DNA of 64,000 bases from Thermodesulfovibrionia bacterium (GTDB taxonomy: Bacteria > Nitrospirota > Thermodesulfovibrionia > UBA6902), in assembly GCA_945787795.1 (NCBI GenBank), contig CALZJD010000001.1, positions 5,776-69,775 on the forward strand, read 5' to 3'. The position numbers were made by a program, and so were the translations under genes. The notes below the pieces were generated by a model. It had not been told where the DNA came from and searched no databases. It saw nothing but the letters and a program-made list of their open reading frames with translations. This document shows, piece by piece, positions 1 through 64,000 of this stretch. The stretch's first letter is position 1, and the number at the start of each line of letters is the position of its first letter.

Positions 1-328
1 CGTAGTCAAATGCAGGATATTGATGGAGGGTTAACTCCGGCTCTACCGTGACATGGTAGCCGCCTGCAACAATTTTTGCACTCCTTACGATTTTTTTTGC
101 CTGTAATGCCAGAGAACCTGCCTGGTCTATACTTGGAGATAGGGCCGTAAAACCAATGATATCGGGTCGTGACTCAATAAGGAGTTCTTCCCATCTTTCA
201 TGCTGCGTGGGGACCTGAAGGTCAAGTATGTTGACTTCATGACCCTGAGCATCCACATAAGCAGCCACATAGCCGAGACTGAGCGGCGGGTAAGATCCCA
301 TAATCGGCTGGACTAATGTAATCCTCAT
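1..328 (-). CDS. B12-binding-domain radical SAM protein, N-terminal fragment (gene runs off the left edge)
   Basis: I translated the minus strand from the ATG at 328-326. The ORF is absent from the track because it is open at the window edge. Translation: MRITLVQPIMGSYPPLSLGYVAAYVDAQGHEVNILDLQVPTQHERWEELLIESRPDIIGFTALSPSIDQAGSLALQAKKIVRSAKIVAGGYHVTVEPE. The pattern LGYxAA..GHEV..D, PDxxGFT and GGxH matches the cobalamin-binding N-domain of class B radical SAM enzymes. The CxxxCxxC core would lie outside the window. Confidence 0.55.
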   Translation of the reverse strand, partial: MRITLVQPIMGSYPPLSLGYVAAYVDAQGHEVNILDLQVPTQHERWEELLIESRPDIIGFTALSPSIDQAGSLALQAKKIVRSAKIVAGGYHVTVEPELTLHQYPAFDY

Positions 329-398
329 ATTTTATTCTTAAAAAAGTATCTTATGGTGTTTCAAGGCAGGATCAGAGAATAAAGACACTGCATTGTCG

Positions 399-1385
399 TT
401 ACACATCTTCCAATAATTTTTTCAGATCATCTTTAGATTTAATAATTTCAGGAGGTTTAAAAACCGATTTAAGTGTATTATTAAATACATCAAGGATATA
501 AAAAGGAACGAAAGTCGCTATTTTCATAAAATATGTTTTCAATTGGAACCTTATAGAATAAGACCTCTTGAATATCTTTCTCGCATCTTTCATATGTCCC
601 CCTCTCAAATAAAAATATCCTAAGGAGTAAAGTCGGTGCGACAAGATATTCTTGAGCAGATCTTCAAGCTCTGAATTCCCTTCCGCCATTTTCAAATGTT
701 TCTCGATGACTCCATTAGAACGTTTTATAGTAGTTTCAACTTTCTTACTTCTTCCCTGAGACTGCTCCCGGTACAGTGAAAGCACCTCATCCAGAAAAAC
801 AATTTTATATTTCATCGCAATCCTTAACCACATGTCATGGTCTTCAATAAGTTCAAGAGACTCATCAAATAACCCTACATCATCAAAACATTTCTTTCTT
901 GCAATTACAGACTGATTCGGAATCATATTCCTCTTTAATAATTCTTTATAAATCCAACCCTCCGATCGTTTCCTTCTATACTTTTCAGGAAGTACCCAGA
1001 TCCCGTCATCATCAAACTTCCTTGCATCGGTGTAAACCAATCCCACTTCAGACGATTGTGTTTTAAAATAGGCAATCTGTTTCTCAAGTTTTTGAGGAAG
1101 CCACAAATCATCAGCGTCAATAAAAGCAATGTATTCTCCGGCAGCAGCCCTTATTCCAACGTTTCTCGCACTCCCGGGACCGCTGTTTTCCTTTAGAATG
1201 AGCCTTATTTTTTCAGGGTGCTTACCGCAATACTGCTTTATTATAGAAACAGTTTGGTCCGTGGAGCCATCATCAACTACAATTACCTCAAAATCAGAAT
1301 ATGTCTGTGTTAAAACTGAATCCAGTGTTTTGTCTATAAATTTACAGACATTATATGTTGGAATGATTACACTAACTTCAATCAT
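399..1385 (-). CDS. Glycosyltransferase family 2 (GT-A fold)
   Basis: 328-aa ORF with the motifs VSVIIPTYNVCKFIDKTLDSVLTQTY, FEVIVVDDGSTD and IAFIDADD (DxD). It shares an ATGA start/stop overlap with the upstream gene at 1382-1385. Confidence 0.9.
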   Translation of the reverse strand: MIEVSVIIPTYNVCKFIDKTLDSVLTQTYSDFEVIVVDDGSTDQTVSIIKQYCGKHPEKIRLILKENSGPGSARNVGIRAAAGEYIAFIDADDLWLPQKLEKQIAYFKTQSSEVGLVYTDARKFDDDGIWVLPEKYRRKRSEGWIYKELLKRNMIPNQSVIARKKCFDDVGLFDESLELIEDHDMWLRIAMKYKIVFLDEVLSLYREQSQGRSKKVETTIKRSNGVIEKHLKMAEGNSELEDLLKNILSHRLYSLGYFYLRGGHMKDARKIFKRSYSIRFQLKTYFMKIATFVPFYILDVFNNTLKSVFKPPEIIKSKDDLKKLLEDV

Positions 1386-2596
1386 TGACTGCCTCTTATT
1401 GCATTTTCACGATCCAGGATTTTACGGATATTCCTGGCCTTTCTGGCTTTAGAAAGATCAATTTTCCACTGGATAATTGCCTGGGGAGTGATTAACCTGT
1501 AAATAGTTCTCAACTTTTCAATAACCACAGGCCTGTAAAGGAATACCAGGGTTTTCAGGCTCGTGGTACCGGTTGCAACAGAAGCGCTGTTTTTGATTTC
1601 AACTCCCCAGCTATTCTTATGGTAAGTTACACCTCCGAGGAAGTCATATTCTTCACATTTATTGTTAATACAATACTGTAATATATATGTCCTAAGAATA
1701 TTTCCTACACCTTTCTTTTCCCAGTCTTTGTCATAGCCTTCCTGCAGGATAAACAATTTTTTATTATAGAGAAACCCATATTCATGGGCCCTGTAAACAT
1801 TGTCAACCTTCAGTGAAAAAATTAGTAGCCAGTTGTTTTCAATAAAGTGGTTGGATAATATCCGGTAAAAATCTCTCCGTTCCGGACAACTGAAGGTGCC
1901 CAGTCTCCCTTCTGCCTGCCATCTTTGCTGATGTGACTCCATTAAAGATTTTAAAACCGAGGGCATATCTTCTTTTTGAGAACAAACTTCAAACTCAACT
2001 TTATGATTTTCATTAAGCCTGCGGGGAAGAGATCGCAATTTTGTCCTCATTCTCGGTTTTAGGCTCGTGATATAGTCATCGAATATATCAGGCAGCTTAA
2101 TAAACGAACATCCATGAGAAGTTTCCTGTGATAACCATTTTCGTTCTCTGATTAGCTTTCTCATTACCGGAAGATATGGAGACACATCAGGGACTTCATA
2201 ATAGAAGAATATATCCCAATCCTTCCTTCTCTCATTGAGAATTTGTACCAGACCGATGCAAATATCTTCTTCCAAACCCTTCTCAGATATTATGTCCAGG
2301 TACTCGGACTCCTTAATGTTCATCTTGAGTCCCCAGAAATAAATGGCTTTATACTTAAATATATGGCCTAACTTGAGAACATTCAAAACTAATGGAGCTA
2401 TGCCGACCAGTTTTTCACGCCTGTCGCGAAAAACTATGATATACGGATCTTCAGTTGTCCTGTATGCCTGCCACCAAGCATCCAGCCACTCCCATGTCAG
2501 AAATACAGAATTGCTCTCACTTCTACTCAAAAGTGAATTCCACTCATCTCTCAGATTCAGGAACCCTTGATATTCTTTTATGATTTCATGTTTCAA
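1382..2596 (-). CDS. FemAB/CelD-like GNAT-fold transferase (PEP-CTERM-locus type)
   Basis: 404-aa ORF. The N-terminal region WNSLLSRSESNSVFLTWEWLDAWWQAY is typical of FemAB-related/CelD (BioF2-like acetyltransferase domain) proteins, which are marker genes of XrtA-type EPS loci. Confidence 0.7.
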   Translation of the reverse strand: MKHEIIKEYQGFLNLRDEWNSLLSRSESNSVFLTWEWLDAWWQAYRTTEDPYIIVFRDRREKLVGIAPLVLNVLKLGHIFKYKAIYFWGLKMNIKESEYLDIISEKGLEEDICIGLVQILNERRKDWDIFFYYEVPDVSPYLPVMRKLIRERKWLSQETSHGCSFIKLPDIFDDYITSLKPRMRTKLRSLPRRLNENHKVEFEVCSQKEDMPSVLKSLMESHQQRWQAEGRLGTFSCPERRDFYRILSNHFIENNWLLIFSLKVDNVYRAHEYGFLYNKKLFILQEGYDKDWEKKGVGNILRTYILQYCINNKCEEYDFLGGVTYHKNSWGVEIKNSASVATGTTSLKTLVFLYRPVVIEKLRTIYRLITPQAIIQWKIDLSKARKARNIRKILDRENAIRGSQ

Positions 2597-2616
2597 ATTA
2601 AAGTTGACCTTATACC

Positions 2617-3564
2617 TTAATGGGGTTTAATTCTTAATTTCCCCTTCATATTCCCACAGATTGCTCCGGTAATTTGAACGATGGTATACAGTGGTGCAAC
2701 AACACGCAACTTTGTCTCTTTACCGATGATGAGTTTTATCAAGCGAAAGAAAAATCCAGCCAAATGAATAATGGAATCCCTTAATTTGCGGATAATATAC
2801 CATTTATATCGCGGTTTAATTTCAGGCAACATTCGGGAACGCCTATACCCGTCATAAGCGTATTTAATATGGACAGTAAAGAATTCTTTTATACTCCCTC
2901 TTGCCACATGATAAATGAGCGCTTCTTTCTGATAAACCGTTTTATAGCCCGACTCTTTCTCCATTCGCACATGAAATTCAGCGTCAGCTCCAGAAGTAAA
3001 TTGATTGTCATCATACCCTCCCGCATCAACAAATGCCTTGCGAAGAAATACATTATTCCCGCCGCCCCATGGCACATAAGGATTAACTCCAATATGACGT
3101 TCGATACTGCCAAATGTGTCTTTTGAGGCGTAATATCTCTGTGCAAGAGTGTTACCCTGCTCAACCATCGTCTTTCCGACAACACACCCGATATTATTCG
3201 ATGTAAAACCTGTCATAAGGTTCTTCAACCACTGAGGGGTAGCAAAACAGTCAGCATCTATATTTGCAACAAAATCGGTTTTGACAAATCTTATTGCAGC
3301 ATTTCTTGCTGCCGGCCATCCCTTTTTACCTTCAAAAAGATAATAAATATTACTATTTTTTTTTACATACTCTTTAATAATTTCAGCAGTTCTGTCTTTA
3401 GCATTATTATCTACTACAATGATTTCATAGTCCGGATAATCAAGTGACAACAGATCATTAAGACATCTCTCAATTGTTTTCTCGGAGTTGTATGCAGCTA
3501 CTACAACTGAAACCTTTGGAATGAAGGTATCAGCCTTTTCGTCTGTCCTGATTTTCAAATTCAC
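2617..3564 (-). CDS. Glycosyltransferase family 2
   Basis: 315-aa ORF with KVSVVVAAYNSEKTIERCLNDLLSLDYPDYEIIVVDNNAKD and NIDADC (DxD-like). Confidence 0.9.
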   Translation of the reverse strand: MNLKIRTDEKADTFIPKVSVVVAAYNSEKTIERCLNDLLSLDYPDYEIIVVDNNAKDRTAEIIKEYVKKNSNIYYLFEGKKGWPAARNAAIRFVKTDFVANIDADCFATPQWLKNLMTGFTSNNIGCVVGKTMVEQGNTLAQRYYASKDTFGSIERHIGVNPYVPWGGGNNVFLRKAFVDAGGYDDNQFTSGADAEFHVRMEKESGYKTVYQKEALIYHVARGSIKEFFTVHIKYAYDGYRRSRMLPEIKPRYKWYIIRKLRDSIIHLAGFFFRLIKLIIGKETKLRVVAPLYTIVQITGAICGNMKGKLRIKPH

Positions 3565-3651
3565 TCCTGAACGATAAGGTTATTAAATAAAGGTGATCTT
3601 TCTTGTTTGAAAAATAATTGTCCTGCAAAATAAATCCTCAGAGAGACTTTG

Positions 3652-6234
3652 TTATTTTTTCACCAGGTAAACCTTCCCTTTTGTACCATCAACAGTGATT
3701 TGTTTCCCATCACTTATTGTCCTCGTTGCCGACTTAGTACCGATTACTGCCGGAATTCCATATTCTCTTGCAATGTTAGCCCCATGAGATAGGACTCCTC
3801 CATGATCAGTAACCAAGCCACCCGCTATAGTAAATAAAGGTGTCCAGAAAGGCCTTGTTGTCGGGCATACAAGGATTTCTCCTTTTTTGAGTCTTTCAAA
3901 TTGTTCCGGAGAGTATATTAACCGTGCTGTACCTGTAACAACTCCTCTGCTCCCGGCCAGGCCTGTAATAGAGCTTTTGTTCTCTGAATCTTTTCTTTCA
4001 TATTCTCTATGAGAGAAACTGATTATGCCAGGAGGAATCAGTCTCTTTTGTTTTTCAAATTCTTTCCTTCTTTCATTAACCGAATAAAAGAAATGTCCGT
4101 TGTCTCCATCTATCATCTCAGGGATTCTTTGAACCTCATAGAAACTAAATAAAAATATATCCTCTGCCTTAAGCAGCTTGCCCAGATCAACTAAACGCTT
4201 CCCGAGAAATAAGAGTGATTTCTTTATGAACCACGTTCCTGTGTAGAGATAGTGGTTGGAATCCTCTTTGAGTGGATAATACTTTTGGGCCAAACCTAAT
4301 ATTTCTGAAAATATTTTCTGCCTGACAGGAAATAATCTATCGATAACAGAAGAGGAGAGTTTATTTTTTATCGATTGAGCAATTTTCTCTCTTTCTATAA
4401 TCTTCTGGTTGTACTTTAATTCCATGTTACAATCATCAGGGCACTGAATATATTCTTTAATAATTGCTATCATTACAGAAGGGTCTTCTTCACAACCCGG
4501 ATCTTTGGGATTTGACCGGGCCCAGAGATAAGAGAAATCCTTTTTTAAGATGTTATTCATATGGATCAGAAACTTCTTCCCTTCCTCACTCTTTCTCAAT
4601 CTGGCATTTATGTCTTTAATAATGTTATGAGAAAATATTGATAATAGTTTTGCATCTCTTCTTACCATATTGGCCAACTCGGAAAGAATGCGATCTTTTT
4701 CTATACTTTTATTCTCAAAACCTTGAAACAGTATTGTATAATCCGTCTCCTGAGAAGGAATAAAGTATTCACATAACTTAACAAGTAATCCAGGGTAAAA
4801 ATTACAATAGAAATCATAAGGAACAGATTCTTTATGAAATTCAACATTTAAAAATACAATTTGGCTTACAGAGTCAACTAAAACCTCCACTGAATTGTTA
4901 TCATTCAAGGAATTGAAGATATCTGTCATATCCCCAAAATAATCACGGAGGATCCTTTGCTGCCATTCTCGATAGATCCTCCTGCCCATATAGAATTGAT
5001 ATATTTTGGACCATATTATTGTTAACCATCTCAGAGGGGGTGGGGAATATATCCACTCTTTATTTACATAGATATAGCCATTAATAATGCGATGATGGAA
5101 TAAAAACCTTTTTTTTGTTATCTTTACAAGTGCATTGCGATACATATCTTTCTTTAAATAATCGAAACTTCTGCCAAATGGAGAGAAAGGAGCATGACCA
5201 TAGGCCAGACTCCAATCCCTTTTTTTGTCTTCATCGTTCTCCCAGGTGAAAGGAAAATAGTCAGGCAGCGAAGTTATAGGACGTACCTGTAATATAAAAA
5301 ACTTACCGCTTTTAAAAGCCCATTCAATATCCTGAGGTCCTCCGTAAAATTGCATTATCAGAATGCTGAGTTTACAAAGCTCTGCAACTTTATCATCTTC
5401 AAGTGACTGTAATTTCTGTTTACTTACAGGCACGTCTGTTTCAGATATACCATGTCTATTATCGTCAGCAGGTACAATCATTGTCTTTTTCTCTGCAATT
5501 TGCTTTTCTTTTAACTCAAGGTTCTCTTCATTAATTACAAACCGGTCAGGAGTTACTATGCCGGATGCAACCGATTCACCAAGACCCCAACTGGAATTGA
5601 TAACTATCTCAAACGGATTGCCTGAAATAGGATTAGCTGTAAAAAGTACCCCTGCGACGTCAGCATTAATCATCTGTTGTATTACGACTGACATGAATCC
5701 GTCCAAGTAATTTAGACGATGGTTAGCCATATAGACCAAATTGTTTTCCGTCCAAAGAGAAGCCCAGCACATTTTTATTTTATGATTGATATTAGCTAAT
5801 CCAGAAACATTCAAGTACGTATCATACAGACCGGCAAAACTGGCATCCGAAAGGTCCTCCATGGTTGCGGAAGATCTCACGGAAACAGATACATTATTAA
5901 CATTAAGTCGATCACACAACTTCTGATATGCATCCTCGACTTCCTGAAGTATTTCATCCGGGATTTCTGCTGTTAAGAATTGTTCTCTGATTTGTGCAGT
6001 ATTCGCTTTGACATGTTTAAGATTATTAAAGTCTGTCTTTGACATTATATCGATCATTTTATGACGTATTCCTGTATTATTTACATAACATTTATATGCT
6101 TCTGTCGTTATACAATAAAAATCCGGGACAGGTATACCTTTAGACAGAAGCTCACCAAGATTGGCTCCTTTTGTACCGATAACATCTCTGTCTTTACTGG
6201 TAATTTCATCCAGCCATTTTATGAACTTTGACAT
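3652..6234 (-). CDS. PEP synthase/PPDK-like ATP-grasp plus C-terminal swivel-His phosphotransferase (RPH/Cj1418-like architecture, no PEP/pyruvate TIM barrel)
   Basis: 860-aa ORF. The N-terminus DRDVIGTKGANLGELLSKGIPVPDFYCITTEAY is the PPDK_N ATP-grasp signature. The extreme C-terminus GEILVCPTTRPFWTPLFTIAGGLVTDHGGVLSHGANIAREYGIPAVIG is the PEP-utilising mobile domain with its phospho-His. About 400 aa of unassigned sequence lie between them, and nothing follows the His domain. Confidence 0.8.
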   Translation of the reverse strand: MSKFIKWLDEITSKDRDVIGTKGANLGELLSKGIPVPDFYCITTEAYKCYVNNTGIRHKMIDIMSKTDFNNLKHVKANTAQIREQFLTAEIPDEILQEVEDAYQKLCDRLNVNNVSVSVRSSATMEDLSDASFAGLYDTYLNVSGLANINHKIKMCWASLWTENNLVYMANHRLNYLDGFMSVVIQQMINADVAGVLFTANPISGNPFEIVINSSWGLGESVASGIVTPDRFVINEENLELKEKQIAEKKTMIVPADDNRHGISETDVPVSKQKLQSLEDDKVAELCKLSILIMQFYGGPQDIEWAFKSGKFFILQVRPITSLPDYFPFTWENDEDKKRDWSLAYGHAPFSPFGRSFDYLKKDMYRNALVKITKKRFLFHHRIINGYIYVNKEWIYSPPPLRWLTIIWSKIYQFYMGRRIYREWQQRILRDYFGDMTDIFNSLNDNNSVEVLVDSVSQIVFLNVEFHKESVPYDFYCNFYPGLLVKLCEYFIPSQETDYTILFQGFENKSIEKDRILSELANMVRRDAKLLSIFSHNIIKDINARLRKSEEGKKFLIHMNNILKKDFSYLWARSNPKDPGCEEDPSVMIAIIKEYIQCPDDCNMELKYNQKIIEREKIAQSIKNKLSSSVIDRLFPVRQKIFSEILGLAQKYYPLKEDSNHYLYTGTWFIKKSLLFLGKRLVDLGKLLKAEDIFLFSFYEVQRIPEMIDGDNGHFFYSVNERRKEFEKQKRLIPPGIISFSHREYERKDSENKSSITGLAGSRGVVTGTARLIYSPEQFERLKKGEILVCPTTRPFWTPLFTIAGGLVTDHGGVLSHGANIAREYGIPAVIGTKSATRTISDGKQITVDGTKGKVYLVKK

Positions 6235-6326
6235 TAGTTATATCCTGATGACTTTCAGATCTTTACTACGAATAATGAAGTATATAAAGAGACATGAACT
6301 AAATTGAAAGAAATCTATAATTATTA

Positions 6327-6477
6327 GAACCTATCTCAAAATTAAAGATGTTGTTCCTGTCATACCCGCAGGTCGTAAGCGGGTATCCAGAAAGCCTTGA
6401 AAAGCCAGGATTCCCCGATCAGGTCGGAGAATGACATTGGATGTTTTTATCATAAAAGCATATTTTGAGATAGGTTC
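6327..6477. repeat. Nested inverted-repeat (MITE/REP-like) element in the asnB to ppsA-like spacer
   Basis: A perfect 16-bp inverted repeat, GAACCTATCTCAAAAT (6327-6342) and ATTTTGAGATAGGTTC (6462-6477), flanks a GC-richer core. The core has termini TGTCAT (6358-6363) and GAATGACA (6429-6436) and an inner hairpin ATACCCGC-N9-GCGGGTAT. Confidence 0.7.
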
Positions 6478-6572
6478 CTGTTATTCATTCATCTTTATAG
6501 TCTTCTATAATATTGATGTCTCCTAATTAATCATTAAGACTTTTAAGGCTAATGACACTTTTTATATTACTT

Positions 6573-8441
6573 TTAATTTATATATTTTAAATGCCAGAGT
6601 TCCAGACATATCAACGCCCAGATTTGATCACTGAAATCATACCGGCTGCTGCTGTGCTCCTTCAAAAGGTTTTCAATATAGGACATATTAAAATATTCCC
6701 TCTCCCTGGCAGCCGATGACAGCAAGATATCTGCAGTAAACTCCTTCAATTGACCCCTGAACCAGATATGCTTTGGGATGGCAAACCCCCTCTTTTCGCG
6801 GTCAATTATATTCTGTGGTATTACCCCCCTGATCATTTCTTTAAGGATGTGCTTGGTGCGGCCGTATGGCATCTTGTAGCGATCAGGAATGGTTCCGGCA
6901 AATTCCACTATGCGGTAATCGAGAAAAGGTGCCCTTGTTTCTAAAGAAACAGCCATACTCGCACGGTCAACCTTTGTCAGGATCGTATCTGTCAAATACA
7001 TCTTCATATCTGTATACTGTCTTCTACTGATATCCGATGCCTTGTCAAATTCATTAAAATAATCTCTCAGCCATTCCAACGGCATATCATGGTTATTCAT
7101 CTTCTGTTTGATATTTTTTGAATAAAGTAATGCCTTCTTTTCAGCATTAAAATAATTGATTTTACTGGAATAATAATCAAATGCGTCTCCTGAGGCGGAC
7201 TTCAACAGCTTTGCGCCTTTCAGGCCCGATGGTACATATGCTGATAGTTTGTTAATTACCTTTAATCTCAATGCCTCTGGGACAGACTGTATCGCTTTTG
7301 CGAGCGGAGGATCTAAGTATCTTTTATATCCTGCAAAGAGCTCGTCTCCACCGTCACCGGACAGTGCTACTGTTACCTTGGAACGAGCCAGCTTTGAAAC
7401 ATAATAAGTCGGGATTGCAGATGAATCCGCAAAAGGCTCGTCTAAAAACCATACCAGTTCAGGGAGCAGCTGTGTCATTTCAGGATTTACAATCATCTCG
7501 TAATGGTTTGTTCCCAGGAGATCAGCAACCTCTCTGGCATAAGGGAGCTCGCTGTAATTTTCTTCTTCAAAACCGATAGTGAATGTCTTAATGTCTTTGA
7601 CTCCGATCTGCGCCATTGCCGCTACTACGATACTGGAATCAACCCCCCCGCTCAAAAAAGCCCCGAGCGGCACATCGCTGATCATTCGTTTTTTCACTGA
7701 ATCGAGAAACAGCTCTCTCAATGTATCTATATAGTAACTTTCTCCCTTATCTTCAGAAGCATTGCCAAATTCCAGACACCAATATGGTGAAACATCAATT
7801 GAATTATTCTTATAAACGAGACTATGCCCGGCAGGCAATTTATTAACACCTTCAAAAAAGGCCAGGTCTCCGGGTACACAGCCAAATGATAAATAATAGT
7901 CCATTGCCTTCAGGTTGATTTCTCTTTTAAAGTTCGGAACAGAGAGCATGGATTTCAACTCGGAAGCAATAATCAATCTCTTTCCGTCAAAGGCATAATA
8001 AAGAGGTTTTTTGCCCAACCTGTCCCGTGCCAATACCAGTAGTTCTTCAGTATCGTCCCAGATGGCGACAGCAAACATGCCGTTTAAGCGCTTGAAACAA
8101 TCAACCCCCTCGTCTTCGTATAAATGAACGATTACTTCCGTGTCACTGTGAGTGTAAAATTCGTGTCCCTTATTAATCAGTTCTGCCCTCAGTTCAGGAA
8201 AATTATAAATTTCACCATTAAATACCAGCCATATGGTTTTATCCTCGTTATGGATCGGTTGATGCCCTGTTACCAGGTCAATTATGCTTAACCTGCGCAT
8301 TCCCAGTCCAATCCGCTCAGAGATATAATATCCTGCATCATCGGGACCCCGATGAACAATTGCTTCACACATTGAATGTATTACAGATTCTGAAACACGT
8401 TCATTTCTATTACAATGCAATATTCCTGCAATACCACACAT
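6573..8441 (-). CDS. asnB: Asparagine synthase-family glutamine amidotransferase (paralog 1)
   Basis: 622-aa ORF. It has an MCGIAGIL N-terminal Cys nucleophile (Ntn class II GATase), an RGPDD motif and an LSGGVDSS PP-loop. Confidence 0.9.
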   Translation of the reverse strand: MCGIAGILHCNRNERVSESVIHSMCEAIVHRGPDDAGYYISERIGLGMRRLSIIDLVTGHQPIHNEDKTIWLVFNGEIYNFPELRAELINKGHEFYTHSDTEVIVHLYEDEGVDCFKRLNGMFAVAIWDDTEELLVLARDRLGKKPLYYAFDGKRLIIASELKSMLSVPNFKREINLKAMDYYLSFGCVPGDLAFFEGVNKLPAGHSLVYKNNSIDVSPYWCLEFGNASEDKGESYYIDTLRELFLDSVKKRMISDVPLGAFLSGGVDSSIVVAAMAQIGVKDIKTFTIGFEEENYSELPYAREVADLLGTNHYEMIVNPEMTQLLPELVWFLDEPFADSSAIPTYYVSKLARSKVTVALSGDGGDELFAGYKRYLDPPLAKAIQSVPEALRLKVINKLSAYVPSGLKGAKLLKSASGDAFDYYSSKINYFNAEKKALLYSKNIKQKMNNHDMPLEWLRDYFNEFDKASDISRRQYTDMKMYLTDTILTKVDRASMAVSLETRAPFLDYRIVEFAGTIPDRYKMPYGRTKHILKEMIRGVIPQNIIDREKRGFAIPKHIWFRGQLKEFTADILLSSAAREREYFNMSYIENLLKEHSSSRYDFSDQIWALICLELWHLKYIN

Positions 8442-8442
8442 G

Positions 8443-9480
8443 CTAATTCTTTCTATCTCTTGCGATCAGGCCAGCCGCCAGGAGTACAATAAGGGTTAAG
8501 TTAAAAATCAGCATACCAATTTTTATTAAGAAAGCAGGTATCTCCTGTTTAAAATAAAAAGCCGGGGTCTTTTGATCCACCCAGTTCAGATAATAGTTCT
8601 TTGTTTCTTCACCGGTTGTATGAACGTGGTCACCGTTTGTCAAAAAATCATTACGAAAAATCACCTGAAAATGGGTAAAATATTCTTTTAATTCTGCCTC
8701 CGGCAAAAAACGTTTTTCATTAAATGAATCCAGGGGATATAACTTTCCTTCTTTTACGACCTTCACATCTTCTGTCTTACCATTAACATAAGCCCGATGT
8801 ACTTCCAGAGTTGTTGCAGGTTTATTTTTATATAAATAATAAATATTAACGGTAGGGTCGAACAGTATCCATTTCTTCAGTTCATTCAACCATACTTCTA
8901 TCACATAATGTCCCAGATAGCCTTTGCTTTGACTCGATGTCGACTGCAAGTGGATAAGTCTGGCATTTCTTCCCAAACTCAGGCTCGCCGTCATCATAGC
9001 TTTTGATATGGAACCGCACCAGAACTTTCCGCCCTTCAGGACATCCTTTGTCAGGTCCAGATAACTATCATACCTCCCCCTGGATGCTGTAAACTTAGCA
9101 GATGCATACTGAGTTTTTTCGTAAATCCGATTCGTTAACCTGAGCGCAAGGTCAAAATCATTTTTATAACCTTTCACTGCATCATAAACCTGTTCTCTGA
9201 TCGACTCCAATCCCTCTGCGCCAGGGCTTTCAAATATAAAGGGGGCGGGTAATGTTGTCTCATCGACATGCCACTTTTTCGGGCAATCGAGGCAGTCTCC
9301 ATTTTCATAATGAACCGGCCAATAAAGATCTCCTTCTTTCTCTGTATCCATTTTAACATCCCTTCCTAAAGGAGCATTTGCAACCTTGTATGCCAAAAAG
9401 ATTTCAGCGACCATTAACATGACAAGCACCACAGCACTCGATATCCGGTATTGTTTAATGGCAATAAATATTTTTTTCAT
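8443..9480 (-). CDS. Membrane-anchored transglutaminase-like (Cys-His-Asp) protein
   Basis: 345-aa ORF with an N-terminal TM segment (ISSAVVLVMLMVAEIFLAY) and a C-terminal TM segment (LIKIGMLIFNLTLIVLLAAGLI). The core GKFWCGSISKAM...GRNARLIHL...GHYVIEVWLNELKKWILFDPT matches the transglutaminase-core C / H / D spacing. A 1-nt gap separates it from asnB downstream. Confidence 0.65.
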   Translation of the reverse strand: MKKIFIAIKQYRISSAVVLVMLMVAEIFLAYKVANAPLGRDVKMDTEKEGDLYWPVHYENGDCLDCPKKWHVDETTLPAPFIFESPGAEGLESIREQVYDAVKGYKNDFDLALRLTNRIYEKTQYASAKFTASRGRYDSYLDLTKDVLKGGKFWCGSISKAMMTASLSLGRNARLIHLQSTSSQSKGYLGHYVIEVWLNELKKWILFDPTVNIYYLYKNKPATTLEVHRAYVNGKTEDVKVVKEGKLYPLDSFNEKRFLPEAELKEYFTHFQVIFRNDFLTNGDHVHTTGEETKNYYLNWVDQKTPAFYFKQEIPAFLIKIGMLIFNLTLIVLLAAGLIARDRKN

Positions 9481-9534
9481 TAAAATATTTTATACTTGCT
9501 CTGTGGAAAACTACCAGCAGTTCATCATTAATCG

Positions 9535-10890
9535 TTACAACCGTAAACATATATATGAAAAAACAGCGAACGTGAGAATTCTTATTGCTAATTCACCCTG
9601 ATAGGGGATAATGTACTGTGAGTCTTGTTTGTCCATTTCATTCATGTTCGTATTTATTGTTTTTTCAGCTATTTTCCTGCTTGCAACTATAAGAGAGATC
9701 AATATATATAACTGAAGAGTATATCCATCATTACTAAACTGTGCTGCAACAAGATATCCTGTTAACGCTATTCCAAGAGCTTTTGTAATTTGTTTCAGAT
9801 CTGCCAATGCAGGATCACCCCTGCACATCTTTAATGCATTTATCAAGTCCTTATAGCTAAGAATCATTATCAACAGAAAAATACAAAACCCTATGAAACC
9901 ATTTTCTGACAACACCTGCAAAGGCGCGTTGTGCACATTAGTTGTTTCTTCCCCCGTTCGACCCCCAACCCTCAACTGGTCTTCATAATTTGAATATATG
10001 ACAAAATTATTGGCATACTCTCCCGTGCCTACTCCCAGAAAAGGATTCGCCTCTACCATCCGTTTGGCCGTTGCCCACGCCGCAAGTCTCTGACCGCCCG
10101 TCCCGCCCTGCTCGATATCGCTATTAATCGTACTAAACGATTCCCAGTAAATATCTGATATTCTGCTAAGAACAATCATTATAATAATTAATGTAACCAG
10201 CAGTCTTTTAACATTAAAATCAGATAAAATTATTAAAAATAAGATAACGGCCAAGCCGAGATATGCTCCCCTGGAGTTTGTACCTATTATGGCATATAAT
10301 ATAAGTACGAAGTAACCCATGGATTCAATTTTTAATATCAATTTTTTCTGTGATATGGCAATAAAAACAGGAAAGGTGGCCATAAATAGCAGTTCTCTTG
10401 CAAAACCGTTCTTGGCCTGCCAATAATAAGCGGTTTCACTGTCATAATAATGTGCAACATAAGCAAGAGCAGCACCAGATATTATCAATACCCATATGAA
10501 ATTTCTTAACCTGTCCTTGCTATTTACCAGATTTATCACAAGTATATGGGCAAAGATTATTTTATAAAAACTGTCCATATACTTATGTCCCATCACTTCA
10601 ACTCCGTTCACAAGCCTAGAGAGACACATTGTAATAAAAAGGGCCACCATAAGTTTCGTTTGCGGAGCAAAATAAATCTTTTTTGAATCCTTGGTAGAAA
10701 GAAGACTGAAAAAGGTCAGTAAAGCAGTTATGAAAGGAATTCTTAACCATTGGTATTGTGCAAAAACATGCATTAAGTGTAATCCAACATACAGTTGGTA
10801 ATACATGAGTCCAACAAAAGGCCGGCCTCTCATGGTTACCAGCCAGATAATTCCTGTCATTCCCAATATAAAGATTTCCTGTTTTCTCAT
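9535..10890 (-). CDS. O-antigen ligase / Wzy-like polymerase family membrane protein
   Basis: 451-aa polytopic membrane ORF. The IGTNSRGAYLGLAVILFL motif and the following loop (GGQRLAAWATAKRMVEANPFLGVGTGEY) are typical of the Wzy_C/O-antigen ligase family. Confidence 0.75.
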   Translation of the reverse strand: MRKQEIFILGMTGIIWLVTMRGRPFVGLMYYQLYVGLHLMHVFAQYQWLRIPFITALLTFFSLLSTKDSKKIYFAPQTKLMVALFITMCLSRLVNGVEVMGHKYMDSFYKIIFAHILVINLVNSKDRLRNFIWVLIISGAALAYVAHYYDSETAYYWQAKNGFARELLFMATFPVFIAISQKKLILKIESMGYFVLILYAIIGTNSRGAYLGLAVILFLIILSDFNVKRLLVTLIIIMIVLSRISDIYWESFSTINSDIEQGGTGGQRLAAWATAKRMVEANPFLGVGTGEYANNFVIYSNYEDQLRVGGRTGEETTNVHNAPLQVLSENGFIGFCIFLLIMILSYKDLINALKMCRGDPALADLKQITKALGIALTGYLVAAQFSNDGYTLQLYILISLIVASRKIAEKTINTNMNEMDKQDSQYIIPYQGELAIRILTFAVFSYICLRL

Positions 10891-10952
10891 GTTTATTCAG
10901 ATTTTATTGTTACAGGTAATACTATGTTTTAGACAAAGATTCCAATCTGTTC

Positions 10953-11981
10953 CTAAGCCTTCTCTATATAATTAATTTTTTTTGCGATAACTATCATTGC
11001 ATCCCCACTTTTGAATAGCTTTGCAAGCGGATATATTGTGTTTACCAAAATGAGGGAAAATCCTCTAATCAATAACCTTGGCATTTTATTAATAAAAGCA
11101 AGTGGGTTTGATCCTTTATACTTAAAATCACAGTCAGAAGCTTTGCTGACATCAGCTTTCTGATACAGCTTATTTGTTTTATGATTGTTTCTTTTCATTA
11201 CATCGATAATAGAGTTTTCCAACTGAGATACTGTATAAGGCTTAAAAATTTCATAGGTCCTAACACCAATACTCTCCAGGCCTGATTTTTCAAGAAGTTT
11301 CAGCAAAGTACATTTTGAAAACTGAAATACATGACCAGGGGGCGTCGGATGTTCCCAGGCGCCAAAGGTTTTAGCAATAACAGCATAGGTGAATACAGGG
11401 AAAAGACCACCAACATTTGGCGTTGATATAATAACAAGCCCGTCATCTTTCATAACCCTCATAATTTCTTTAAGTGTAATAAGGGGATCGGGCATGTGCT
11501 CGATACTGTCAAACAAAGTTATAACATCAAAGTGCTGATCAGGGAAATCAATTTGGTTGCCTGTTTGCAGTTTTATCTGCTTACCGTATTTCTTCTGGTT
11601 AGCCTCAATTAAATTGCGGTTTAAATCACTGCCATAGGGTGTCCAACCTTGATTTGCAACTAAGTCTAAAAAAATACCTGTTGAACATCCTAAATCAAAG
11701 ACATTATTTATATCTTTTTTGTGCTTTTTCAGTAACCGGATCGCAGTGTTGAATTTTTTTATTTTGTGAGCGTCATGTCCTGCATATCTCTGGCTGTCAG
11801 CTATACTCCTACTTGTCTGATCTTCAGATGTATTATAAAGACTGGCAAGTTCATCTTCATCCATCCGCGGATTCAGATAAACCAGATCACATATATTACA
11901 TTTGACAATGTTAAAGGATTTTTTTGTAACTAATAAACGGGAATCGTCCTTATTGCAAAGAATACATTTAATAAATTCCAT
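10953..11981 (-). CDS. Class I SAM-dependent methyltransferase with N-terminal zinc ribbon
   Basis: 342-aa ORF with CILCNKDD...CNICDLVY (CxxC-CxxC), VFDLGCSTGIFLD (motif I) and DVITLFDSIEHMPDP. Confidence 0.85.
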   Translation of the reverse strand: MEFIKCILCNKDDSRLLVTKKSFNIVKCNICDLVYLNPRMDEDELASLYNTSEDQTSRSIADSQRYAGHDAHKIKKFNTAIRLLKKHKKDINNVFDLGCSTGIFLDLVANQGWTPYGSDLNRNLIEANQKKYGKQIKLQTGNQIDFPDQHFDVITLFDSIEHMPDPLITLKEIMRVMKDDGLVIISTPNVGGLFPVFTYAVIAKTFGAWEHPTPPGHVFQFSKCTLLKLLEKSGLESIGVRTYEIFKPYTVSQLENSIIDVMKRNNHKTNKLYQKADVSKASDCDFKYKGSNPLAFINKMPRLLIRGFSLILVNTIYPLAKLFKSGDAMIVIAKKINYIEKA

Positions 11982-12080
11982 TCATATGTCTCTTAATATA
12001 AAGTAATAGTTGATGGGGAAAAATCGTTAGAATAATCATTGCTGCTAACTGAACTCATAAAAAACCTTACTACCTGCAGA

Positions 12081-13265
12081 TCAATGCATCCGCAAACACG
12101 CGTGATATTCATCAAGTATTTTTTTGGAGTAAAATGTAACAGAATGAGGTAACGCATAATCTCTTATTGATTGAGCATCATATGACTTGCTTAAAACCAT
12201 GATTATCGCATTCTTGATATCTTCGATACTCTTTGATGGCACTAACATTCCAAGTTGATCACAAATAAGAATTTCCGGAATTCCACCAACTGCGGTGGCA
12301 ATTACCGGCAATCCACAGGCCATCGCCTCATACAATACATTTGGACGCCCTTCATTAAGACTTGCCAGACAAAAAACATCACTCGCATTCATCCATAGTG
12401 GTATCTCTTCATGTGCAATGTAATCCTTCATGAGGACACAATGTCTGATATCATATTCATCAAGCATTCTTTTGATAGACTCATAAAGAGATCCGGAACC
12501 TATCAAGACAAGTAACGGTTCTGAAACAGCTTTTAAAGAATATATTTCTTTAAAGGCTTTCAGGAGATACTCCGGGCCCTTTACCTTTTCTAAAGCCCCT
12601 ACATAAAGAATCACATTGCTCTTACTGCTCAAGCCCAGCTTTTTCCTTACGTATTGTTTTGACGCAGGTTTGAATATCTTTAAATCAACGCCGTTAGGAA
12701 TAACGGTGATCTTATTTTCATCAACACCTATATCCAAGACTCTTTTTCTCAGAGACTCACTTACTGCTATAACTTTACCTGTATTTTTCAGGGCATATTT
12801 AATAAATATTTTTAATACGGGATCTCTTGGGAAATAGTTTATATCAGTCCCTCTGACAGTAAGTATCACGGCTTTCCTCAATATCTTGCCCAACAACGCC
12901 CCGACAAAGCCTGCCGGATATGCGAAATGAACATGAATAATGTCAAAATTTATAATTTTCTTCTTTTTCAGAAAAAAGTAAACAGAAATAAAATATAAAA
13001 AACCATTTAGATAGACAGTAAGCTTGGGAATCATGAAATATCGAGGGCGATAAATCATTACATCTTCCCACTGCTCTATTTCAGGTCTTTTGTTATCCTT
13101 GCTTCTTTCACGCAACTTTTTAATTGGTGGCACCCATGGAGTAGGTGAAATTATGCAGGCTATGGTGCATAACTTTCTGATTTCATTTAATTGTTCCTTG
13201 ATAAAAATCCCACTGGTTGGTGAAGCGTTGCTTGGAAAAAGAGATGATAATACAAGTACTCTCAC
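12081..13265 (-). CDS. Glycosyltransferase family 4 (GT-B)
   Basis: 394-aa ORF. The C-terminal region SLNEGRPNVLYEAMACGLPVIATAVGGIPE is the EX7E region of retaining GT4 enzymes. Confidence 0.9.
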   Translation of the reverse strand: MRVLVLSSLFPSNASPTSGIFIKEQLNEIRKLCTIACIISPTPWVPPIKKLRERSKDNKRPEIEQWEDVMIYRPRYFMIPKLTVYLNGFLYFISVYFFLKKKKIINFDIIHVHFAYPAGFVGALLGKILRKAVILTVRGTDINYFPRDPVLKIFIKYALKNTGKVIAVSESLRKRVLDIGVDENKITVIPNGVDLKIFKPASKQYVRKKLGLSSKSNVILYVGALEKVKGPEYLLKAFKEIYSLKAVSEPLLVLIGSGSLYESIKRMLDEYDIRHCVLMKDYIAHEEIPLWMNASDVFCLASLNEGRPNVLYEAMACGLPVIATAVGGIPEILICDQLGMLVPSKSIEDIKNAIIMVLSKSYDAQSIRDYALPHSVTFYSKKILDEYHACLRMH

Positions 13266-13325
13266 TTATTTTAATTTATTATAGTCACAATTTCTTTTTA
13301 AGATTTTCATTTAAGAGTCTGTTAG

Positions 13326-14369
13326 TTAAGCTTGAAAAATTATGGCAATAAAAGTGATAGTTAATACAGCAAACAGCAGGACAAATGACACAACAGACAA
13401 TACTATTAACTGGTTACCTCTCCCTTTCCTTATATATCTGAATGCCCTGATTATAGAACGGAGATAACCGGACACAGGCAAAAACTCATCCATCTCAAAT
13501 GATTGAGGGTTTTTTGAATACTTTTCAAATAACGCTTTTACCGTTATAATTTGAATGTCTTTATCATTTTCGATATACTTCATAAGTCTTTCAAATTTTT
13601 CCATATCCTCCCTGTTCGGGGCAAATTTGGATCTCTCCCTGTTTCTGTTTAAGAAGCTAAAACTGTGCATGAGCAGAGTAATAACTTTTACATTATTATT
13701 TTTTGCTGCTGAAATAACAAACTTGAGTTCGCTTAAAGTATTAGCATTGATATCAAAAGGTTTTTCAGGTTGAAACGGGCCCATCCTGAATTGTGTAAAT
13801 CTTGTCACAGGCAGTTCAACTATCCCTTCCTCTGATAATTGAACACTATTGCTTTTAAACTTGTGCTGGGGCAGTTTGCAGTAATTTGAGCCTATGTTTG
13901 AGCTATCAAGAGGTATTCCAACTACCCTCAAGGCAGAGAGGGTGTTATTGTCAGCTCCGAAACCTCCGGCACGGTGTGCTACAGGATATTCCCCTGTCCA
14001 TTTATAAATCATTTCTTTTCCATTCCTCAGCATTTCTGTTTGCTCGTCAAGGGAATGATTCCACATAAAGCGTTTATTTGTAATCCATTTGGGATGAGTA
14101 TGAAGTTGTACATCATGCCCCCTCCTGAAAATATTCCTGCATACCTCTTTCATTCCATCCTCACCTAAAATATGAGACTCGAATGTGCTGACGAAAAAGG
14201 TAGCCTTGCAATTATATTTATCACATATATCCATTATTTTTGTAATCCCGTAATACTCGCCATTAACCTTACCATAAACCATTTTGGAAATCGGAATTAT
14301 TCTCTTTTTTATATAATCGGCTTCAGTGTCGACAGTAATTATGAGATATGTTTTCTTTTGAGTTCTCAT
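13326..14369 (-). CDS. Polysaccharide deacetylase-like (CE4 superfamily) protein with C-terminal TM anchor
   Basis: 347-aa ORF with LIITVDTEADY, HDVQLHTHP (HxxxH metal site) and VAHRAGGF. The C-terminal hydrophobic tail is LIVLSVVSFVLLFAVLTITFIAIIF. Confidence 0.65.
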   Translation of the reverse strand: MRTQKKTYLIITVDTEADYIKKRIIPISKMVYGKVNGEYYGITKIMDICDKYNCKATFFVSTFESHILGEDGMKEVCRNIFRRGHDVQLHTHPKWITNKRFMWNHSLDEQTEMLRNGKEMIYKWTGEYPVAHRAGGFGADNNTLSALRVVGIPLDSSNIGSNYCKLPQHKFKSNSVQLSEEGIVELPVTRFTQFRMGPFQPEKPFDINANTLSELKFVISAAKNNNVKVITLLMHSFSFLNRNRERSKFAPNREDMEKFERLMKYIENDKDIQIITVKALFEKYSKNPQSFEMDEFLPVSGYLRSIIRAFRYIRKGRGNQLIVLSVVSFVLLFAVLTITFIAIIFQA

Positions 14370-14387
14370 GGTACTATTTCCGAATCC

Positions 14388-15566
14388 TCACATATCAATA
14401 TTTTGCTGTCTGTTATAAACCGCACTGTAAAATTTCTCATAGCGTTCAATCATCTTGTGCAGACTCATATTTTCTTTAACATATTGATATCCCCTGTCAG
14501 CAATCTGATCACTCAACACTTTATCATTAGCAAGCCGTATTACTGTCTTTACAAGAGAGTCTTTATCGTTATTCCTAAAAAGGATCCCTCTTTGTCCATC
14601 ATGCAGCAACTCAATATTTCCCTGGATATCAGAAGCGGCAACGGGAACTTTTGCAGCCATGGCTTCCAAAACTGCATTAGGCATTCCTTCACCAAAAGAA
14701 GATGGAAAAAGAAATAAATCAAAGGCATTTAACAATGCATTAACATTATTTGTCGACCCATTGAAGTATATTTTATTTGACAGGCCAAGATCGTTAGCCA
14801 GTGTCTTCAATTTCTTCTCAAGTTTCCCACTGCCTACTAACATAAGTTTTGCAGCAGGGATTTTTTCCAAGAGATCTTTCATGGCTTCAACAGCAAGCGA
14901 TAGATTCTTTTTACGACTGAATCCGGCTACTATACCCACTATAAAGTCTCGATCATTAAATCCAAGCTGATGACGCAAGGACTGTTTTTCGGTAAACCTC
15001 ATAGGATAAAACCGATCCGTATCAACTCCGTTCTGAATAACAACCACGTTATCCGGATCCAGATGAACACTATCAATAAGTATCTCTTTGAATGTGTCAG
15101 AATTTGTCATAAAGTTATCAGTAATATGTTTCAAAAGACGTCTTGTAAAGAGCTTTGCCTTCTGATTATTCTTGCATTCTTCCACTATATTGCTATGATC
15201 ACTGTATACAATCCGGCATCTTCTTTGAAACTTGCTGACGATACATCCCCAGAAATAGGTAGTAAAATTTCGAAAGTGGACAATATCAGGCTTTACGATT
15301 TTTAAATATTTGTAATAAGCATGGAAGTTAACAGGAGAAAGACCGGGTTTCCGGTTCATGAGGTAAACAGGCACGTCCTCCCTCACGTCACTCATCCTTT
15401 GTCCGTAACGGTCCATACAGATAATAGAAGATTCAAAGTATTCACGGGGAAGACCATTTGCTATATCAACGACTATTTTCTCTGTGCCTCCGTAATCAAG
15501 GCTTAAGACAACATGAAGTATCCTGGTTTTTCTTTTCATACCTTCTTGCTTCAGTCTCCACTCCAT
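14388..15566 (-). CDS. Glycosyltransferase family 4
   Basis: 392-aa ORF with ILHVVLSLDYGGTEKIVVDIANGL at the N-terminus and FPSSFGEGMPNAVLEAMAAKVPVAASDIQGNIE (EX7E). Confidence 0.9.
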   Translation of the reverse strand: MEWRLKQEGMKRKTRILHVVLSLDYGGTEKIVVDIANGLPREYFESSIICMDRYGQRMSDVREDVPVYLMNRKPGLSPVNFHAYYKYLKIVKPDIVHFRNFTTYFWGCIVSKFQRRCRIVYSDHSNIVEECKNNQKAKLFTRRLLKHITDNFMTNSDTFKEILIDSVHLDPDNVVVIQNGVDTDRFYPMRFTEKQSLRHQLGFNDRDFIVGIVAGFSRKKNLSLAVEAMKDLLEKIPAAKLMLVGSGKLEKKLKTLANDLGLSNKIYFNGSTNNVNALLNAFDLFLFPSSFGEGMPNAVLEAMAAKVPVAASDIQGNIELLHDGQRGILFRNNDKDSLVKTVIRLANDKVLSDQIADRGYQYVKENMSLHKMIERYEKFYSAVYNRQQNIDM

Positions 15567-15569
15567 GAT

Positions 15570-16607
15570 TTACTTCGGTGTCTTAAAGGCAATCACCTGA
15601 TAATTCGTTACAAAAAAGAGGAATAATTTATTGATAATATCCAACAGGAAAGGGAAACGTTTAACGACTTTTCTTTTAAGATCTAATGCCGGAGCTTTCA
15701 AATCAATAAAGGGGCCTGATAAAATAAAATCGTTTCCAAAAGTACCATGGATAATCAATTTCAATTCACTTAAAGAAAGCAATCGAATAGAGCTATAATT
15801 AACTCCCTTCATCATCTTCACATAGCTGTTCATAAAGGATCGGGGTATGAATCCTACAAATCTTACTTTCACATGGGGCTCCCGTGTAAATATGTTATAT
15901 CTGTTCGGTGAGTTAAAATAAAACCCGCTTCCGCTTTTCAGTACCCGTTTGACCTCTGAGACAAATTGTTCCTGCCCGGGCAGGATATGTTCAATTACAT
16001 CTGTAGCATTGACAAAATCAATAACTCCATCAGGCAATGGCAAACTTCTGGCATCCGCACAAACAAGCTTAAGGTTCATTATTCCGTTTTCATAGAGGAA
16101 CTTCTGCCCCACAATCAAATCAACAATAGAATAGTCTATACCCACCCCACCTTTAAAATTTTTCATAATCCAGGGAACTGCCGTGCCAGAACCACAGCCG
16201 ATATCTAAAAAAAAGTCTCCACCTGAAAAGTTCATCCCCCGGGCTTCCATTAACTTTTCAATCTGAAACAGGCGGTAAGTCCCTTTTTGTTCATAAGAAA
16301 GTTCAAATGCCTTTTGATGCTCGAAAAGACTATTTGGAATCCCATTGCTTGCGTTATAACGAATCTCGATCAACTCTCTAAACGAAGATGATTCATAAGC
16401 TGACATGAGCAAGTCAATGGTTTTTAATTCCTGTTGAGAAGTGCGGAAATTTTTATTAGAGTTACGAAAATCAGGCACTCCCGCATATACGGGGAATACT
16501 AATTTACAGGAATGGCAGTCCAGCGTATATTTCCCGTCCGAAAGCAAGCCATGGCATCTCGGGCAAATTAAACTGTCAGCCACAAATTTTGACAACTTAG
16601 ATATCAC
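15570..16607 (-). CDS. Class I SAM-dependent methyltransferase with Trm112-like zinc-ribbon N-terminus
   Basis: 345-aa ORF with LICPRCHGLL...LDCHSCKLVFPVYAGVPDF and FLDIGCGSGTAV (motif I). Confidence 0.85.
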   Translation of the reverse strand: MISKLSKFVADSLICPRCHGLLSDGKYTLDCHSCKLVFPVYAGVPDFRNSNKNFRTSQQELKTIDLLMSAYESSSFRELIEIRYNASNGIPNSLFEHQKAFELSYEQKGTYRLFQIEKLMEARGMNFSGGDFFLDIGCGSGTAVPWIMKNFKGGVGIDYSIVDLIVGQKFLYENGIMNLKLVCADARSLPLPDGVIDFVNATDVIEHILPGQEQFVSEVKRVLKSGSGFYFNSPNRYNIFTREPHVKVRFVGFIPRSFMNSYVKMMKGVNYSSIRLLSLSELKLIIHGTFGNDFILSGPFIDLKAPALDLKRKVVKRFPFLLDIINKLFLFFVTNYQVIAFKTPK

Positions 16608-16613
16608 TCTTCT

Positions 16614-18098
16614 TTATTTATTTTCCCGCAGAACCCGCAACGTCGCCCAGCGGTAAATAAAATCTAGATCACTCTCTGTGAAGAAATTAAATGCCCTCAT
16701 GATCAAGCCGTAAGAGCCAAAATACAATAATGCAGACATTGTCAGTAATATGAAGGTAGAAACTTCTAAATTTAATAAATCCAACGGGAGTATTAATACA
16801 CATGCAATCAGCGAACATGACAATGGACGAATCAGCCGCTGATAAGGCAGTAAATCCCAAAAAGACAATTTCATATGAATTTTTGTTTGCCATAACATAT
16901 ATCCGCATCCTGCAAGTTCACTAATTACGATTGCCACTGCAGGTCCGCTAAATCCAAATATTCTTTCAAGAACGATACCTAAAGAGACACTTAAAAATAA
17001 GGATATGTTAACGGCCTTAAAAATAATCCTGGTTTTGCCTATAGCCTGTAGTATAGTTCTGTAGGATGCTATCCTGACAGGCAAGAGAACAAGGTAAATG
17101 CGGAATATTAAAACACTTTCCGAATAATTTGAAGTAAACAACAATGTAATTATCTCATCAGCAAAAATAAATGCATATACAAAGAGGGGAAAGAAAACCA
17201 GGGATACTTTCCACATAGATTCCTGCCATAAGTGCAGTATACTTGACCGTTTTCCTTCCTTGTGATACTCAGCGATTTTCGGTATCATTAAAGTACTGAG
17301 TGTATAAGGCAGCAAAGCAACAAAAGGTAATTCAAAGGCCCCCCTCGAATATACGGCAAAATTAACAGGAGTATAAAAAAATGCAATTATGAACTGATCA
17401 ATATATTTTCTTACTACCCCTACCATTATAGATCCTCCTAAGGGAAATGAGTAAACAAACTGCGACTTCAGTGAGGGAAAATCTAAAAGTTTTGGCCATC
17501 CTCCTTTCAGGGTTAGCAATATAGAAGTCACAAGCAGAAATTTCAATATGTATACCGATAACATAAATATTAAAATTATTCTTAGATCTTTACCTAACAA
17601 CAGGGGGATAATAACAAAGAAAAAATTAAATATTGACGTGCCCGCATTCAGAAGAGATGCAAATTTTGTCCTCCCCAGAGAAACCAGGGTGGGCTGGGTA
17701 CACTTGCTAGGTATTAAAAACAAAAAGAAAAGGCTGAATATCCATGAATAATGCAAGAGTTCCGGATTATTAAACTGTTCACTTATCCAGAACCTGAACA
17801 AATAGCTGACCGCGGCGGCAACCAGACCTAATAACGTCAATAAAATAAAGACCTGAAATGCCAGCTGCTTTTTCTCTTTATCTGCAGACACCCTTGGAAT
17901 AAAATAAGACAAACTTTGCGGCAGTCCTATCGCAATAGTCGAAGATATTAAAACAGAGAAAAGCATTATCTGCCGGAATGTACCATAATCAAACTTGGTC
18001 AAATGCCTCACCATGAGCATCCCCATAACTAACTGGAGAAAGGAAGCGATAAAATTGCTCCCCATATAGATTAAAGCTTTATCCGAAAATCTCTTCAT
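16614..18098 (-). CDS. wzx: Wzx-type (MOP superfamily) polysaccharide flippase, copy 1
   Basis: 494-aa ORF, hydrophobic throughout. Its length, multi-TM profile and position in a GT-rich operon are typical of polysaccharide biosynthesis/Wzx proteins. Confidence 0.75.
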   Translation of the reverse strand: MKRFSDKALIYMGSNFIASFLQLVMGMLMVRHLTKFDYGTFRQIMLFSVLISSTIAIGLPQSLSYFIPRVSADKEKKQLAFQVFILLTLLGLVAAAVSYLFRFWISEQFNNPELLHYSWIFSLFFLFLIPSKCTQPTLVSLGRTKFASLLNAGTSIFNFFFVIIPLLLGKDLRIILIFMLSVYILKFLLVTSILLTLKGGWPKLLDFPSLKSQFVYSFPLGGSIMVGVVRKYIDQFIIAFFYTPVNFAVYSRGAFELPFVALLPYTLSTLMIPKIAEYHKEGKRSSILHLWQESMWKVSLVFFPLFVYAFIFADEIITLLFTSNYSESVLIFRIYLVLLPVRIASYRTILQAIGKTRIIFKAVNISLFLSVSLGIVLERIFGFSGPAVAIVISELAGCGYMLWQTKIHMKLSFWDLLPYQRLIRPLSCSLIACVLILPLDLLNLEVSTFILLTMSALLYFGSYGLIMRAFNFFTESDLDFIYRWATLRVLRENK

Positions 18099-18125
18099 TA
18101 TTATTAAAACAGGTCTTTGTACCGT

Positions 18126-19271
18126 TTATCTGCAAATTTCTCCATATACATCCAAAAGGGCTTTTTCAGCGTTCAGCCAGTTATACTTATTTTTACCTGC
18201 CATAAGGGCATTGTCCTTATATTGTGTAACAACAGGTTCCTCCCTTAATATCTTAAAGGCACCCAACAAACTTACCCTGGTTATTTCATTAAGACTGATC
18301 CCGCATTTTTCCTCTTTTACTATTTTTGCGATCTCTCCAAGATTGCCGGTCAGTATTGCCCTGCCTGCCGCCATTGCTTCAAAAAGTTTATTAGGCGCAC
18401 TATATTGGTTGTTACCGGTGTTATATTCCAGACCATAATAAACAACATCGGAGAGCATTGTTATCATTGGGACACGGTCAGGAGGGGTATATCCTATATA
18501 ACGTATATTTTCCTTTCCCTTGACTGCTGCTGAAATCTCATCTACCAATACCCCCTTTCCGCCTATGAGAAGAAACGCTTCTCTGTCCAGGCAAACCGCC
18601 TCAATAAGTGTCAATAACCCCCTGGAGGGGAGAAAGTAGCCAACATAGGAAATAACCAATTTATCTTCCGGAATGTCTAACTCCTTCCTTGCAGTATTAA
18701 TTTGCACATCTGAAAATCTGAAACTTTCCAATCGCTTCCAATTGCCAATGACCCTGGTCCTTTTGGCGCCTCTGCGTTTGTATTCTTCTTCCAGTATTGA
18801 GCCTACTGTTATTAATAAATCAATTCGTTTGACAAGGAATCTTTCGGCTTTTGCAATGCCCCATTTTATTAAAGGATGAACATTGTCCTTCAGCATCTCG
18901 TAATAGCTTTCATGAGCATCAAAAATTACCGGGACATTTAATTTTCTCCCGATCCAATACCCTAACGGCAATGTATTAAAATCATGGGCATGAATTACTA
19001 CCGGCTCAAGGGCAGATACCCGCTTATATGCCTCCTTCCAAAACTTCCATAAGTATCTTAATTGAGATGAACCACGTCCATAAGATGATCGAACAGAAAT
19101 CCTTTCAACCTGAATTCCATCTATGACTTCACGTTCCCTGTACTTTACTTCTCTATCCCAGCAAAATATTGTCACACTGTAACCGGCATCCACCAGAGAT
19201 ACAGCTTCATTATGTACCCTTGGATCCGGGTCAAAGCCATTGGGCAAAAGCATAAGGATCTTTTTTTTCAT
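18126..19271 (-). CDS. Glycosyltransferase family 4
   Basis: 381-aa ORF with GT-B organisation and the C-terminal motif APNKLFEAMAAGRAILTGNLGEIAK. A 4-nt overlap links it to the upstream GT-C gene. Confidence 0.85.
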   Translation of the reverse strand: MKKKILMLLPNGFDPDPRVHNEAVSLVDAGYSVTIFCWDREVKYREREVIDGIQVERISVRSSYGRGSSQLRYLWKFWKEAYKRVSALEPVVIHAHDFNTLPLGYWIGRKLNVPVIFDAHESYYEMLKDNVHPLIKWGIAKAERFLVKRIDLLITVGSILEEEYKRRGAKRTRVIGNWKRLESFRFSDVQINTARKELDIPEDKLVISYVGYFLPSRGLLTLIEAVCLDREAFLLIGGKGVLVDEISAAVKGKENIRYIGYTPPDRVPMITMLSDVVYYGLEYNTGNNQYSAPNKLFEAMAAGRAILTGNLGEIAKIVKEEKCGISLNEITRVSLLGAFKILREEPVVTQYKDNALMAGKNKYNWLNAEKALLDVYGEICR

Positions 19272-21292
19272 TTTTCGATTTTATACAGGTCTACAATATA
19301 TCTGTATTCTCCTGCTTTCTTTGTAGGTAAAACATTAAATCTTTCCATACGTTTTAATTTAGTCCCGGACAAATACTCCGGTATTGGTTTCCACTCTCCA
19401 TCCTGGAAACGTTTAATCAGAGCAAAATCAGGCTGAAATTTTTCTATAGGGTTTGTAAACTTTGGCTGAACATTCTTTTCCCAAAAATAAGAAATTGCGT
19501 ATGCGTCAGTTTCAATCGATAAGGTATCTGCTATCCCGCCAACTATGGTTGTGTCTGCATCCACATATTGTATTAACTTTCTTGATGTATCGATCATGGT
19601 AAAGGACATGTCTTTTGCCCATGATAAATAACTGTAGCCATTGATCAGGATAAATACAGTTACTATTACTACTGCTGTTTTTCTCGACAACTTTAGCCCA
19701 AAACTATTAATCGTCTGTTTTTTTATTAATTTTATTATGTATATTGATAACGTTACAGCTAAAATTAAAAAACACGTGACTAATATGGCGCTTCCAAAAT
19801 AGAGCCCCCTTTCAACGCCTGAAGAAATGTCGAATTCTCTGGAAATCTGCACAATCCAGTGTGTTAAGGTCAGGAAAGAAAAAAAGTATACGAACAGGAA
19901 AACGATAAGCAACTGCCTTAACTTAATAAACATTTGGGATTTTAAATTACCGTCCATTAAAAACCCCGATGTAAGCAATAAAATAATAATAGAGATCAGT
20001 CCTGATTGTCCCAATGTCAGATATACATTCCATCCTCCTAACAGATTAAGAACCTTAGTACCGGTAACTATGCCGTGAGACAATAAAAAATATGCCGGTA
20101 TAAGTAGCATCATGTAGGATAACAATTGAATATACCAGTATCCGTTATCTTTTTTGTAACCTTCAAACAGCGCTTTGGGAGATATGGAGTTTAATTCCAT
20201 CAGGGCCTTTGCTGAAAGGATACTCATTGGAGGTATAAGGATTAGATACCGTCTGTCCGGCTGATGATGCATAACAGCTATAAAAACGCAACCTATAATA
20301 AACCAGCTCATGGAAACAAACTCCAATGAAGACATTCTGGAGAGAAAAGACCGGGGACTATTTTTTACAGAACATATAATATAAAGAATATATACTAAGG
20401 ACAAAGTCGTCAAAACAGGCATCTGACCAAAAACAGGGCTTGTAGGGAAAATAGCAATAAATCTAAATGAATCAAGTAAACTGCTTGATACATTACCAGC
20501 ATAAATGAGAGGGTTGCTAGAAGTTGATACGCCAAATAAATATGCACTAAATAAATGCCATAAAAGAAAAATGGGGAGCATCCCCATTATGAAATATATA
20601 ATTGCAGATTTGTTATTAACAGCTTTGTCCTTTGTTTGAAATTCATTTTCAAAAATATATAATGCGACCACCACAGGTGCAATCACTATACCATTTGGCT
20701 TTGTAAGATAAGCAAATAATATAGAAAATCCTGAAAATATGTAAAACCATTTATTGTCTTTACCCATTTGCCAAAAATACACGGTAAGAACAATAAAGAA
20801 AAGAATCATGGTTTCCTGCAGGGCCAATCTATGATATGTTGTAAATACAAAACTAAAACCCGCCAGACATGTGCTAAGGATTGCCCCTTTCCTATTCCAC
20901 CCTTTTTTTACAAGTAGATAGAGGAAAATAATGGTTAACGATCCAGAAATCGCTGAAACCAGACGGGCCTGTATCAGACCTGTACCAAATATCTTAAAGG
21001 AAGCATATGTAGCGAGATGATGAAGGGGGGAGTTATAAATATTATTATGATTATCCATAATCCACTTATCAAACAATACATAATTACGTGCGTTTCGCGT
21101 CTTCCATCCTTCATCAGTGAAGAAATGATGATGCGTGTTCAGAGGGGGATCCGCACTAAGAAACAGAAATCTTGCAATGAATATCAACATAAACAGAATA
21201 AATACAAATGATCTTTTATCACTCCATAATTTCATAGTCGCAAGAGATTTTTCATAAATTTGACTCATATGAATTATCTTTGGGGTGTCCAT
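19268..21292 (-). CDS. GT-C fold (ArnT/PMT-like) membrane glycosyltransferase
   Basis: 674-aa polytopic ORF. The first-loop motif FLFLSADPPLNTHHHFFTDEGW (acidic DE in the first periplasmic loop), many TM segments and a soluble C-terminal domain fit the ArnT/PMT family, which uses polyprenyl-phosphate sugars. Confidence 0.7.
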   Translation of the reverse strand: MDTPKIIHMSQIYEKSLATMKLWSDKRSFVFILFMLIFIARFLFLSADPPLNTHHHFFTDEGWKTRNARNYVLFDKWIMDNHNNIYNSPLHHLATYASFKIFGTGLIQARLVSAISGSLTIIFLYLLVKKGWNRKGAILSTCLAGFSFVFTTYHRLALQETMILFFIVLTVYFWQMGKDNKWFYIFSGFSILFAYLTKPNGIVIAPVVVALYIFENEFQTKDKAVNNKSAIIYFIMGMLPIFLLWHLFSAYLFGVSTSSNPLIYAGNVSSSLLDSFRFIAIFPTSPVFGQMPVLTTLSLVYILYIICSVKNSPRSFLSRMSSLEFVSMSWFIIGCVFIAVMHHQPDRRYLILIPPMSILSAKALMELNSISPKALFEGYKKDNGYWYIQLLSYMMLLIPAYFLLSHGIVTGTKVLNLLGGWNVYLTLGQSGLISIIILLLTSGFLMDGNLKSQMFIKLRQLLIVFLFVYFFSFLTLTHWIVQISREFDISSGVERGLYFGSAILVTCFLILAVTLSIYIIKLIKKQTINSFGLKLSRKTAVVIVTVFILINGYSYLSWAKDMSFTMIDTSRKLIQYVDADTTIVGGIADTLSIETDAYAISYFWEKNVQPKFTNPIEKFQPDFALIKRFQDGEWKPIPEYLSGTKLKRMERFNVLPTKKAGEYRYIVDLYKIEK

Positions 21293-22491
21293 AATCTATC
21301 TCTTTTGCCGATAATATACTTACAAGTGCCATTTAAAACTGCCAGATTAACTGTACAGAAGTAGTATGGAATGAGAAGCAGTTTCATCTTCGACAGGTTT
21401 TTTTTATCGATTATATAACCAAGCAGAGCCATGCTATAAAACAATGACTGCAATTGAAAGATTAAATAATAGAACTTGTTGTCCAGAAGGAATAAATTAG
21501 AAGCAAAAACAGTTATCAGGAAAACTGGCACCATCCATCTAAGTATCTTATGCGAAAAAAGCTGATAAGAATAAAAGGGGAATTTAAAGGGGTTCAATAT
21601 TGAGGACATGTGCAGCAACCCCGAAATCGCCCTTGTTACGACCCTGCTCCTCATTTTGAATTCTTCCCCTGGGCTCTTTGAAGTTTGTTCTATCGAAATA
21701 GCCTCAGCATCCATAACTGAACGGACGCCCTTTAAATAAACTTTCATGGGAGTTAAGAAATCACCGTCAAGACTTCTGCTGTTAACTATTAATTTTAATG
21801 GTGATATCAGATCACTCAGGTATTCCTCATCGAAAGGGGTATATAATTGCCGCCTCATTGAGTATATACATCCTGCAGCACCCAGTACAGAATTAATGTC
21901 GCTCTCCATCTGCTTTATCCAGCTCTCATATCTCCAGTATAACGCCCCGCCGTCACCTATCACTGTGTCCTCATTATTAGCGTAAATAACTTCACCGGTT
22001 ACACAACCAACACTTTCATCATTATAATTTCTAACTAATTTTTTAATAGAATCTTTCCTGAAAATAGTAGGAGCATCTGAAAAGACAAGTATCTCTCCTG
22101 ATGCAAAAGATACAGCATAATTCTGTGCAGCTGTCTTGCCTTTTCTCTCTTGCAATCTTGCGAGAATTACACCCCGTTTCTCATATACTCTCACAATATT
22201 ATCTGTGTTATCTGTTGAGCAGTCTGATGCAACTATTATTTCGATCCTGTTTTTTGGGTAATCAAGTTCTAATGTGTTTTCGATCTTGTTCCTTATATTC
22301 TTTTCTTCATTATACGCAGCTATAATCACCGAAACACTTGGAGTGGTATCCTTTTTATCTACAGGCTTTCTCATAAATATACGAAGAATAGACAAGATAA
22401 CAGGGTAGATCGCATATGTATATAAAATCAGAAATATTGAAATCCAGAAAACTATCTCAGCCATTATGTCTGTCTCAATCATAAGTGGCAA
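21274..22491 (-). CDS. Membrane-embedded GT2 glycosyltransferase (synthase-like)
   Basis: 405-aa ORF with an N-terminal TM segment, the motifs VSVIIAAYNEEKNIRNKIENTLELDYP, IIVASDCSTD and LVFSDAP, a QxxRW-like FSHKILRW, and C-terminal TM helices. Confidence 0.85.
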   Translation of the reverse strand: MPLMIETDIMAEIVFWISIFLILYTYAIYPVILSILRIFMRKPVDKKDTTPSVSVIIAAYNEEKNIRNKIENTLELDYPKNRIEIIVASDCSTDNTDNIVRVYEKRGVILARLQERKGKTAAQNYAVSFASGEILVFSDAPTIFRKDSIKKLVRNYNDESVGCVTGEVIYANNEDTVIGDGGALYWRYESWIKQMESDINSVLGAAGCIYSMRRQLYTPFDEEYLSDLISPLKLIVNSRSLDGDFLTPMKVYLKGVRSVMDAEAISIEQTSKSPGEEFKMRSRVVTRAISGLLHMSSILNPFKFPFYSYQLFSHKILRWMVPVFLITVFASNLFLLDNKFYYLIFQLQSLFYSMALLGYIIDKKNLSKMKLLLIPYYFCTVNLAVLNGTCKYIIGKRDRLWTPQR

Positions 22492-23128
22492 CTACACAAT
22501 AGAGTTTACCTACTTTCTCTATTCTACTAATCCTGAAATCGGCCTCTTTCATAAGCCGCCTAATACCATTTTTTGTATAGAAATAGACATTGCATTTTTT
22601 AATGGCCAAACGAGCCTTTCTGACAGGCGCCCTCCATGTAAAAAGTCTCGGGAATGAAAGAATTACTTTGCCAGCAGTCAATTCCCTCATTTTTTTTACA
22701 ACTGGCAACGGCTCCTTAATGTAATCGAAGAGCCCAATACCTATGGTAATATCAAATTTCGCGTCTGTCTTATATTCAAGCAGGTCACTCTGCATAAAAT
22801 TACATTCCACATCCACACTGTTACGCTTTGCATACTCTTGTGATGCGTGAACCATATTATTGGAAATATCCAGACCAACAACATGCCCTGCCCCTCTTCT
22901 GGCAAACTCAATAGAATACTGGCCGCTTCCGCACCCGACATCTAAAAAAGTCTTTCCTTTTATGGGTTCAGAGTTATCCATAGTAAATTCAAACCTTTCA
23001 AACATGTCCTTTCTGAATATCCGGTCCAACCATACTTGCACCTTTGATTTTTTGTGCGTATAGATTGCATCAAAAGCTGTAAGCTCAGAGTCCCAAAATT
23101 CACTTTGCCTTTTGATTTCATTGCTCAT
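22475..23128 (-). CDS. Class I SAM-dependent methyltransferase
   Basis: 217-aa ORF with FLDVGCGSGQYSIEFARRGAGHVVGLDIS (motif I plus acidic loop). Confidence 0.85.
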   Translation of the reverse strand: MSNEIKRQSEFWDSELTAFDAIYTHKKSKVQVWLDRIFRKDMFERFEFTMDNSEPIKGKTFLDVGCGSGQYSIEFARRGAGHVVGLDISNNMVHASQEYAKRNSVDVECNFMQSDLLEYKTDAKFDITIGIGLFDYIKEPLPVVKKMRELTAGKVILSFPRLFTWRAPVRKARLAIKKCNVYFYTKNGIRRLMKEADFRISRIEKVGKLYCVVATYD

Positions 23129-23254
23129 GGTTAAATGCTCCCTTCATTTATTTAGTACTGATTTACACCAATAAATACAGAACAACAAATAAGTCTCTAA
23201 GAAATCAATTGTTTTTGAAATATTACAGCGCTGTTGAAATTTCTTCTTTTACAG

Positions 23255-23420
23255 ACCATGACGCAATGTCATTCCAAGCCTGCCTGCCGGTAGGCGGGGC
23301 GACAGCCTTTATATCTCTCAGTTGTAGCCGGTTGATATCATGAAATTCCCGATGCGGGTCTTCGCGAGAGTCGATTCGACTTCAATCCGTCAAGAATGAC
23401 AATTACCACGTTTTCATGGT
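23255..23420. repeat. Second nested inverted-repeat element (same terminal family as 6327-6477)
   Basis: The outer inverted repeat is ACCATGA (23255-23261) / TCATGGT (23414-23420). The inner one is TGTCATTC (23267-23274) / GAATGACA (23394-23401). The GC-rich interior contains the near-palindrome CCTGCCTGCCGGTAGGCGGGG. The element sits in the 337-bp spacer downstream of wecB. Confidence 0.6.
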
Positions 23421-23465
23421 TATGACACAGTCTATTAGTAGAAAGGGATTTATATAACTTTCATG

Positions 23466-24779
23466 TCACAGTGTCTTTGTGGATGAATAGTTACATAAAT
23501 TCAGTAAATACTCGATTATTTTATCACTTGCATTTCCACTGCCATAATAATTATTAGAATTGAAAGCAGTTTTCTTGCTTTTGCCACTAGACCGGAATGG
23601 AACCTCTTTGTTCTTCCCTTTCCCTTCAGCAACAGATAAACAATACTTAATTATTTTTTTTGTATCAGCACCCGCAAGGATATTCCAGCCGCTTTTTACT
23701 GTTTCTATCCATTCTGTCTCATCCCGTAATGTTATACAGGGAGTTTTAAAGAAGTATGCCTCTTTTTGCATGCCGCCGGAATCCGTCGCTATGGCTACGG
23801 CATGTTTTTCCAGAAGGATCATTTCAAGATATCCAAACGGTTCAAATATCTCAAATGACACAGCAATATTGTTCTGCCCGATAATTTTCCTTGTGCGTGG
23901 ATGAAGAGGCAAAACCACCTTTATGCCTTGATCGCTTACATAGTTTAGCGCTTTAATTATACTGCGTAAGCGAATTGTATCGTCGGTATTTTCGGCCCGA
24001 TGGACTGTACAGAGGATAAAAGGCCGGAGATTGTTCTTACTGTCAAATAAATTCATTCTGTTTAAAATATCGGGCTTTTTTTCAGCAATTTTCAGATAAT
24101 ATAAAGCCGTATCATACATCACATCCCCTGCATTAAAGACGATACAAGACGGTCTATTCGCTGATAGATCAATTCTGCTGACTTTATTATTTCCTATGCC
24201 TTCTTTTTTTAAATTTTTTACAGCTGTATCAGTGGGACAGAATAATATATCAGAGAGTTCGTCACTGACTACCCTGTTGACTTCCTCTGGCATACGCCTG
24301 TTATAACTTCTCAGCCCGGCCTCAATGTGTACGAGTATAGGGCGCAATGCTTTATTCGTAAATGATGAACATTGCTTGCGGTTCTTATTCAGACAGCTCT
24401 CATCATACTTGACTTTACTGGCAATTAAAGCGCCTGCTATTGTTGAATTGGTATCGCCGTAAACTAAAACCATATCAGGGTATTCTGTATATACGACTTT
24501 TTCTATTTTCCCCAGCATCTCACCTGTCTGCATCCCATGAGATGCTGATCCCACTCCAAGATTATAATCAGGCTCAGGCAATGCCAGGTCATCGAAAAAT
24601 ATTCTCGACATATTTTCATCATAATGCTGTCCTGTATGTACTATGACTTCTTGTATATACACCCCTTCGGGATTCCTGAAGTTATGATTTTTTACGGCCC
24701 TTGATACCGCCGAAGCCTTGATAAACTGGGGCCGGGCTCCGATAATGGTCATTATTTTTAAGGTCTCTCTGTATTTCAT
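23466..24779 (-). CDS. wecB: UDP-N-acetylglucosamine 2-epimerase (non-hydrolysing)
   Basis: Motifs IMTIIGARPQFIKASAVSRAV, HTGQHYDENMS, YGDTNSTIAGAL, HIEAGLRSYNRRMPEEVNR and TDSGGMQKEA. I chose the start at 24779 (MKYRE...), which forms an ATGA overlap with the deacetylase stop. The track ORF extends to 24935 only by running into the upstream gene. The protein carries internal insertions and a C-terminal extension relative to canonical WecB. Confidence 0.9.
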   Translation of the reverse strand: MKYRETLKIMTIIGARPQFIKASAVSRAVKNHNFRNPEGVYIQEVIVHTGQHYDENMSRIFFDDLALPEPDYNLGVGSASHGMQTGEMLGKIEKVVYTEYPDMVLVYGDTNSTIAGALIASKVKYDESCLNKNRKQCSSFTNKALRPILVHIEAGLRSYNRRMPEEVNRVVSDELSDILFCPTDTAVKNLKKEGIGNNKVSRIDLSANRPSCIVFNAGDVMYDTALYYLKIAEKKPDILNRMNLFDSKNNLRPFILCTVHRAENTDDTIRLRSIIKALNYVSDQGIKVVLPLHPRTRKIIGQNNIAVSFEIFEPFGYLEMILLEKHAVAIATDSGGMQKEAYFFKTPCITLRDETEWIETVKSGWNILAGADTKKIIKYCLSVAEGKGKNKEVPFRSSGKSKKTAFNSNNYYGSGNASDKIIEYLLNLCNYSSTKTL

Positions 24780-25624
24780 AATTTCCCCATATTCAGAACA
24801 CTGCTCATAGGCACAAAGCTGAGGGTAGATAAGAGGTGCCTTAGCTTTCCCATAGTCCTGTCGAGATTGACATAATGTCTGAACCTCGATTTCAGCCCGG
24901 CCTTTATCCTTGGCTGTCCAGGATCTATCTCCCATGGATGAAAATAGAGGACTGCCGGCTGCCCTTCCCTGAAATTAATATGATCAATAGCTTTTCTTAT
25001 CATCCCTGCAGGAAACAGTCTGAGGTATCCTCCGCCTGAAACCGGGATCCTTGTTTCTAAGCTCAGAAAGCGAAGTTTCAGCGTTGACAGAGGGAATTCC
25101 CTTATTGTACCGGAAGAACATTCTATATTATAAGGAAACCTCTTTGCATCAGGGATGCCATATATGTCGTGAATCACCGGGAAGATACTTGAGTCATAGA
25201 GAAAACCCTCTTCGACAAGAATATCTATCGCCCAAAGTGACTCACTTGTTATTGAATAGCTCGGCGCCCTGTAGCCGGTTATTCTCTTTCCTGAGATATC
25301 CTCAAGCAGGGCTTTTGATCTCCTTATGTCATCCCTGAACTTCTCAGGGCCTATACGGTATATTAACTGATGTCCAAAACCGTGACATGCTATGTCATGT
25401 CCCCTCTCCTGTATTTTTTTTATCAGCAAAGGCCGCTTTTCAGCTACCCAGCCAAGCACAAAAAAGGTTGCCCGCACCTGGAACTCATCCAGCAAGTCAA
25501 GTATCTTTAATGTATTATCCTCTACCCTGAGCGGGTACCTATCCCAGTCCTTTGTGCTTATCGACTTTTCAAAGGCAGTAACCTGGAAGTAGTCCTCAAC
25601 GTCGATTGTAAGTGCGTTTAACAT
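24776..25624 (-). CDS. Polysaccharide deacetylase, PEP-CTERM/XrtA-locus type
   Basis: 282-aa ORF with the N-terminus MLNALTIDVEDYFQV, then RATFFVLGWVAE, HDIACHGFGH and ITGYRAPSYS. This is the CE4-like fold with the characteristic C-terminal extension seen in exosortase-associated loci. Confidence 0.85.
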   Translation of the reverse strand: MLNALTIDVEDYFQVTAFEKSISTKDWDRYPLRVEDNTLKILDLLDEFQVRATFFVLGWVAEKRPLLIKKIQERGHDIACHGFGHQLIYRIGPEKFRDDIRRSKALLEDISGKRITGYRAPSYSITSESLWAIDILVEEGFLYDSSIFPVIHDIYGIPDAKRFPYNIECSSGTIREFPLSTLKLRFLSLETRIPVSGGGYLRLFPAGMIRKAIDHINFREGQPAVLYFHPWEIDPGQPRIKAGLKSRFRHYVNLDRTMGKLRHLLSTLSFVPMSSVLNMGKL

Positions 25625-25648
25625 TACTCAGATTATTGATAATAGATG

Positions 25649-26191
25649 CTAAATATCTTTAATAAACTTGTCCTGTCGCCTTTTCCACAGCCATATTCCG
25701 CCCAAAAAAAGTGCTGAATAGCCCAGCTCAAAACTAATGAAAAGCGCATGGCTGGAATGAAATAATCCCTTTGAGTGTTTAACTGCTGGAAAGAATGATA
25801 CAGATGATATAAAAAAGTCATCTGTAAACGGCCATAACAGAAGTATGCCTTTACCTCCGTCAGTAAAGAAATCCAGTAACAGATGGGAACCATAAATCAT
25901 AAAAGTCAAGAGGGACAATCGAATGAATATCTTCCTGTTAAAAAGAATGCAGAGCAAGCCGACGACTGCACTGACAATGAATGTAAAACTTAAACTATGT
26001 GTAAAACCATGATGGTATTTTTTGCCGGCAAGTAATTGTGGAATAAAATCAAAATCGGGCAGAGTTGCAATAAACATACAATAGATTACGTAAACAAGCC
26101 AGCTTTTACTCCATGCAACACTATGCTTATCCAGTGGGAAAAATCGAAAGATAACGTATCCGGTGATCGTATGTGCAATAGGTGATGGCAT
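25649..26191 (-). CDS. Membrane-bound metal-dependent hydrolase (YdjM/DUF457-like)
   Basis: 180-aa ORF with MPSPIAHTITGYVIF, LPDFDFIP, HHGFTHSLSF and several TM segments. Confidence 0.6.
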   Translation of the reverse strand: MPSPIAHTITGYVIFRFFPLDKHSVAWSKSWLVYVIYCMFIATLPDFDFIPQLLAGKKYHHGFTHSLSFTFIVSAVVGLLCILFNRKIFIRLSLLTFMIYGSHLLLDFFTDGGKGILLLWPFTDDFFISSVSFFPAVKHSKGLFHSSHALFISFELGYSALFLGGIWLWKRRQDKFIKDI

Positions 26192-26444
26192 TGTTTCTGG
26201 TCATAGCTCTAATGCGTATTGTGCCTAAAGCTGATGTTAATTTATGTCAGGATTAACCACGCCTGATTTTAAACTTGAGATGATGGATATAGCAATGTTT
26301 GCGTAAGGTCATGCAAATTGGACGTATGTTTAATTAACTTTTATTTCTTTCCAACCAATGATCTTAACGCAAAGTATGTCAAGCTATTTTGAGCAAACCC
26401 TAAAATATTCTTGTTTTATCTTAATCTTATTATACAAGTTACCA

Positions 26445-29150
26445 TTACTCTTTCTTTCTTAATCCATTGGGTGGTGAAGGTGATGTGGTATCAGGAGATG
26501 CAGATGCCGCCTTGACCCTGATATTGTCAATATAGACACTCATATTCTCATCACTCCCGCTCTTGGGACTTAAATAACCTCCAATGGCGACCTCATGCAT
26601 GCCCGCCCCAACACTCATTGCAGTTACGGTTACTGATACCCAGCCAGTGTCCTGCTCTTCGGCATTGCCATTCTTGTGAATGATATAATCATTTGACGAT
26701 ACCCCGACAAGATTGCCGTCTACTGATACAAGCACTTCGGCATATTCGTTTGAATCGATAGAACCTAACATCATTAGTCTATAGTCAAACCCGATCTCCA
26801 GATCATTCCCGGATACTGTAAAGTTGTTTACCCATCCCCCTGATATAGCATCAGTGCCTCCTACATTATGCCCCAGGTCTATGCGCAGGCCGCCCCCTTC
26901 CTTACCGCCAGATGCATCCCACTGTCCATCAGCAAAAGAAGAATTGGATGTTAACCGGAATTTATCATCATTGTAAGTCAAACCCTCAGAGTTGGCATCA
27001 AAGTTATTCATCGACACATATTGATACGACTCCTGTGTATCCGGGGCTATTGTATTTGGACTTGTCGCCCTGTCCCTTATGTTATTAACCGTTAATCTAT
27101 AGGTTGTCCCATCATTATGTGAGGATGTTGTAAGAGTAACGGTCTTAATATCCGTACCTAATGATGCTTCGGAAACTGTGATGCCATTGTCTATATTGTA
27201 GTTTGAAATGTCTTCTGCGCCTTCCTGCTCTACTGGCTCACTGAAGACCACGGTTACACGGGTGAAATCGATGCCTACACTGACAGAGGCTATTGCAGGA
27301 GGAGTTGTATCGGCCATGGTAGTATCCGAAGTCTGCAAACTTTTTTCAGACTCAAGTCCAGCGCCGTTTACAGCAGAGACTGCATACGTATATGTCGTAC
27401 CTTCAATCAGCCCGGCGTCGTCCGAGAATAAATTTGTGGTTGGCTGATCGATAAGGACATTATTACGGTATACTTTGTATTTACTAATACCTGATTCAGG
27501 GTCACTTGAAGCATTCCACATGAGGTCTATTTGTGATTCACTAGTGGCAACGGCATTTAGACTCAGAGGGATGGTTGGAAGTGTTGTATCAGGAGGAGGC
27601 GGAGACGATGACGATTCTCCCACTACTAGTACCCAATCACTGCTAGAAGGGGCATTTAGGTCAAGCTGTCCTGGAGATAGATTACTGATAGATATTTTAT
27701 CTCCATTCATTACATTGATCCAATAAGCTGGTTTGTTTGAAGTTAAATCTGATAGGTCAATACTCATTGAATTTGTGCTTATTTTAAAAAATATATAAAT
27801 ATCATCAGTTCTTCCAATACAATAACCACCAGAAATAAGTTCATTACATCTCTGAAAATCCCCTATATATTCAAGTGACTGCCATAAATCTCCATATGCC
27901 TTATAAGCAGGAATATCTGCTAAAGGATTGCCGCTCGTTCCTGCACCTGCTTGGTATCCTAAGTTAGAAATATCCAGATCTCCTTTGACTCCTATTTTCC
28001 ATCCAATATTTCCAGCCATAGAAATAAGCCATGCTGTACGCTTTAATTCTGTGGGAGTATAGGGATATCCGGAATTATCTTGCCGAAATTGATCGGAATA
28101 GTAAAGTGGCCGATTATCTAAATTATTATAATCCCCTACTACTGCATCGTATTCATTATCTCCATTTATATAAATAGCCCTTCTACCAGATGCCTCATAC
28201 CCACAATCATCGCAGTAATCACCTTGAGAACCAAATCCATACCTGTTACCAACAAGATGATCCCATGGATCGAATTCACGCATCTTATTTGCATAATATT
28301 CTTCCCAACCATCAGGTCGATTCTCTCCAATATCTCCTCCACTATCAAAAATTATTAGAGGGAAAGCGGACAAACGAGCGTTTAAATATTTCAAAAGAAG
28401 TTCTTCCTGAGCTGATTGTCCAGAAAATCTTGGTCTCCAAGAATCATCACCATAAAGCATGATATGGATGCTCTTATGACTTTCATCTAATTTCTCAATT
28501 AAATATTCAAGAGCATGAAAGTTTTCTAGGGAAAATCCCTGATTTTGGTCTGGAGTACAATCAGAATCATCTTCGCAATTTTTCCAGATAGAATTGAAAA
28601 GTATTGTAGCAACTCCGCTAGCTCCTAATTCATTCAGTACCCAGTCAAAAAATACATCAGTCTGATCACGATTAGAATTATCCAGTTGATGGATCCACAT
28701 ACCAGCATGAAATAGAAAATGGCTTTGCCCTTCTGAATATGCCCAACTCTTAGGATTATTCATATCTTTGGTGAGCATACCTGGATGCGAACTTTGAATG
28801 CAACTTAATGAACCCGTATAACCATTTAATTCAGGATCAGATGAAGCAGTAGAATAATCCCAATCACCTAATTTATGACACATAAACCTGAATTTCCAGG
28901 TATCACTTCCATCATAAAAACCATTTTGTACAAGAGTTTCACCACTTTCATGAGTAAAAATAATTTGAGGGAATTCTTCAAAAGGCCTGTTGGAATGAGT
29001 AGGGTTGTGAATGGAAAGTTCCCATTTGTCCCATTTCCCTACTACTTCTGCTGCTTGGGCTGATGTAATCCGCATTAATATTATTAAGATTATAACAGTG
29101 GGAAAAATCATCGTTTGAATCAATTTAATTCTCAAGATTGTTAAGATCAT
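26445..29150 (-). CDS. Secreted multidomain glycoside-hydrolase-like protein (DUF5060/DUF4038-type N-terminal module, then Ser/Pro linker, FN3, Ig-like and C-terminal lectin/CBM-like domains)
   Basis: 901-aa ORF with a signal-anchor ending in ...ITSAQAAEV. The segment GKWDKWELSIHNPTHSNRPFEE...VQNGFYDGSDTWKFRFMCHKLGDWDYS fits the DUF5060-type Ig module preceding a TIM-barrel-like region. An SSSSPPPPDTT linker follows. The FN3 domain is IDLMWNASSDPESGISKYKVYRNN...GTTYTYAVSAVNGAGLES. The Ig-like domain is DTTPPAIASVSV...YRLTVNNIRD. A beta-sandwich tail ends the protein. Confidence 0.65.
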   Translation of the reverse strand: MILTILRIKLIQTMIFPTVIILIILMRITSAQAAEVVGKWDKWELSIHNPTHSNRPFEEFPQIIFTHESGETLVQNGFYDGSDTWKFRFMCHKLGDWDYSTASSDPELNGYTGSLSCIQSSHPGMLTKDMNNPKSWAYSEGQSHFLFHAGMWIHQLDNSNRDQTDVFFDWVLNELGASGVATILFNSIWKNCEDDSDCTPDQNQGFSLENFHALEYLIEKLDESHKSIHIMLYGDDSWRPRFSGQSAQEELLLKYLNARLSAFPLIIFDSGGDIGENRPDGWEEYYANKMREFDPWDHLVGNRYGFGSQGDYCDDCGYEASGRRAIYINGDNEYDAVVGDYNNLDNRPLYYSDQFRQDNSGYPYTPTELKRTAWLISMAGNIGWKIGVKGDLDISNLGYQAGAGTSGNPLADIPAYKAYGDLWQSLEYIGDFQRCNELISGGYCIGRTDDIYIFFKISTNSMSIDLSDLTSNKPAYWINVMNGDKISISNLSPGQLDLNAPSSSDWVLVVGESSSSPPPPDTTLPTIPLSLNAVATSESQIDLMWNASSDPESGISKYKVYRNNVLIDQPTTNLFSDDAGLIEGTTYTYAVSAVNGAGLESEKSLQTSDTTMADTTPPAIASVSVGIDFTRVTVVFSEPVEQEGAEDISNYNIDNGITVSEASLGTDIKTVTLTTSSHNDGTTYRLTVNNIRDRATSPNTIAPDTQESYQYVSMNNFDANSEGLTYNDDKFRLTSNSSFADGQWDASGGKEGGGLRIDLGHNVGGTDAISGGWVNNFTVSGNDLEIGFDYRLMMLGSIDSNEYAEVLVSVDGNLVGVSSNDYIIHKNGNAEEQDTGWVSVTVTAMSVGAGMHEVAIGGYLSPKSGSDENMSVYIDNIRVKAASASPDTTSPSPPNGLRKKE

Positions 29151-29806
29151 TAAGACTCCCTCCAGATTAAGACCTTAGAACTTTTAAGGCATACTCCAAA
29201 AAGCATACATTTACCTTATGTCCTATGACTTTAAGGATCAAATATTGTCAATTGAACTTAATCATATACATTTCTAATAATTTTCATTATTTAATTATTT
29301 TCCTATCAAAATTATATAATAGCTACCTAGTACCCATAATACAAAATCTCTGCAAGATCTATACCATTAGTGAGATGATATCGCATCCTCCCTAAAAATT
29401 ATAAATATTTCATAATAACTTTTCTGTTAGCTCTTTAGTTAAACGAATTATGTATAGTTTTTCATGCAGTCAAAATTTATTTTATTTAACATGTATATGT
29501 CAATACCAATTGTTTATAGCATTTTTTTTACGTTCTACATACAGGTTAAAAGAATTGATCGAAAAATAATGTAATTTAACTCACAAGTTATCTTCTATTT
29601 ATTAGTTTTAGCAGCAATTTATCAAATGTTTTTTTCAACAGGATTTAATAGGAACAAGGTTAAGAATATACAATGCAAAAAAGATATGTTTGAGATTGAA
29701 CAGGAAGCATTAAGGCTTAATATTCAGTCGGCTTTGAGGCGGTTCACAACCGGTAAGTAAACACCTTCTGGAATGAATAAGATCATTTTATCATTATTAA
29801 ACCCAC

Positions 29807-31276
29807 CTACAATTCTTGCTGTCCTTTAAGAGAATAAAAGATTTCTTGGATTTCTTCATAGCTCAATCTTCTCATTGCAAATAAGGCCGAAAAATAAGCT
29901 CCGATGAACAGAAACATTAGAAAAAAATTGGTAATCATCGTACCTTTGAAAATGAATATTAGACCCATAAAACACCCCGGAGCAATTACCTTAAATACGC
30001 CTTTGAGACACGGGATTAATTCATCGCTAAAATAATGTAATAAAACTAATGCAATGATAAAACAAGAAGCAGAAGTAGCAATAGAACAACCCATAGAAAA
30101 ATACTTTGGTATCAAGATAATTGATAAAATTAAAAAGGTAACAAATCCGGCACATAATGCCTGAAGATATCTTTGTGGCTTTTTATAAACAACAGAATAC
30201 ACAAATCCAACTTGAATTAAAATTGTAGGGAAGAGACCCAATAACAGCACCACTACATTGGGGAATACATCCTTATAATCATTCCCCACAAGCAAAGGTA
30301 TAATATCCGAACCCATAAGCACAAATGAACCAAAGAATGCCATATTTATAATACTCATATATTTTATGATCTTGTTAGACCATATATGAATTTTATATTC
30401 CTTTTCCATTATCAACAATTGAGTAAAAATGGGAATGAGTGAATTAATTATGATGACAGTAAAAGATATGACAACAAGAAATATTTGATTTGCAATATCA
30501 AAAAAAGCGACCTTTGCAGAATCTCTTGTTAGAAAATCTATCAAAATATTCCCAAGCCTCTGCCAACAATTCGATAACAGCCATGAACCATATAATAAAA
30601 AACCAAATTTTAAATAGGGCATTAAGAAAGATATGTTAACTCCTGAGTTCTTAAAGTTGATAAATGTTCTGGTCCATACAACTCCAAGAACAAGGAGGGA
30701 GACGTCAACTATAACGATAGCTCCAATAGCGCCTAAAAGGCCATAGTAGTGAAAAAAAATTAATATAAGGGAGAGACTTAGCACTCTCCTTACAGGTTCA
30801 TACAAAGAAAATTTCACCAATTTATTCAAACCGAATAAAAGCGAAAAGAAGACACTTGCCCAATCTCTTATAAGGACAATTAGGCAAATAATTAAAAAGT
30901 AAACACTTGGGAATTGATCTTTATAAACAAGATAAAGTACAAAAAATAGGATAACAGATACAAATAAACTGATAATGGTTTTAAAAAAAAGCATATTGGA
31001 AAATAATCTGTTAGCAATTTGCCATTCCCCTTTAGCTTTATGCTCCGAGATAAATCTTCCATGAATGTCTCCCACCCCGATGTTCACCAAAGCACTAGTG
31101 ATTGTAATTATTGAGATGAATAAAGCGAGTTTTCCATAAATTTCAGGCCCCATAATCCTGGGAACAAACATTATAAAAAGTACTAAAAATGGAAACTGAG
31201 CTACTTTAAGTAAGAAAACACCTGATAAGTTTCGTGCAGTAACAGTTGCTTCTTTACTCGCGATTTTTACTCCCAT
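29807..31276 (-). CDS. wzx: Wzx-type (MOP superfamily) polysaccharide flippase, copy 2
   Basis: 489-aa ORF, extremely hydrophobic with many TM segments. It lies in very AT-rich DNA: the spot count for 30361-30420 is 13/60 G+C. Confidence 0.7.
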   Translation of the reverse strand: MGVKIASKEATVTARNLSGVFLLKVAQFPFLVLFIMFVPRIMGPEIYGKLALFISIITITSALVNIGVGDIHGRFISEHKAKGEWQIANRLFSNMLFFKTIISLFVSVILFFVLYLVYKDQFPSVYFLIICLIVLIRDWASVFFSLLFGLNKLVKFSLYEPVRRVLSLSLILIFFHYYGLLGAIGAIVIVDVSLLVLGVVWTRTFINFKNSGVNISFLMPYLKFGFLLYGSWLLSNCWQRLGNILIDFLTRDSAKVAFFDIANQIFLVVISFTVIIINSLIPIFTQLLIMEKEYKIHIWSNKIIKYMSIINMAFFGSFVLMGSDIIPLLVGNDYKDVFPNVVVLLLGLFPTILIQVGFVYSVVYKKPQRYLQALCAGFVTFLILSIILIPKYFSMGCSIATSASCFIIALVLLHYFSDELIPCLKGVFKVIAPGCFMGLIFIFKGTMITNFFLMFLFIGAYFSALFAMRRLSYEEIQEIFYSLKGQQEL

Positions 31277-31467
31277 ATTAAATCCCAGGACACTGTCATG
31301 TTACATTCCATTGTGATGTGCGCTGTAAGACTACCCTTTATGTAATACCGCTTCAAATTAGTGTTTTCCGATCAGATGACCAGCCAATTAGATAATGCTT
31401 TAAAAAGAAGTTCTTGCAGCCTTTAATACTCTGTAAATTGCTTGACAGATGTGAATAACAGCAATTA

Positions 31468-32373
31468 TTATCTTACCCCAAATTTTGCCGACATATAACC
31501 CGCAGCACGCATTAAACTGGAGAGATATACTAATGGGAAGCACAAAAGTCTATCGGAAGTCTTTTCAACATGTTTGCTTACCAAATAGGGTCGTTTAATA
31601 AGTCTCACTATTCCGCTGGATGTCGCTAAAGACATTTCTGGAGAATCTATATCTATTTCTTGTTTTTTCTGATCGGTTACAAACTGTCCAATCCCATATT
31701 TATAGTATTGCTTTAAGAAAGATTTGAGAGTGCTCCGTTGAAAGTGTGTTACCGTTATATCAGGCGAAAAGATCATTTTATATCCTTTCTTAATAAGTCT
31801 ATTTTGTATTTCAGCTTCTTCACCACCATATATTAATCCTTCCTCAAAATATCCAACATCTTCAACTGCATTCTTTTTATATGACTGATTGTTCCCTACC
31901 AAAAATTTAGTATAATTATTATCAATTAGACGATCATACAGGTAATATGTGACTATTTGCTGGCCAATTCTGGCTATTATATTATCTTCAAAGCCATTAA
32001 AGACCAAGCCGCCTACAGCAGCTACGTCCGGGTATCTAAGGTGGTACTTTGCTATATTTGACACCCAATCTCGACTCACTATGCTGTCATCATCAGTAAA
32101 CGCGACCACTTCCCCTTGAGCGTTTTTCACTGCTGTGTTTCGTGCTGCTCCCAAACCCTTATTTTTTTCATGTTTAATATATCGAAAGGTTACTTTAGAG
32201 TAAACATTCTTTTTATATTCTCCGACCATTTGGTCTGTTCCATCTACAGAACCATCATCTACAACTATAACTTCGTAATTATCGTAATCCTGATTAATAA
32301 AGGAATCCAAGCATTGGGACAAAAAGTTCTTTCTGTTATACGTGCAGACTATTGCAGAAATTTTTATTGTCAT
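31468..32373 (-). CDS. Glycosyltransferase family 2
   Basis: 301-aa ORF with KISAIVCTYNRKNFLSQCLDSFINQDYDNYEVIVVDDGSVDGT and VAFTDDDS (DxD). Confidence 0.9.
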   Translation of the reverse strand: MTIKISAIVCTYNRKNFLSQCLDSFINQDYDNYEVIVVDDGSVDGTDQMVGEYKKNVYSKVTFRYIKHEKNKGLGAARNTAVKNAQGEVVAFTDDDSIVSRDWVSNIAKYHLRYPDVAAVGGLVFNGFEDNIIARIGQQIVTYYLYDRLIDNNYTKFLVGNNQSYKKNAVEDVGYFEEGLIYGGEEAEIQNRLIKKGYKMIFSPDITVTHFQRSTLKSFLKQYYKYGIGQFVTDQKKQEIDIDSPEMSLATSSGIVRLIKRPYLVSKHVEKTSDRLLCFPLVYLSSLMRAAGYMSAKFGVR

Positions 32374-32403
32374 ATCACCTCACTGTTTCAATAAATAGAT
32401 GTA

Positions 32404-32868
32404 TTATTCATAGTAAATTGCAGATTGTACCATGTTTTGCCAATAGATTTTATTTATAACAGAAAGCAGGACGCTTCCATATTTTTCAGTACTATGCGTG
32501 ATGGAAAAACGCTGGGGAACAACATAGGGAAATAAATCGTGTATTGTCACGATACCTTTGCAGGGACACACTACGGAAGCTGAGTGATACGGGAAAAAGA
32601 GCAAATGAAGTCGATCCATAAGAGCTTCAATGGGCAGTCTAATCTGCTGCAAGAGCTTTCTGTTTCCTGATCTTATCACTCGAAATGATGCCGATGGATT
32701 TGAGGTCGTTAACTGTTCTGGTATTTCATCCCGGCACTAAATAAAATATCGATTTTTTGTATCAATCTTTAGCAGGCTATTGATCAGGTTATATGTATAA
32801 ACAATAATACCGTTTTGCAAGCCCTTTTTAATTCCCCAGATTCCTGTTGCATCTATACTAATCTTCAT
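32404..32868 (-). pseudogene. Remnant of a GT4 glycosyltransferase (in-frame amber codon plus 3' truncation)
   Basis: My translation from the ATG at 32868 gives MKISIDATGIWGIKKGLQNGIIVYTYNLINSLLKIDTKNRYFI*CRDEIPEQL... The TAG lies at 32739-32737. The same frame continues into track ORF 32404-32679 (...LHLLFFPYHSASVVCPCKGIVTIHDLFPY...). These are N-terminal GT4 motifs (compare MRIGV...GIGIYTQNLMDHI...NEYVLFYRNPE in 35246-36361). The reading frame ends after about 154 codons, so the whole EX7E C-domain is missing. Confidence 0.7.
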
Positions 32869-32898
32869 ATTTCTGTGCCCGGATTTATTTGCAATTGA

Positions 32899-34992
32899 TC
32901 AAAGTATATATTTCTTCCTGAACCAATCAAATGTCCTGGTTAATCCTTCTTCAAGCGGTATTTCAGTCTCCCATCCTAATTCCTTTTTTGCCTTCGTATT
33001 ATCAAAAATGACCTTTGACTGCTTCGACTTCATCTGGGCTCGCGATGTCACTCCTTTCTTAACAGCTCCCAGAAATGCGGCAACTTCATATGCAGTAGCC
33101 GCGGTATATGGAAAGATGAAAGGCAATGAAATGATGCGGGCATTTATGCCTGTGACTTTCACAAAAAGCTCCAGATATTTTTTGGGCGTTACATGGCCGT
33201 CGTCAACGAGGTTATAAATCTGTCCAACAGCATTATCAGCAAATGCAGCGCGATATATTCCATCTACGGTATTTTCTATGTATGTTAATGGCAATACTGT
33301 GTCCCCGTCTCCAATCATCAGGAATATATTGTTCGGAAGGCGAAATCCCAGATGGGGGAAGAAGACAGGTCCCAGGGGACCTATTACCTTTCCCGGGCGA
33401 ACAACCGTGACTCCGAGCCCATTTTCTCTGTGAGCGTTAAGAGCCAGTTTTTCCACCTCGATTTTTGAGTATGCATATGCCCCCATACGTTCAGGGCTTT
33501 TTTGATATTTCGATCCTTCCGCAATGTTCGTATCATGAATATCCAGCAGTTCATAAACCGCCAGGGACCCGAACTGAACAAATCTTTCAATGCCCTCATC
33601 CAAGGAGGCATTTATGAGATGTCTGGTCCCATTAATTGTGGTGCGCGTCTGTTCTTCGAAGTCACTGCTGTCAGAAGCCGCAGCATGGATTACGGTCTTT
33701 ATGCCTTTTACCGCTCTGCGAAGTGCATTTTCGTCTGACATTTCAACTTCCATAATATCGATATCCAATTTTTTCATCCGACCTGCACGGAGACTGTTCG
33801 GCCTAACAAGCGCGCGAACATCTTTTTTTTCTGACAGTAATTTTTTTATAAGATATGTTCCTATAAGTCCGCTTGCCCCCGTAACAAGTACGCTGGGACA
33901 TGAACTGCGATGTTCCCTTTCAAATGAAGGCAGCTTCTGCTTTATGTCCACTACCGGTTCTGGCCAGACCCTGTTCATTAACTCAACCACCCTCAGACTC
34001 ATATCCAGAGATACGGGCATTTTGCCTTTCTTCCGAACTGCTTCATAAAACTTGCTTATGACCGGTTCTGAATTGTTCTTATGAACTGTTCCGGTGGCAA
34101 ACTTATAAATGTTTGAGACAGCCTCCCTTAAGCTCTGCCTGCTCACCTGAAATCCTGCAAGACCTCTTGTAACAGCTCGAGGAAGGTCGGACTTTGTTCT
34201 TACTATTAAAATGTTGCTAAAGGTGTCCGCCTGTATAGTCCCCTTTTTCCCTTTTATTGTCAGACTTTCAGCTTCAGGCTTTTCATTCAATGAAAGACTT
34301 ATATACCCCATAATACTTGATGAATTAATTATTACCCTGATTTCATCCGGCCACCCTTCAGGCAGGCGGCCATGGCTCTTACTGACACAATGAACTTCCC
34401 GGAGGTCTGACATAAATTCTAAAACCAGAGAGGCCGAATGGGGCATGAGGTCTTCAAGAGGTCCGCCGTTCATTCCATAAATCCAGTGAGTAAATTCGGC
34501 CCCTTCTTCAGTCATGGGCTGATAACGCGTCGGTTCAAAGGACTGGTATGCCTCTACAGATACAATATCACCAACAACTCCTCCAAGCGCAAGTTCCCTA
34601 GCTCTTCGGACTACTTCCGAAAAGAGAGCACTATGGCCGACACATAATTTGACATTGTTTTTTACAGCCTCTTCAATCATGCTCTTTGCGTCTCCTGCCA
34701 TTAATGCCATGGGTTTCTCAACAAATACGTGGCAGCCGTGCTTCATTGCCATAATACTGTTTTGAGCATGGTGCTGCGGAGGAGTAAGTACATGTACAAT
34801 ATCCGGTTTCTGTTCCATGATCATGGCTTCAGCATCATCAAAATAATTGCTGATGTTAAAATCTCTTGCTGCTGCCTTTGCCCTAGTAATGTCTACGTCC
34901 GCTACCCCGACAATTGCTACATCATCCTGCTGCTCAATAACCGGAACATGAGAAAACGCAATGTGCCCTCCACCAATGATCGCTACTCTCAT
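32899..34992 (-). CDS. Fusion protein: N-terminal Gfo/Idh/MocA oxidoreductase plus C-terminal NAD-dependent epimerase/dehydratase (extended SDR)
   Basis: 697-aa ORF. The N-terminal part has MRVAIIGGGHIAFSHVPVI...GCHVFVEKPMAL (Rossmann fold plus EKP motif). From about residue 365 it has VLVTGASGLIGTYLIKKLL (GxxGxxG) and YAYSKIEVEKL (YxxxK). Confidence 0.8.
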   Translation of the reverse strand: MRVAIIGGGHIAFSHVPVIEQQDDVAIVGVADVDITRAKAAARDFNISNYFDDAEAMIMEQKPDIVHVLTPPQHHAQNSIMAMKHGCHVFVEKPMALMAGDAKSMIEEAVKNNVKLCVGHSALFSEVVRRARELALGGVVGDIVSVEAYQSFEPTRYQPMTEEGAEFTHWIYGMNGGPLEDLMPHSASLVLEFMSDLREVHCVSKSHGRLPEGWPDEIRVIINSSSIMGYISLSLNEKPEAESLTIKGKKGTIQADTFSNILIVRTKSDLPRAVTRGLAGFQVSRQSLREAVSNIYKFATGTVHKNNSEPVISKFYEAVRKKGKMPVSLDMSLRVVELMNRVWPEPVVDIKQKLPSFEREHRSSCPSVLVTGASGLIGTYLIKKLLSEKKDVRALVRPNSLRAGRMKKLDIDIMEVEMSDENALRRAVKGIKTVIHAAASDSSDFEEQTRTTINGTRHLINASLDEGIERFVQFGSLAVYELLDIHDTNIAEGSKYQKSPERMGAYAYSKIEVEKLALNAHRENGLGVTVVRPGKVIGPLGPVFFPHLGFRLPNNIFLMIGDGDTVLPLTYIENTVDGIYRAAFADNAVGQIYNLVDDGHVTPKKYLELFVKVTGINARIISLPFIFPYTAATAYEVAAFLGAVKKGVTSRAQMKSKQSKVIFDNTKAKKELGWETEIPLEEGLTRTFDWFRKKYIL

Positions 34993-35245
34993 ATATTTCT
35001 CACCCTTTCTCTATCGTTTACTCATATTAGCAGATTAATATACAGCAATCATACTGCTCAAGCATGTTATACCATTCACAGCAGGCTGTAATTTCGCTCA
35101 CCAGCTTCCATTTCACAGAGGTTACGCCTCTTGAAACAGAACCTTATTAAATATACCGTTCTGATTAAATGAAATAATGCAGGGAAAAGTCATAACTCTA
35201 GAATAGCTGTTTCTGACAGTCGCCCTTATTCTTGTTTGCAGGTTC

Positions 35246-36361
35246 TCATTGATCAGCCATAATAGCATGGAAAATGTCCAGTGTTTCTCTCGCTGCTTTA
35301 TCCCAACTGTATTTTTTCGTTCGACTGAACCCTTCGTTAATCATACTCTCTCTGAGATCTTTGTCTCTGATTACTTTCAAAACAGTTTCGGTAATATTGC
35401 CGACGTCCATAGGATCAACAAACATTGCAGCAGATCCCGCAATTTCAGGCGGAGCCCCTGTTTCAGAAGTCACTACAGGACACCCGCATGCCATAGCTTC
35501 AACAATCGGAATTCCGAAACCCTCGTACATGGATGGAAATAACAACAATTCTGCCATGCTGTAGATCGCCGGAAGATCTCTCTGGCTCACCCAGCCGGTA
35601 GGAACAATATCATCTTTTAACTCCAGTGATCTGATCTGATCATGGTACTCTTCAAAATCCATTTCCAGGTCACCTGCCGCTACTAATTTCACCGGTGCTT
35701 CAAGCTGATCTTTGATGAGCCTGAGGGATTTAATAACGTTCAGAAAATTTTTCCCCGGATAACTCTTTCCTATATAAAGGATGTATCTTTCCGGAAGATC
35801 AAATTTGCTCCGACAGTTCTCCAGTGTATCTTTGTCCCTGACCGGGATAAAATGGGGATCTGTGGCGGAATGTACTACATAAAGTTTCCTGGAGTCAACA
35901 CCTATATGATGTATTATGTCATCTGCAGTAAATCTTGATACAGAAGAAATCGCCGTAGCCTTTTTGCAGTACATCGGCATCATGATATTAATATAAAACC
36001 TGTCGATCATACCGCAATTCCCCGGGTGAACAAACCATTCAGAACCATGCATCACCATAACTGATTTCCTGCGGGTCAGCAGCGGTACCGTAAATTTGGT
36101 ATGAAATAGCAGATCTATTCTCTCACGACTCATTTCAATGGGTATTTTAATCTGGTCCCAGATGACTTTATTGTATGACTTAACAAGCTTTTCCTTCACA
36201 TGGCCATACTGTTTATAACGGCCGAGATACTCCGGGTTGCGGTAAAAGAGGACATATTCATTTTTATCGTCAAAAGGTATGATATGGTCCATCAGATTCT
36301 GCGTGTAGATACCAATCCCCTGTTTCTCATCTATTGTTCTCAGCATAACACCTATCCTCAT
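35246..36361 (-). CDS. Glycosyltransferase family 4
   Basis: 371-aa ORF with LLLFPSMYEGFGIPIVEAMACGCPVVTSETGAPPE (EX7E). Confidence 0.9.
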   Translation of the reverse strand: MRIGVMLRTIDEKQGIGIYTQNLMDHIIPFDDKNEYVLFYRNPEYLGRYKQYGHVKEKLVKSYNKVIWDQIKIPIEMSRERIDLLFHTKFTVPLLTRRKSVMVMHGSEWFVHPGNCGMIDRFYINIMMPMYCKKATAISSVSRFTADDIIHHIGVDSRKLYVVHSATDPHFIPVRDKDTLENCRSKFDLPERYILYIGKSYPGKNFLNVIKSLRLIKDQLEAPVKLVAAGDLEMDFEEYHDQIRSLELKDDIVPTGWVSQRDLPAIYSMAELLLFPSMYEGFGIPIVEAMACGCPVVTSETGAPPEIAGSAAMFVDPMDVGNITETVLKVIRDKDLRESMINEGFSRTKKYSWDKAARETLDIFHAIMADQ

Positions 36362-36427
36362 AAAACCTGGTCATTCCCCCGGAATAAAATTAGTATTTCG
36401 GGAATATCAGTGAATTGTTCACTTACA

Positions 36428-37912
36428 TCAGCCAACTATTTCAACACGATAATACCAGTAAAACTGCTGTTGACTGATATCTGATTCATCCTCTATCGCA
36501 CCACGAATCCCGAAGAGTCCGCGATCTATCCTCTGACTACGTTCTTCTGAAGTTAATTTGCCGATAACTTCAATACCGTTCACTCTGAAGCTGTTAATTG
36601 TATCCCGTTCAACATCGTGGTCAGCGACGATCTCATATTCCCCCTCCGACATCGAATATGGAAGAACTGAATCGGGAATGATTGTGTTTGTGCGGTATCC
36701 ATTTTTTCCGTCACCAACACGATACACTAATCCTCCGGCTTGCCCCGAACCGCCGACGTTCAGTAAAACACCAATAAAAGTAGAGTTAAACTCCTGAGGC
36801 CCGGAAGGGTCCGCAAGAATGAAAATACCCGCCTCCTGTCTGCCGGAGGATATCCTCATGCCAACACCCATAGACAGACTTACGCGAGTGGAGTACCGGA
36901 TTACTCCGGATTCAGGACTCGTCCTATCCTGGTAAAGCCTTGTGATATTAGTACCACTTCCTGGTGCTCTATAACGTATAGATGTCTGATACAGGTCTAT
37001 TTTCATGTCTCCTTCATGCACGGCCTCAATCCATCTATGCTGCTCTATTTTCCCCTGATTCAGATCGTCACTATTCTCCCTGTTAAAATAATCCCGAAAA
37101 ACAATACGGTCATCTACCGAGGGCGGTTCTGCCTTTTCAATAATCAATGAATTCATCCTTATGCTGTGGAAACCTTCATCTACAACTCTTTTCAGTTTAT
37201 TGGACACGCCCTTTGCATAAATGTGATCTTTGACAATCCATCTTACCCACCCCTGATACCATGTTCCTGAATGTCTCCAGCTCCATCCGGCATACGCGGG
37301 ATCGCCCACAACAATGCGAAGATGAGCGTCGGTCACCTCAACAAGGCCTGTCCCCTCTATTAAGAAGTTTCCCTTTACAGCAAGAGGGGCTCCGAAATTG
37401 GCGCCTGCAAATACAACATCATGTGAGCGGCATTTAAAACTGCGCTGATCCACTACGGGCAGAGGCCCTCCCGGGTTCACGGAAGCGCAGGTAACGCGAT
37501 ACCAGCCATCAGGAAGATCAATGCGGAAAACCATCGGCACATTGTCAAAGTGCGCGCCCTGCATATTTGAAAGTTCAAGACGTCCTGCTTCAGCAGGAGA
37601 TGTTATCGTGCCGTCATGAAGCTCAATTGCAGCATATTGGCCTCGGTCGCGGCCGTTGCCGGCCAGATCTGTCAGCCACCCATACCCCCGCGAACCACTA
37701 TAGATTGAGCCATCGTATTCTTCCCATCCTTCAGGATTGGGAGTCATGCGGCTTCCCTTGACTACAAAATTGATTTTCTTTATTATGCCCCTCATCCTGT
37801 CAACTCCATTTTCCGAAACCATATCTGACTGATAGTTATTTGCTGACACTACTGTTTGATAAAAAGATATCAAAAGGAGACAGGCACCGGCGACATAAAA
37901 CCTGCGCTTCAT
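36428..37912 (-). CDS. Secreted protein of unknown function (beta-sandwich / carbohydrate-binding-like)
   Basis: 494-aa ORF with the signal peptide MKRRFYVAGACLLLISFYQTVVSA. The GYGW...FRIDLPDGWYRVTCA pattern resembles lectin-like beta-sandwich modules, and I recognised no catalytic motif. The gene is markedly GC-rich (spot counts 39/60 at 37441-37500 and 38/60 at 37621-37680). A 4-nt overlap links it to the upstream carbamoyltransferase gene. Confidence 0.6.
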   Translation of the reverse strand: MKRRFYVAGACLLLISFYQTVVSANNYQSDMVSENGVDRMRGIIKKINFVVKGSRMTPNPEGWEEYDGSIYSGSRGYGWLTDLAGNGRDRGQYAAIELHDGTITSPAEAGRLELSNMQGAHFDNVPMVFRIDLPDGWYRVTCASVNPGGPLPVVDQRSFKCRSHDVVFAGANFGAPLAVKGNFLIEGTGLVEVTDAHLRIVVGDPAYAGWSWRHSGTWYQGWVRWIVKDHIYAKGVSNKLKRVVDEGFHSIRMNSLIIEKAEPPSVDDRIVFRDYFNRENSDDLNQGKIEQHRWIEAVHEGDMKIDLYQTSIRYRAPGSGTNITRLYQDRTSPESGVIRYSTRVSLSMGVGMRISSGRQEAGIFILADPSGPQEFNSTFIGVLLNVGGSGQAGGLVYRVGDGKNGYRTNTIIPDSVLPYSMSEGEYEIVADHDVERDTINSFRVNGIEVIGKLTSEERSQRIDRGLFGIRGAIEDESDISQQQFYWYYRVEIVG

Positions 37913-39696
37913 AAATCCTGCTTCTGCCGCACTTTCATTCTAACAAGCTTACGCGTTATTTCATATTTGTTTTTGACCAGGTAATTGCCGATAGCAAGAT
38001 AGTCCAGATGTCCAAGTTTAAAAGCCCTCAGAGCATCGTAGGGAGTACAGACAATCGGCTCTTCATGCATATTGAAGCTCGTGTTAATGATTACGGGCAC
38101 GCCTGTCAGGTCATCGAAAGCCTTTATTATATTATGGTAGCTTGGATTATCAGTGTTTCTCACAAGCTGGGGACGGGCTGTGTTGTCAATATGAACTACA
38201 CCGGCACAATGCTCCCTCATCCATTCTGTACAATTAAATGTAACTGTCATAAATCTTGCTGCATCTTCTGCACCCTTGAAATTCACAAAGCACTGCTCAG
38301 CCTTTTCATATAACACGGAAGGCGCAAAAGGCATGAATTCCGTTCTCACAAGGTTTTTATTAAGCCAGTCATTAACATTCGAATCAGAGGGATGGTAAAG
38401 GATTGATCGGTTGCCCAGCGCTCTGGGACCGTATTCCATTCTCCCGTTGAAGCGGGCGACTACATATCCCTCTGCCAGCAGTGATGCTATCTCTTTTTCT
38501 ATTTCTTCAAACCGCCTGTGTTTATAGCCCGCATCCTTTATGGCCGATTCAATTTCTGAATCATCAAACTCAAAGCCTAAATAAGCATCGTTAATAACAG
38601 GGGCTTGAGGGAATGCACCACTGGCGCTCATACTCTCCGCCCAGGACGCAAGCGCAGCACCTACAGCAAGACCCTCATCAGACATTCCGGGATGAATAAA
38701 TATATCTTCAACTTCTTCCAGTTCAAAAACTTCCTGGTTTATTCTTACGTTGGCAAATACTCCTCCGGCAAGGGCCAGTTTGGTCATCTTCGTTTTCTCC
38801 ATCCAGTACTTCACGTAATCTCTGCACAAATTCTCTGACAGCTTTTGAATACTGGAAGCGAGGTCATCTCTGCTGAAATTTTCACCTATCACATTTTTTA
38901 TTTTTTCTATGGCACTGTTGAAAAGCACACCGCCTGTATTTACCATTCTGCCCTTTGAACAGGAAATAAGCGAATTGATTGAATCGTAATATACAGGTTT
39001 CCCACGGGCAGCAAGACCTGTTATCTTGCCCTCATGCTTTTTTGCCTTAAAACCGCAGATCGCTGTTACGTATGCATAGTAATTACCGAGCGAATCATAA
39101 CTGTCGACTTTTGAAAGAAGTTCAAGTCTGCCGTCTTTTCCCAAATAAACATGAGAGGAGTTGCGGTCTCCGCCGCCGTCCATGGTAACAACCAGCCCGT
39201 CCTTGTAACCACTGGTAAAATAAGCAGAAGCAGCGTGAGTGTAATGGTGGTCATGGAAAGATACAGGGGCGTTTATTGAAAACTCATTACTGAGAATCTC
39301 TCTTATTCTTTTCCTTCTTTTAATGTTAATCGGTCTTCTTAGCAGATAATATAATGACTTGAGTACGGGAATACTGTTTGCCACTTTACTGAATTTCGAC
39401 GCAAAGTTAAAAAACAGATTATGTGTATCACGAATGTCCCCTCTTTCTTCAAACCAGCCTTTCCACTCTTTAATTTCCTCATTCAGTTTCATGTCAACCT
39501 GGGCTATGCCCACTGCATCGATACGGGTAGGCTCTATTCCTGCTATTTTCAACACGGCCTTTATTGAAGCGCGGGGAAATCCTCTTGCCTGTTTCAGTCT
39601 CACAAGTCTCTCCTCATTAATGGCTGCAACAATCGCTCCATCAACAATGACAGCAGCACCGCTTGTCTGACCGTCCGTAATTCCCAAAATTACCAT
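37909..39696 (-). CDS. Carbamoyltransferase (NodU/CmcH family)
   Basis: 595-aa ORF with MVILGITDGQTSGAAVIVDGAIVAAINEERLVRLK, FHDHHYTHAASAYFTSG and the C-terminal carbamoyltransferase region ...TSFNMHEEPIVCTP. Confidence 0.85.
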   Translation of the reverse strand: MVILGITDGQTSGAAVIVDGAIVAAINEERLVRLKQARGFPRASIKAVLKIAGIEPTRIDAVGIAQVDMKLNEEIKEWKGWFEERGDIRDTHNLFFNFASKFSKVANSIPVLKSLYYLLRRPINIKRRKRIREILSNEFSINAPVSFHDHHYTHAASAYFTSGYKDGLVVTMDGGGDRNSSHVYLGKDGRLELLSKVDSYDSLGNYYAYVTAICGFKAKKHEGKITGLAARGKPVYYDSINSLISCSKGRMVNTGGVLFNSAIEKIKNVIGENFSRDDLASSIQKLSENLCRDYVKYWMEKTKMTKLALAGGVFANVRINQEVFELEEVEDIFIHPGMSDEGLAVGAALASWAESMSASGAFPQAPVINDAYLGFEFDDSEIESAIKDAGYKHRRFEEIEKEIASLLAEGYVVARFNGRMEYGPRALGNRSILYHPSDSNVNDWLNKNLVRTEFMPFAPSVLYEKAEQCFVNFKGAEDAARFMTVTFNCTEWMREHCAGVVHIDNTARPQLVRNTDNPSYHNIIKAFDDLTGVPVIINTSFNMHEEPIVCTPYDALRAFKLGHLDYLAIGNYLVKNKYEITRKLVRMKVRQKQDL

Positions 39697-39742
39697 TCAC
39701 TATTCTCCTTCAGATTACCTTACCAGGCATATATTGTAACTG

Positions 39743-40723
39743 TTACATCCTCAGCCACTTGTCAATTTCTCCTATGGCCCTGCTCATTACCTTCCTGTCA
39801 TATATATTGAATCCGAGCACTCCCATTGAATTAAAGTAATGGTCAGAATTTTCTATCGTCATATATTTTTTCGGTTCACTCAACAACTCATAGTATTCTC
39901 TCAGGTATATCTTGTCCGGATCATTTTCAAGCTCACCATCAATAAGAAACAGGGGCTTATGAGTAGACTCCGAAAAATAGGGAATATATCGGGCCATATC
40001 AGAGGCGTTCTGTTTAAGCCATATCTCTTTTGTATACCATGTGGGGAACTCCTTTTTATAGACAAGCTTTCTGGTTTTCTGTGCTCTCTGCCAGAAATAC
40101 TCAACATCTTTCGGGTCCTCTGCTCTCTCCGATGACCGGCGAGGAGGTCCAATGGCAACAATTTTCCGAAAACCGTCTTCCTGAATCCCCATTTCAAATG
40201 CTGAGTCAGCTCCTCCGGAATGCCCTATAACATAGACTTCATCCTTATCAATATAATCAAGCTTGATCATATATGATAGTGCTGCCATGACATCTTTATT
40301 ATTATCCAGTGCCTCTACCGAGTCGAGTTGGAATGGATCATCAGATTCTCCGTACCCTGCGAAGTCTATTGTTAATACGATATATCCCATTTGAGCAAAT
40401 CTGCTCGCCATTATCAAATACATAGACAGTTTCCTGCCAAGTGGGGTATTGCCATGCAGCAAAATAATACCCGGCCTTTTTCCATCGCCCTTTACGCCAT
40501 AAAGACTTGCTGATATCCCGAGCCCGTCACTTCGTTTCAGTTTTATGTCTTTGTCCGGAAGGCAGAGGCAAAACCAGAGATCTGTAATATCATTTTTTTC
40601 AAGAAATTGTATAAGCCTTTGGGCTCTCCAGGGAAGTTTCTCTTTAATGTCATCCTTAAAAAGAAAAAGAAGAATGCCTGTAGAAATAAACAACAGGACT
40701 AAAACTGAAATGGCTTTTTTCAC
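39743..40723 (-). CDS. Alpha/beta-fold hydrolase with N-terminal membrane anchor
   Basis: 326-aa ORF with a TM segment (AISVLVLLFISTGILLFLF), ILLHGNTPLG, the nucleophile elbow VIGHSGGADSA (GxSxG) and a distal ENSDHYF. Confidence 0.7.
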   Translation of the reverse strand: MKKAISVLVLLFISTGILLFLFKDDIKEKLPWRAQRLIQFLEKNDITDLWFCLCLPDKDIKLKRSDGLGISASLYGVKGDGKRPGIILLHGNTPLGRKLSMYLIMASRFAQMGYIVLTIDFAGYGESDDPFQLDSVEALDNNKDVMAALSYMIKLDYIDKDEVYVIGHSGGADSAFEMGIQEDGFRKIVAIGPPRRSSERAEDPKDVEYFWQRAQKTRKLVYKKEFPTWYTKEIWLKQNASDMARYIPYFSESTHKPLFLIDGELENDPDKIYLREYYELLSEPKKYMTIENSDHYFNSMGVLGFNIYDRKVMSRAIGEIDKWLRM

Positions 40724-40780
40724 TCGACCGCTCTTTGGCGCATTAGCCGTCCGGACATCCGGGCTTGTGCATTCAATTAT

Positions 40781-42724
40781 CTATGCCCCTGCCCTGCTTT
40801 CGTTATAGACACTAAGTACCACGTCCTCTACTTCTTCACGATTCATCCGCTCAATAAATAATCTGTGCCAGATTTCCATATTCAGCAGCATCCAGATCCT
40901 TACATGATTATCGATCTTATTGCTTCTATGTGACTCAATTAAATCCTTCACCTTTTCTTTACGAAAAATCCCTTCTTTTACAAAGTGGGATTCGAGAAGC
41001 ATTTTAGTAACAAAATCATAGAGCTCATTTCTAAACCAATAAGCTACAGGAAACATGAAGCCCTGTTTTTTCCGGCTTAAAATCTCACTCTGAAGATAAC
41101 GTTCGCCCAGTTTCCTCAGCACATATTTAAGGGTCCTGTTGCGTATCTTGATCGTGCTGGGAAATTTTGCAAGCGTTTCGACCAGTGCGTGATCCAGAAA
41201 CGGCGAGCGCGCTTCAAGACTATGGGCCATGTTCATTCTGTCAGTAAGCATCAAAGTATGTTCAGGCAGTCTCGTCATAAAATCCGCATAAAGCATTTTA
41301 TCAATCTGATCTTCTGCATTTGGTTTATCATATTGTTGAACAATCACGTCCGTTGAATTTATTTTCTTTAGACGGTTCCATATATCGGGGTGAAAAAGGG
41401 CGGCTTTATCGCTGTGATTAAAACGGAAGAAGGCTGTTGCCTCCGCATATCTCTCGCCATCTTCAAAAAAAGAGAGCTGGTTTACCCACCTCATCTTTTG
41501 TGTAGCGCTCTTATATGTAAAACTGTCCGGAATCATATCTACAAGAGGGGCGATCATTGACTTCCTCACAAAATCCGGGATCATTCGATAGTAACTGATC
41601 ATTCTTAATCCGGCATACCTGTCAAATCCCGCAAACAGCTCATCTCCCCCGTCGCCTCCCATCACGACCTTAACATGATGAGACGCAAGCCGGGCGCCAT
41701 GAAACATGCAGGCAGCTATGGGATCAGAAGGCTCATCCATGTGCCATATCATTTTAGTCAGGAGAGTTACAAGGTCGGCCTTGACCAGTTCTTCAACATG
41801 ATCGGTCTTATACTGCGAGGCTACCATCCTGGCATAAGGCAATTCATTGAAATCGTCCTCTTCCACACCAATAGCAAACGTTTTAAAATTTGATTTCAAA
41901 AGGCAGCCCATAACAGCTACCACCATACTGGTATCCATACCCCCGCTCAAAAAAGCGCCTATATCCACATCACTTACCAGGTGTGATTCAATGGCACTGG
42001 TCAGGTGTTCGTCCAGACACTCAATATATTCGTTGTCCGAGAGTAGAAGTTTTTCATTGAAATCAATATCCCAGTAACGGTCCAGCCGCACCTTTCCCTT
42101 CTGGAAAACAAGTATATGGGCCGGCGGTAATTTCTTTATTTTGTGAAACATTGTACCGGGAGAAGGAATAAACCTTAATGAAAAGTAATGATGAACAGAT
42201 TCATAGTCGATGTCCCTGTCGACTTCATTACCCGTCAGAATAGACTTGATTTCCGAAGCAAAATGAAAAATATTATTATCATAGAGATAGAAGACCGGTT
42301 TTTGCCCTAACCTGTCACGCGCAAGAAGCAGTTTCTGGTTTTTCTCATCCCAGATAGCAAACGCATACATTCCACTGAGTCTTTCAACACACCGGTCACC
42401 ATATTCCTCGAAGAGATGGATAATGACTTCCGTGTCTGACCTCGTCCTGAATGTATGTCCCCTGTTAATGAGTTCTGCTCTCAGCTCCCGGTAATTATAG
42501 ACCTCTCCGTTGCATACAATCCATACGGATTGATCTTCATTGCATATAGGCTGCTTTCCGCCTTCAAGGTCAATAATACTTAAGCGGCGATGTCCCAATC
42601 CAACCGGCCCCTTAATATAGTACCCTTCATCATCGGGACCTCGATGAACAAGCATGTTGTTCATAAGCATCATTTCTTCCCGGCTTACTCCGGATTTATT
42701 GATTTTTCCGCAGATACCACACAT
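40781..42724 (-). CDS. asnB: Asparagine synthase-family glutamine amidotransferase (paralog 2)
   Basis: 647-aa ORF with an MCGICG Cys nucleophile, RGPDD and an LSGGMDTS PP-loop. Confidence 0.9.
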   Translation of the reverse strand: MCGICGKINKSGVSREEMMLMNNMLVHRGPDDEGYYIKGPVGLGHRRLSIIDLEGGKQPICNEDQSVWIVCNGEVYNYRELRAELINRGHTFRTRSDTEVIIHLFEEYGDRCVERLSGMYAFAIWDEKNQKLLLARDRLGQKPVFYLYDNNIFHFASEIKSILTGNEVDRDIDYESVHHYFSLRFIPSPGTMFHKIKKLPPAHILVFQKGKVRLDRYWDIDFNEKLLLSDNEYIECLDEHLTSAIESHLVSDVDIGAFLSGGMDTSMVVAVMGCLLKSNFKTFAIGVEEDDFNELPYARMVASQYKTDHVEELVKADLVTLLTKMIWHMDEPSDPIAACMFHGARLASHHVKVVMGGDGGDELFAGFDRYAGLRMISYYRMIPDFVRKSMIAPLVDMIPDSFTYKSATQKMRWVNQLSFFEDGERYAEATAFFRFNHSDKAALFHPDIWNRLKKINSTDVIVQQYDKPNAEDQIDKMLYADFMTRLPEHTLMLTDRMNMAHSLEARSPFLDHALVETLAKFPSTIKIRNRTLKYVLRKLGERYLQSEILSRKKQGFMFPVAYWFRNELYDFVTKMLLESHFVKEGIFRKEKVKDLIESHRSNKIDNHVRIWMLLNMEIWHRLFIERMNREEVEDVVLSVYNESRAGA

Positions 42725-42748
42725 TATAAATTAATCGCATCCCGATCC

Positions 42749-43732
42749 TCAGTTATTATGATTTTCATTAAAAACAATCTGCTTACGGCAGTCACGGAGA
42801 CCTTCCAGAAAAGAAACCCGGGGTACAAAGCCAAGGAGCTTTCGTGACTTTGATATATCAAAAGAATTATTTGTATCAAAAAACTCCAGTGTCCTCCTTG
42901 ACAGGGGAGGTTCCTTTTTCATTAATCTAAAAACACCTTCTGCAGCGGCTGCAAGTACGAAGCCCATCCAGTATGGAATTCTGATTCTGGGTTTCTGTAT
43001 TTCAAGCGCCGTACAAAAATTATCGACCAATTCATTGGTCGTAATGGCACGTTCTCCGCCAATAACAAACATCTCACCTATTGCAGACTCTTTGTCCATG
43101 GCAAGCCTGAATGCGTCCATCATATCTTTAATGTATATGGGGTGGCGCATGTTATTACACTTGCCGATCATTATAAACATCCCTTTCCTCAGGGCCCGGG
43201 ACAATTTCATTGTTCTCGGGCAGCCCGGACCGAAGACCCATGCAGGCCTGATGATGACTACAGAAAAGGATGTTTCCCTGCTGAACTTTATCACTTCTTC
43301 CTCTCCGGCCACTTTTGTTTCACCATAGATCGATTGAGGAACACAGGGCGTTTCTTCATTGGCAGGCCAGGATTTCAAGTTGCCATATGCACCTACCGAG
43401 CTTACATGAATAAACCGTGAGACACCGCTGTTTTTTGCCAGCTCCAGAAATGCCCTCAGGCTGTGAACATTAATGTTCCAGTACTCCTCTTCTGTAAGGC
43501 TGATCTCCAGATGGGCACTTGCCAGATGAAATATTATCTCTACTCCTTCCAGAAGTTTTTTCATGAGTTCCTTATCCCTGAAATCTCCGATGACAGGTCT
43601 GAAATCCTCCCCGGAACTATCATCCGGGAAGTGCAGATCAACCCCCGTTACATCATATCCCGATGCAGAAAGGTCCCTGCAGAGATGATATCCTATAAAG
43701 CCTCCGCCTCCTGTAATTAATACTTTTCTCAT
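42749..43732 (-). CDS. NAD-dependent epimerase/dehydratase (extended SDR)
   Basis: 327-aa ORF with VLITGGGGFIGYHL (GxxGxxG) and YGETKVAGE (YxxxK). Confidence 0.85.
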   Translation of the reverse strand: MRKVLITGGGGFIGYHLCRDLSASGYDVTGVDLHFPDDSSGEDFRPVIGDFRDKELMKKLLEGVEIIFHLASAHLEISLTEEEYWNINVHSLRAFLELAKNSGVSRFIHVSSVGAYGNLKSWPANEETPCVPQSIYGETKVAGEEEVIKFSRETSFSVVIIRPAWVFGPGCPRTMKLSRALRKGMFIMIGKCNNMRHPIYIKDMMDAFRLAMDKESAIGEMFVIGGERAITTNELVDNFCTALEIQKPRIRIPYWMGFVLAAAAEGVFRLMKKEPPLSRRTLEFFDTNNSFDISKSRKLLGFVPRVSFLEGLRDCRKQIVFNENHNN

Positions 43733-43739
43733 TCCGCCA

Positions 43740-44552
43740 TTACTCCCCCGATTTTTTTCCTGATACCATTACCGCGTAACCGGTGATGTAAAAAAAGAGC
43801 ACATCCAGCCTCGATATCAACCAGAATAAGGGGTAGATAAATGAATACATCCTGTATGTCTTTTCAACCGATTTCAACTGGTCCTTTGTTGCCGGCGCAA
43901 TAGTGCCCTCCTCTACGGCCGCTTTGCTTTTTTTCGAAAGTATCATTACATACAGATAATTTATGCTCAGCTCAAGCATCTCAGTAAAAAACCGTGAGAA
44001 ACTGCTCTCTTTATATGGTTCGATATTTGCTGATTTCATGACCTCCTTTAACTCTGGGATATCCAGCCCTTCCCTGAAATGACCGTATTTTTCTTTTGTC
44101 ATACCCACAGCATTTTTTATCCGCGTAACAAGTTTTTTCTCATCACCATTAGGCACGGTAATTACAACCTGGCCGCCCTTTCTTGCAACTCGCCAGAGTT
44201 CGCCGGTAAAAGGCACCGGATCTGCAAGGTGTTCATGAACGTCAATTGATACAATACAATCAAAGGTCTCATCCTCAAATGGCAGTTTTTCAACTTCAAT
44301 TTTATGAACTTTATCCTGCAATAGTTCTTCCATTTCCTTTATACTTTTATCTTCCAGATCGGCCCAGGACCATTCACCGCCTATTTCCCTGAGATAATAG
44401 TTCATTGCACCATTGTTGTCACCACACGTTACCAGCAGACACTTCCCATTAACCTGAATATCCTCAATATGTCTCTTCAGATGCTTCAATCTGAATTTCT
44501 TTTTTAGAGTCTTTTGAAACATTTTTACCTGCCACGGTGTTGTATCAGACAT
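43740..44552 (-). CDS. Class I SAM-dependent methyltransferase
   Basis: I chose the start at 44552 (MSDTTPWQVKMF...), which is preceded by AAAGGAGAGGGT. The longer track ORF (to 44651) overlaps the asnB 3' end. Motifs: CLLVTCGDNNGAMNYYL and DCIVSIDVHEHLADP. Confidence 0.7.
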   Translation of the reverse strand: MSDTTPWQVKMFQKTLKKKFRLKHLKRHIEDIQVNGKCLLVTCGDNNGAMNYYLREIGGEWSWADLEDKSIKEMEELLQDKVHKIEVEKLPFEDETFDCIVSIDVHEHLADPVPFTGELWRVARKGGQVVITVPNGDEKKLVTRIKNAVGMTKEKYGHFREGLDIPELKEVMKSANIEPYKESSFSRFFTEMLELSINYLYVMILSKKSKAAVEEGTIAPATKDQLKSVEKTYRMYSFIYPLFWLISRLDVLFFYITGYAVMVSGKKSGE

Positions 44553-44599
44553 ACCCTCTCCTTTCAAAATCACCCTGCACAACATAACGATCCCTTGAT

Positions 44600-46480
44600 T
44601 CAGGCATGATAAAACCTCTCCATCCAGAGCTGAAAAAGCATCAGGCTCCATATCTGATGACTATTGTTCATTCTATTATCAAGATGGTCTTTCATCATCG
44701 TCTCAATATAATCGGGATTAAAGATCCCCTGTTTTTCTATACGGTCATATGAGAGCATATCGGTCATCATGGGTTTAACCGGGCCCTTGAGCCAGTTCTT
44801 CATTGGAATGCTGAAACCCTGTTTGGGCTTGTTTATCACATTATCAGGCAGCATCTTTTCCGTCATCTTCTTCAGCACATACTTTGTCTTAAAATTTTTT
44901 ATCTTTAAGTCCTGGGGGATTGAAAGGGCGAATTCCACAACCCTGTGGTCCAGAAAGGGAACCCTCGCCTCAAGAGACGTTGCCATACTCATCCTGTCGA
45001 CCTTGACAAGGATATTGTCCACGAGATATGTTTTAATATCTAAGTACATTGACCTGTTGATCCCGCAAAGCCTGTTCTTATCAAGGTATCTCGTGATGAA
45101 TGAAAATGCGCTGCCAGCATCGATGCTTCTGGAGACTTCATCACTGAAGATATGATTATTTTCTTCAGGTCTGAGGAATATCATCCAGCGGAAGTGATCA
45201 TATTGCTCAGGCATGGATGTCCCTCCTACAAAACGCTTAATCTTGTTGATCACTCCTTTCTTCTTTTCAGTGGGAGGCAGAATATTGGCAAGCGGCTGGA
45301 TGATATACTTCCTTAAATGAAAGGGGATCAATGAGTAATACCGGTAAAGTTTTTGTGCTATATATGTGTCATACCCCCCGAAAAGTTCATCTCCTCCATC
45401 CCCTGAAAGAATTACCTTTACTTTCTCCCTTGCCAGTCTTGATACTAAATATGTCGGGAAAATAGAAAAGTCACCGATGGGATCATCCATGTAATTGATA
45501 AGGTTTTCAATAAGGTCTATAGCAGAGGGCTCTATTACCTGGTCTGTATGATCTGTGCCAAACAGTCCAGCTACCTGTGCCGCATAACTCAGCTCGTTGT
45601 AGCTTTTATCATGAAAACCAATCGAGAATGTCTTCGGCTTACTATCAAGCAGTCCGGTCATTTGCCCCACAATTGAGCTTGAATCAATACCGCCACTCAG
45701 GAAGGCGCCAAAGGGCACATCAGACCTGAGACGTAATCTTACAGAGTCCCTAAGCAGAGATTCGAGCTCTTCAACAGTCTCTTCCTCCGACCGCTCCTTT
45801 TCCTCTATCTCTTCGGCGCTCCAGTATTGCCTGATCTTAACACCACTGCTATCTGCGTAGAGAAAATGACCGGGGGGAAGTTTTTTGATGCTCTGTATTA
45901 ATGTTCCCGGAAAGGGGATAAATTCAAAGGCCAGATACTGGGACAAGGCCTCAAGATCCAGTTCAAGGTCCAGGTTTTTTTCCTCCAATATTGCCTTGAT
46001 TTCTGAACCAAATATTAATCTATTCTTATCGAGCATGTAATAAAAAGGCTTGATGCCCAGCCTGTCGCGGGCACAGAATAGTTCTTTATTCTTTTCGTCC
46101 CAGATAGCAAATGCGAACATACCGTTTAAATATTTGAGGCATCCCTCTGAATACTCCTCATAGAGATGCAAGATAACTTCTGTGTCAGAATTTGTTTTGA
46201 AAGTATGGCCTTTTGTCACAAGATCTGGTCTCAGTTCCTTGTAATTATATATTTCTCCGTTAAATACTATATAAAGTGAGTTGTTCTCGTTGGAGATTGG
46301 CTGCTTTCCTGTTTCGAGATCAATAATGCTCAACCTTCTCATTCCTATTCCTATATTATCTTTTATATAACTTCCCACATCATCCGGCCCTCTGTGAACT
46401 ATGGTCTGACACATACTTTCTATGATATTTGTATCAACAGTTTCGCCATTAAGTTTCAGATATCCAACTATTCCACACAT
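44600..46480 (-). CDS. asnB: Asparagine synthase-family glutamine amidotransferase (paralog 3)
   Basis: 626-aa ORF with an MCGIVG Cys nucleophile, RGPDD and an LSGGIDSS PP-loop. Confidence 0.9.
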   Translation of the reverse strand: MCGIVGYLKLNGETVDTNIIESMCQTIVHRGPDDVGSYIKDNIGIGMRRLSIIDLETGKQPISNENNSLYIVFNGEIYNYKELRPDLVTKGHTFKTNSDTEVILHLYEEYSEGCLKYLNGMFAFAIWDEKNKELFCARDRLGIKPFYYMLDKNRLIFGSEIKAILEEKNLDLELDLEALSQYLAFEFIPFPGTLIQSIKKLPPGHFLYADSSGVKIRQYWSAEEIEEKERSEEETVEELESLLRDSVRLRLRSDVPFGAFLSGGIDSSSIVGQMTGLLDSKPKTFSIGFHDKSYNELSYAAQVAGLFGTDHTDQVIEPSAIDLIENLINYMDDPIGDFSIFPTYLVSRLAREKVKVILSGDGGDELFGGYDTYIAQKLYRYYSLIPFHLRKYIIQPLANILPPTEKKKGVINKIKRFVGGTSMPEQYDHFRWMIFLRPEENNHIFSDEVSRSIDAGSAFSFITRYLDKNRLCGINRSMYLDIKTYLVDNILVKVDRMSMATSLEARVPFLDHRVVEFALSIPQDLKIKNFKTKYVLKKMTEKMLPDNVINKPKQGFSIPMKNWLKGPVKPMMTDMLSYDRIEKQGIFNPDYIETMMKDHLDNRMNNSHQIWSLMLFQLWMERFYHA

Positions 46481-46501
46481 AATAATTATGTATTTAAAAA
46501 A

Positions 46502-48178
46502 TTAAAGTCCTGCGGGGACATATACGGCCTTTGTCTCTTCTTTCTCCTGTCTGATTCTTGCCTCATCCCAACCAAGTTCCTTTCCCATGATTTCAGCGGA
46601 TTCATTCAGGGCATTACCTCCAGGATTTTCCGCTGAACCAAGGTCTGTCCTTCGCAAAACTACATCGGACAATTTAAGGGCCATTTCATTGCGAACGCTG
46701 TTAACAATTTCAGCCCTAATTACTTCTGATGAACCGGAAATTGTCCGTAATAATCCCTGGTCTTCATCCATGTATTTCAGAATTTTGCTGTATTCCGAAC
46801 CGTAGTTGTGTACAAGATGCGTGACCACTTTTTCATCCATTCGTGTATTATCTATTGCATTTGACAAGTAATCAGTAAACTTCCCGGTCTCCCCGCCATA
46901 AAGAGGTATTTCTTCTGTCATACATTCAGGGGATGTTCTGCACAGCTTTTTACATATCAGATCAACCGTTTTTCCTGCGACGTGTCTGTGGGTGGTATAT
47001 TTCACACCAACCACGGTTATTAAACCACCAACATTATCTTCAATCGCGTGATCGTAAATTTTGTGCTGAGTTTCGAGATTGACCATTCCTGTATCCTGCC
47101 TGACTTCGGTCATCGGAAGCAGTCCCCCATGGAAAAAGCTGATCTCCTCCCTCCTGATATCCGCTGCCGGATAGGCTTTATTAACAGTTTTCAAGAATGC
47201 CCTTATTTCCGGTTCCCTGATCCTGAAGTCATCCGGTTCTCCATAATAGGGGAGATGGATTGTGCCGATGATCGTAAAATCTCTCCACGGGAGAAAAAAC
47301 AATATCTGGCTTCCTTTATAAATTGTTCCGTCTACCCTCTTATACGTATACGGGCCCGGCAGGCCAGCTGCGTGTTTAAGAAGTAGTCTCTTTTTCACAA
47401 CTATATTCATTGCGGATGAATGTAAAAACCGTTTTACAGTATTCCCGCCGTTTTGTTTTTTCAATATATCATCTATCCAGGGACCTCCAGCATTAACTAC
47501 AACTTTAGCCTGTATGTCAAAGGTATCGTCGCTTAATGTATCCCTGGCATTGACTCCTCTTATCCAGTTTCCGTCATTTAAAAAACCTTCACACTCAACA
47601 TAATTAGCAAACTGCGCTCCAGCCCCGGAAGCTGATAGTGCATATGAAAGAACGAGACGTTCAGTATTGAAACATTGGCAGTCATACCATAAAGCACCTC
47701 CTTTCATTTCCGCATTTTCATACCCGGGCACATACTCCTTTATCTCTTTTTTAGAAATTAACCGACCTCCGGGCACTGTTTTGTCATCACTGCTTAACCT
47801 GTTTCTATCAAAACCAATAAGGTCATTGGCCTGCAACGCCACAAATAAGGCAGTCCTGCTCTTCATTTTGTAACCATACGTCGGCATTATCACGGGAAGA
47901 GGAAAAACAAGATGGGGCGCTATATTCATAAGTACTGCACGTTCATGAATGGACTGTCTCATCCTCCTGAAGTCAAAACGCTGGAGATATCTTAATCCAC
48001 CATGAATTGTCTTCAGGCTGTTTGATGATGTTGCACCTGCAAAATCACCTTTTTCAATCAAGGCAACTTTAAGCCCTCTCAGCGCTGCATCCCAAGCAAT
48101 TGAGACACCATAAACTCCACCCCCGATTATGAGGACATCATATTGCTCATTTGACAGTATATTCAGGTCTCTTATCAT
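46502..48178 (-). CDS. FAD-dependent oxidoreductase of the glycerol-3-phosphate dehydrogenase/oxidase (GlpD/GlpO) family
   Basis: 558-aa ORF. YDVLIIGGGVYGVSIAWDAALRGLKVALIEKGDFAGATSSNSLKTIHGGLRYL is the GlpD-type dinucleotide fold plus the GG(L/I)RYL motif. The C-terminal region ...LKLSDVVLRRTDLG...LGWDEARIRQE resembles the GlpD C-terminal domain. Confidence 0.8.
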   Translation of the reverse strand: MIRDLNILSNEQYDVLIIGGGVYGVSIAWDAALRGLKVALIEKGDFAGATSSNSLKTIHGGLRYLQRFDFRRMRQSIHERAVLMNIAPHLVFPLPVIMPTYGYKMKSRTALFVALQANDLIGFDRNRLSSDDKTVPGGRLISKKEIKEYVPGYENAEMKGGALWYDCQCFNTERLVLSYALSASGAGAQFANYVECEGFLNDGNWIRGVNARDTLSDDTFDIQAKVVVNAGGPWIDDILKKQNGGNTVKRFLHSSAMNIVVKKRLLLKHAAGLPGPYTYKRVDGTIYKGSQILFFLPWRDFTIIGTIHLPYYGEPDDFRIREPEIRAFLKTVNKAYPAADIRREEISFFHGGLLPMTEVRQDTGMVNLETQHKIYDHAIEDNVGGLITVVGVKYTTHRHVAGKTVDLICKKLCRTSPECMTEEIPLYGGETGKFTDYLSNAIDNTRMDEKVVTHLVHNYGSEYSKILKYMDEDQGLLRTISGSSEVIRAEIVNSVRNEMALKLSDVVLRRTDLGSAENPGGNALNESAEIMGKELGWDEARIRQEKEETKAVYVPAGL

Positions 48179-48190
48179 ATATAAGCCGGC

Positions 48191-49384
48191 TTATTGCAAA
48201 AGTTTCAACAAACAACGCATCTTACTCTCATATACCCTTCGGGAATACTTCTCATCGTACAGCTGCAGCGCATTCTTAACTGTATGTTCATGGTTTCCTT
48301 TTTCGTTTAATGCAGAAATTATGCCACGTGCCATATCTTCCGGTTCAGGTTCAACCAGATAAGCCACACCCTCATCCAGTACTTGAGTATGGGAATATAT
48401 ATTAGTGGCTACAAGGGGAATTCCACTGGCAAGCTGCTCATAGATTTTTAAGGGCGTGTTAGTCCCTGCGCTCCGCGGTGACATTATGACCGATGCAAGA
48501 CTGTTATAATATTTGGCCATTGACTGGCTCACGCGCCCCCTAAAAAAGGAATTCTGCTGAAGACCCGTCTGGTCAGCAAGCTGCCTGTATTTTTTCACCT
48601 GTGAAGGCGTCCCTCCGACTACCAGCAAAAAGGCATCGGGATATTCACTCACAACCTTTTTAAACGCTCCAATAAGAATATCTATCCCCTGATAATGTTC
48701 CAGGGTTCCTGCATACACTACAAACCGTTTCCCTTCCGGCAGGATTGGAAGTGACTCTTCAGTTGAAGCCTGACCAGAACCCATTCCTGAGTTTGTCCCT
48801 TTTGCAGCTACCTTCACCGGCTCAAAGATCGAATTCTCTATCAGAAAATGTTTTTTCTTATCATCGATGAATTTCAGGGCATATTCCTCAAGGTCCGGAC
48901 ATATGGTAATTACTGCATCCGATTTTTTAAGACAGGTATCTTCGAGTTTCTTGAACAAGCCGATAAGAAACTTTGATTTTGTGAATTGAAAGTTGCTCAA
49001 CTGCTGGGGAAGACTTGAATGCATGTCATATACCAGCTTGAATCGGAAGAGCGGTTTAAAGAAGCGGCAATAAAATATCGATTCCTCATGGGCATGAACA
49101 AAGTCATACCGCTTTTGAATAAGAAGTGCTAATGTCCAGATCACCATAAAAATATCGAGAAAGAGCTTTAGCATGGAAGGGCCTGTCTTCACATTGCCCA
49201 GAAATGCAAATCTCGGTAATCTGATTATCCTGACCCCGGGGATATCAACATCCTCTCCCTCACCATAAGTCAGGAGATCTATTTTAACACCAAGCTCCGC
49301 TGTCACAAGTGAGCGGTAGTAGACACTGAATGGTGTACCCCTTGGTGAAAAAAACGGCTGCGGTGAAATCACCAAGGCTTTCAT
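48191..49384 (-). CDS. Glycosyltransferase family 4
   Basis: 397-aa ORF with GT-B organisation and the C-terminal motif GTNTPLKIYEQLASGIPLVATNIYS. A 4-nt overlap links it to the upstream gene. Confidence 0.8.
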   Translation of the reverse strand: MKALVISPQPFFSPRGTPFSVYYRSLVTAELGVKIDLLTYGEGEDVDIPGVRIIRLPRFAFLGNVKTGPSMLKLFLDIFMVIWTLALLIQKRYDFVHAHEESIFYCRFFKPLFRFKLVYDMHSSLPQQLSNFQFTKSKFLIGLFKKLEDTCLKKSDAVITICPDLEEYALKFIDDKKKHFLIENSIFEPVKVAAKGTNSGMGSGQASTEESLPILPEGKRFVVYAGTLEHYQGIDILIGAFKKVVSEYPDAFLLVVGGTPSQVKKYRQLADQTGLQQNSFFRGRVSQSMAKYYNSLASVIMSPRSAGTNTPLKIYEQLASGIPLVATNIYSHTQVLDEGVAYLVEPEPEDMARGIISALNEKGNHEHTVKNALQLYDEKYSRRVYESKMRCLLKLLQ

Positions 49385-50214
49385 TTTCCGATAGACACTT
49401 TTTTATGTCTTCTCTTCAACATCTGCATTAGAATTTGATTTCGAATAAAAAGATGCGGCCTCTCCAGATGACCATAGGTCTCGATACGCGTTGCCGGCTC
49501 CTGGAGTAAACCTTTAATAGTCATTGCGGGATAGTCAGGAATGATGGAGTCCTTTATGAAAAAACCGAAACTGCCCGCTTTATGGCACTCATGTTCAAAA
49601 GGCAATGGATCACTACCGGGAAGTATTCTTATCCCCCTGATCTCAGCCAGACTGAAATGAGACGGGCATGACCAGAATGCCGGCCTGCCTCCATTATCCC
49701 CTAAAAACAGGCATTGTTCATCTGATGCTTTTAAATATTCTTCCAGTATCTCCCCCCTGCGCCCCAGCCACTTGCCTGCCCCCCAGGGTATAACCGGGAC
49801 AGCGTCTGCCTGGAGAGTTTTCCCTATTGTGTCCATTAGGGGATATCCGTCTTCGATAAACTTATCAGTTGCCAGGGCCAGCACCTCGAGGTTCTCGGCG
49901 GTTACAATCTGACGGCCAGCCATGATGAACAGATCACGTCCATCGTTCCGTTTTGCATATATTGAACAGTTCTCTTTTGTATGGTGAAAGGTCCAGTCTG
50001 GAATAATATTTTTATCAGTATGCCCGTTGATAGATTCCCATATTTGTTTGAACTTATTGTCATTGCTCGTTTCTGTTAAAAACAGTACAGCTGAAAACCT
50101 GCTTCCGTTATTAAGCCGTGAAGCTTCGGTGCTGAAGTTCAAAACAGCTGCGTTTAAAAATACCGGCAGGTCAAAGCAGTCATAGATATGCACGTGTGCA
50201 TCAGCTAATATCAT
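49381..50214 (-). CDS. Conserved-looking hypothetical protein, possible metal-dependent (PHP/amidohydrolase-like) hydrolase
   Basis: 277-aa ORF, tightly coupled on both sides. The N-terminal ILADAHVHIYD (HxH) and distal ILPGSDPLP weakly recall PHP-type phosphoesterases. I could not make a confident family assignment by eye. Confidence 0.45.
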   Translation of the reverse strand: MILADAHVHIYDCFDLPVFLNAAVLNFSTEASRLNNGSRFSAVLFLTETSNDNKFKQIWESINGHTDKNIIPDWTFHHTKENCSIYAKRNDGRDLFIMAGRQIVTAENLEVLALATDKFIEDGYPLMDTIGKTLQADAVPVIPWGAGKWLGRRGEILEEYLKASDEQCLFLGDNGGRPAFWSCPSHFSLAEIRGIRILPGSDPLPFEHECHKAGSFGFFIKDSIIPDYPAMTIKGLLQEPATRIETYGHLERPHLFIRNQILMQMLKRRHKKVSIGK

Positions 50215-50227
50215 ATGGTCGATTGAT

Positions 50228-51184
50228 CTATATAATCTTTTCGATCACAAATTCTTTCTTTTTCCGGCCATGGGTGAACACAATAATCTCGCCTAAAAGG
50301 CCTACACTGGCTGACTGAATGCCGAGCAACATAAAGAAAAATGACAATAACAGAGAAGGGCGATTGCCGATCGGGATCTCGTATATAAGTTTTTGAGCAA
50401 CAATAAATGTGGTTATTATAAATCCGGTTAATATAAAAAAGACGCCGATAGATATAAAAAATCGCAATGGTTTTTTGGAAAATGAAGTATTAAAGTAAAG
50501 AGTAAAAATATCAATTAATCTGTTAACATATATCGGTACATGATAAAATCCCGCCTTTGCCTGCCTGGGTTCACCATGCTCTCTGTAGTGTTCACACATA
50601 ATTTCTTTACATGTAAACCCTTTTCGGGCTGCATATACTGGGAAAAATCTGTACATGTTTCCATATAACTCCGTCTCCTCAATTACCTCTCTCCTAAATA
50701 CACTGACATTACAGCTCAGGTCAAACATCTTAATTCCGGTAATCCATCTTACTATTGCATTGAACAGATTGGATTGCATTTTATAAAAAGAAGGATCAAA
50801 CCTGTTTAGCCTGCAAGGACTGATTATGTCGGATTCATCACTCACGGCATCAAGTATCTGGTTAAAAGACTTAACTGTGAGCTGCTGGTAAGCACCACTG
50901 GCAAAAATATATTTACCACCGATCTCTTTTAAAACTGACTTAAGGCATATTGCATAAGACGTCTTTTTGCTCATCTCGAAGACTTTGGTTTTGTGATTAG
51001 GCATATAATTATTTTTATACAGTTTTTTTAAAAATCCGCCGGTCCCATTCGCAATAATGACCACTTCAAACGTATCCGACCTTGAGCTGAACACATTAAT
51101 TATTGTCTTTAAATAGCGTGGGAAATCTTCGTTCTTCTTATCCAGCAAAAAAACAACTGAATATTCTACTGATACTTGTTTCAT
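50228..51184 (-). CDS. GtrB/ArnC-like GT2 paralog with degenerate catalytic motifs (probable pseudo-enzyme)
   Basis: 318-aa ORF, collinear with the neighbour 51181-52134 (for example YGNMYRFFPVYAARKG vs YGEMHRFLPALASLTG) and with two C-terminal TM helices. FEVVIIANGTGG replaces YEVIFVDDGSTD, and IFASGAYQQ replaces ITLDGDMQN. An ATGA overlap links it to the upstream gene. Confidence 0.7.
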   Translation of the reverse strand: MKQVSVEYSVVFLLDKKNEDFPRYLKTIINVFSSRSDTFEVVIIANGTGGFLKKLYKNNYMPNHKTKVFEMSKKTSYAICLKSVLKEIGGKYIFASGAYQQLTVKSFNQILDAVSDESDIISPCRLNRFDPSFYKMQSNLFNAIVRWITGIKMFDLSCNVSVFRREVIEETELYGNMYRFFPVYAARKGFTCKEIMCEHYREHGEPRQAKAGFYHVPIYVNRLIDIFTLYFNTSFSKKPLRFFISIGVFFILTGFIITTFIVAQKLIYEIPIGNRPSLLLSFFFMLLGIQSASVGLLGEIIVFTHGRKKKEFVIEKII

Positions 51185-52134
51185 TCTGCGTCGCCTTTCA
51201 TCGTTATAGTCTTCTTTGTAACTTCAGGCATTTTAGTGTGAGACAGGTCGCTCGTGCCAACCACAAGTTCTCCCAGAACACCGAGAGCAATCAGATGTGA
51301 TACGGCCATTCCGTTTAATGCCGTGACAACCATGAAAAAAACTGATTTCCCCGAGGTCCAGTCAAGCATGACAGAAAGACCGCTAAGGATCCCAAAACAT
51401 ACTGTCAGTAAAATAAACGGCAGTGCGCAAATAACAAATCCTTTCAATGGTGTTGAAGAAAAACCGATTATCAGACTAATGCCAATAATATCACTAAAAA
51501 CCTTAAAGATACGGTTAAAGCCGTATTTCGAATCACCGTATTTTCTTGGATGATGTTTAACCGGTATTTCTGTCACTCTGGCCCCTGTTAAACTTGCTAG
51601 TGCAGGTAAAAATCTATGCATCTCTCCATATGCATTCAACGGTTTTATGCATTCAGATCGGTAAGCCTTCAATGTACAGCCATAATCATTCAACTTCACT
51701 CCGGTAGTCAATGAGATAATTGCATTAGCAATCCTGGAAGGAAATACTCGTGAAAAATTATCTTTTCTGTTTTTGCGCCAACCGCTGACAATATCGTTAC
51801 CCTCATCCAATTTTTCTAAAAGGGACGGGATATCAGACGGGTCATTCTGCATGTCTCCATCCAATGTAATGATTATATTACCCGTTGCATAATCAAATCC
51901 GGCAACCATAGCGCTTGTTTGACCATAATTACGACGTAATTTGATACTTCTTAATTTTGGATTTGATTTTTTTAATTTTTCAATGACCTTCCAGGTTATG
52001 TCTGTTGATCCATCATCTACAAAAATAACTTCATAAGCAAGAAAAAGTTTTTGGAGTTCAGTATCAATTTTGTAAAAAAGCGCCTCTACATTCTGCCATT
52101 CATTATATAATGGAACCACAACAGACAAATCCAT
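51181..52134 (-). CDS. Polyprenyl-phosphate glycosyltransferase (GT2, GtrB/ArnC/DPM1-like)
   Basis: 317-aa ORF with LSVVVPLYNEWQNV, YEVIFVDDGSTD, GQTSAMVAGFDYATGNIIITLDGDMQNDP and DIVSGWRKNRKD, plus two C-terminal TM helices. Confidence 0.9.
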   Translation of the reverse strand: MDLSVVVPLYNEWQNVEALFYKIDTELQKLFLAYEVIFVDDGSTDITWKVIEKLKKSNPKLRSIKLRRNYGQTSAMVAGFDYATGNIIITLDGDMQNDPSDIPSLLEKLDEGNDIVSGWRKNRKDNFSRVFPSRIANAIISLTTGVKLNDYGCTLKAYRSECIKPLNAYGEMHRFLPALASLTGARVTEIPVKHHPRKYGDSKYGFNRIFKVFSDIIGISLIIGFSSTPLKGFVICALPFILLTVCFGILSGLSVMLDWTSGKSVFFMVVTALNGMAVSHLIALGVLGELVVGTSDLSHTKMPEVTKKTITMKGDAE

Positions 52135-52147
52135 GATATTAATATCC

Positions 52148-52384
52148 TTAAATCTTCTTTTTGATATCGTCCAGTTTGTGTTTGTAGCTTGTATAACAGG
52201 TTTTATTGCAGCAGAACTCAGAGCACATCTTTAAACTCCGATTAGACATGCATTCCCCTGATTGTTTAGTTCTTCCGAGCATTAGAGGTTTCTCATTCTG
52301 GCGCTTCTGGTCAGAAATGATAACTTGATCTATCTGTAACTCTTTAGAAACAGTTTCCATTATATTAAGAGCAACTATTTGCAC
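52148..52384 (-). CDS. Small Cys-rich ORF of doubtful coding status
   Basis: 78 codons with a GTG start. GGAG lies only 2 nt upstream, and the internal ATG at 52360 has no SD. The C-terminal half is CMSNRSLKMCSEFCCNKTCYTSY. The ORF ends 13 nt before the GT2 start and would be the first ORF of the operon. Confidence 0.25.
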   Translation of the reverse strand: MQIVALNIMETVSKELQIDQVIISDQKRQNEKPLMLGRTKQSGECMSNRSLKMCSEFCCNKTCYTSYKHKLDDIKKKI

Positions 52385-52527
52385 TGCTCCGCCCTTTCAG
52401 TCACATATGACTTCCGTTTGGCTGAAAAAATGTTATGCATACATCGATTTAAACTAAATAAGTTTAGTAGATTCAGATATCGAGATATTTCACTAATTAC
52501 ATTGATGAATTAAGTAGTCTGATTAAA

Positions 52528-52543
52528 TGTAGGATTTCTTACA
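52528..52543 (-). promoter_or_regulatory. Operator-like inverted repeat TGTAGGA-TT-TCTTACA (site C)
   Basis: TGTAGGATTTCTTACA lies in the 271-bp spacer upstream of the 52384-35246 operon. It shares the 9-mer TGTAGGATT with sites at 62532 and 63589. Confidence 0.35.
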
Positions 52544-52655
52544 ATTATTGAACCTATAGTTATTAATATTATTCCAACTCATAAAAGTCACTCTTTAGAT
52601 AATGTCAATCAACCTGCTCAACATACCTTACTCATGATTCACTAACACTATCTTC

Positions 52656-53738
52656 TTATTCTAACTCCTCTTTTTTTTGACCTTTATTGTCTTGCTCTTT
52701 TTTAACTTGTATTTTTTTGAATTTTGAAACCCGGGCTGAAAGGTCATCCAACATGTCATCGTCCACAATTTTCACCATTACTCTATATACCATTTTTTCT
52801 ACAAGCCTTTCGAACACCTCTAATATCTTTTCGCTTTCGCTGAGTAATTCTTCCGAAATTCTGCTATGCTCCAGGTCATCTGTTAACGTGTTATGATTTG
52901 TAGCTAAACCACGATTTGAATCATTCCAGTAGTCATATGCTTTCAGGTCTTTTGAGACTTCTAAAATAATATTAAACCCTACTTCTTTCTCACCCTTAGT
53001 AAACGCACATAGCAATGCAAAATCAGATAAGATATTAATAAGTCTGGGAATTCCCCTGCTGAAATCATAAATAATCTGGAGCATATCATCTGTGAGCTTA
53101 ATTGCATCAGCATTCCCTGCAACCGTTAAGCGATACTTTATATATTCAGAAGTTTCATCAATAGATAAAGGTGTGATGTGATAGTTAATGTTAATACGCT
53201 GTTTTAATTGTAGCAATTCAGGAAGCATGAGCATGTTCTTCAATTCCGGTTGTCCTACGAGAATAATCTGGATCAGTTTTGATTTGTCTGTTTCAAGGTT
53301 TGAGAGAAGCCTTATCTCTTCAAGGAGATCGGACGAAAGATTTTGTGCTTCATCAATTAAAAGTATCGGCTGATTTCCGCTGACATACTGATCTATCAAA
53401 AAATCATTCAATTCGCTAAATAATATTGTTTTGTTCTTCCCTTCAACTATTAAGCCAAAATCTTTGTTAATCATGGAAATGAGTTGTTCAGATGAGACTT
53501 TCGTATAATTAATTCGTGACAGTTTTATTGATCCGTTAAGGTTTTTAATGAGATTTCTGACAATAGTTGTTTTTCCTGAACCAACCTCACCAGAAAGCAA
53601 AATAAAGCCGATCTTTGCCTTTATTCCATAGTCCAGATAAGATATGGCCTTTTTATGTGTTGTGCTTGGAAAAAGAAAATCCGGATTAGGCACTAACTCA
53701 AAGGGTTTGCATTTGAATGAGAAATGATTTTCGTACAT
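52656..53738 (-). CDS. ExeA-like AAA ATPase, PEP-CTERM-locus type
   Basis: MYENHFSFKCKPFELVPNPDFLFPSTTHKKAISYLDYGI...ILLSGEVGSGKTT (Walker A) and ILLIDEAQNL (Walker B). I prefer the start at 53738, where AGGTGAT lies 5 nt upstream. The track ORF starts at the GTG at 53747. Confidence 0.85.
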   Translation of the reverse strand: MYENHFSFKCKPFELVPNPDFLFPSTTHKKAISYLDYGIKAKIGFILLSGEVGSGKTTIVRNLIKNLNGSIKLSRINYTKVSSEQLISMINKDFGLIVEGKNKTILFSELNDFLIDQYVSGNQPILLIDEAQNLSSDLLEEIRLLSNLETDKSKLIQIILVGQPELKNMLMLPELLQLKQRININYHITPLSIDETSEYIKYRLTVAGNADAIKLTDDMLQIIYDFSRGIPRLINILSDFALLCAFTKGEKEVGFNIILEVSKDLKAYDYWNDSNRGLATNHNTLTDDLEHSRISEELLSESEKILEVFERLVEKMVYRVMVKIVDDDMLDDLSARVSKFKKIQVKKEQDNKGQKKEELE

Positions 53739-53743
53739 TTGTA

Positions 53744-55018
53744 TCACCTAAACATCACTGTGGCCTGCAGCCACGTAATATTATTTATATAATCATCACT
53801 CACAATATCTGATTTTCTTACGTCATACCTGTATGCAGCGCCTGTTGTAATATGCCGTCCTAAAATGTAATTTATGCTGCTTCCTGCTCCATATCGATGA
53901 ACTTTTCCGTCTTCATTTCCACCAGAAAACTCCTGCTTTTCCCACTGTCCGTTTAGTGATACATCTATTCTTTTTGATACGGAACGTGATATATCAATAG
54001 CAACACCAGCAATTTCATCTTCTCTGTCAGAGTCCAGATATTCATCAATAGTATAGTAGGAATTTACGGTCAATTTAATTGTTTTTCCCGTTTCAACATT
54101 AATATCAACTCTATGACTTTTAAATAACCCTGACGTAGGTGAATCATTAAAATGAATACCGTAGTTGAATCCTACCGATGTATTTTCTGTTATCTTAAAA
54201 ATATTGTCGGTCCCAATATTCCAAATAAATTCTCGAATGTTATCAACATCTTGATAGTTAAACCATGCAACTCCCAGTGAACCATTGATCGTGACAGACG
54301 GTGTAATTCGATAATCCATTTTAGCAGAAGCCTCATGCCTGTCATACTTCGCTTCTGCAACATTACTACCTTCACCATTCAGATCAGGACGATAAGTATA
54401 ATATTCGTAATGTACTGCTCCATTTATTTTCGGTGAAAACTTTTTATCTAATGTTAAAAATGCAGAATGAGTATCAGAGTTGACTAAAGAAGGATCCCTG
54501 TACCATATGTTTGTGTAGCTATAACCAATTGTTGTAGAAATAGTATCCGTGAAAGGCAATATCATATTAGGAGATGCCGTAAATACATTCCTGTCTGTCA
54601 AATTCAGAAATAAATTTTCGGGACTTGTAGGGTTTCTTATATCTACCGGAACACGTTCATACGTGTCCGAGATATTAATATAAAATCGACTTGATGGTTT
54701 AATCATAGTTTGAAAATTCAGACGTTGAGCCTCGTTCAGGTCCGTATCATTGAGATTAGTGTTTTCACTGTAGAATGTGAAATTCAGTCCATAATCAAGA
54801 TCGAAATTAATGGTTCTATACGGAGAATACTTAAGTACAATTTTCGGATTAATAGTAGTTATAAAATCATCTGTTCTGCCAGTCTCGGTTAAAAATATAT
54901 TGTCATTATATTCTTCCTTTACACTTATACTGGGATTTAATGAAAATTCCGCAAACGATGGAGCGCAAATGAATATTATCATTACCGGTAAGAGTCCAAA
55001 ATAAATCACCTTTCTCAT
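53744..55018 (-). CDS. Outer-membrane beta-barrel protein, PEP-CTERM-locus associated
   Basis: 424-aa ORF with the signal peptide MRKVIYFGLLPVMIIFICAPSFA. It has an alternating-hydrophobicity, Tyr/Asn/Thr-rich strand pattern throughout and sits between the kinase and ATPase genes, as in XrtA loci. Confidence 0.7.
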   Translation of the reverse strand: MRKVIYFGLLPVMIIFICAPSFAEFSLNPSISVKEEYNDNIFLTETGRTDDFITTINPKIVLKYSPYRTINFDLDYGLNFTFYSENTNLNDTDLNEAQRLNFQTMIKPSSRFYINISDTYERVPVDIRNPTSPENLFLNLTDRNVFTASPNMILPFTDTISTTIGYSYTNIWYRDPSLVNSDTHSAFLTLDKKFSPKINGAVHYEYYTYRPDLNGEGSNVAEAKYDRHEASAKMDYRITPSVTINGSLGVAWFNYQDVDNIREFIWNIGTDNIFKITENTSVGFNYGIHFNDSPTSGLFKSHRVDINVETGKTIKLTVNSYYTIDEYLDSDREDEIAGVAIDISRSVSKRIDVSLNGQWEKQEFSGGNEDGKVHRYGAGSSINYILGRHITTGAAYRYDVRKSDIVSDDYINNITWLQATVMFR

Positions 55019-55827
55019 TCTTTCGCATCTCGATTATATCCTGTATATTTGTAACCATAACGATAATAAGGTGTATGAAAGCTACCCGCGCTTGCATCAT
55101 TATATACAACACCCAATATATTCGAAGCCTTAATCATGTGCAAGGCCTCTTCAATTGTTTTTTTCTGCGCATGTGCCTCCCTGATAACGAAAACAATTCC
55201 ATCTACATAAGAGGCTATTGTAATTCCCTCTGCAAAAGGCAGGATTGGAGGCGTGTCAATAATAATATATCTGTCCATATATTTTTGCTTAAACTCTTTA
55301 ATAAGTGATTGCATTTTCTGAGAAGAGAGTAATTCTACGGGATTCTCCACTTGATTGCCTGCCGGAATAAAGACAAGATTGCCAATGCCTGTTTTTATTA
55401 TAATATCTGAAATATCAATATCCCGGGATAAATACTCAGAAAGCCCATATTTATATTCGATTCCGAGATATTTGTGTAAAGTAGGCTTCCTTAGATCTGC
55501 ATCCACCAAAATGACCGAATGGTCAATGTCATGGGCAATTGATACTGCTAGATTTACTGATGTGTTAGATTTACCTTCATTATCAATAGCACTGGTAATC
55601 ATGATAGTATTATGGAAATCTGTCTTTGTTTCCCGGATTAATATTGACTTAAATCTCCTGTACTCCTCAGCAATAGCGGAATGAGGATCGGTTATTGTTA
55701 CCAAACAGGGATTGACAATTTCTTTTCGTTCAATCCTGTTGATGATTTTCAGTTTTTTTCTGCCATCTTCAGTAGTATTTGCCATTAATTTACCTGCTAT
55801 ATCCAGTGCCTTCTCAATTTCGCTCAT
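55015..55827 (-). CDS. BY-type protein tyrosine kinase (stand-alone cytoplasmic domain)
   Basis: 270-aa ORF with Walker A ITSAIDNEGKSNTS, Walker A' VILVDADLRKP, Walker B YIIIDTPP and the C-terminal Tyr cluster PYYRYGYKYTGY. Confidence 0.9.
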   Translation of the reverse strand: MSEIEKALDIAGKLMANTTEDGRKKLKIINRIERKEIVNPCLVTITDPHSAIAEEYRRFKSILIRETKTDFHNTIMITSAIDNEGKSNTSVNLAVSIAHDIDHSVILVDADLRKPTLHKYLGIEYKYGLSEYLSRDIDISDIIIKTGIGNLVFIPAGNQVENPVELLSSQKMQSLIKEFKQKYMDRYIIIDTPPILPFAEGITIASYVDGIVFVIREAHAQKKTIEEALHMIKASNILGVVYNDASAGSFHTPYYRYGYKYTGYNRDAKE

Positions 55828-55844
55828 GCTATCTCCTTACAGAT

Positions 55845-57404
55845 TTATAGATAGTGATTTACAAAGCTGCTATGTATGAATTCTTCAACATATGTAAGAC
55901 CTAAATATTCCATTACAAGGACCCCCAAAATGCACAACATATACACTCCTGCAAAACTATAAAGAAGGATATCTTTTTTCTTTCTTTTTATAATCGTCTC
56001 TGAGCTTTGTATCTTGGGTATTATTGCAAGAACCGGTAATCCGAATGTCTTAAGGACATCAGAAGTTTTAACAGAATTATCTATATAATCAAGCAGGAAA
56101 ATGACCCCAAAAGATACTATGAAACCAAATATAATGCCGGTCAAAATCATCCTTACTCTGCTTGGAGTGATTGGTATTGATGGCATAATAGCAGGCTCAA
56201 TAATTCTGAAAGTAGTAGCCTTATCTTCTATCTCCATTTGTTTTGATACCTCAGACTGGCCGAGTCTTGCCAGTAATTGTTGATATACACTTCGGAAAGA
56301 ATCTCTTTCTTTTTCCAGATCAGCCAGTTTTTTTCTGTTCTCAGGTATAACCCTCAATTCCTTTTTTTTATTCCTGATCAACGTGTTCAAATGATCGTTC
56401 TTTGCATTAAATGCGATAATTTCTGTTTCTACTTCAGCAAGTCTTTGTTTTAATCTTTGATACACAGGATTTGCGGCGCTGATTTCTGTATCTCTCTCGT
56501 TGTTAACATAATCTTCGGGACTATTGTTGTTCTGGTTTTTTAAAACTTCTATTTCGGCTTTCAGTTTAATAATATCCGGATAGTTTTCCGTATATCTGAC
56601 GAGCAATTGTTTGATTCTGTTTTCAAGAGATTCTATCGTTTTCTTAATTTCGCTTGTACTGTACATGGCAACAGTAAAGGGGTCTTCATTGCTTAACTGT
56701 GCTTCGATGCTTTTCTTTCTTGCAATCAATTCTTTCTTCTGTATCTCTATTGTACTAATCTCTTCCAAATGATTCTTTATCTCATTAATAATAGAGCCTT
56801 CATCCGTTGCTATATAGATCCCCTGTTCCTGCCTGAATTTAATTACCTCATCTTCTCCTTTGTCCATCTTTCCTTTAAAAAAAGCGACTTGCTTTTCCAG
56901 GAACTTAGTGGCATTATATGCCTCCTCCCTCTTTGCAAAAATGTTTTTCTCAAGGTATTCATTGACAAGATTATTAATATAATTCTTGGCAAGCGCTGGA
57001 TCGCGATGTATAAAGGACACGGTGATAAGACTGTTATTCCTTATTTTTATATCCGTCTTATTCTGAAACGAATTAATCATTCTTTCTAAGTCTTCACTAT
57101 TATTTGCATGTATATCCAAATCAAGGTTACGTAGCACATTCAGGACAAGACTTCTACCAAGCATAGTATCTCTAAGCACTCTGATTCTCTCATCCATTGA
57201 AGGCGTAATTGCAATACCTTCAACAAGTCGATGTATGACATTTCGCTCAATAAATATAGTGCTCTTTGCTTCATATTCCTTAGGCATAAAATAGCTATAG
57301 CAAGTAATTATGGACATAATAAAAAGAGACAAAGGGACAAAGAGATATCTCTTCTTAATAATCAGTTTCAGATATCTGAGTATTTCCGAATATGGCTGTT
57401 CCAT
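55845..57404 (-). CDS. Polysaccharide chain-length determinant (Wzz/PCP family, PEP-CTERM-locus type)
   Basis: I prefer the start at 57404 (MEQPYSEILRYLKLI...), which is preceded by GAAGGAGAGAAA. The protein has an N-terminal TM segment, a long coiled-coil periplasmic region and a C-terminal TM segment. The track ORF start at 57446 overlaps the upstream gene. Confidence 0.85.
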   Translation of the reverse strand: MEQPYSEILRYLKLIIKKRYLFVPLSLFIMSIITCYSYFMPKEYEAKSTIFIERNVIHRLVEGIAITPSMDERIRVLRDTMLGRSLVLNVLRNLDLDIHANNSEDLERMINSFQNKTDIKIRNNSLITVSFIHRDPALAKNYINNLVNEYLEKNIFAKREEAYNATKFLEKQVAFFKGKMDKGEDEVIKFRQEQGIYIATDEGSIINEIKNHLEEISTIEIQKKELIARKKSIEAQLSNEDPFTVAMYSTSEIKKTIESLENRIKQLLVRYTENYPDIIKLKAEIEVLKNQNNNSPEDYVNNERDTEISAANPVYQRLKQRLAEVETEIIAFNAKNDHLNTLIRNKKKELRVIPENRKKLADLEKERDSFRSVYQQLLARLGQSEVSKQMEIEDKATTFRIIEPAIMPSIPITPSRVRMILTGIIFGFIVSFGVIFLLDYIDNSVKTSDVLKTFGLPVLAIIPKIQSSETIIKRKKKDILLYSFAGVYMLCILGVLVMEYLGLTYVEEFIHSSFVNHYL

Positions 57405-57423
57405 TTTCTCTCCTTCATATTCT

Positions 57424-58236
57424 TTAAAATAAGCTTTCATTGACAATTACAATATCATTGGGCATCATCATTACATTCTCGCTTAAATTACCCTTCATGA
57501 GATTTTTTGCCTTTACCGATATTTCTATCCTTTCCGCATCACCATTTTTTCTAAAAATCTTTACACTATTTTTGTTTGCAAATTCGGTAAATCCACCAAC
57601 AGCAAGAATAACATCCAGAATTGTGTGACCCTCACTGTACTTAATAGTAGTCGGATTATTTACAGCACCAAGTATAGTTATCCGTTTATCAAAGTTGTCA
57701 GGGATAAACAGGGTGTCATTCGGATTCAAAGTAATATCCTGACTGTAATTCCCCTTTTCAAAGAGGGAAGAAAAATCAGTCATTATCTTCTTTTTATCTC
57801 TCAATAAATATGCGTTTTTCAGATCAGCATCTTGAAAGGGTCCAATCTGTGCAAGCAACTCCAGCAGTGTTGTTTGTCTCGTAAGTGTTATGACTCCTGT
57901 TTTCACTCCCGTGCCTATAAGAAATATTCTAGAATTTGTCATGTTTGTAACTATCACAGTGACAATTGGTGTTTTAACTATTGTCTTCATTTCTCGTTCT
58001 AGCAATTTTTTCAACTCCAATGGGGTCAATCCTGATGCCCTAATCTCGCCCATTGCAGGAATTGATATCTTGCCGTCAGGTCTGACTGTACTTGATAAGC
58101 TCAGCTCCGGGATTCCCCAAACAGAAACATTAAGAGAGTCGCCTTCTCCAATAACATAATCTCCTGAAAAGACATATAGTGGAATCAAAACGAATACAAT
58201 CATCAAACTGAATATAGTTTTAACAAACTTCATCAT
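57424..58236 (-). CDS. Polysaccharide export protein (Wza-like; Poly_export plus SLBB domains)
   Basis: 270-aa ORF with a signal peptide, YVIGEGDSLNVSVWGIPELS (Poly_export motif) and SLBB-like repeats. An ATGA overlap links it to the upstream transferase gene. Confidence 0.85.
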   Translation of the reverse strand: MMKFVKTIFSLMIVFVLIPLYVFSGDYVIGEGDSLNVSVWGIPELSLSSTVRPDGKISIPAMGEIRASGLTPLELKKLLEREMKTIVKTPIVTVIVTNMTNSRIFLIGTGVKTGVITLTRQTTLLELLAQIGPFQDADLKNAYLLRDKKKIMTDFSSLFEKGNYSQDITLNPNDTLFIPDNFDKRITILGAVNNPTTIKYSEGHTILDVILAVGGFTEFANKNSVKIFRKNGDAERIEISVKAKNLMKGNLSENVMMMPNDIVIVNESLF

Positions 58237-59615
58237 CTTCCTCCTCTACCGAATAAAATAACTTTCATTGTATCCATCATAATCAGAAAGTCAAGAAAGA
58301 CCGATTGATATTTCATATAGTAGAGATCATATTTCAACTTTTCGACAGCATCTTTCACTGAATCGCCATACTCATGTCTTACCTGAGCCCACCCCGTAAC
58401 TCCCGGCTTAATGCAGTGTCTCTCTGAATAATATGGTATTTGTTTTTTTAGAGTTTCAACGAAAAATGGCCGCTCAGGCCTCGGACCTATAAAACTCATG
58501 TCTCCTCGGATGACATTGAATAACTGGGGGATTTCATCAAGTCGAGTTTTTCTTAAAAAGTTTCCGAGTCTCGTTATCCTACAGTCTCCAGCCTGTGACC
58601 ATACGGGACCGGTATCCTTTTCAGCACAATCAATCATTGTTCTGAATTTATAGACGGTAAATATTTTCTCGCCTTCTCCTATACGTTTCTGTTTAAATAA
58701 AACTGGCCCTTTGGAATCCAGTTTTATGAGAACAGGGATGAAAAAAATAAAAGGCACTGTAATTGCAATACCAAATGCAGCAAACAAGACGTCACATATA
58801 CGTTTTATAAAACTTCGCATAATGGTTATCCTGAATCCATCGGAAAAGATCAGATGGCTTGGATTCATGTTTTCGACAAGCAGTTTTCCAGTCATCTGTT
58901 CATAAAAGGAAGGACCATCAACTATATCTATCCCCTTTAGTTTGCAGTTGAGTATTTCCCTAACAGGAAGATTTCCCCGCCTTTCAGTAAGGGATACAAT
59001 GATCTTCTGAACTTTTTTCTTTAGAGCAACAGCACATAATCTCTCTTCGCTTCCAATTACATTATGTTCAGGGACGTTCACAGGTTCACTCATACATTTT
59101 ATGTATCCTGACAATGCAAAGCCATTGTTGTTGCCGTCAATTATCTTCCCCATGATCATGGCAACCGGTCCTGTACCAAGTATAAGTACGTTTCTACTGC
59201 CAACCGGTAACTCCTGAAAAAAGTCATAACCAATGTGCCATATTGCCTGGAATAAAATTGATATGCACATTGCATAAAGCAATACCCCTCTTCCAAGGAA
59301 TAAAGACTGAACAAAGTAATAAAAAGCAGCAAGTGCAATTGCAGTAATAAATCTGGATAATACTATTTTCGATAGTATCTCCTTTCTGCTAACCTTTTTA
59401 TTACCACTGTATAGTTCTACAAAAAAACAGATAAGCACAATAAAAAACGCAAATGCAATTACCTTTGGCAGAAAGGGATAATATAAATACATATCTTCTA
59501 ATTCGTATTTATAACTGAAATAAAATCTCAAATAAATGCCGGCATAAGCTGAAACTATAGAAATTATGAAATCTCCTATCATTAACATAATATATCTTGG
59601 TAATAAGAATTTCAT
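58233..59615 (-). CDS. Polyprenyl glycosylphosphotransferase (EpsB/WbaP-type initiating sugar transferase)
   Basis: 460-aa ORF with N-terminal TM helices and a central Rossmann-like region. The C-terminal bacterial sugar transferase domain reads RICDVLFAAFGIAITVPFIFFIPVLIKLDSKGPVLFKQKRIG...YKFRTM...RLDEIPQLFNVIRGDMSFIGPRP. Confidence 0.9.
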   Translation of the reverse strand: MKFLLPRYIMLMIGDFIISIVSAYAGIYLRFYFSYKYELEDMYLYYPFLPKVIAFAFFIVLICFFVELYSGNKKVSRKEILSKIVLSRFITAIALAAFYYFVQSLFLGRGVLLYAMCISILFQAIWHIGYDFFQELPVGSRNVLILGTGPVAMIMGKIIDGNNNGFALSGYIKCMSEPVNVPEHNVIGSEERLCAVALKKKVQKIIVSLTERRGNLPVREILNCKLKGIDIVDGPSFYEQMTGKLLVENMNPSHLIFSDGFRITIMRSFIKRICDVLFAAFGIAITVPFIFFIPVLIKLDSKGPVLFKQKRIGEGEKIFTVYKFRTMIDCAEKDTGPVWSQAGDCRITRLGNFLRKTRLDEIPQLFNVIRGDMSFIGPRPERPFFVETLKKQIPYYSERHCIKPGVTGWAQVRHEYGDSVKDAVEKLKYDLYYMKYQSVFLDFLIMMDTMKVILFGRGGR

Positions 59616-62383
59616 TTAATACCTAGACCTGCCAGTAACTTTTTTGCTTCATTAAATTCAGGAAACTTGGAGTCACGTCCCATCTTGATTGCTCTTTCGA
59701 GCTGTTCCTCGGTTTTCTTAAACATCCCCTTTTTATGATATGTCAGAGCTAAATGATAGCGAATTGTCGGTTCATCTGGAAGATATTGAGAAGCTTCTAT
59801 AAAATTCTTCAGAGCATCTTCATAATTTCCACTTTTGTATAAAACCCAACCTAATGTATCATTTATGCGTCCATCTCTGGGAGCTAACTTCTTAGCCCTT
59901 TGAGCCATAATTATTGCCTTTTCAGAAGGGCCATATCCTTCAGCATACAGGAAGGCAAGATTATTCAAGGCAGGGACATAATCCGGAAAAAGCTCCAGAA
60001 CTTCATTATACTTTTCAAGAGAAGGCTTCTTCTTTCCCATCCTCTCTAATATTGCTGCCTGATAAAAATATACTTCAACATTATCGGGATTGGATTTTTG
60101 AATCTTCTCAAAAATATCAAGAGCTTCTTGCAGCTTATTAACTGCAATATATTCCTTGCCGAGCAGGACTTTTGTTTTTATGTTTGATGGATTAATTTTT
60201 TCCGCTTTCTTTAGTGCATCGATAGCATCATTCTGCTTTCGGGACGAGATATATACGTGAGCAAGCAACTGGTATCCATATTCGTTTCCAGGTACCTCGG
60301 AAATTATTTCTTTAGCGGTTTTCTCTGCTTCCCGGTAATCCTTTTCTTTCATGTAAAGATCTGTCATACGGCCCAGGACAACTGCCCTGTTTTTTGTGTC
60401 CGCTAAAAGTGACCTGAACTCTTTTATTGCGCTTTCGTACTCACCCATAACAGCATATAAACCTGCCAGTCTTTCTCTTCCTCTCTCTCTGGAGAGAGAG
60501 GTCATTTCTCTATACAGGGAAATAGCTTTTTTATATTCCTTATTGGCTGTGTAAATCTGTCCTTTCATGTCCATAACGTTTATGTTCTTTGAATCAAGCT
60601 GTAACGCTTCATCAAGAACTTCAATGGCTTTATTGCTGGCTCCATTTCTTTGATAATACCCGGCAAGTGATATATATGTTATTGATTTGTTCTGTTCCTT
60701 TGCTTTCATGTAATAAGAAAGAGCTTTTTCATTATCTTTTTCTGCTTCCAGGATCGCTGCCAGCATCAGCAGTGCCGGAACATTGTCTTTCTCCAGATCA
60801 AGGACCCGCTCATAAACCGTAATCGCCTTTTCTTTTTCATTTGACTTCATGTAAAACAGGCCAAGATTTAAATAAGGAAGCACATACTCTGAATTGGCAG
60901 CTATTGCCTTTTCAAAATGCTCAGCAGCATTATCCATATCTTCAGCTCCAAGATATGCTGTTGCCATTATACTATAGAGAATCGCGTCGTCATGATTCTC
61001 TTTCAAACCTTCATTTAATGTCCTGATTGCATCCTCGTATTTCTTATTTTGAATGTAATACTTGGCTAATATGATCCTTGAATTAAGCATGTCAGGTGCT
61101 ATCTCAACGGCACTGAGAAATTCCTTTTCAGCTTTATGGGGATTGCCTGTCATCAGATTAAAGGCTCCTTTTTTTATGCGAGGATCAATAAGCTCAGGGT
61201 TAAGCTCAATTGCCCTGTCAAACTCTGCTAAAGCAAGATCATTTTTACCAAGTGATAGATGAACGTTTCCAAGCAGGTTGTGAGCAAACGCATTCTTCTC
61301 ATCTATTGCCAGGACCTCTTGTATCTCTCGTTCAGCCTCTTCATCACGCCCTTTTTTTAGGTGTGCAACGGCGAGTAATAAGCGTGACTGCAGAATGTCA
61401 GGTTGCAAATCAATCACTCTCCTGAAGGCACTTGTGGCCTGCTCCAGATCTTCATTGGAAAGATGGCATAATCCAAGATAGTAATATGCACCGGGGATAG
61501 ACGCATGTTTAAGAGATTCCAGAAGTGAGGTTATCGCTTCGTCAATATTTCTCTCATGGAAATACACCAGACCCATAAGATAAGGACCTTCCGGCCTGTC
61601 CCTGTATTCATCTTTAAGGTCTATTGCTATAGCTTTTGCTTTATCAATATTTTTCTTACGGATGTACGTGAAACCTAATTTCAAACGGGCATTAATATCT
61701 TTACCGTCTATTTCAGTTATTCTTTGATACGTTTTAATGAGTTCATCGACCTGATGCTGTTTATTATGTATTTCTGCAAGGACATACAGGGCAGCTTTAT
61801 TCTCTGCTTCTTTTGAAAGAACCTGATGTACGATCTTATCCGCCCTTGAAGTTTCCCCTTTTCTAAGATAAACATCTGCCAGCATAATCCTTGAAGATGT
61901 TCTCCCAGGAGACATTTTAATTGTTTTAGATAAGATGTCTTCTGATTTCGCGTAATCTTTTTTTGCTAAATGCGCGGCTGCAGCTAACTCGTGAGCCTCT
62001 GGATTGTTCTCATTGACAAGCAGGTACAGATTTATCTCGTTTAAAGAGTTATCAATTTCCCCTTTTTCAAGATATATCCTTGCAAGAGATATATGTGCTT
62101 CATGGAATGAAGGACTTAGCAGTAAAACTTTGTGCAGCTCTTTTTCTGCCGATTCATATTTTTCCTGTACCATATATGTCAATGATAATTTGTACCTTGC
62201 CTCAACATAGTCATGATCTTTTTCAATAGCTTTCCTGAAAGCAACTATTGCCCCATTTGGATTTCCTTTATTAAAAAAATAGAGACCTTTTTCGTAATAC
62301 TGGTTCTTACTTATCTCCTGACTACTACAACCACTAATTAATACTGCGACAATCACATAAAATATGACTAACAAATAACGCAT
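59612..62383 (-). CDS. prsT: PEP-CTERM-system TPR-repeat lipoprotein (PrsT-like)
   Basis: The likely start is Met7 at 62383 (GAGGGG upstream); the track ORF starts at 62401. MRYLLVIFYVIVAVLISGC is a lipoprotein signal with an LISGC lipobox. The rest consists of TPR-like repeats. An ATGA overlap links it to the downstream transferase gene. Confidence 0.85.
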   Translation of the reverse strand: MRYLLVIFYVIVAVLISGCSSQEISKNQYYEKGLYFFNKGNPNGAIVAFRKAIEKDHDYVEARYKLSLTYMVQEKYESAEKELHKVLLLSPSFHEAHISLARIYLEKGEIDNSLNEINLYLLVNENNPEAHELAAAAHLAKKDYAKSEDILSKTIKMSPGRTSSRIMLADVYLRKGETSRADKIVHQVLSKEAENKAALYVLAEIHNKQHQVDELIKTYQRITEIDGKDINARLKLGFTYIRKKNIDKAKAIAIDLKDEYRDRPEGPYLMGLVYFHERNIDEAITSLLESLKHASIPGAYYYLGLCHLSNEDLEQATSAFRRVIDLQPDILQSRLLLAVAHLKKGRDEEAEREIQEVLAIDEKNAFAHNLLGNVHLSLGKNDLALAEFDRAIELNPELIDPRIKKGAFNLMTGNPHKAEKEFLSAVEIAPDMLNSRIILAKYYIQNKKYEDAIRTLNEGLKENHDDAILYSIMATAYLGAEDMDNAAEHFEKAIAANSEYVLPYLNLGLFYMKSNEKEKAITVYERVLDLEKDNVPALLMLAAILEAEKDNEKALSYYMKAKEQNKSITYISLAGYYQRNGASNKAIEVLDEALQLDSKNINVMDMKGQIYTANKEYKKAISLYREMTSLSRERGRERLAGLYAVMGEYESAIKEFRSLLADTKNRAVVLGRMTDLYMKEKDYREAEKTAKEIISEVPGNEYGYQLLAHVYISSRKQNDAIDALKKAEKINPSNIKTKVLLGKEYIAVNKLQEALDIFEKIQKSNPDNVEVYFYQAAILERMGKKKPSLEKYNEVLELFPDYVPALNNLAFLYAEGYGPSEKAIIMAQRAKKLAPRDGRINDTLGWVLYKSGNYEDALKNFIEASQYLPDEPTIRYHLALTYHKKGMFKKTEEQLERAIKMGRDSKFPEFNEAKKLLAGLGIK

Positions 62384-62510
62384 TAATGATTCCCCTCGCA
62401 ACTCCCGTCCCTCAGAGTGAATAAGGATAATATTCTATTTATGTAAGTTATGATATATAACAGTGAAATGCTGTATGTAAAAGTTTATTACGTAGAGTAT
62501 GTATTTGGGT

Positions 62511-62572
62511 ATCAGGGTAACCTGATCTTTGTGTAGGATTTTTTATATTCATTTGTAGGGATAACCTTACAT
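62511..62572 (-). promoter_or_regulatory. Operator-like cluster upstream of prsT (site A)
   Basis: A perfect palindrome ATCAGG-GTAA-CCTGAT lies at 62511-62526. It is followed by TGTAGGATT (62532-62540), 12 nt, and TTGTAGGGATAACCTTACAT (62553-62572), which contains the inverted repeat TGTAGGG-ATAA-CCTTACA. The cluster lies 131-190 bp upstream of the prsT ORF. Confidence 0.4.
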
Positions 62573-62697
62573 ATATTACCGCTGAAAGATGTAAGAGACA
62601 CTAGTGTTAGAGGAAGTTACATATCTAAGAAATACTGAACAAATGCGGATTTTCAGTAAAGCCTGGCAAAATCATTAATAACAGCGTATTGAGTTTT

Positions 62698-63348
62698 TTA
62701 TTTATTCAGCTGCTCTACAATACGGTTATTGATTGTATATTGTATAAGCTGGGCAATGTTCTTCATTTTTAATTTATTCAATATTCGGGATCTATAGGTA
62801 CTTATTGTTTTATCACTCAGAGACAGTTCCATAGCAATTTGTTTCACACGCTTCCCTGATGCAGTCATACACATCACCTCATACTCGCGGGCAGAGAGAG
62901 TCTCATGCGGGGCTTTCCTTTCGTCAGTCCTTATATAAAGAGCTAATCTGTTGGCAAGTGAGGCACTGATATACTTTTTCCCTGCCAATATTTTATGTAC
63001 AGCGTTAACAAATTCATCATGTTTAGATGCTTTCGTGAGGTATCCTGCAGCACCTGCCTTTAATGCCCTGACCGCAAATTGCTCTTCCGGATACATGCTT
63101 AGTATAAGAACCTGCAGATCCGGCCTGAAGTTTTTGAGTTGTTTTAATATATCAATACCGTTTCTTCCCGGCATTGATATATCCAGCAAAACCATATCAA
63201 ATTCATTCCCGCTTATTTTTTTCATAACTTCCGACCCATTGCTCGCTTCCTCAATATCATATTTGTCGGGCATGTCCGACAAAATCTGCTTAATCCCTTT
63301 ACGGAATATTTCGTGATCGTCAGCTATGAGTATTTTTGCACTAAGCAC
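62698..63348 (-). CDS. Response regulator, NarL/FixJ (LuxR-type HTH) family
   Basis: 216-aa ORF. The REC domain has KILIADDHEIFRKG and MVLLDISMPGRNG (phospho-acceptor Asp). The C-terminal LuxR HTH reads LSAREYEVMCMTASGKRVKQIAMELSLSDKTISTYRSRILNKL. Confidence 0.9.
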   Translation of the reverse strand: MLSAKILIADDHEIFRKGIKQILSDMPDKYDIEEASNGSEVMKKISGNEFDMVLLDISMPGRNGIDILKQLKNFRPDLQVLILSMYPEEQFAVRALKAGAAGYLTKASKHDEFVNAVHKILAGKKYISASLANRLALYIRTDERKAPHETLSAREYEVMCMTASGKRVKQIAMELSLSDKTISTYRSRILNKLKMKNIAQLIQYTINNRIVEQLNK

Positions 63349-63588
63349 ACATGATCTTTTCTTTTTAACTTTTAAAAAGCTTAGGCATATGATTAAATCT
63401 GTTTACATTATCATCACAAATAAAATATCGGTAAGTTTAGAGATAAATATATTTCATAACTATCAACTGACTATACATAAATATTTTTGTGTAATTCAGA
63501 CGTTATTAGATTAATGAAAGAACATGCTTATTACCGAAAGCATAATATAACTTGTACTTTTCGCGCTATCAGATACGCCTGAATTTTT

Positions 63589-63630
63589 TGTAGGATTACT
63601 AATTTATAATTTGTGAGGAATGCCTTACAT
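63589..63630 (-). promoter_or_regulatory. Operator-like motif upstream of the response-regulator gene (site B)
   Basis: TGTAGGATT (63589-63597), 13 nt, then TTGTGAGGAATGCCTTACAT (63611-63630). The 9-mer is identical to site A and the 20-mer matches it at 15/20 positions, in the same orientation relative to the downstream gene. Confidence 0.4.
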
Positions 63631-63716
63631 GATAAGAACCAGGCATTTATGCAGAGTATGTTACAAAATTTTACATACAAACAGGTTATAAAAGAGACAA
63701 TAATTAATTCTCTACA

Positions 63717-64000
63717 TTATGCATCAGGCTGATTAATGAGATCATTCTGTATTGCATAATGTATTAATTGAGCAATATTATTCATATTCATCTTATTCAG
63801 AATACGGGCTCGATAGGTGCTGATCGTCTTATCACTCAACGCCAGTTTCATCGCGATTTGTTTTACAGATTTCCCTGTGGCCGTCATACACATAACCTCA
63901 TATTCACGATCTGAGAGAGTTTCGTGAAGAGCTTTATTATTATCTTCCTCAACGTAGCACGCTATTTTGTCGGCAAGAGATGGGCTAATGTATCTTTTCC
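63717..64000 (-). CDS. Second NarL/FixJ (LuxR-type) response regulator, C-terminal fragment (gene starts beyond the right edge)
   Basis: My translation is ...KRYISPSLADKIACYVEEDNNKALHETLSDREYEVMCMTATGKSVKQIAMKLALSDKTISTYRARILNKMNMNNIAQLIHYAIQNDLINQPDA*, with the stop at 63719-63717. It is clearly paralogous to 62698-63348. Confidence 0.8.
   Translation of the reverse strand, partial: KRYISPSLADKIACYVEEDNNKALHETLSDREYEVMCMTATGKSVKQIAMKLALSDKTISTYRARILNKMNMNNIAQLIHYAIQNDLINQPDA

What the first reader, a model, noticed from the sequence alone, without database searches (positions are those of the whole stretch)
3652..6234. Rifampin-phosphotransferase / Cj1418-like swivel-His kinase in an EPS operon
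**Seen in sequence.** An ATP-grasp PPDK_N signature lies at the N-terminus. The phospho-histidine mobile domain (TDHGGVLSHGANIAREYGIP) lies at the extreme C-terminus. About 400 unassigned residues sit between them, and there is no PEP/pyruvate TIM barrel. The protein therefore cannot be a true PEP synthase.

**Established knowledge.** This domain order is that of rifampin phosphotransferase. A PPDK/PpsA-related enzyme, the Campylobacter jejuni L-glutamine kinase Cj1418, starts the O-methyl-phosphoramidate capsule decoration.

**Inference.** The central domain probably binds a novel acceptor (sugar, amino acid or lipid-linked glycan), giving a phospho- or phosphoramidate-type decoration of this polysaccharide. 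An AsnB and a transglutaminase-like protein lie immediately upstream.
Basis: partly seen in the sequence, partly recalled or inferred. Interest (0 to 1): 0.7.

Follow-up and report, generated by a model that had tools for sequence, protein, structure and literature searches.

The report
Rifampin-kinase-like dikinase in exopolysaccharide locus
This gene encodes an intact three-domain "swivelling-histidine" kinase of the rifampin-phosphotransferase family whose substrate-binding middle domain belongs to a rare branch found almost only inside bacterial polysaccharide-building gene clusters, so it probably phosphorylates a still-unknown component of a slime polysaccharide.

Summary
Window 3652-6234 (-) encodes an 860-aa protein with a PPDK_N ATP-grasp domain (aa 17-323), a phospho-histidine swivel domain at the C-terminus (aa 783-853, His817) and no PEP/pyruvate TIM barrel. 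The middle ~460 residues are not an unknown fold. They are a diverged homolog of the rifampin-binding domain of RPH: the family profile aligns RPH-Lm end to end, and the isolated domain matches only RPH structures. Residues needed for both phosphotransfers are kept (K22, R120, T139, E304, K656-E657, H817), but rifampin contacts and all curated cut-offs (RPH, PpsA, PigC/RedH) fail. The gene lies in a ~62-kb co-directional XrtA/PEP-CTERM exopolysaccharide locus, probably from an uncultured Nitrospirota bacterium. It sits in a five-gene module, AsnB-kinase-GT2-FemAB-like GNAT-GT2, conserved at 61-73% identity on three metagenomic contigs. The central-domain clade is rare: 6 clusters at E<=1e-30 among 1.84 billion. 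In 8 of 9 independent contexts it sits in glycan-assembly loci, against 0 of 2 broad-family controls. The most likely function is an ATP -> AMP + Pi dikinase acting on an EPS precursor or substituent. The acceptor is unknown. The Cj1418/phosphoramidate idea is not supported, because no partner genes are present.

The parts
3652..6234 (-). Gene for the 860-aa RPH-family His-swivel dikinase (includes the stop codon)
   Evidence: ORF listing and translation. Identical to protein P0001 from an NCBI record on a 70.6-kb contig.
5266..6186 (-). ATP-grasp nucleotide-binding domain (aa 17-323), with K22 (6169-6171), R120 (5875-5877), T139 (5818-5820) and E304 (5323-5325)
   Evidence: Pfam PPDK_N E 1.9e-98. 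These residues align with RPH-Lm K22/R117/T136/E297 and are invariant or nearly so in 50 homologs. Their roles in RPH are described in PMC4844700.
3889..5265 (-). Central acceptor-binding domain (aa 324-782), a diverged RIF-binding-domain fold. Clade motifs: FSPFGRS (aa 350-356), INGYIY (384-389), NPKDPGC (575-581), YYPLKEDSNHY (652-662). K656-E657 (4264-4269) is equivalent to the RPH R666-E667 dyad.
   Evidence: No local Pfam hit. The family profile aligns RPH-Lm end to end, E 6e-197. The domain-only AF2 model matches only RPH-Lm in the PDB, TM 0.53-0.60. Dyad mapping, motifs.
3676..3888 (-). Phospho-histidine swivel domain (aa 783-853). Catalytic His817 codon at 3784-3786.
   Evidence: Pfam PEP-utilizers E 2.5e-23. 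The His is invariant in 50 homologs and aligns with RPH-Lm His825.
6573..8441 (-). AsnB-type glutamine amidotransferase, first gene of the conserved module
   Evidence: Pfam Asn_synthase + GATase_7. TIGR03108 'XrtA/PEP-CTERM system amidotransferase' scores 632 bits, below its 817 cut-off. Its ortholog lies upstream of the kinase in L001 and L002 at 72-73% identity.
6235..6572 (-). 338-bp spacer between AsnB and the kinase, with a terminator-like hairpin plus T-run (6410-6432), a second hairpin and a promoter-like site (6312-6339)
   Evidence: The counts are no higher than in shuffled sequence, so this is only a hint of a separate transcription start. No Rfam match.
2617..3564 (-). GT2 glycosyltransferase, 87 bp downstream of the kinase
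   Evidence: Pfam. Ortholog downstream of the kinase in L001, L002 and L003 at 61-71% identity.
1382..2596 (-). FemAB-like GNAT (Acetyltransf_6)
   Evidence: Pfam E 6.7e-23. Ortholog in L001 at 61% identity in the same order.
399..1385 (-). Second GT2 glycosyltransferase, overlapping the GNAT stop codon by 4 nt
   Evidence: Pfam. Ortholog in L001 at 65% identity.
8443..9480 (-). Transglutaminase-core protein upstream of AsnB
   Evidence: Pfam Transglut_core E 1.9e-6, 28.5 bits against a 23-bit cut-off.
52656..62401 (-). Core XrtA/PEP-CTERM EPS genes that define the locus: PrsT, EpsB_2 priming transferase, export protein, chain-length determinant, tyrosine autokinase, outer-membrane protein and ATPase
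   Evidence: All seven pass NCBIfam curated cut-offs. The XrtA-system deacetylase at 24776-25624 also passes.

Best explanation
The gene encodes a soluble cytoplasmic dikinase of the rifampin-phosphotransferase (RPH) family. Shown by homology: the ATP-grasp domain binds ATP; His817 on the C-terminal swivel domain takes the beta-phosphate, releasing AMP and Pi; the swivel domain then docks on the helical central domain, where the K656-E657 dyad (RPH R666-E667) positions phospho-His for transfer to an acceptor. Inferred: the acceptor is not rifampin or pyruvate but a building block of the exopolysaccharide made by this XrtA/PEP-CTERM locus. The most likely candidate is a hydroxyl on a sugar of a nucleotide-sugar or undecaprenyl-PP-linked repeat unit, or on a side-chain substituent installed by the co-conserved AsnB, GT2 and FemAB-like GNAT genes. 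The acceptor would be phosphorylated on the cytoplasmic face before Wzx flipping and Wzy polymerisation, giving an anionic phospho-substituent. This branch of the family, defined by its central domain, appears to be dedicated to glycan-assembly loci.
For: Domain order and lack of a TIM barrel. Full-length structural match to RPH-Lm (Foldseek E 2.6e-43). The profile aligns RPH-Lm end to end at E 6e-197. The isolated central domain matches only RPH-Lm (TM 0.53-0.60, RMSD 3.4-4.5 A; every other hit E>0.4). All residues that PMC4844700 shows are needed for the two half-reactions are present. There is no transmembrane segment or signal peptide. The locus is XrtA/PEP-CTERM EPS. The AsnB-kinase-GT2-GNAT-GT2 module is conserved at 61-73% identity on three metagenomic contigs. 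Central-domain relatives at only 24-29% identity sit next to Wzx, Wzy, GT2/GT4, methyltransferase, FemAB-like, AsnB, CapK, deacetylase and sulfotransferase genes in 7 further independent contigs. Two broad-family members lie among housekeeping genes. In one relative the kinase overlaps the start of a purple-acid-phosphatase-like gene, and another lies next to a NAGPA phosphodiester glycosidase, both pointing to phosphoester chemistry. The clade proteins are near-neutral to basic (net charge -5 to +21), against -26 and -47 for two of the three broad-family proteins compared; the third, P0028, is -3, inside the clade's range. This is weakly compatible with anionic or membrane-proximal substrates.
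Against: No acceptor has been identified and nothing here measures activity. Gene neighbourhood is the only link to the polysaccharide. Most contexts are short metagenomic contigs, and there are only two controls. The 338-bp spacer with a terminator-like hairpin means co-transcription with AsnB is not established. One clade member (P0125) is not in an obvious glycan locus. All characterised family members act on small molecules (rifampin, bipyrrole aldehyde, phenols, L-glutamine), not on glycans or lipid-linked intermediates. The dyad is K-E rather than R-E, and RPH Lys670 is Asn660 here.
Confidence: 0.55

Rival explanations
1. Activation rather than decoration, as in PigC/HapC. The dikinase phosphorylates a carbonyl, carboxyl or hydroxyl oxygen of an EPS precursor only to make a leaving group, and a neighbouring enzyme (FemAB-like GNAT, AsnB or a GT) then displaces the phosphate. 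The finished polymer would carry an amide, ester or ether substituent and no phosphate.
For: PigC, RedH and HapC share this architecture, and their proposed mechanism uses the phospho-intermediate for condensation (PMC13534948). Amide- and ester-forming genes (AsnB, Acetyltransf_6, CapK) recur beside clade members.
Against: The PigC and RedH models score 394-417 bits against cut-offs of 1300-1350. The AsnB neighbour has its own complete adenylating synthetase domain and so does not need external activation. No specific partner is universally adjacent.
Confidence: 0.2
2. A Cj1418-type amide-N kinase. The enzyme phosphorylates L-glutamine or another amide nitrogen to start a phosphoramidate (MeOPN-like) modification of the polysaccharide.
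For: From my own knowledge, Cj1418 is a PPDK/PpsA-related His kinase in a capsule locus; its pathway role is cited in PMC6429109 and PMC11800397. A glutamine-using AsnB is adjacent. SAM methyltransferases are present in the locus and lie directly upstream of the kinase in three relatives.
Against: No cytidylyltransferase, class-I glutamine amidohydrolase or CysC-like kinase is present in the 64-kb window. Similarity to NF004508/PRK05849 is weak (E 1e-21, partial), against 1e-118 for the RPH model. AsnB genes are generic in XrtA loci, with three copies here.
Confidence: 0.07
3. A small-molecule kinase unrelated to the polysaccharide, such as a detoxifying, antibiotic-modifying or metabolite kinase, that merely sits in a variable, horizontally exchanged part of the locus.
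For: Characterised relatives act on antibiotics or phenolics. The locus has mosaic GC content. A possible own promoter and an upstream terminator-like hairpin are present.
Against: Relatives at 24-29% identity recur in unrelated glycan loci, with different neighbours but the same theme. The tight five-gene module is conserved. The RPH equivalog scores 398 bits against a 999 cut-off, identity to RPH-Lm is about 25% against more than 42% for validated clade A, and the rifampin-contact positions are gapped or changed.
Confidence: 0.13
4. A true PEP synthase (pyruvate, water dikinase), as automatic annotation of relatives states.
For: Source names such as 'pyruvate,water dikinase'. Strong N-terminal similarity to PpsA structures.
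Against: There is no PEP/pyruvate-binding TIM barrel. The His domain is C-terminal rather than central. The PpsA equivalogs score 416-436 bits against cut-offs of 598-740, and only the two termini align.
Confidence: 0.01

Closest known systems
Rifampin phosphotransferase RPH-Lm (Listeria monocytogenes; PDB 5FBS/5FBT/5FBU/5HV1) and the wider 'small-molecule dikinase' family described in PMC4844700
   Same: Same three-domain order: ATP-grasp, helical substrate-binding domain, C-terminal His swivel domain. It is the best structural match both for the full length and for the isolated central domain. ATP-site residues, the catalytic His and the basic-Glu dyad of the second site are conserved. It fits that paper's description of distant clades, which keep the catalytic dyad but lose the rifampin-binding residues.
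   Different: About 25% identity overall and 16-19% in the central domain. Rifampin-contact residues are not conserved. It fails the RPH equivalog cut-off (398 against 999 bits). The dyad is K-E rather than R-E, and RPH Lys670 is Asn here. The genomic setting is an exopolysaccharide locus, not a stand-alone resistance gene.
Cj1418 L-glutamine kinase of the Campylobacter jejuni O-methyl-phosphoramidate capsule pathway
   Same: A PPDK/PpsA-related histidine-dependent kinase encoded in a surface-polysaccharide locus, whose product ends up as a phosphorus-containing decoration (PMC6429109, PMC11800397; the domain architecture is from my own knowledge).
   Different: Its pathway partners Cj1415-1417 are absent from the window. 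Similarity to the model I believe covers Cj1418 (NF004508) is weak and partial. Cj1418 works on free L-glutamine in an ABC-transporter-type capsule system, whereas this is a Wzx/Wzy XrtA-type EPS locus.
PigC / RedH / HapC prodiginine-condensing enzymes
   Same: Same three-domain architecture and His-swivel phosphotransfer. Comparable partial scores in NCBIfam (E 1e-117 to 1e-124). Mechanism in PMC13534948.
   Different: Far below the curated cut-offs. No prodiginine genes nearby. In those enzymes the phosphate is a transient activating group, not a final substituent.
Two-component phenolic dikinases: phenylphosphate synthase PpsAB, CreHI, HpeHI
   Same: Homologous ATP-grasp component (HpeI, PDB 9GOJ, is a top structural hit) and a homologous substrate-binding plus swivel component. 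Many distant hits of the central domain are ~550-aa proteins of this split type (PMC12167813).
   Different: Those are split into two polypeptides and act on phenols in catabolic clusters. This protein is fused and lies in a biosynthetic glycan locus.
Plant and algal glucan, water dikinase (GWD)
   Same: The one established case of a His-pivot dikinase (ATP -> AMP + Pi) that phosphorylates a polysaccharide (PMC13553574). It is a functional precedent for a glycan acceptor.
   Different: From my own knowledge, GWD has a different domain order and carbohydrate-binding modules. No sequence relationship beyond the shared nucleotide-binding and His domains was tested here.

Membership tests
RPH-like small-molecule dikinase family (PMC4844700) | Domain order: N-terminal ATP-grasp, central helical substrate-binding domain, C-terminal phospho-His swivel domain | tested here: met
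   Pfam positions; full-length Foldseek and profile alignment to RPH-Lm.
RPH-like small-molecule dikinase family (PMC4844700) | Catalytic His in the T/S-x-x-G-G-x-x-x-H motif, and the ATP-site residues Lys22, Arg117 and Thr136 | tested here: met
   H817 in TDHGGVLSH; K22, R120 and T139. The motif definition is in PMC12167813.
RPH-like small-molecule dikinase family (PMC4844700) | Arg-Glu (and Lys) block 9 of the second active site | tested here: met
   K656-E657 align with R666-E667, a conservative R-to-K change also present in the three closest homologs in A1 (P0002-P0004), while all four subfamily relatives at 24-29% identity that carry a basic residue here have Arg. The Lys670 position is Asn660, so the third residue is not kept.
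RPH-like small-molecule dikinase family (PMC4844700) | Central domain with the RIF-binding-domain fold | tested here: met
   The domain-only model (pLDDT 72) hits only RPH-Lm entries: E 6e-6 to 5.5e-4, TM 0.53-0.60.
Rifamycin-inactivating phosphotransferase sensu stricto (RPH clade A; NCBIfam NF041857 / NF000283) | Score above the curated equivalog cut-off, and more than 42% identity to RPH-Lm | tested here: not met
   398 bits against 999, and 281 bits against 1700. About 25% identity. The clade A criterion is in PMC4844700.
Rifamycin-inactivating phosphotransferase sensu stricto (RPH clade A; NCBIfam NF041857 / NF000283) | Conservation of the rifampin-contact residues (Gln337, Tyr351, Val368, Gly527 region) | tested here: not met
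   Those positions are gapped or substituted in the query.
PEP synthase / PPDK | C-terminal PEP/pyruvate-binding TIM barrel with a centrally placed His domain | tested here: not met
   No PEP-utilizers_C hit at E<=1. The PpsA equivalogs fall below their cut-offs and align only at the termini. No TIM-barrel structural match.
Cj1418 L-glutamine kinase / MeOPN pathway | Co-occurrence with Cj1416-type cytidylyltransferase, Cj1417-type amidohydrolase and Cj1415-type kinase genes | tested here: not met
   None was found among the ORFs scanned across the 64-kb window, which were all of those >=100 aa on the minus (coding) strand. The rest of the genome is not available.
Cj1418 L-glutamine kinase / MeOPN pathway | Sequence membership in the Cj1418 family | tested here: inconclusive
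   Only a weak partial hit to NF004508/PRK05849 (E 1e-21, far below the 501-bit cut-off).
Cj1418 L-glutamine kinase / MeOPN pathway | ATP-dependent N-phosphorylation of L-glutamine | not testable with these tools
   Needs an enzyme assay.
PigC/RedH prodiginine ligases | Score above the curated equivalog cut-off, and a prodiginine gene cluster | tested here: not met
   394-417 bits against 1300-1350. No pig or red genes in the window.
XrtA/PEP-CTERM exopolysaccharide locus (context) | Presence of the system's marker genes above curated cut-offs | tested here: met
   PrsT, the TIGR03013 priming transferase, export protein, chain-length determinant, tyrosine autokinase, TIGR03016 outer-membrane protein, TIGR03015 ATPase and TIGR03006 deacetylase all pass.
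XrtA/PEP-CTERM exopolysaccharide locus (context) | Exosortase XrtA gene itself | tested here: inconclusive
   No ORF in the window matched an exosortase model. Two ORFs have no family at all (36428-37912 and 49381-50214). The gene may lie outside the window.

The most novel reading that the evidence does not exclude
This clade could be a previously unrecognised class of bacterial glycan dikinase: a GWD-like enzyme recruited from the RPH family that phosphorylates a lipid-linked repeat unit or finished sugar residue of Wzx/Wzy-type exopolysaccharides. In some loci, working with the adjacent methyltransferase or AsnB-type amidotransferase, it might yield O-methyl-phosphate or phosphoramidate decorations by a route different from the Campylobacter CDP-phosphoramidate pathway.
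Probability: 0.12. Interest if true: 0.8.

Novelty: new variant of a known kind. Interest (0 to 1): 0.5.

Why it matters
PMC4844700 described RPH-type dikinases as a large family whose substrates are mostly unknown. The substrates known so far are an antibiotic, pigment precursors, phenols and, for the more distantly related Cj1418, free glutamine. A branch of the family that is consistently embedded in polysaccharide-assembly loci would add glycan biosynthesis to that list. It would also point to a new source of negative charge or reactive handles on environmental biofilm and floc polysaccharides (XrtA/PEP-CTERM systems), whose chemistry is almost entirely unknown. In practice it gives a defined five-gene module and a set of catalytic residues that can be tested directly. 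It also corrects the misleading automatic annotations 'PEP synthase' and 'rifampicin phosphotransferase'.

Tried and rejected
1. True PEP synthase: rejected, because there is no TIM barrel and the domain order is wrong.
2. Rifampin-resistance RPH: rejected on cut-offs, identity and contact residues.
3. MeOPN-type pathway: I looked for partner genes across the whole window and found none.
4. Genome scan of GTDB species representatives with central-domain patterns: no relative found. The clade therefore seems to be absent from those representative genomes, and I could not get organism names for it.
5. The JGI metagenome scan gave only two extra loci.
6. Two searches of the large protein database with the central-domain profile or fragment returned nothing, although known members exist. 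I treat this as a tool limitation, not as evidence.
7. The look-up of the query's own source contig failed, and the cluster look-up gave no accession or name.
8. The promoter/terminator scan around the gene found no more sites than in shuffled sequence. Rfam found nothing.
9. The literature searches I ran found no paper reporting a PpsA- or RPH-like gene in PEP-CTERM or other EPS loci. The two primary Cj1418 papers were not held.
10. Hydropathy check: no membrane segment.
11. Numbering caveat: alignment A1 and model m54a1bde10967 lack Met1 because I trimmed the wrong end of the minus-strand reference. All residue numbers in this report are true numbers, verified.
Full report
**Observation.** Window 3652-6234 on the minus strand is a single 860-codon ORF with an ATG start preceded by AGGA. 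Pfam finds PPDK_N at aa 17-323 (E 1.9e-98) and the PEP-utilizers mobile domain at aa 783-853 (E 2.5e-23). Nothing else scores at E<=1, including the PEP/pyruvate TIM barrel. The quoted C-terminal peptide is present. The phospho-carrier residue is His817, the H of 'SHG', not the His of 'TDHGG'. AsnB (6573-8441) and a transglutaminase-core protein (8443-9480) lie directly upstream.

**What the middle domain is.** The central region is not an orphan fold. NCBIfam's best partial hits are the PRK06241 'PEP synthase' subfamilies, RedH/PigC and the RPH equivalog. All fall far below their cut-offs, and only the termini align. A profile of 50 full-length homologs aligns *Listeria* RPH-Lm end to end (E 6e-197). 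An AlphaFold model of the whole protein (pLDDT 82.5) has RPH-Lm as its best PDB match over its full length (E 2.6e-43, ~25% identity). A separate model of aa 325-760 alone (pLDDT 72) matches only the six RPH-Lm entries (TM 0.53-0.60, RMSD 3.4-4.5 A). Every other PDB hit has E>0.4, and none is a TIM barrel. The precomputed annotation also carries a weak Pfam PF27448 'Rph_4th' hit.

**Catalytic competence.** PMC4844700 shows which RPH-Lm residues are needed:
- His825 as the phosphate carrier.
- Arg666-Glu667, with Lys670 close by, for the second transfer.

Adding RPH-Lm to the family alignment maps these residues to K22, R120, T139, E304 (the Mg site), H817 and K656-E657. The Lys670 position is N660. 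The rifampin-contact positions are gapped or changed. This matches that paper's description of distant clades, which keep general phosphotransferase chemistry but have diverged in substrate. The protein has no hydrophobic segment or signal peptide, so it should act in the cytoplasm.

**Genomic setting.** Every gene called in the 64 kb lies on the minus strand. The distal 52.6-62.4 kb encodes PrsT, the TIGR03013 priming transferase, the export protein, the chain-length determinant, the tyrosine autokinase, the TIGR03016 outer-membrane protein and the TIGR03015 ATPase. All of these pass curated XrtA/PEP-CTERM cut-offs, as does the XrtA-system deacetylase at 24776-25624. Between those genes lie GT2 and GT4 transferases, two flippases, a Wzy-like polymerase, four methyltransferases, WecB, a NodU-like carbamoyltransferase and two more AsnB paralogs. 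The priming transferase is closest to uncultured Nitrospirota groundwater MAGs at 61-64% identity, which suggests the source organism. No cytidylyltransferase, class-I amidohydrolase or CysC-like kinase, the partners of Cj1418, is present.

**How specific the association is.**
- The full-length protein has only three close relatives (61-62% identity, all metagenomic). After that comes a large pool at about 30% identity.
- Searching 1.84 billion cluster representatives with the central domain alone gave 379 hits at E<=1e-3, 54 at E<=1e-10 and 6 at E<=1e-30.
- A pattern scan of 185,579 GTDB species genomes found no member.
- The close relatives keep the same gene order. AsnB-kinase-GT2-FemAB-like GNAT-GT2 is conserved at 61-73% identity.
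- Relatives at only 24-29% central-domain identity lie as follows:

| Relative | Neighbouring genes |
|---|---|
| P0022 | Between a methyltransferase and an AsnB, in a locus with Wzy, GT4, sulfotransferase and DUF3473 deacetylase genes |
| L004, L005 | Between a GT4/deacetylase and Wzx-Wzy |
| P0121 | After four FemAB-like genes, DegT and a GT4-deacetylase; before Wzx |
| P0122 | After GT4-CapK-GT4 |
| P0123 | After GT2-GT2-methyltransferase; overlaps the start of a purple-acid-phosphatase-like gene |
| P0124 | Between a methyltransferase and Wzy, with AsnB and CapK nearby |
| P0125 | The only exception: three B12-radical-SAM genes and a NAGPA phosphodiester glycosidase |

- Two broad-family controls, P0028 and P0064, lie among housekeeping genes.
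- That makes 8 of 9 contexts in glycan loci against 0 of 2 controls. The numbers are small, but the pattern is consistent.

**Mechanism.**
- Shown by homology: a two-step dikinase reaction in which ATP gives AMP + Pi, the beta-phosphate passes to His817, and then to an acceptor held by the central domain.
- Inferred from context: the acceptor is a component of the exopolysaccharide repeat unit or one of its substituents, modified in the cytoplasm before flipping.
- Not determined: whether the phosphate remains as an anionic decoration (my preferred reading), or is a transient activating group that a neighbouring amide- or ester-forming enzyme displaces, as proposed for PigC/HapC (PMC13534948).
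- The phosphoramidate idea is the weakest option, because the partner genes are absent and AsnB genes are generic in these loci.
- The 338-bp spacer upstream of the kinase carries a hairpin with a T-run and a promoter-like site. Such sites are no more frequent there than in shuffled sequence, so operon structure with AsnB is open. Rfam finds nothing.

**Comparison with known systems and novelty.**
- The protein passes every structural and catalytic test I could apply for the RPH-like small-molecule dikinase family.
- It fails the tests for RPH proper, PpsA/PPDK and PigC/RedH, and the MeOPN context test.
- Characterised relatives act on rifampin, bipyrrole aldehydes, phenols (PpsAB, CreHI, HpeHI; PMC12167813) or, for the more distantly related Cj1418, free glutamine. 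Glucan, water dikinase is the only known polysaccharide-phosphorylating dikinase (PMC13553574).
- The literature searches I ran found no report of an RPH- or PpsA-like gene as a component of PEP-CTERM or other EPS loci.
- I therefore rate this as a new variant of a known kind: a rare clade, associated with glycan loci, of an already recognised but largely uncharacterised enzyme family.
- Interest is moderate (0.5). The family's substrate diversity is expected, but a glycan-directed branch would be a real addition and is directly testable.

Noticed in passing
window 6573-8441, 40781-42724, 44600-46480: The locus holds three AsnB-type glutamine amidotransferase paralogs. The two that were scanned against NCBIfam (6573-8441 and 40781-42724) hit the 'XrtA/PEP-CTERM system amidotransferase' model (TIGR03108) at 575-632 bits, below its 817-bit cut-off. 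The third (44600-46480) was scanned against Pfam only. This suggests several distinct amidation steps in the polymer.
   Followed up: partly
window 1-64000 (family-less ORFs 36428-37912 and 49381-50214): Eight XrtA/PEP-CTERM system markers pass curated cut-offs, but no exosortase (XrtA) gene was recognised in the window. Two sizeable ORFs match no Pfam or NCBIfam family.
   Followed up: partly
window 0-24 kb, 28-32 kb and 34-50 kb: GC content is mosaic: 0.36-0.39, then 0.33, then 0.43-0.46. The locus also has two flippase genes (16614-18098 and 29807-31276). This suggests it was assembled from exchangeable modules, with the kinase module in a low-GC part.
   Followed up: no
window 37909-39696 and 46502-48178: A NodU-like carbamoyltransferase and a glycerol-3-phosphate-oxidase-like FAD protein (DAO + DAO_C) are embedded in the EPS locus. 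They hint at O-carbamoyl and glycerol-derived substituents.
   Followed up: no
window 6235-6572: The 338-bp AsnB-kinase spacer contains two GC-rich hairpins (6410-6432, followed by a T-run, and about 6365-6395) and a promoter-like site at 6312-6339. There is no Rfam match, and the counts are not above those in shuffled sequence.
   Followed up: partly
proteins P0005-P0039: The best-scoring relatives outside the close clade are ~1400-aa proteins, mostly from Anaerolineales/Chloroflexota. They carry about 540 extra residues with no Pfam annotation, fused to the same three-domain kinase.
   Followed up: no
L010 3275-7737; L007 736-10791: In one relative the kinase stop overlaps the start of a 681-aa purple-acid-phosphatase-like metallophosphoesterase. 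In another, the kinase is flanked by three B12-binding radical-SAM genes and a NAGPA (GlcNAc-1-phosphodiester glycosidase) homolog.
   Followed up: no
L006 491-7632: A clade member's locus carries four FemAB-like Acetyltransf_6 genes plus a DegT aminotransferase upstream of the kinase. This suggests amino-acid or peptide side chains on an amino sugar in that polysaccharide.
   Followed up: no
window 23466-24935 and 24776-25624: The mechanical WecB ORF is 489 aa, but the epimerase domain covers only aa 201-477. The ORF also overlaps the upstream deacetylase gene by 160 nt, so its true start is probably further downstream.
   Followed up: no
window 26445-29150: A 901-aa protein with DUF5060, a collagen-binding-like domain and fibronectin-III domains sits between the two halves of the EPS locus. 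It may be a glycan-processing or depolymerase-type enzyme.
   Followed up: no

Follow-up and report, generated by a model that had tools for sequence, protein, structure and literature searches.

The 17-kb minus-strand gene block in the 64-kb window (the whole stretch of Thermodesulfovibrionia DNA that was analysed) contains a real, conserved and uncharacterised glycan-tailoring module, the product of which is probably a carrier lipid bearing an unusual, modified sugar. The block is composite, consisting of a conserved cassette (40781–52134, ~11 kb) and a variable tail (35246–40723). A preliminary description had treated the 17 kb as one coupled operon; as a conserved unit it does not extend to the last four genes, those of the tail. 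The cassette runs in the order GT2a, GT2b, HxH protein, GT4a, GlpD-like flavoenzyme, AsnB1, methyltransferase, SDR and AsnB2. The entire window is an XrtA/PEP-CTERM-type exopolysaccharide (EPS) locus, with the models PrsT, TIGR03013, TIGR03027, TIGR03007, TIGR03018, TIGR03016, TIGR03015 and TIGR03006 all scoring above their curated cutoffs. The features are:

52135–52655, minus strand: intergenic leader, 521 nt, separating the XrtA-system ATPase gene from the start of the cassette
51181–52134, minus strand: GT2a, ArnC/GtrB-type polyprenyl-phosphate glycosyltransferase (NF007986, 2e-60; PF00535)
50228–51184, minus strand: GT2b, catalytically dead GT2a paralogue (weak ArnC match, 6e-21; no Pfam match)
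49381–50214, minus strand: HxH protein, hub of the conserved cassette (no Pfam or NCBIfam match)
48191–49384, minus strand: GT4a, GT-B glycosyltransferase travelling with the core quartet (TIGR04063-like, 3e-23, below cutoff)
46502–48178, minus strand: GlpD-like flavoenzyme, full-length GlpD/GlpO homologue (DAO and DAO_C)
44600–46480, minus strand: AsnB1, glutamine-dependent amidotransferase (TIGR01536, 522 bits, above cutoff)
43740–44552, minus strand: SAM-dependent methyltransferase, 270 aa from Met34 (PF08241, Methyltransf_11)
42749–43732, minus strand: extended SDR, the reductase/epimerase member of the core quartet (PF01370, 3e-40; TGxxGxxG, YxxxK)
40781–42724, minus strand: AsnB2, second amidotransferase, last gene of the conserved part (TIGR01536, 475 bits)
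39743–40723, minus strand: membrane-anchored alpha/beta hydrolase, abH (Abhydrolase, Hydrolase_4 and Peptidase_S9 matches)
37909–39696, minus strand: NodU/CmcH-family O-carbamoyltransferase (Carbam_trans_N/C: PF16861, 2e-60; PF02543, 3e-43)
36428–37912, minus strand: predicted secreted two-domain beta-sandwich lectin-like protein, 494 aa, with a signal-peptide-like N-terminus
35246–36361, minus strand: GT4b, second GT4 glycosyltransferase (PF00534, 6e-35)
25649–26191, minus strand: YdjM-family membrane metal-hydrolase (PF04307, 3e-19)
19268–21292, minus strand: PMT_2-type GT-C with about 12 or more TM segments (PF13231, PF02366)

The ORF list and translations give 14 substantial, tightly packed minus-strand ORFs from 52134 to 35246. 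As first described, the junctions at 51184/51181, 49384/49381 and 37912/37909 are 4-nt overlaps, and the remaining ones are gaps of 7 to 66 nt; this spacing suggests a single operon, and a promoter/terminator scan found promoter signal no higher than in shuffled sequence. The enzyme families named at that stage were upheld by Pfam/NCBIfam profile and PDB matches. A 52-nt AsnB/methyltransferase overlap (methyltransferase as 43740–44651) proved to be a longest-ORF artefact, the true start being reset to Met34 by a 79% identical orthologue (L085). The preliminary run of ORFs also began with a 78-aa Cys-rich, GTG-start ORF (52148–52384), which lacks support as a gene. It had no NCBIfam match and no tblastn match at E<0.5 in 92 related loci, and a syntenic relative (L089) has only ~216 nt at this position; we therefore treat it as non-coding. 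No Rfam family was found in the leader, which is likely the promoter region of the cassette.

The HxH family is carried by at least 225 bacterial species genomes from many phyla. With the GT4, the GlpD-like flavoenzyme and the SDR, the HxH protein forms a core quartet, whose four genes share a strand and fit into 8 kb in 59 of 80 genome loci examined (median span 6.3 kb), spanning Cyanobacteria, Nitrospirota, Desulfobacterota, Gammaproteobacteria, Planctomycetota and others. The core is thus kept as a unit, and its genes appear to form a functional one. The longer order GT2-GT2'-HxH-GT4-GlpD-like-AsnB-(MT)-SDR is shared with a Planctomycetota MAG, metagenomic contigs L089–L092 and the close relative L085. 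A Nitrospirota MAG (L082) carries HxH-GT4-AsnB-GlpD-like-MT-SDR-AsnB, so that AsnB precedes the GlpD-like gene, and has no GT2 pair. L085, at 79% identity, keeps the cassette and has a different tail. A literature search found no publication describing the cassette and no characterised pathway with such a gene set, in line with the preliminary description; the cassette has apparently never been studied before.

GT2a matches the ArnC structure 9bhc (E = 8e-57) and GtrB 5eke (6e-35) over its full length, retains intact DDGS and DGD motifs and ends in a TM hairpin. GT2b keeps the hairpin and has ANGT in place of DDGS and SGA in place of DGD; these structure matches and motif losses confirm the earlier reading of an active GtrB/ArnC-like enzyme with a dead paralogue. 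The two genes overlap by 4 nt, indicating that GT2b is translationally coupled to GT2a. In other loci all eight GT2b orthologues lack the DxD, and at 28–40% identity the pseudo-GT orthologues all retain the TM hairpin. This pattern points to a gene that is maintained rather than decaying, and marks GT2b, on comparative grounds, as a conserved pseudo-enzyme. Only 28 of 84 loci (about one third) have a GT2a gene within 10 kb of the quartet, and the core may therefore not need a polyprenyl-P-monosaccharide. GT4a, found in 79/84 loci and split into two half-size ORFs in 32 cyanobacterial ones, is by its distribution the universal transferase of the core, rather than the polyprenyl-P GT2. It has a hydrophobic patch (residues 69–90), and its nearest PDB structures, PimA and MshA, are weak matches.

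The HxH protein had been called an orphan, yet its family comprises 2,330 homologous cluster matches, and neither Pfam nor NCBIfam has a model for it. The structure prediction for the protein (AF2 pLDDT 92) gave Foldseek matches to PsfC 7rty, the TM0559 PHP phosphoesterase 2anu, EndoQ and RNase AM, and points to a divergent PHP-superfamily (metal-dependent phosphoesterase-type) fold. Residues D5, H7, H9, E81, E110, D173 and D202 are invariant. Natural HxH::GlpD-like fusion proteins occur on four contigs, at places read from two separate samples, and HxH::methyltransferase fusions in eight cyanobacteria; these fusions argue for functional coupling.

The assignment of the flavoenzyme to the GlpD family was borne out by its DAO and DAO_C domains and by matches to GlpO 2rgh (2e-52) and E. 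coli GlpD 2qcu (3e-42). The FAD and catalytic residues are kept, including H50, R54 and K354. In about 70 orthologues, however, another residue, mostly Leu, takes the place of the phosphate-binding R317, and KGxH233 has become A(M/W)N (His233 = Asn). By sequence, these proteins therefore form a subfamily of their own, in which the substrate pocket is altered. Because the Arg that binds the phosphate monoester is lost, we take the enzyme not to be a housekeeping GlpD. These data bear on the reading in which unrelated EPS and housekeeping genes became neighbours by chance, with a normal GlpD and a decaying second GT2. In its favour, mosaic structure is notorious in EPS loci, the tail here is variable and the flavoenzyme is publicly annotated as 'glycerol-3-phosphate dehydrogenase/oxidase'. 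We nonetheless consider such a chance assembly highly improbable, and the comparative data already contradict it: gene order is kept across phyla, natural fusions exist, the active-site substitutions are shared, the NF008899 score (259 bits) is under the curated cutoff of 360, and the pseudo-GT is maintained.

We favour, with moderate confidence, the view that the cassette equips a lipid-phosphate carrier with a specially modified glycosyl unit. Cassette and tail would form an accessory insertion in an XrtA/PEP-CTERM-type Wzx/Wzy EPS locus, right behind the export/regulation genes. The cassette would function as a single unit on the cytoplasmic side of the inner membrane; translations of the core enzymes show no signal peptides, which suggests a cytoplasmic location. 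A sugar would be put on a phosphate-linked carrier by GT2a (as a hetero-oligomer with dead GT2b) and/or by GT4a. Consecutive steps would be catalysed by the HxH metal-enzyme and by the GlpD-like dehydrogenase, to which it is fused in some bacteria. The flavoenzyme may oxidise a hydroxyl beside a phosphodiester rather than a phosphomonoester, such as the C2-OH of a polyprenyl-phospho-sugar, a position with the same local motif as the C2-OH of glycerol-3-phosphate, and would deliver its electrons to quinone. Reduction of the keto intermediate by the SDR would yield net epimerisation or deoxygenation chemistry, the AsnB enzymes would turn carboxylates into carboxamides and the methyltransferase would methylate.

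A route of transferase, phosphatase, FAD oxidase and SDR acting on a polyprenyl-P-sugar has precedent (PMC11127046). The cassette offers a transferase, the predicted PHP-fold HxH protein, the GlpD-like flavoenzyme and the SDR where the mycobacterial route has transferase, phosphatase, DprE1 and DprE2; the PHP-superfamily fold thus brings the analogy closer than was first recognised, and DprE1/DprE2-like oxidation/reduction of a lipid-linked sugar is plausible. Several points count against a phosphatase step. Of the canonical PHP histidine set only the HxH part is retained, the best structural match, PsfC, is an oxidative di-iron enzyme and not a hydrolase, and an Und-P-sugar made from an NDP-sugar leaves no extra phosphate to remove. 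A hexapeptide acyltransferase found in 54/84 loci is absent from the window, which also counts against the favoured view.

The remaining cassette enzymes allow another reading. The SDR, present in 75–77 of 84 loci, matches UDP-GlcA 4-epimerase 6zl6 and the moenomycin enzyme MoeE5 6kv9 at about 1e-20, both among its top PDB matches. It is about equally close to UDP-uronate 4-epimerases and 4,6-dehydratases, and a nucleotide sugar could therefore be its substrate. AsnB1 has a Cys2 nucleophile and an SGGxDS PP-loop, reaches 625 bits against TIGR03108 (cutoff 817) and probably turns a carboxylate into a carboxamide; it adjoins the GT4a or GlpD-like gene in 23–25 of the 84 loci. AsnB2 has orthologous positions in L002, L005, L016 and L082, and methyltransferase orthologues occur in L002/L003 and L082. 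Tailoring of moenomycin unit F is a precedent for a set of two AsnB enzymes, a carbamoyltransferase, a methyltransferase and a uronate-epimerase-like SDR. A soluble precursor could be tailored similarly here: the SDR would be a UDP-uronate 4-epimerase, the GT would add the uronic acid, and amidation to the uronamide, O-carbamoylation by CmcH and methylation would follow, as in unit F or uronamide O-antigens. The HxH and GlpD-like proteins would separately convert a glycerol-phosphate derivative that has lost its phosphate into a three-carbon substituent or aglycone of glycerol or glycerate origin. Besides the gene set, the UDP-glucose dehydrogenase gene adjoining the cassette in L091 is consistent with this, as are the Arg317 loss, which fits a dephosphorylated glyceryl substrate from the fused PHP-like domain, and the likeness of GT4a to MshA and PimA, GT4 enzymes with phospho-polyol acceptors. 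We nevertheless judge it rather unlikely. CmcH occurs in one of 84 loci (L070) and AsnB in about a quarter, hence uronamide/carbamate chemistry cannot be the core function; the SDR scores better with lipid-acting models (HpnA-like, 1.5e-38; OleD-like) than with GalE-type ones; and the cassette has no nucleotidyltransferase or kinase to activate a C3 unit.

A lipid-directed role would also accommodate the YdjM gene, which lies outside the block first described. YdjM homologues (41–49% identity) occur in 33 loci and LPG_synthase_TM flippase-like genes in 16; in cyanobacteria the YdjM orthologues are part of the cassette, in the order GlpD-like-YdjM-HxH-SDR. GT4a might glycosylate a glycerophospholipid headgroup or glyceride, with the GlpD-like enzyme oxidising the glycerol moiety of this phosphodiester, the SDR, methyltransferase and acyltransferase remodelling the lipid, and YdjM and the flippase handling it; the product would prime or anchor EPS or serve as acceptor for exosortase-processed PEP-CTERM proteins. 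The mostly Leu replacement of Arg317 fits a phosphodiester, GT4a shows a weak likeness to PimA and an N-acetylglucosaminyl-phosphatidylglycerol synthase model, and the cassette stays constant while adjacent GTs vary, which suits a primer or anchor better than repeat-unit decoration. In a Planctomycetota MAG it lies directly behind exosortase and EpsI, and in six further loci beside XrtA-system core genes. Yet, L002–L004 aside, a search of the flanking 10 kb gave no exosortase, neither XrtA nor a PEP-CTERM protein is encoded in the window, the likenesses to lipid-acting enzymes are all weak and many cyanobacterial loci resemble ordinary Wzx-dependent EPS clusters. We hold this role to be quite improbable.

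Under the favoured lipid-phosphate route, the finished unit would be flipped and then built into or added to EPS, possibly via the GT-C at 19268–21292, whose noted presence was confirmed as PMT_2 type and which might use the GT2a product in the periplasm. The GT2 coupled to this GT-C is not of GtrB type; a non-orthologous PMT_2 gene occurs in 11 other loci, often adjoining GT2a. These PMT_2 genes and the flippase-like LPG_synthase_TM genes of 16 loci speak for a route through a lipid-linked donor. The tail would add strain-specific steps: an esterase, O-carbamoylation, an extra GT4 transfer and a secreted lectin-like protein. Its first gene, for the alpha/beta hydrolase (N-terminal TM, residues 1–26), is semi-conserved, with homologues only in eight Oscillatoriales-type loci. 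The GC-rich 494-aa secreted protein, previously regarded as an orphan, has no Pfam match and no homologue in the 80 genome loci of the cassette, but at least 193 homologues overall, which in other genomes adjoin SGNH/AlgX-like and PMT_2 genes rather than CmcH. Its model (AF2 pLDDT 80) matches L-type lectin/ConA-like carbohydrate-recognition domains in Foldseek, in keeping with the predicted lectin-like assignment. GT4b homologues occur in 7–8 loci, and a 253-nt gap follows GT4b in the window.

The entire window is an XrtA/PEP-CTERM-type exopolysaccharide (EPS) locus. Eight markers of the XrtA system (PrsT, TIGR03013, TIGR03027, TIGR03007, TIGR03018, TIGR03016, TIGR03015 and TIGR03006) exceed their curated NCBIfam cutoffs, with scores of 564 versus 312 for PrsT, 358 versus 324 for the ATPase and 392 versus 276 for the deacetylase. 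All window ORFs of at least 150 aa are on the minus strand, except for two plus-strand ORFs nested within minus-strand genes. The 17-kb row of coupled ORFs reported in the preliminary description is borne out, as 14 substantial minus-strand ORFs run from 52134 to 35246 and are joined by 4-nt overlaps (51184/51181, 49384/49381 and 37912/37909) or, elsewhere, by gaps of 7-66 nt. HMM searches agree almost one for one with the families first assigned to them.

Features of the EPS locus (window positions; the block is the row from 52134 to 35246)
59612-62401, minus strand: PrsT, upstream of the block, above NCBIfam cutoff
Upstream of the block: TIGR03013 priming transferase, above NCBIfam cutoff
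Upstream of the block: TIGR03027 export protein, above NCBIfam cutoff
Upstream of the block: TIGR03007 chain-length determinant, above NCBIfam cutoff
Upstream of the block: TIGR03018 tyrosine kinase, above NCBIfam cutoff
Upstream of the block: TIGR03016 outer-membrane protein, above NCBIfam cutoff
52656-53747, minus strand: TIGR03015 ATPase, upstream of the block, above NCBIfam cutoff
51181-52134, minus strand: ArnC/GtrB-type GT2 (GT2a), HMM search
50228-51184, minus strand: degenerate paralogue of GT2a (GT2b), no Pfam GT2 match
49381-50214, minus strand: HxH protein, 277 aa, N-terminal DxHxH, no family match
48191-49384, minus strand: GT4 (GT4a), HMM search
46502-48178, minus strand: GlpD/GlpO homologue, DAO + DAO_C (GlpD-like), HMM search
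44600-46480, minus strand: AsnB1, HMM search
43740-44552, minus strand: Methyltransf_11 protein, HMM search, start at Met34
42749-43732, minus strand: extended SDR, HMM search
40781-42724, minus strand: AsnB2, HMM search
39743-40723, minus strand: alpha/beta hydrolase, N-terminally anchored, HMM search
37909-39696, minus strand: NodU/CmcH carbamoyltransferase, HMM search
36428-37912, minus strand: 494-aa secreted protein, no family match
35246-36361, minus strand: second GT4 (GT4b), HMM search
24776-25624, minus strand: XrtA-system deacetylase TIGR03006, downstream of the block
23466-24935, minus strand: WecB, downstream of the block, coordinates from the longest ORF
Downstream of the block: two Wzx flippases and a Wzy/O-antigen-ligase-like protein
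Downstream of the block: several further glycosyltransferases and methyltransferases
6573-8441, minus strand: third AsnB, downstream of the block

Two gene models required correction. The small Cys-rich ORF originally placed at the head of the row (78 aa, GTG start, 52148-52384) falls in a 521-nt leader and is without homologues in the databases or the related loci, and it was ruled out as a gene. With its start at Met34, the methyltransferase does not overlap the AsnB gene. A consensus scan for promoters gave counts no higher than in shuffled sequences, and each terminator-like site that it found lies within a gene; it is the spacing of the genes that suggests a single transcript for the block. 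Rfam searches matched no family within the window.

As in the zooglan locus of Zoogloea and the methanolan-type loci of Haft's exosortase A system, the window has the full marker set together with Wzx, Wzy-like genes and AsnB-type amidotransferases. Zooglan is the reference system named in a recent preprint (10.64898/2025.12.21.693542). By contrast with such loci, ~27 kb, including the genes of interest here, are inserted between the ATPase and deacetylase genes, and XrtA and its PEP-CTERM substrates lie outside the gene set of the window: XrtA had no match among the window ORFs of at least 150 aa scanned against NCBIfam, and no window ORF carries a PEP-type tail. These genes may be located beyond the 64-kb window. 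The G + C content is 0.41-0.46 at ~32-50 kb, and also at 24-28 kb, versus 0.33-0.39 in most of the window, with an island of 0.33 at 28-32 kb. This profile is compatible with acquisition of the block as a unit and suggests that the EPS locus is a mosaic of horizontally assembled segments.

Relatives of the HxH protein, sought by a pattern scan with one genome per species, are encoded in 225 species genomes. The carriers include many filamentous Cyanobacteria (Moorena, Lyngbya, Planktothrix, Calothrix, Symploca), Nitrospirota, Nitrospinae, Desulfobacterota, Syntrophobacteria, Deferribacteres, Calditrichaceae, the gammaproteobacterial Thiotrichaceae, Methylococcaceae and Woeseiaceae and, from a metagenome look-up, Planctomycetota. 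The closest relatives of the window are MAG or metagenome sequences (57-79% identity). For 84 loci, ORFs were called and matched to the window proteins and to one another.

Genes near the HxH gene among 84 loci
GT4a: 79 loci, 32 of them cyanobacterial with two half-size ORFs
SDR: 75-77 loci
GlpD-like flavoenzyme: 73 loci
Hexapeptide acyltransferase: 54 loci
YdjM membrane hydrolase: 33 loci
GT2a: 28 loci
Second methyltransferase type: 26 loci
AsnB: 23-25 loci
LPG_synthase_TM flippase-like protein: 16 loci
PMT_2 GT-C, often beside GT2a: 11 loci
GT2b: 10 loci

A core quartet of HxH, GT4a, GlpD-like and SDR genes is found on the same strand within 8 kb in 59 of 80 genome loci and in 34 of the 45 loci that have full 10-kb flanks; its median span is 6.3 kb. 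The gene order of the window also recurs widely. A Planctomycetota MAG has the order Exosortase-EpsI-GT2-GT2-GT4-HxH-DAO-AsnB-MT-SDR-MT-AsnB, where DAO denotes the GlpD-like flavoenzyme and MT a methyltransferase, and the related locus L089 reads primGT-export-chain length-kinase-OMP-ATPase-GT2-GT2'-HxH-GT4-DAO-AsnB-SDR, with a similar order in L090 and L091. In the Nitrospirota MAG locus L082, export genes are followed by HxH-GT4a-AsnB-GlpD-like-MT-SDR-AsnB without the GT2 pair. The cassette also occurs in cyanobacterial loci whose 10-kb surroundings yielded no marker of the XrtA system.

Thus, the core of the block recurs as a unit across related loci, so that the lack of conservation named in the preliminary description as refuting does not apply to the core, but the 17 kb do not form one unit. 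The ~11-kb upstream cassette (GT2a to AsnB2, two-thirds of the block) is conserved, and the rest is a variable tail: among the loci, homologues of CmcH were found in one, of the alpha/beta hydrolase in eight and of the 494-aa protein in none. In L085, a 79%-identical relative, a hexapeptide transferase follows the SDR in place of the tail. Neither a hexapeptide transferase nor an LPG_synthase_TM gene is present in the window, and its YdjM homologue lies 14 kb away (25649-26191). In L089, the SDR is followed by a 180-aa gene that was considered as a YdjM orthologue and rejected on comparison. The cassette is best classed as a conserved accessory glycan-modification module in an EPS locus, with a tailoring set that is part-precedented. 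No paper describing it was found in our literature search and none retrieved mentions it, which agrees with the initial statement that no characterised pathway with this gene set was known to its author. In the 32 cyanobacterial loci, GT4 is encoded by two adjacent half-size ORFs corresponding to the N- and C-terminal Rossmann halves (e.g., L001:10864-12185); as this arrangement is conserved, it looks like a genuine split enzyme, not a pseudogene.

Initially regarded as an orphan, the HxH protein is part of a family that counts 2,330 homologous clusters, with identities typically of ~50%, all of them unnamed and devoid of Pfam domains. Its sequence had no match in Pfam, NCBIfam or the PDB, and a family profile searched against the PDB returned nothing; it was fold comparison alone that gave matches. 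An AlphaFold model generated with 30 homologues as input (pLDDT 92, pTM 0.89) was matched by Foldseek to PsfC (7rty), the TM0559 phosphoesterase (2anu), EndoQ and the PHP domain of RNase AM, with probabilities of at least 0.99 and TM-scores of ~0.5-0.6 for 7rty, 2anu, 5zb8 and 7ug9. The protein is therefore predicted to have the distorted TIM-barrel fold of the PHP superfamily. It shares the D-x-H-x-H motif with these metallo-enzymes but differs from them in its metal ligands: of the classical histidine-rich set, only D5, H7 and H9 (motif I) are invariant, leaving two invariant histidines, and the other invariant candidate ligands are carboxylates (E81, E110, D173 and D202). Because the top fold match, PsfC, is an oxidative di-iron enzyme (PMC12871164), hydrolase activity is not assured; phosphoesterase activity is likely, but the protein may not be a hydrolase.

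Natural fusions connect the HxH protein to other cassette enzymes. In P0252 (859 aa), residues 8-279 correspond to the complete HxH protein (alignment E 2e-42), and the rest of the chain shares 62% identity with the GlpD-like enzyme of the window. This fusion is found on four contigs, including L091:6384-8963 and L092:6333-8912, with places read from one JGI and one ENA sample, in the neighbourhood primGT-deacetylase-UDP-Glc dehydrogenase-GT2-GT2-[fusion]-GT4-MT-MT-SDR-MT-LPG_synthase_TM-hexapeptide transferase. In eight cyanobacterial genomes (loci L010, L013, L029, L039, L041, L043, L063 and L081, at ~10000-11600 in each), HxH is fused C-terminally to a SAM methyltransferase that in other cyanobacteria is encoded by a separate gene downstream of HxH. 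Such fusions point to action of HxH, the flavoenzyme and a methyltransferase on a common substrate or within a complex.

The GlpD-like flavoenzyme (46502-48178) has the DAO + DAO_C architecture of GlpD/GlpO (PF01266, 3e-41; PF16901, 2e-28), aligns end to end with the GlpO/GlpD structures 2rgh, 3da1 and 2qcu and contains the FAD motif. His50, Arg54 and Lys354 (E. coli numbering) are retained in the window protein and in ~70 orthologues from related loci. However, the subfamily differs from GlpD/GlpO in several respects. It scores below both curated GlpD cutoffs (259 versus 360 bits for NF008899 and 247 versus 352 for NF009906), His233 of the KGxH motif is Asn (A[M/W]N) in the window protein and throughout the orthologues, and another residue, mostly Leu (GLLP), as in the window protein, takes the place of Arg317 (GVRPL in GlpD). 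From the structural literature on GlpD/GlpO, we take Arg317 to be the residue that contacts the substrate phosphate, and its consistent loss argues for a substrate other than a phosphomonoester. The gene neighbours are always those of glycan biosynthesis and never glp genes. NCBI and JGI records name the orthologues in Nitrospirota, KSB1, Planctomycetota and Calditrichaeota MAGs "glycerol-3-phosphate dehydrogenase/oxidase", and the subfamily is thus probably systematically misannotated. That the block is a chance mosaic containing a housekeeping GlpD is contradicted by the conservation of the cassette, the fusions and these active-site changes. A compatible-solute pathway of the glucosylglycerol type, composed of a glycosyltransferase, a phosphatase and GlpD, was also ranked low, because many cassette loci sit among priming-transferase, export, Wzx and other glycan-biosynthesis genes.

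Over its full length, GT2a matches ArnC (8e-57) and GtrB (6e-35), and it keeps the DDGS and DGDxQND motifs, the GT-A domain and a C-terminal TM hairpin. Its paralogue had been called catalytically dead, and indeed neither GT2b nor any of its eight orthologues has either catalytic motif (DxD/DDGS), yet all of them keep the hairpin. GT2b is hence a maintained pseudo-enzyme, translationally coupled to GT2a. We know of no conserved dead partner for GtrB or ArnC, and the pair would be the first such example for an enzyme of this type. Comparison with the GtrA/GtrB/Gtr* and ArnC/ArnD/ArnEF/ArnT systems extends beyond GT2a itself, since a GT-C gene is in the window and polysaccharide-deacetylase (ArnD-like family), flippase-like and GT-C genes co-occur in related loci, where LPG_synthase_TM (16) and PMT_2 (11) genes are near GT2a. 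The window differs from these systems in the dead partner and in having no homologue of GtrA, ArnEF or LPG_synthase_TM. Moreover, the GT-C that was noted previously at 19268-21292, matched here as PMT_2/PMT, is 30 kb from GT2a, and about two thirds of the loci have no GT2a close to the quartet.

The GT-C gene is translationally coupled, by a 19-nt overlap, to a membrane GT2 (21274-22491), which in turn is overlapped by a methyltransferase gene (22475-23128). We considered this GT2 as the source of the GT-C donor and rejected it, as in structure it is closest to the archaeal mannosyltransferase PcManGT (6yv7) and not to GtrB. GT2a therefore remains a candidate source of the donor.

The remaining enzymes resemble a known tailoring set. 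AsnB1 and AsnB2 keep Cys2 and the PP-loop and pass the generic model TIGR01536, scoring 625 and 575 bits, respectively, versus a cutoff of 817 for TIGR03108. All three AsnB paralogues of the locus (6573-8441, 40781-42724 and 44600-46480) score 575-632 bits against this XrtA-system amidotransferase model, below its cutoff. The SDR keeps TGxxGxxG and YxxxK and scores best against HpnA/OleD-type models; in the PDB, UDP-GlcA 4-epimerases (6zl6, MoeE5) match about as well as 4,6-dehydratases, with MoeE5 among the top matches, and the SDR could be a nucleotide-sugar epimerase. In the tail, the 494-aa GC-rich secreted protein is predicted to be a two-domain beta-sandwich with best structural matches to L-type lectin/ConA-like carbohydrate-recognition domains. 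It too had been taken for an orphan, and its family has at least 193 members, without a Pfam model, that in other genomes adjoin SGNH/AlgX-like and GT-C (PMT_2) genes.

The moenomycin pathway of Streptomyces yields a phosphoglycolipid antibiotic as opposed to an EPS. As the comparison for the window's uronate-epimerase-like SDR, two AsnB, NodU/CmcH and methyltransferase, we take the presumed gene roles in moenomycin unit-F tailoring (MoeE5, MoeF5/MoeH5, MoeM5 and MoeK5) and the WbpS-type uronamide-forming O-antigen enzymes. Accordingly modelled, the pathway would act on a soluble precursor, with the SDR as a UDP-uronate 4-epimerase, AsnB forming a uronamide, CmcH a carbamate and the methyltransferase adding a methyl group, while HxH and the flavoenzyme would create a C3 substituent. 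Such a scheme accounts well for the full gene set of the window but leaves the core unexplained, because most loci lack AsnB and, in particular, CmcH. In addition, the moenomycin pathway lacks the GlpD-like and PHP-like enzymes and the GT2 pair, and the window's carbamoyltransferase belongs to the variable tail.

A lipid-linked scheme places the core at its centre. The product of the cassette would be one special and conserved glycosyl unit carried on a lipid phosphate, and the lack of signal peptides in the core enzymes indicates that the unit would be built on the cytoplasmic side. GT2a/GT2b and/or GT4a would load the sugar, after which HxH and then the GlpD-like enzyme would act in sequence, the flavoenzyme oxidising the hydroxyl beta to the phosphodiester; the C2-OH of a glycosyl-1-phospho-polyprenol has the same local geometry as that of glycerol-3-phosphate. 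The SDR would reduce the ketone, the unit would be decorated by AsnB and the methyltransferase, joined in other genomes by the acyltransferase, and delivery would be by a flippase and GT-C or by the Wzx/Wzy machinery. On balance, we lean towards a cassette of this general kind that functions as a single unit in glycan tailoring. Against a lipid donor, GT2a is near the quartet in a third of the loci only, and a Und-P-sugar derived from an NDP-sugar has no obvious phosphate for HxH to remove.

The preliminary description had likened the pathway to the mycobacterial DprE1/DprE2 system. The mycobacterial route (Rv3806c, Rv3807c, DprE1 and DprE2) and three-component pentofuranose systems have been described (PMC11127046). 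The decaprenyl-P-arabinose route employs a transferase, a phosphoesterase, an FAD oxidase acting beside the anomeric phosphate, an SDR, a flippase and a GT-C, and the cassette has a similar logic with its GT2 or GT4, PHP-like protein, GlpD-like enzyme and SDR, joined by flippase-like and GT-C genes in a subset of loci. However, the cassette proteins are not homologous to any component of that route. DprE1 is a VAO-family enzyme while the cassette flavoenzyme is of the DAO/GlpD family, DprE2 is a classical and the cassette SDR an extended SDR, the mycobacterial-type phosphoesterase is PAP2 or HAD as opposed to PHP-like, and a UbiA-type PRPP transferase contrasts with GT-A GT2 or GT4 enzymes using NDP-sugars. 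Models of VAO-type oxidases and UbiA-type transferases had no match among the scanned window ORFs. As the proteins are unrelated, the parallel is one of analogy, not family membership. The earlier interpretation thus stands as to a real conserved unit, and the PHP-like partner strengthens the analogy, but its extent and the novelty of its tailoring set do not hold in full. The specific proposal of a convergent DprE1/DprE2 counterpart seems rather unlikely to us: a quinone-linked GlpD-family flavoenzyme without the monoester-binding arginine, coupled or fused to a PHP-like enzyme, would oxidise the OH beside the phosphodiester of a polyprenyl-phospho-sugar or glycerophospho-glycan, and the extended SDR would then reduce it.

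The phosphodiester inferred for the flavoenzyme would also suit a glycolipid anchor, that is, a glycerophospholipid-based primer or the exosortase acceptor. In favour of such an anchor, YdjM and LPG_synthase_TM co-occur with the cassette and an exosortase is adjacent in one lineage; however, the sequence similarities are all weak, and exosortase adjacency, which we rejected as a general rule, holds in loci L002-L004 only.

The EPS loci of environmental bacteria (flocs, mats, cyanobacterial sheaths and biofilms) are mostly black boxes, and this cross-phylum cassette exposes gaps in the reference libraries, among them an HxH family of >2,300 clusters that has neither a Pfam nor an NCBIfam model. 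Solving its chemistry would correct the annotation of a flavoenzyme routinely labelled glycerol-3-phosphate dehydrogenase and would widen the range of activities known in the GlpD and PHP families. Were lipid-linked oxidation and reduction to prove true, the DprE1/DprE2 strategy, which is a major target of tuberculosis drugs, would have arisen independently and be widespread, and many diderm phyla would use for EPS a lipid-linked donor or anchor of a new class, possibly the conserved unit that serves exosortase-associated polysaccharides as primer or acceptor. Cultured carriers exist in Moorena producens, Lyngbya sp. PCC 8106, Planktothrix, Capilliphycus salinus and Altericista sp.

Three further genes of the EPS locus deserve mention. 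The longest-ORF call for WecB extends 160 nt into the deacetylase gene and has an unmatched N-terminal extension of at least ~50 residues, and the true start is probably an internal Met. An 860-aa PEP-synthase/rifampin-phosphotransferase-like protein (3652-6234), with an ATP-grasp and a swivelling phosphohistidine domain, could phosphorylate the glycan or a precursor; the Campylobacter glutamine kinase Cj1418 belongs to the same family. Finally, a 901-aa protein encoded between the YdjM and Wzx genes (26445-29150) contains DUF5060, a collagen-binding-like domain and fn3 domains; it is possibly secreted and active as a glycoside hydrolase or in EPS processing.

Follow-up and report, generated by a model that had tools for sequence, protein, structure and literature searches.

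Why should a bacterium that already carries an intact glycosyltransferase keep, immediately beside it, a second copy from which the catalytic residues have gone? The question is raised by two adjacent minus-strand genes in a 64,000-nucleotide stretch of the genome of a Thermodesulfovibrionia bacterium (GenBank assembly GCA_945787795.1, contig CALZJD010000001.1, positions 5,776 to 69,775; the whole stretch is hereafter the window), where the upstream gene, A, is intact and the downstream gene, B, is degenerate (Table 1). A sequence-only reading of the locus had taken B for a retained pseudo-glycosyltransferase, translationally coupled to its active partner and serving it as a scaffold, substrate presenter or flippase-like companion. 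Here we follow that proposal through the sequences, models and homologous loci of the two genes, which form a conserved two-gene module, here located inside an XrtA/PEP-CTERM exopolysaccharide operon.

Table 1. Features of the A-B pair and of its surroundings, in positions of the window
Feature	Position	Strand	Basis
Gene A, intact ArnC/GtrB-type polyprenyl-phosphate glycosyltransferase, 317 aa	51181..52134	minus	
Gene B (318 aa), paralog of A without DxD, from a large conserved family	50228..51184	minus	
ATGA start/stop overlap, ATG of B on TGA of A	51181..51184	minus	read directly
VDDGSTD, A residues 39-45, nucleotide-binding DDG motif (ArnC D47/D48)	52000..52020	minus	sequence
LDGDMQN, A residues 91-97, DxDxQ (ArnC D100/D102/Q104)	51844..51864	minus	sequence
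A residues 229-317, TM1, TM2 and poorly conserved C-terminal tail	51184..51450	minus	conservation 0.27-0.45
IANGTGG, B residues 44-50, in place of the DDG motif	51035..51055	minus	sequence
SGAYQQL, B residues 96-102, in place of DxDxQ (G97, Y99, Q101)	50879..50899	minus	sequence
R-L-N-R, B residues 125-128, retained predicted Und-P phosphate-binding arginines	50801..50812	minus	orthologs
B residues 217-318, juxtamembrane helix, TM1, periplasmic loop, TM2 and C-terminal beta-hairpin	50231..50536	minus	
277-aa ORF, no family match, downstream of B	49381-50214	minus	
GT4	48191-49384	minus	Pfam, NCBIfam
GlpD-like FAD oxidoreductase	46502-48178	minus	Pfam, NCBIfam
XrtA/PEP-CTERM exopolysaccharide core genes TIGR03015, 03016, 03018, 03007, 03027 and 03013, upstream	52656..59615	minus	above NCBIfam cut-offs
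GT-C (PMT_2/ArnT-like, about 12 TM)	19268..21292	minus	Pfam PMT_2 2e-12

Origin and architecture of the pair

The adjacency of the two ORFs and their ATGA overlap were borne out, and every motif that had been quoted from the locus is present in the sequence. The argument for translational coupling built upon that overlap did not survive, as five other gene pairs of the operon overlap in the same way (49381-49384, 53744-53747, 55015-55018, 58233-58236 and 59612-59615) and the gap differs from relative to relative, the A/B overlap being present in 24 of 47 related loci with a median gap of -2 bp; the weight placed on coupling is therefore unjustified. The two proteins are, as had been claimed, collinear paralogs, with 26% identity over 220 aa and a similarity far beyond chance (BLASTP, E=7e-21), and the shared blocks DIVSGWRKNRKD and YGEMHRFLPALA of A have their counterparts in DIISPCRLNRFD and YGNMYRFFPVYA of B. 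Identity between A and B inside each locus is 19-33% everywhere, so the duplication is ancient. Pfam GT2 (PF00535) is matched by A at 4e-32 and by B at 0.044, under the gathering threshold and with no other Pfam match in B. The best NCBIfam match for both is ArnC, with scores (204 bits for A, 75 bits for B) that do not reach the 529-bit cut-off of the ArnC equivalog PRK10714; A and B are thus relatives of ArnC and not its orthologs, and Ara4FN is not established as the sugar of A.

A single architecture, in which a GT-A domain is followed by juxtamembrane helices, two transmembrane (TM) helices and a C-terminal segment, is found in both proteins. The AF2 model of A (pLDDT 79) has its best Foldseek matches in ArnC, GtrB and DPMS (E down to 3e-24) and that of B (pLDDT 82.8) in ArnC and GtrB (E down to 1e-17, TM about 0.65-0.72). 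The two C-terminal TM helices read earlier from each sequence are found in these models at residues 229-256 and 263-294 of A and 239-268 and 276-306 of B.

A lost donor site and a kept acceptor pocket

Gene A has the full equipment of a polyprenyl-phosphate glycosyltransferase (Pren-P GT). It aligns with ArnC in the PDB over residues 3-291 (E=8e-57, about 36-42% identity), and the ArnC functional residues, whose roles in the DxDxQ motif as metal ligand and proposed catalytic base, in nucleotide binding and in undecaprenyl-phosphate (Und-P) recognition by arginines are described (PMC12690121), are kept in 68-70 of 70 A orthologs. Within its DDG motif D40 occurs in 68 and D41 in all of these orthologs, the two aspartates and the glutamine of DxDxQ (D92-G-D94-M-Q96) and the acceptor arginines R120 and R123 are likewise present in 70 of 70, and the nucleotide-binding equivalents of ArnC D48, N77, R205, S210 and K211 are kept in 69-70.

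The DxDxQ motif and the nucleotide-binding residue set, both present in A, are absent from B. The sequence-only reading was correct that both aspartates of the DxD are missing and mistaken in its register, having set ASGAYQQ against LDGDMQN where the proper counterpart is SGAYQQL, so that D92 is replaced by G, D94 by Y, and Q96 is kept (G97-A98-Y99-Q100-Q101 in B). Among 76 B orthologs the equivalent of ArnC D100 is P, G, A or T and that of D102 is Y in 73, with aspartate in none of the 76 at either position; Q101 is found in 74, and the replacement motif xxxYxQ is itself conserved. The relaxation extends to the remainder of the donor site: the D47 equivalent is A, L or I, the D48 equivalent D (45/76), N (29/76) or E (2/76), the R205 equivalent is arginine in only four, those of S210/K211 are lost and that of N77 is variable. 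Nor have the acidic residues merely shifted, for in a 146-sequence family alignment there is no conserved acidic column between G90 and D119 of B. With its donor site lost, B is predicted to be unable to bind a metal-nucleotide-sugar donor and therefore to catalyse the reaction of A.

The arginines of the Und-P phosphate pocket are present in the sequences of both A and B. In characterised enzymes the Und-P headgroup is bound by R128/R131 of ArnC and R122/R125 of GtrB (PMC12690121, PMC12698845), which are matched in B by R125 (76/76 orthologs) and R128 (73/76). The arginine of a further B motif, YGxMxRF, is kept in 75 of 76.

Conserved polar residues surround the cavity of B (Y99, Q101, D119, D155, R179, Y219, R222 and D225), and these could be an unrecognised active site rather than a passive binding site. 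B might, on such grounds, be a real enzyme with a non-canonical, metal-independent chemistry that takes the lipid-linked product of A one step further, for example by adding or rearranging a group on Und-P-sugar with the lipid-phosphate pocket and the new conserved residues instead of a DxD. Metal-independent GT-A enzymes exist, the replacement residues Y99 and Q101 are conserved at the counts given above, D119, D155, R179, E194, Y219, R222 and D225 persist across phyla, 74 of 76 orthologs have D or N at the D48-equivalent position, and neighbouring genes plausibly act on lipid-linked sugars (a deacetylase, FemAB-like proteins, a DAO and SDR pair). What makes such an enzyme unlikely is that relaxation goes beyond the DxD to the entire donor site (the N-terminal PxYNE, NYGQT, the R205 equivalent and the S/K loop), and that within B conservation is lowest in the GT-A core while constraint is strongest in the TM helices and C-terminal hairpin, an unusual pattern for chemistry sited in the cytoplasmic domain.

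Retention, selection and co-inheritance

A paralog that has lost both acidic signatures and falls below the Pfam GT2 threshold might be taken for a decaying duplicate, a functionless pseudogene in the making, but the family to which B belongs leaves that account with a negligible probability. Species-representative genomes contain 468 stretches that match this DxD-less family, and among the top 150 representatives of 50%-identity clusters at least 80 lack the DxD; at least 300 homologs of B stand at 46-74% identity, and full-length intact ORFs occur in hundreds of species from at least six phyla, the nearest relatives lying in Nitrospirota and Desulfobacterota metagenome-assembled genomes (MAGs). 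Across 21 close pairs the dN/dS of B is 0.05-0.28, a range equal to that of A. Family size, dN/dS, a conserved replacement motif and a membrane half better conserved than its counterpart in A together refute decay. As a paralog without catalytic residues under purifying selection B resembles the pseudoenzyme partners of active enzymes such as GAUT7, and the earlier description of it as a retained pseudo-glycosyltransferase, in the canonical sense of the term, holds.

The partnership is equally persistent. A check proposed with the original claim, that B should always co-occur with an intact A in homologous loci, gave a positive answer: A lies directly upstream on the same strand in every B locus with at least 900 bp of upstream sequence, save for one (L049) in which insertion sequence (IS) elements truncate B. 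B was found downstream of A in all four look-ups anchored on A (65-70% identity to A), and the distance matrices of the two proteins correlate (r=0.83). Adjacency and co-inheritance prove a common pathway for A and B, not a common complex.

Genomic setting

The locus is assigned to the XrtA/PEP-CTERM systems by marker genes above cut-off (TIGR03013, 03027, 03007, 03018, 03016, 03015 and 03006). Downstream of B, the 277-aa ORF has no match in Pfam, NCBIfam or the PDB; together with the GT4 and GlpD-like genes it also follows the pair in L081. No strictly conserved neighbourhood exists beyond A and B, GT4 and other gene clusters being frequent and none of them universal, and the XrtA locus of Rubrivivax is without the pair. 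A scan around the two genes for promoters and terminators gave nothing above chance and no terminator. In 12 of 80 loci, as well as in L071 and L083, PMT_2 genes adjoin the pair; on its sequence, the GT-C encoded in the window is a candidate periplasmic consumer of the Und-P-sugar of A.

In several relatives B is joined to other domains. A FemAB-like GNAT domain is fused to B in L036, L045, L050, L053, P0261, P0271 and P0285, and a flippase-like LPG_synthase_TM domain in P0339, with A 4 bp upstream in L085. No natural fusion of A to B was found among the sequences examined. A 620-aa ORF in L071 that resembled one was rejected as an assembly frameshift, because another frame carries the missing GEL... 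C-terminus of A and a stop abutting the start of B. Six long proteins with a C-terminal match to the B profile (P0341, P0348, P0352, P0355, P0358 and P0371) were likewise set aside as active DxD enzymes from a different subfamily, whose N-terminal extensions are of low complexity.

Complementary constraint

Constraint is split between the two proteins in a complementary manner, A keeping the catalytic domain and B the membrane part and C-terminal hairpin. The GT-A core has a conservation value of 0.68 in A as against 0.46 in B; for TM2 the values are 0.45 and 0.66, and for the C-terminal tail 0.27 and 0.56. The most conserved part of B is residues 217-318, where regional values are 0.51-0.66 as against 0.27-0.57 in A, and where the positions conserved in B only are found (Y219, R222, F231, K238, L240, R241, F242, G247, G254, R275, G288, L296, G298, F303 and Y312). 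Comparison with E. coli ArnC gives the same division: the N-domain scores 155 bits in A-like and 74.5 bits in B-like sequences, the membrane part 15 bits in A-like sequences (20 of 70 without a match) and 34.5 bits in B-like ones (none of 77 without a match). Alignments of A to ArnC, GtrB and PgfS end at residue 291, and its tail (297-317) is modelled without a strand at a pLDDT below 50; that of B reaches the last residue of ArnC, so that the ArnC C-terminal hairpin is aligned by B and not by A. The most conserved elements of B are those that build the ArnC and GtrB tetramers.

Such elements, kept by B itself, would also serve a protein that acts in the same pathway without touching A, as a homotetramer of its own that could bind Und-P or Und-P-sugar, sequester it or move it across the membrane (as carrier, scramblase or flippase), or as a regulator. 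R275 in the periplasmic loop is conserved at 93%, the TM helices are Gly-rich, and a separate flippase gene is absent within 8 kb in most loci, all of which would suit a translocator. A free-standing B is nonetheless decidedly unlikely: it has two TM helices per chain only, it leaves both the A-then-B order and the relaxed membrane part of A unexplained, and B is fused to or lies beside a dedicated flippase-like LPG_synthase_TM domain, which argues that another protein does the flipping and weakens the flippase-like role first offered for B. Complementary constraint, the retained Und-P pocket and the domain fusions favour instead a scaffold or substrate-handling reading.

A hetero-oligomeric model

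The best explanation of these observations, and on balance a somewhat probable one, is an ArnC-like hetero-oligomer predicted from sequence, in which A is responsible for catalysis and B for scaffolding, lipid handling and docking. A would charge undecaprenyl phosphate, at the cytoplasmic face of the membrane, with a sugar (probably an amino sugar) taken from a nucleotide sugar. B, which retains the pocket for the polyprenyl-phosphate headgroup as well as its juxtamembrane helices, TM helices and C-terminal beta-hairpin, would co-assemble with A into one complex, where it would provide the membrane and oligomerisation scaffold, handle lipid by delivering Und-P and/or holding the Und-P-sugar product, and dock downstream enzymes such as the FemAB-like acyltransferase, the deacetylase, the flippase-like protein and the GT-C. 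We infer the physical heteromer, its stoichiometry, the binding of lipid by B and its role in hand-off from the patterns set out above. A may be fully competent alone, as it has two TM helices of its own and a full acceptor pocket; GacI without GacJ offers a comparison.

A bolder version of the hetero-oligomer, which we regard as doubtful, would make B the organiser of an 'assembly line' for lipid-linked sugars, joining A, holding Und-P-sugar, presenting it to tailoring enzymes and passing it to the flippase-like protein and the GT-C. Tailoring would then take place on the lipid through a FemAB-like aminoacyl/acyl transferase and an ArnD-like deacetylase, with the GlpD-like FAD oxidase and an SDR acting in the manner of DprE1/DprE2. 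If this were true, bacterial polyprenyl-phosphate glycobiology would gain its first pseudoenzyme dedicated to substrate channelling, and PEP-CTERM/exosortase polysaccharide systems a defined accessory pathway.

Implications

A dead GtrB/ArnC paralog, or such a pair in PEP-CTERM loci, was described nowhere in NCBIfam, Pfam or the literature searched, in agreement with the initial impression that this is not a known feature of bacterial polyprenyl-phosphate glycosyltransferases. The retention of B beside A, under strong selection and in many bacterial phyla, points to an undescribed two-part form of the enzyme. ArnC, GtrB, DPMS and GacI have been understood as homo-oligomers of a single active chain, and ArnC is a target for the reversal of polymyxin resistance; were the hetero-oligomer real, the family would also include members that divide catalysis from membrane and lipid handling between subunits, and nature would have supplied a system for telling catalysis apart from the contributions of TM bundle, swapped C-terminal hairpin and Und-P pocket. 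Furthermore, hundreds of genes labelled 'glycosyltransferase family 2' or 'hypothetical protein' are probably no transferases, and the pair is a marker for a side branch of XrtA/PEP-CTERM exopolysaccharide loci that is Arn-like.

Comparison with known systems

The fold common to A and B is that of the ArnC/GtrB/DPMS group (GT2; GT-A with two juxtamembrane and two TM helices; PDB 8VXH, 9HWJ, 5EKP, 9NYC and 5MLZ), in which the ArnC and GtrB homologs form tetramers through an eight-helix TM bundle and the exchange of a C-terminal strand. In the known enzymes a single active chain makes up the homotetramer, whereas here there are two paired paralogs, one of them without a donor site.

The Arn pathway, made up of the aminotransferase ArnB, ArnC, the deformylase ArnD, the flippase ArnE/F and the GT-C ArnT, offers a likeness of setting. 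ArnC is the best structural match of A, and related loci repeatedly bring together, around the pair, an aminotransferase (DegT), an enzyme of the polysaccharide deacetylase family, a flippase-like membrane protein and a GT-C (PMT_2). Unlike the Arn genes, the pair is found in XrtA/PEP-CTERM exopolysaccharide loci and not in lipid A modification, and its loci, whose content varies, add the dead paralog together with FemAB-like and GlpD-like genes.

Among plants, GAUT1:GAUT7 and IRX9/IRX14 are cases in which an inactive or catalytically dispensable paralog is kept as an anchor or scaffold for the active glycosyltransferase. They belong to other GT families, are type-II membrane proteins of the eukaryotic Golgi and have polysaccharides as their substrates; they differ from A-B in that they are not bacterial lipid-carrier glycosyltransferases and are without operon linkage. 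In DPM1-DPM2-DPM3 and mycobacterial Ppm1 (D1/D2) a catalytic GT-A part works with a separate part that anchors it in the membrane and stabilises it, but those anchoring subunits, unlike B, are no paralogs of the catalytic subunit.

The closest functional analogy for A-B is provided by GacI-GacJ of Streptococcus pyogenes and PpgS-Rv3632 of Mycobacterium tuberculosis, where a non-catalytic membrane protein encoded immediately downstream of the Pren-P GT joins the enzyme in a complex and enhances its use of Und-P. On binding to GacI, GacJ brings the Km for Und-P down from 18.7 to 1.1 uM and increases Vmax (bioRxiv 10.1101/180810). GacJ and Rv3632 are 113-aa, three-TM DUF2304 proteins unrelated to the enzyme they assist; B, in which a Pfam search found no DUF2304, is by contrast a full-length paralog of its enzyme, complete with a GT-A domain.

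Architecture and operon context of the pair

Two adjacent genes lie within a bona fide XrtA/PEP-CTERM exopolysaccharide operon in the window: A, which encodes an intact ArnC/GtrB-type polyprenyl-phosphate glycosyltransferase, and B, a paralog directly downstream that lacks the DxD motif. Their products align collinearly by BLASTP (26% identity over 220 residues, E=7e-21), but the Pfam GT2 model matches A at 4e-32 and B at only 0.044. ArnC is the best NCBIfam match of both (A 204 bits, B 75 bits), each far below the equivalog cut-off of 529 bits. The AF2 models (pLDDT 79 for A, 83 for B) each join a GT-A domain to a juxtamembrane helix and two TM helices, with ArnC, GtrB and DPMS as nearest structures, confirming the tandem of intact and degenerate two-TM paralogs described in an earlier sequence-only reading. 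Every motif quoted there is present and the loss in B stands, but its register needed correction: LDGDMQN corresponds exactly to SGAYQQL. The ATGA junction, where the TGA of A is overlapped by the ATG of B, is likewise real but not special to the pair, being common to five other gene pairs of the operon; 4-base overlaps run through many successive genes, so that the whole locus, and not A and B alone, is tightly coupled.

Coordinates of features in the window and in related loci (L numbers)
Feature	Sequence	Coordinates	Strand	Remarks
A	window	51181-52134	minus	ORF, 317 aa
B	window	50228-51184	minus	ORF, 318 aa
XrtA deacetylase TIGR03006	window	24776-25624		above cut-off
ORF directly after B	window	49381-50214	minus	277 aa; N-terminus MILADAHVH (HxH)
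GlpD-like FAD oxidoreductase	window	46502-48178	minus	DAO + DAO_C domains
NodU-like carbamoyltransferase	window	37909-39696	minus	
PMT_2/ArnT-like GT-C	window	19268-21292	minus	674 aa, ~12 TM; 30 kb downstream, same strand run
Gap, XrtA-associated ATPase gene to A	window	52134-52656		520 bp
4-bp start/stop overlaps	window	49381-49384, 53744-53747, 55015-55018, 58233-58236, 59612-59615		
GlpD-like counterpart	L081	8853-10565		
GlpD-like counterpart	L082	9137-10819		
B-FemAB-like fusion	L036	456-2708		
B-FemAB-like fusion	L045	7830-9932		
B-FemAB-like fusion	L050 and L053	7815-10145		
B-LPG_synthase_TM fusion	L085	5001-6986		P0339
Carbam_trans gene	L085	9696-11525		near A-B pair
Transposase insertion at B	L049	5516-7918		
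Truncated A copy	L035	6173-6655		54% identity over 106 aa
Apparent A-B fusion	L071	3445-5307		apparent 620 aa

Immediately upstream, TIGR03013, 03027, 03007, 03018, 03016 and 03015 are all matched above cut-off. The gap ahead of A is the largest in this part of the operon, and holds no terminator-like site and no promoter-like sites above chance. After B follow an ORF of no assigned family, a GT4, a GlpD-like FAD oxidoreductase, two AsnB-like amidotransferases, a methyltransferase and an SDR. The first of these has no match in Pfam, NCBIfam or PDB, overlaps the GT4 gene by 4 bp and has homologs in 7/80 related loci; L081 carries at the same position a no-Pfam ORF of comparable size (269 aa). 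The GlpD-like protein scores 259 bits against the glycerol-3-phosphate dehydrogenase model, under the cut-off of 360, and its homologs occur together with the A-B pair in 16/80 loci, usually with a neighbouring SDR 'epimerase' gene; by analogy with DprE1/DprE2, the two may oxidise and then reduce the C2-OH of a polyprenyl-P-sugar. The PMT_2 GT-C is a plausible periplasmic user of Und-P-sugar, and the NodU-like carbamoyltransferase of the window, with a Carbam_trans gene close to the pair in L085, hints at carbamoylated sugars in these polysaccharides.

Donor and acceptor sites

Positions with roles assigned in ArnC (PMC12690121) and GtrB (PMC12698845) were surveyed in an alignment of the family comprising 70 orthologs of A and 76 of B.

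Functional residues in A and B orthologs (ArnC numbering)
Residue	Role	A	B
D100	proposed catalytic base	Asp 70/70	Asp 0/76 (P/G/A/T)
D102	metal ligand	Asp 70/70	Tyr 73/76
Q104	metal ligand	Gln 70/70	Gln 74/76
D47	nucleotide binding	Asp 68/70	lost
D48	nucleotide binding	Asp 70/70	D or N 74/76
N77	nucleotide binding	Asn 69/70	variable
R205	nucleotide binding	Arg 70/70	Arg 4/76
S210, K211	nucleotide binding	70/70	lost
R128 (GtrB R122)	Und-P headgroup	Arg 70/70	Arg 76/76
R131 (GtrB R125)	Und-P headgroup	Arg 70/70	Arg 73/76
R of YGxMxRF	conserved in both families	Arg 70/70	Arg 75/76

Around the former DxD loop of B this alignment shows no conserved acidic position, so the motif has not merely shifted, as the earlier reading had allowed. 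Having lost these donor-site residues, B cannot bind a metal-nucleotide-sugar donor canonically, and it very probably still binds the polyprenyl-phosphate headgroup. The residues in place of the acidic motifs are themselves conserved among B homologs, and B could be an enzyme with unrecognised chemistry on a lipid-linked sugar; with the whole donor site relaxed, this seems unlikely.

Spread, selection and linkage

Homologs of B number at least 300 (identity 46-74%, all ~308-322 aa), and a scan with one genome per species gave 468 matching stretches, the best 80 of which, the loci examined here, come from Nitrospirota, Desulfobacterota, Planctomycetota, Gammaproteobacteria, Acidobacteriota, Binatia and Melioribacteraceae. 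Among the best 150 cluster representatives at 50% identity from an exhaustive profile search, 80 or more were DxD-less B-type proteins. Between closely related loci (21 pairs) B shows dN/dS values of 0.05-0.28, not distinguishable from A, which together with the large conserved family excludes simple decay of B.

With one exception, B is immediately preceded on its strand by an A ortholog (40-72% identical to that of the window) in all examined loci that extend 900 bp or more upstream; the exception is L049, where two IS-type transposase genes are inserted directly upstream of an N-terminally truncated B. The median gap from A stop to B start is -2 bp, with overlap in 24/47 loci and at most 60 bp in 16 others. 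Four A homologs picked without regard to B were each followed immediately by a 308-321-aa weak-GT2 gene (4/4). Identity between A and B within one locus is just 19-33% everywhere, so the duplication is older than the spread of the pair, and the correlation of their pairwise distance matrices (r=0.83) indicates that the two are inherited or transferred together. Apart from A and B, no universal neighbour was found around the examined loci. Against this linkage, a role for B on its own, as lipid carrier or regulator, appears less probable still than unrecognised chemistry. In L035 an additional truncated copy of A precedes an intact pair. No natural A-B fusion was found; the sole candidate, in L071, is an assembly frameshift, the C-terminus and stop of A being readable in another frame.

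Complementary constraint

Conservation confined to A falls on donor-site residues; the positions conserved in B alone (Y219, R222, F231, K238, L240, R241, F242, G247, G254, R275, G288, L296, G298, F303, Y312) lie nearly all in the juxtamembrane helix, TM helices, periplasmic loop and C-terminal hairpin. Regional means, with each family aligned separately, follow this division, and a second analysis gave the same trend.

Mean conservation by region
Region	A	B
GT-A core	0.68	0.46
TM1	0.43	0.52
Loop	0.27	0.51
TM2	0.45	0.66
C-terminal tail	0.27	0.56

E. coli ArnC, used as an independent check, agrees: A-type proteins score 155 bits against its catalytic half and 15 bits against its membrane half (20/70 without a match), B-type proteins 74.5 and 34.5 bits (0/77 without a match to the membrane half). 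In HMM and phmmer alignments to ArnC, GtrB and PgfS, A is matched as far as residue 291, just past the GE motif; B aligns through its last residue. In the AF2 models the tail of A is predicted to be disordered (pLDDT <50) and B ends in a short strand. ArnC and GtrB tetramers are held by an eight-helix TM bundle, with the C-terminal strand or domain packed on the neighbouring protomer (PMC12690121, PMC12698845). Thus, oligomer-making elements are best kept in the catalytically dead paralog, and we read the split of constraint as subfunctionalisation.

Neighbours and fusions in related loci

PMT_2 GT-C genes directly adjoin the pair in 12 related loci as well as L071 and L083, flippase-like LPG_synthase_TM genes occur around it in 11, DegT aminotransferases and deacetylases recur, and separate FemAB-like GNAT genes are found in 26/80; together these neighbours give an Arn-like logic. 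In several Planctomycetota a FemAB-like GNAT (Acetyltransf_6) domain is fused to the C-terminus of B (L036, L045, L050 and L053; proteins P0261, P0271 and P0285). In L085, B is fused to an LPG_synthase_TM domain; A overlaps this fusion gene by 4 bp and is preceded by deacetylase+DUF3473, Acetyltransf_6 (FemAB-like) and DegT aminotransferase genes, an Arn-like set. Such fusions tie B physically to enzymes acting after Und-P-sugar synthesis, and argue that its role is docking or hand-off, not that of the flippase itself. In another subfamily, P0253 (633 aa; fragment P0286) holds two polyprenyl-phosphate glycosyltransferase copies in one chain, both with DxD and the second without the WKKxR acceptor motif; here the enzyme family divides labour between paralogs in another way.

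Proposed mechanism and comparison with known systems

In the best-supported model A would make an Und-P-linked (amino)sugar, and B would join A in an ArnC-like hetero-oligomer, where it would supply a membrane and oligomerisation scaffold with a lipid-phosphate site, thereby improving acceptor supply and/or passing the product on. We infer the heteromer itself, and on paper A looks self-sufficient.

No curated family in Pfam or NCBIfam sets B apart from GT2, and its homologs are labelled 'hypothetical protein' or 'glycosyltransferase'. Full-text literature searches found no account of a polyprenyl-phosphate glycosyltransferase paired with a paralog that lacks the donor site, in line with the sequence-only reading. 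We rate the enzyme class and the evolutionary theme of the pseudoenzyme partner as known, and their combination as not described for bacterial lipid-carrier glycosyltransferases; the pair is widespread and open to direct testing. Inactive paralogs that act as partners are a concept known from eukaryotic glycosyltransferases such as GAUT1:GAUT7. The nearest functional precedent is GacJ-GacI, where binding of GacJ to GacI lowers the Km for Und-P ~17-fold and raises Vmax (bioRxiv 10.1101/180810).
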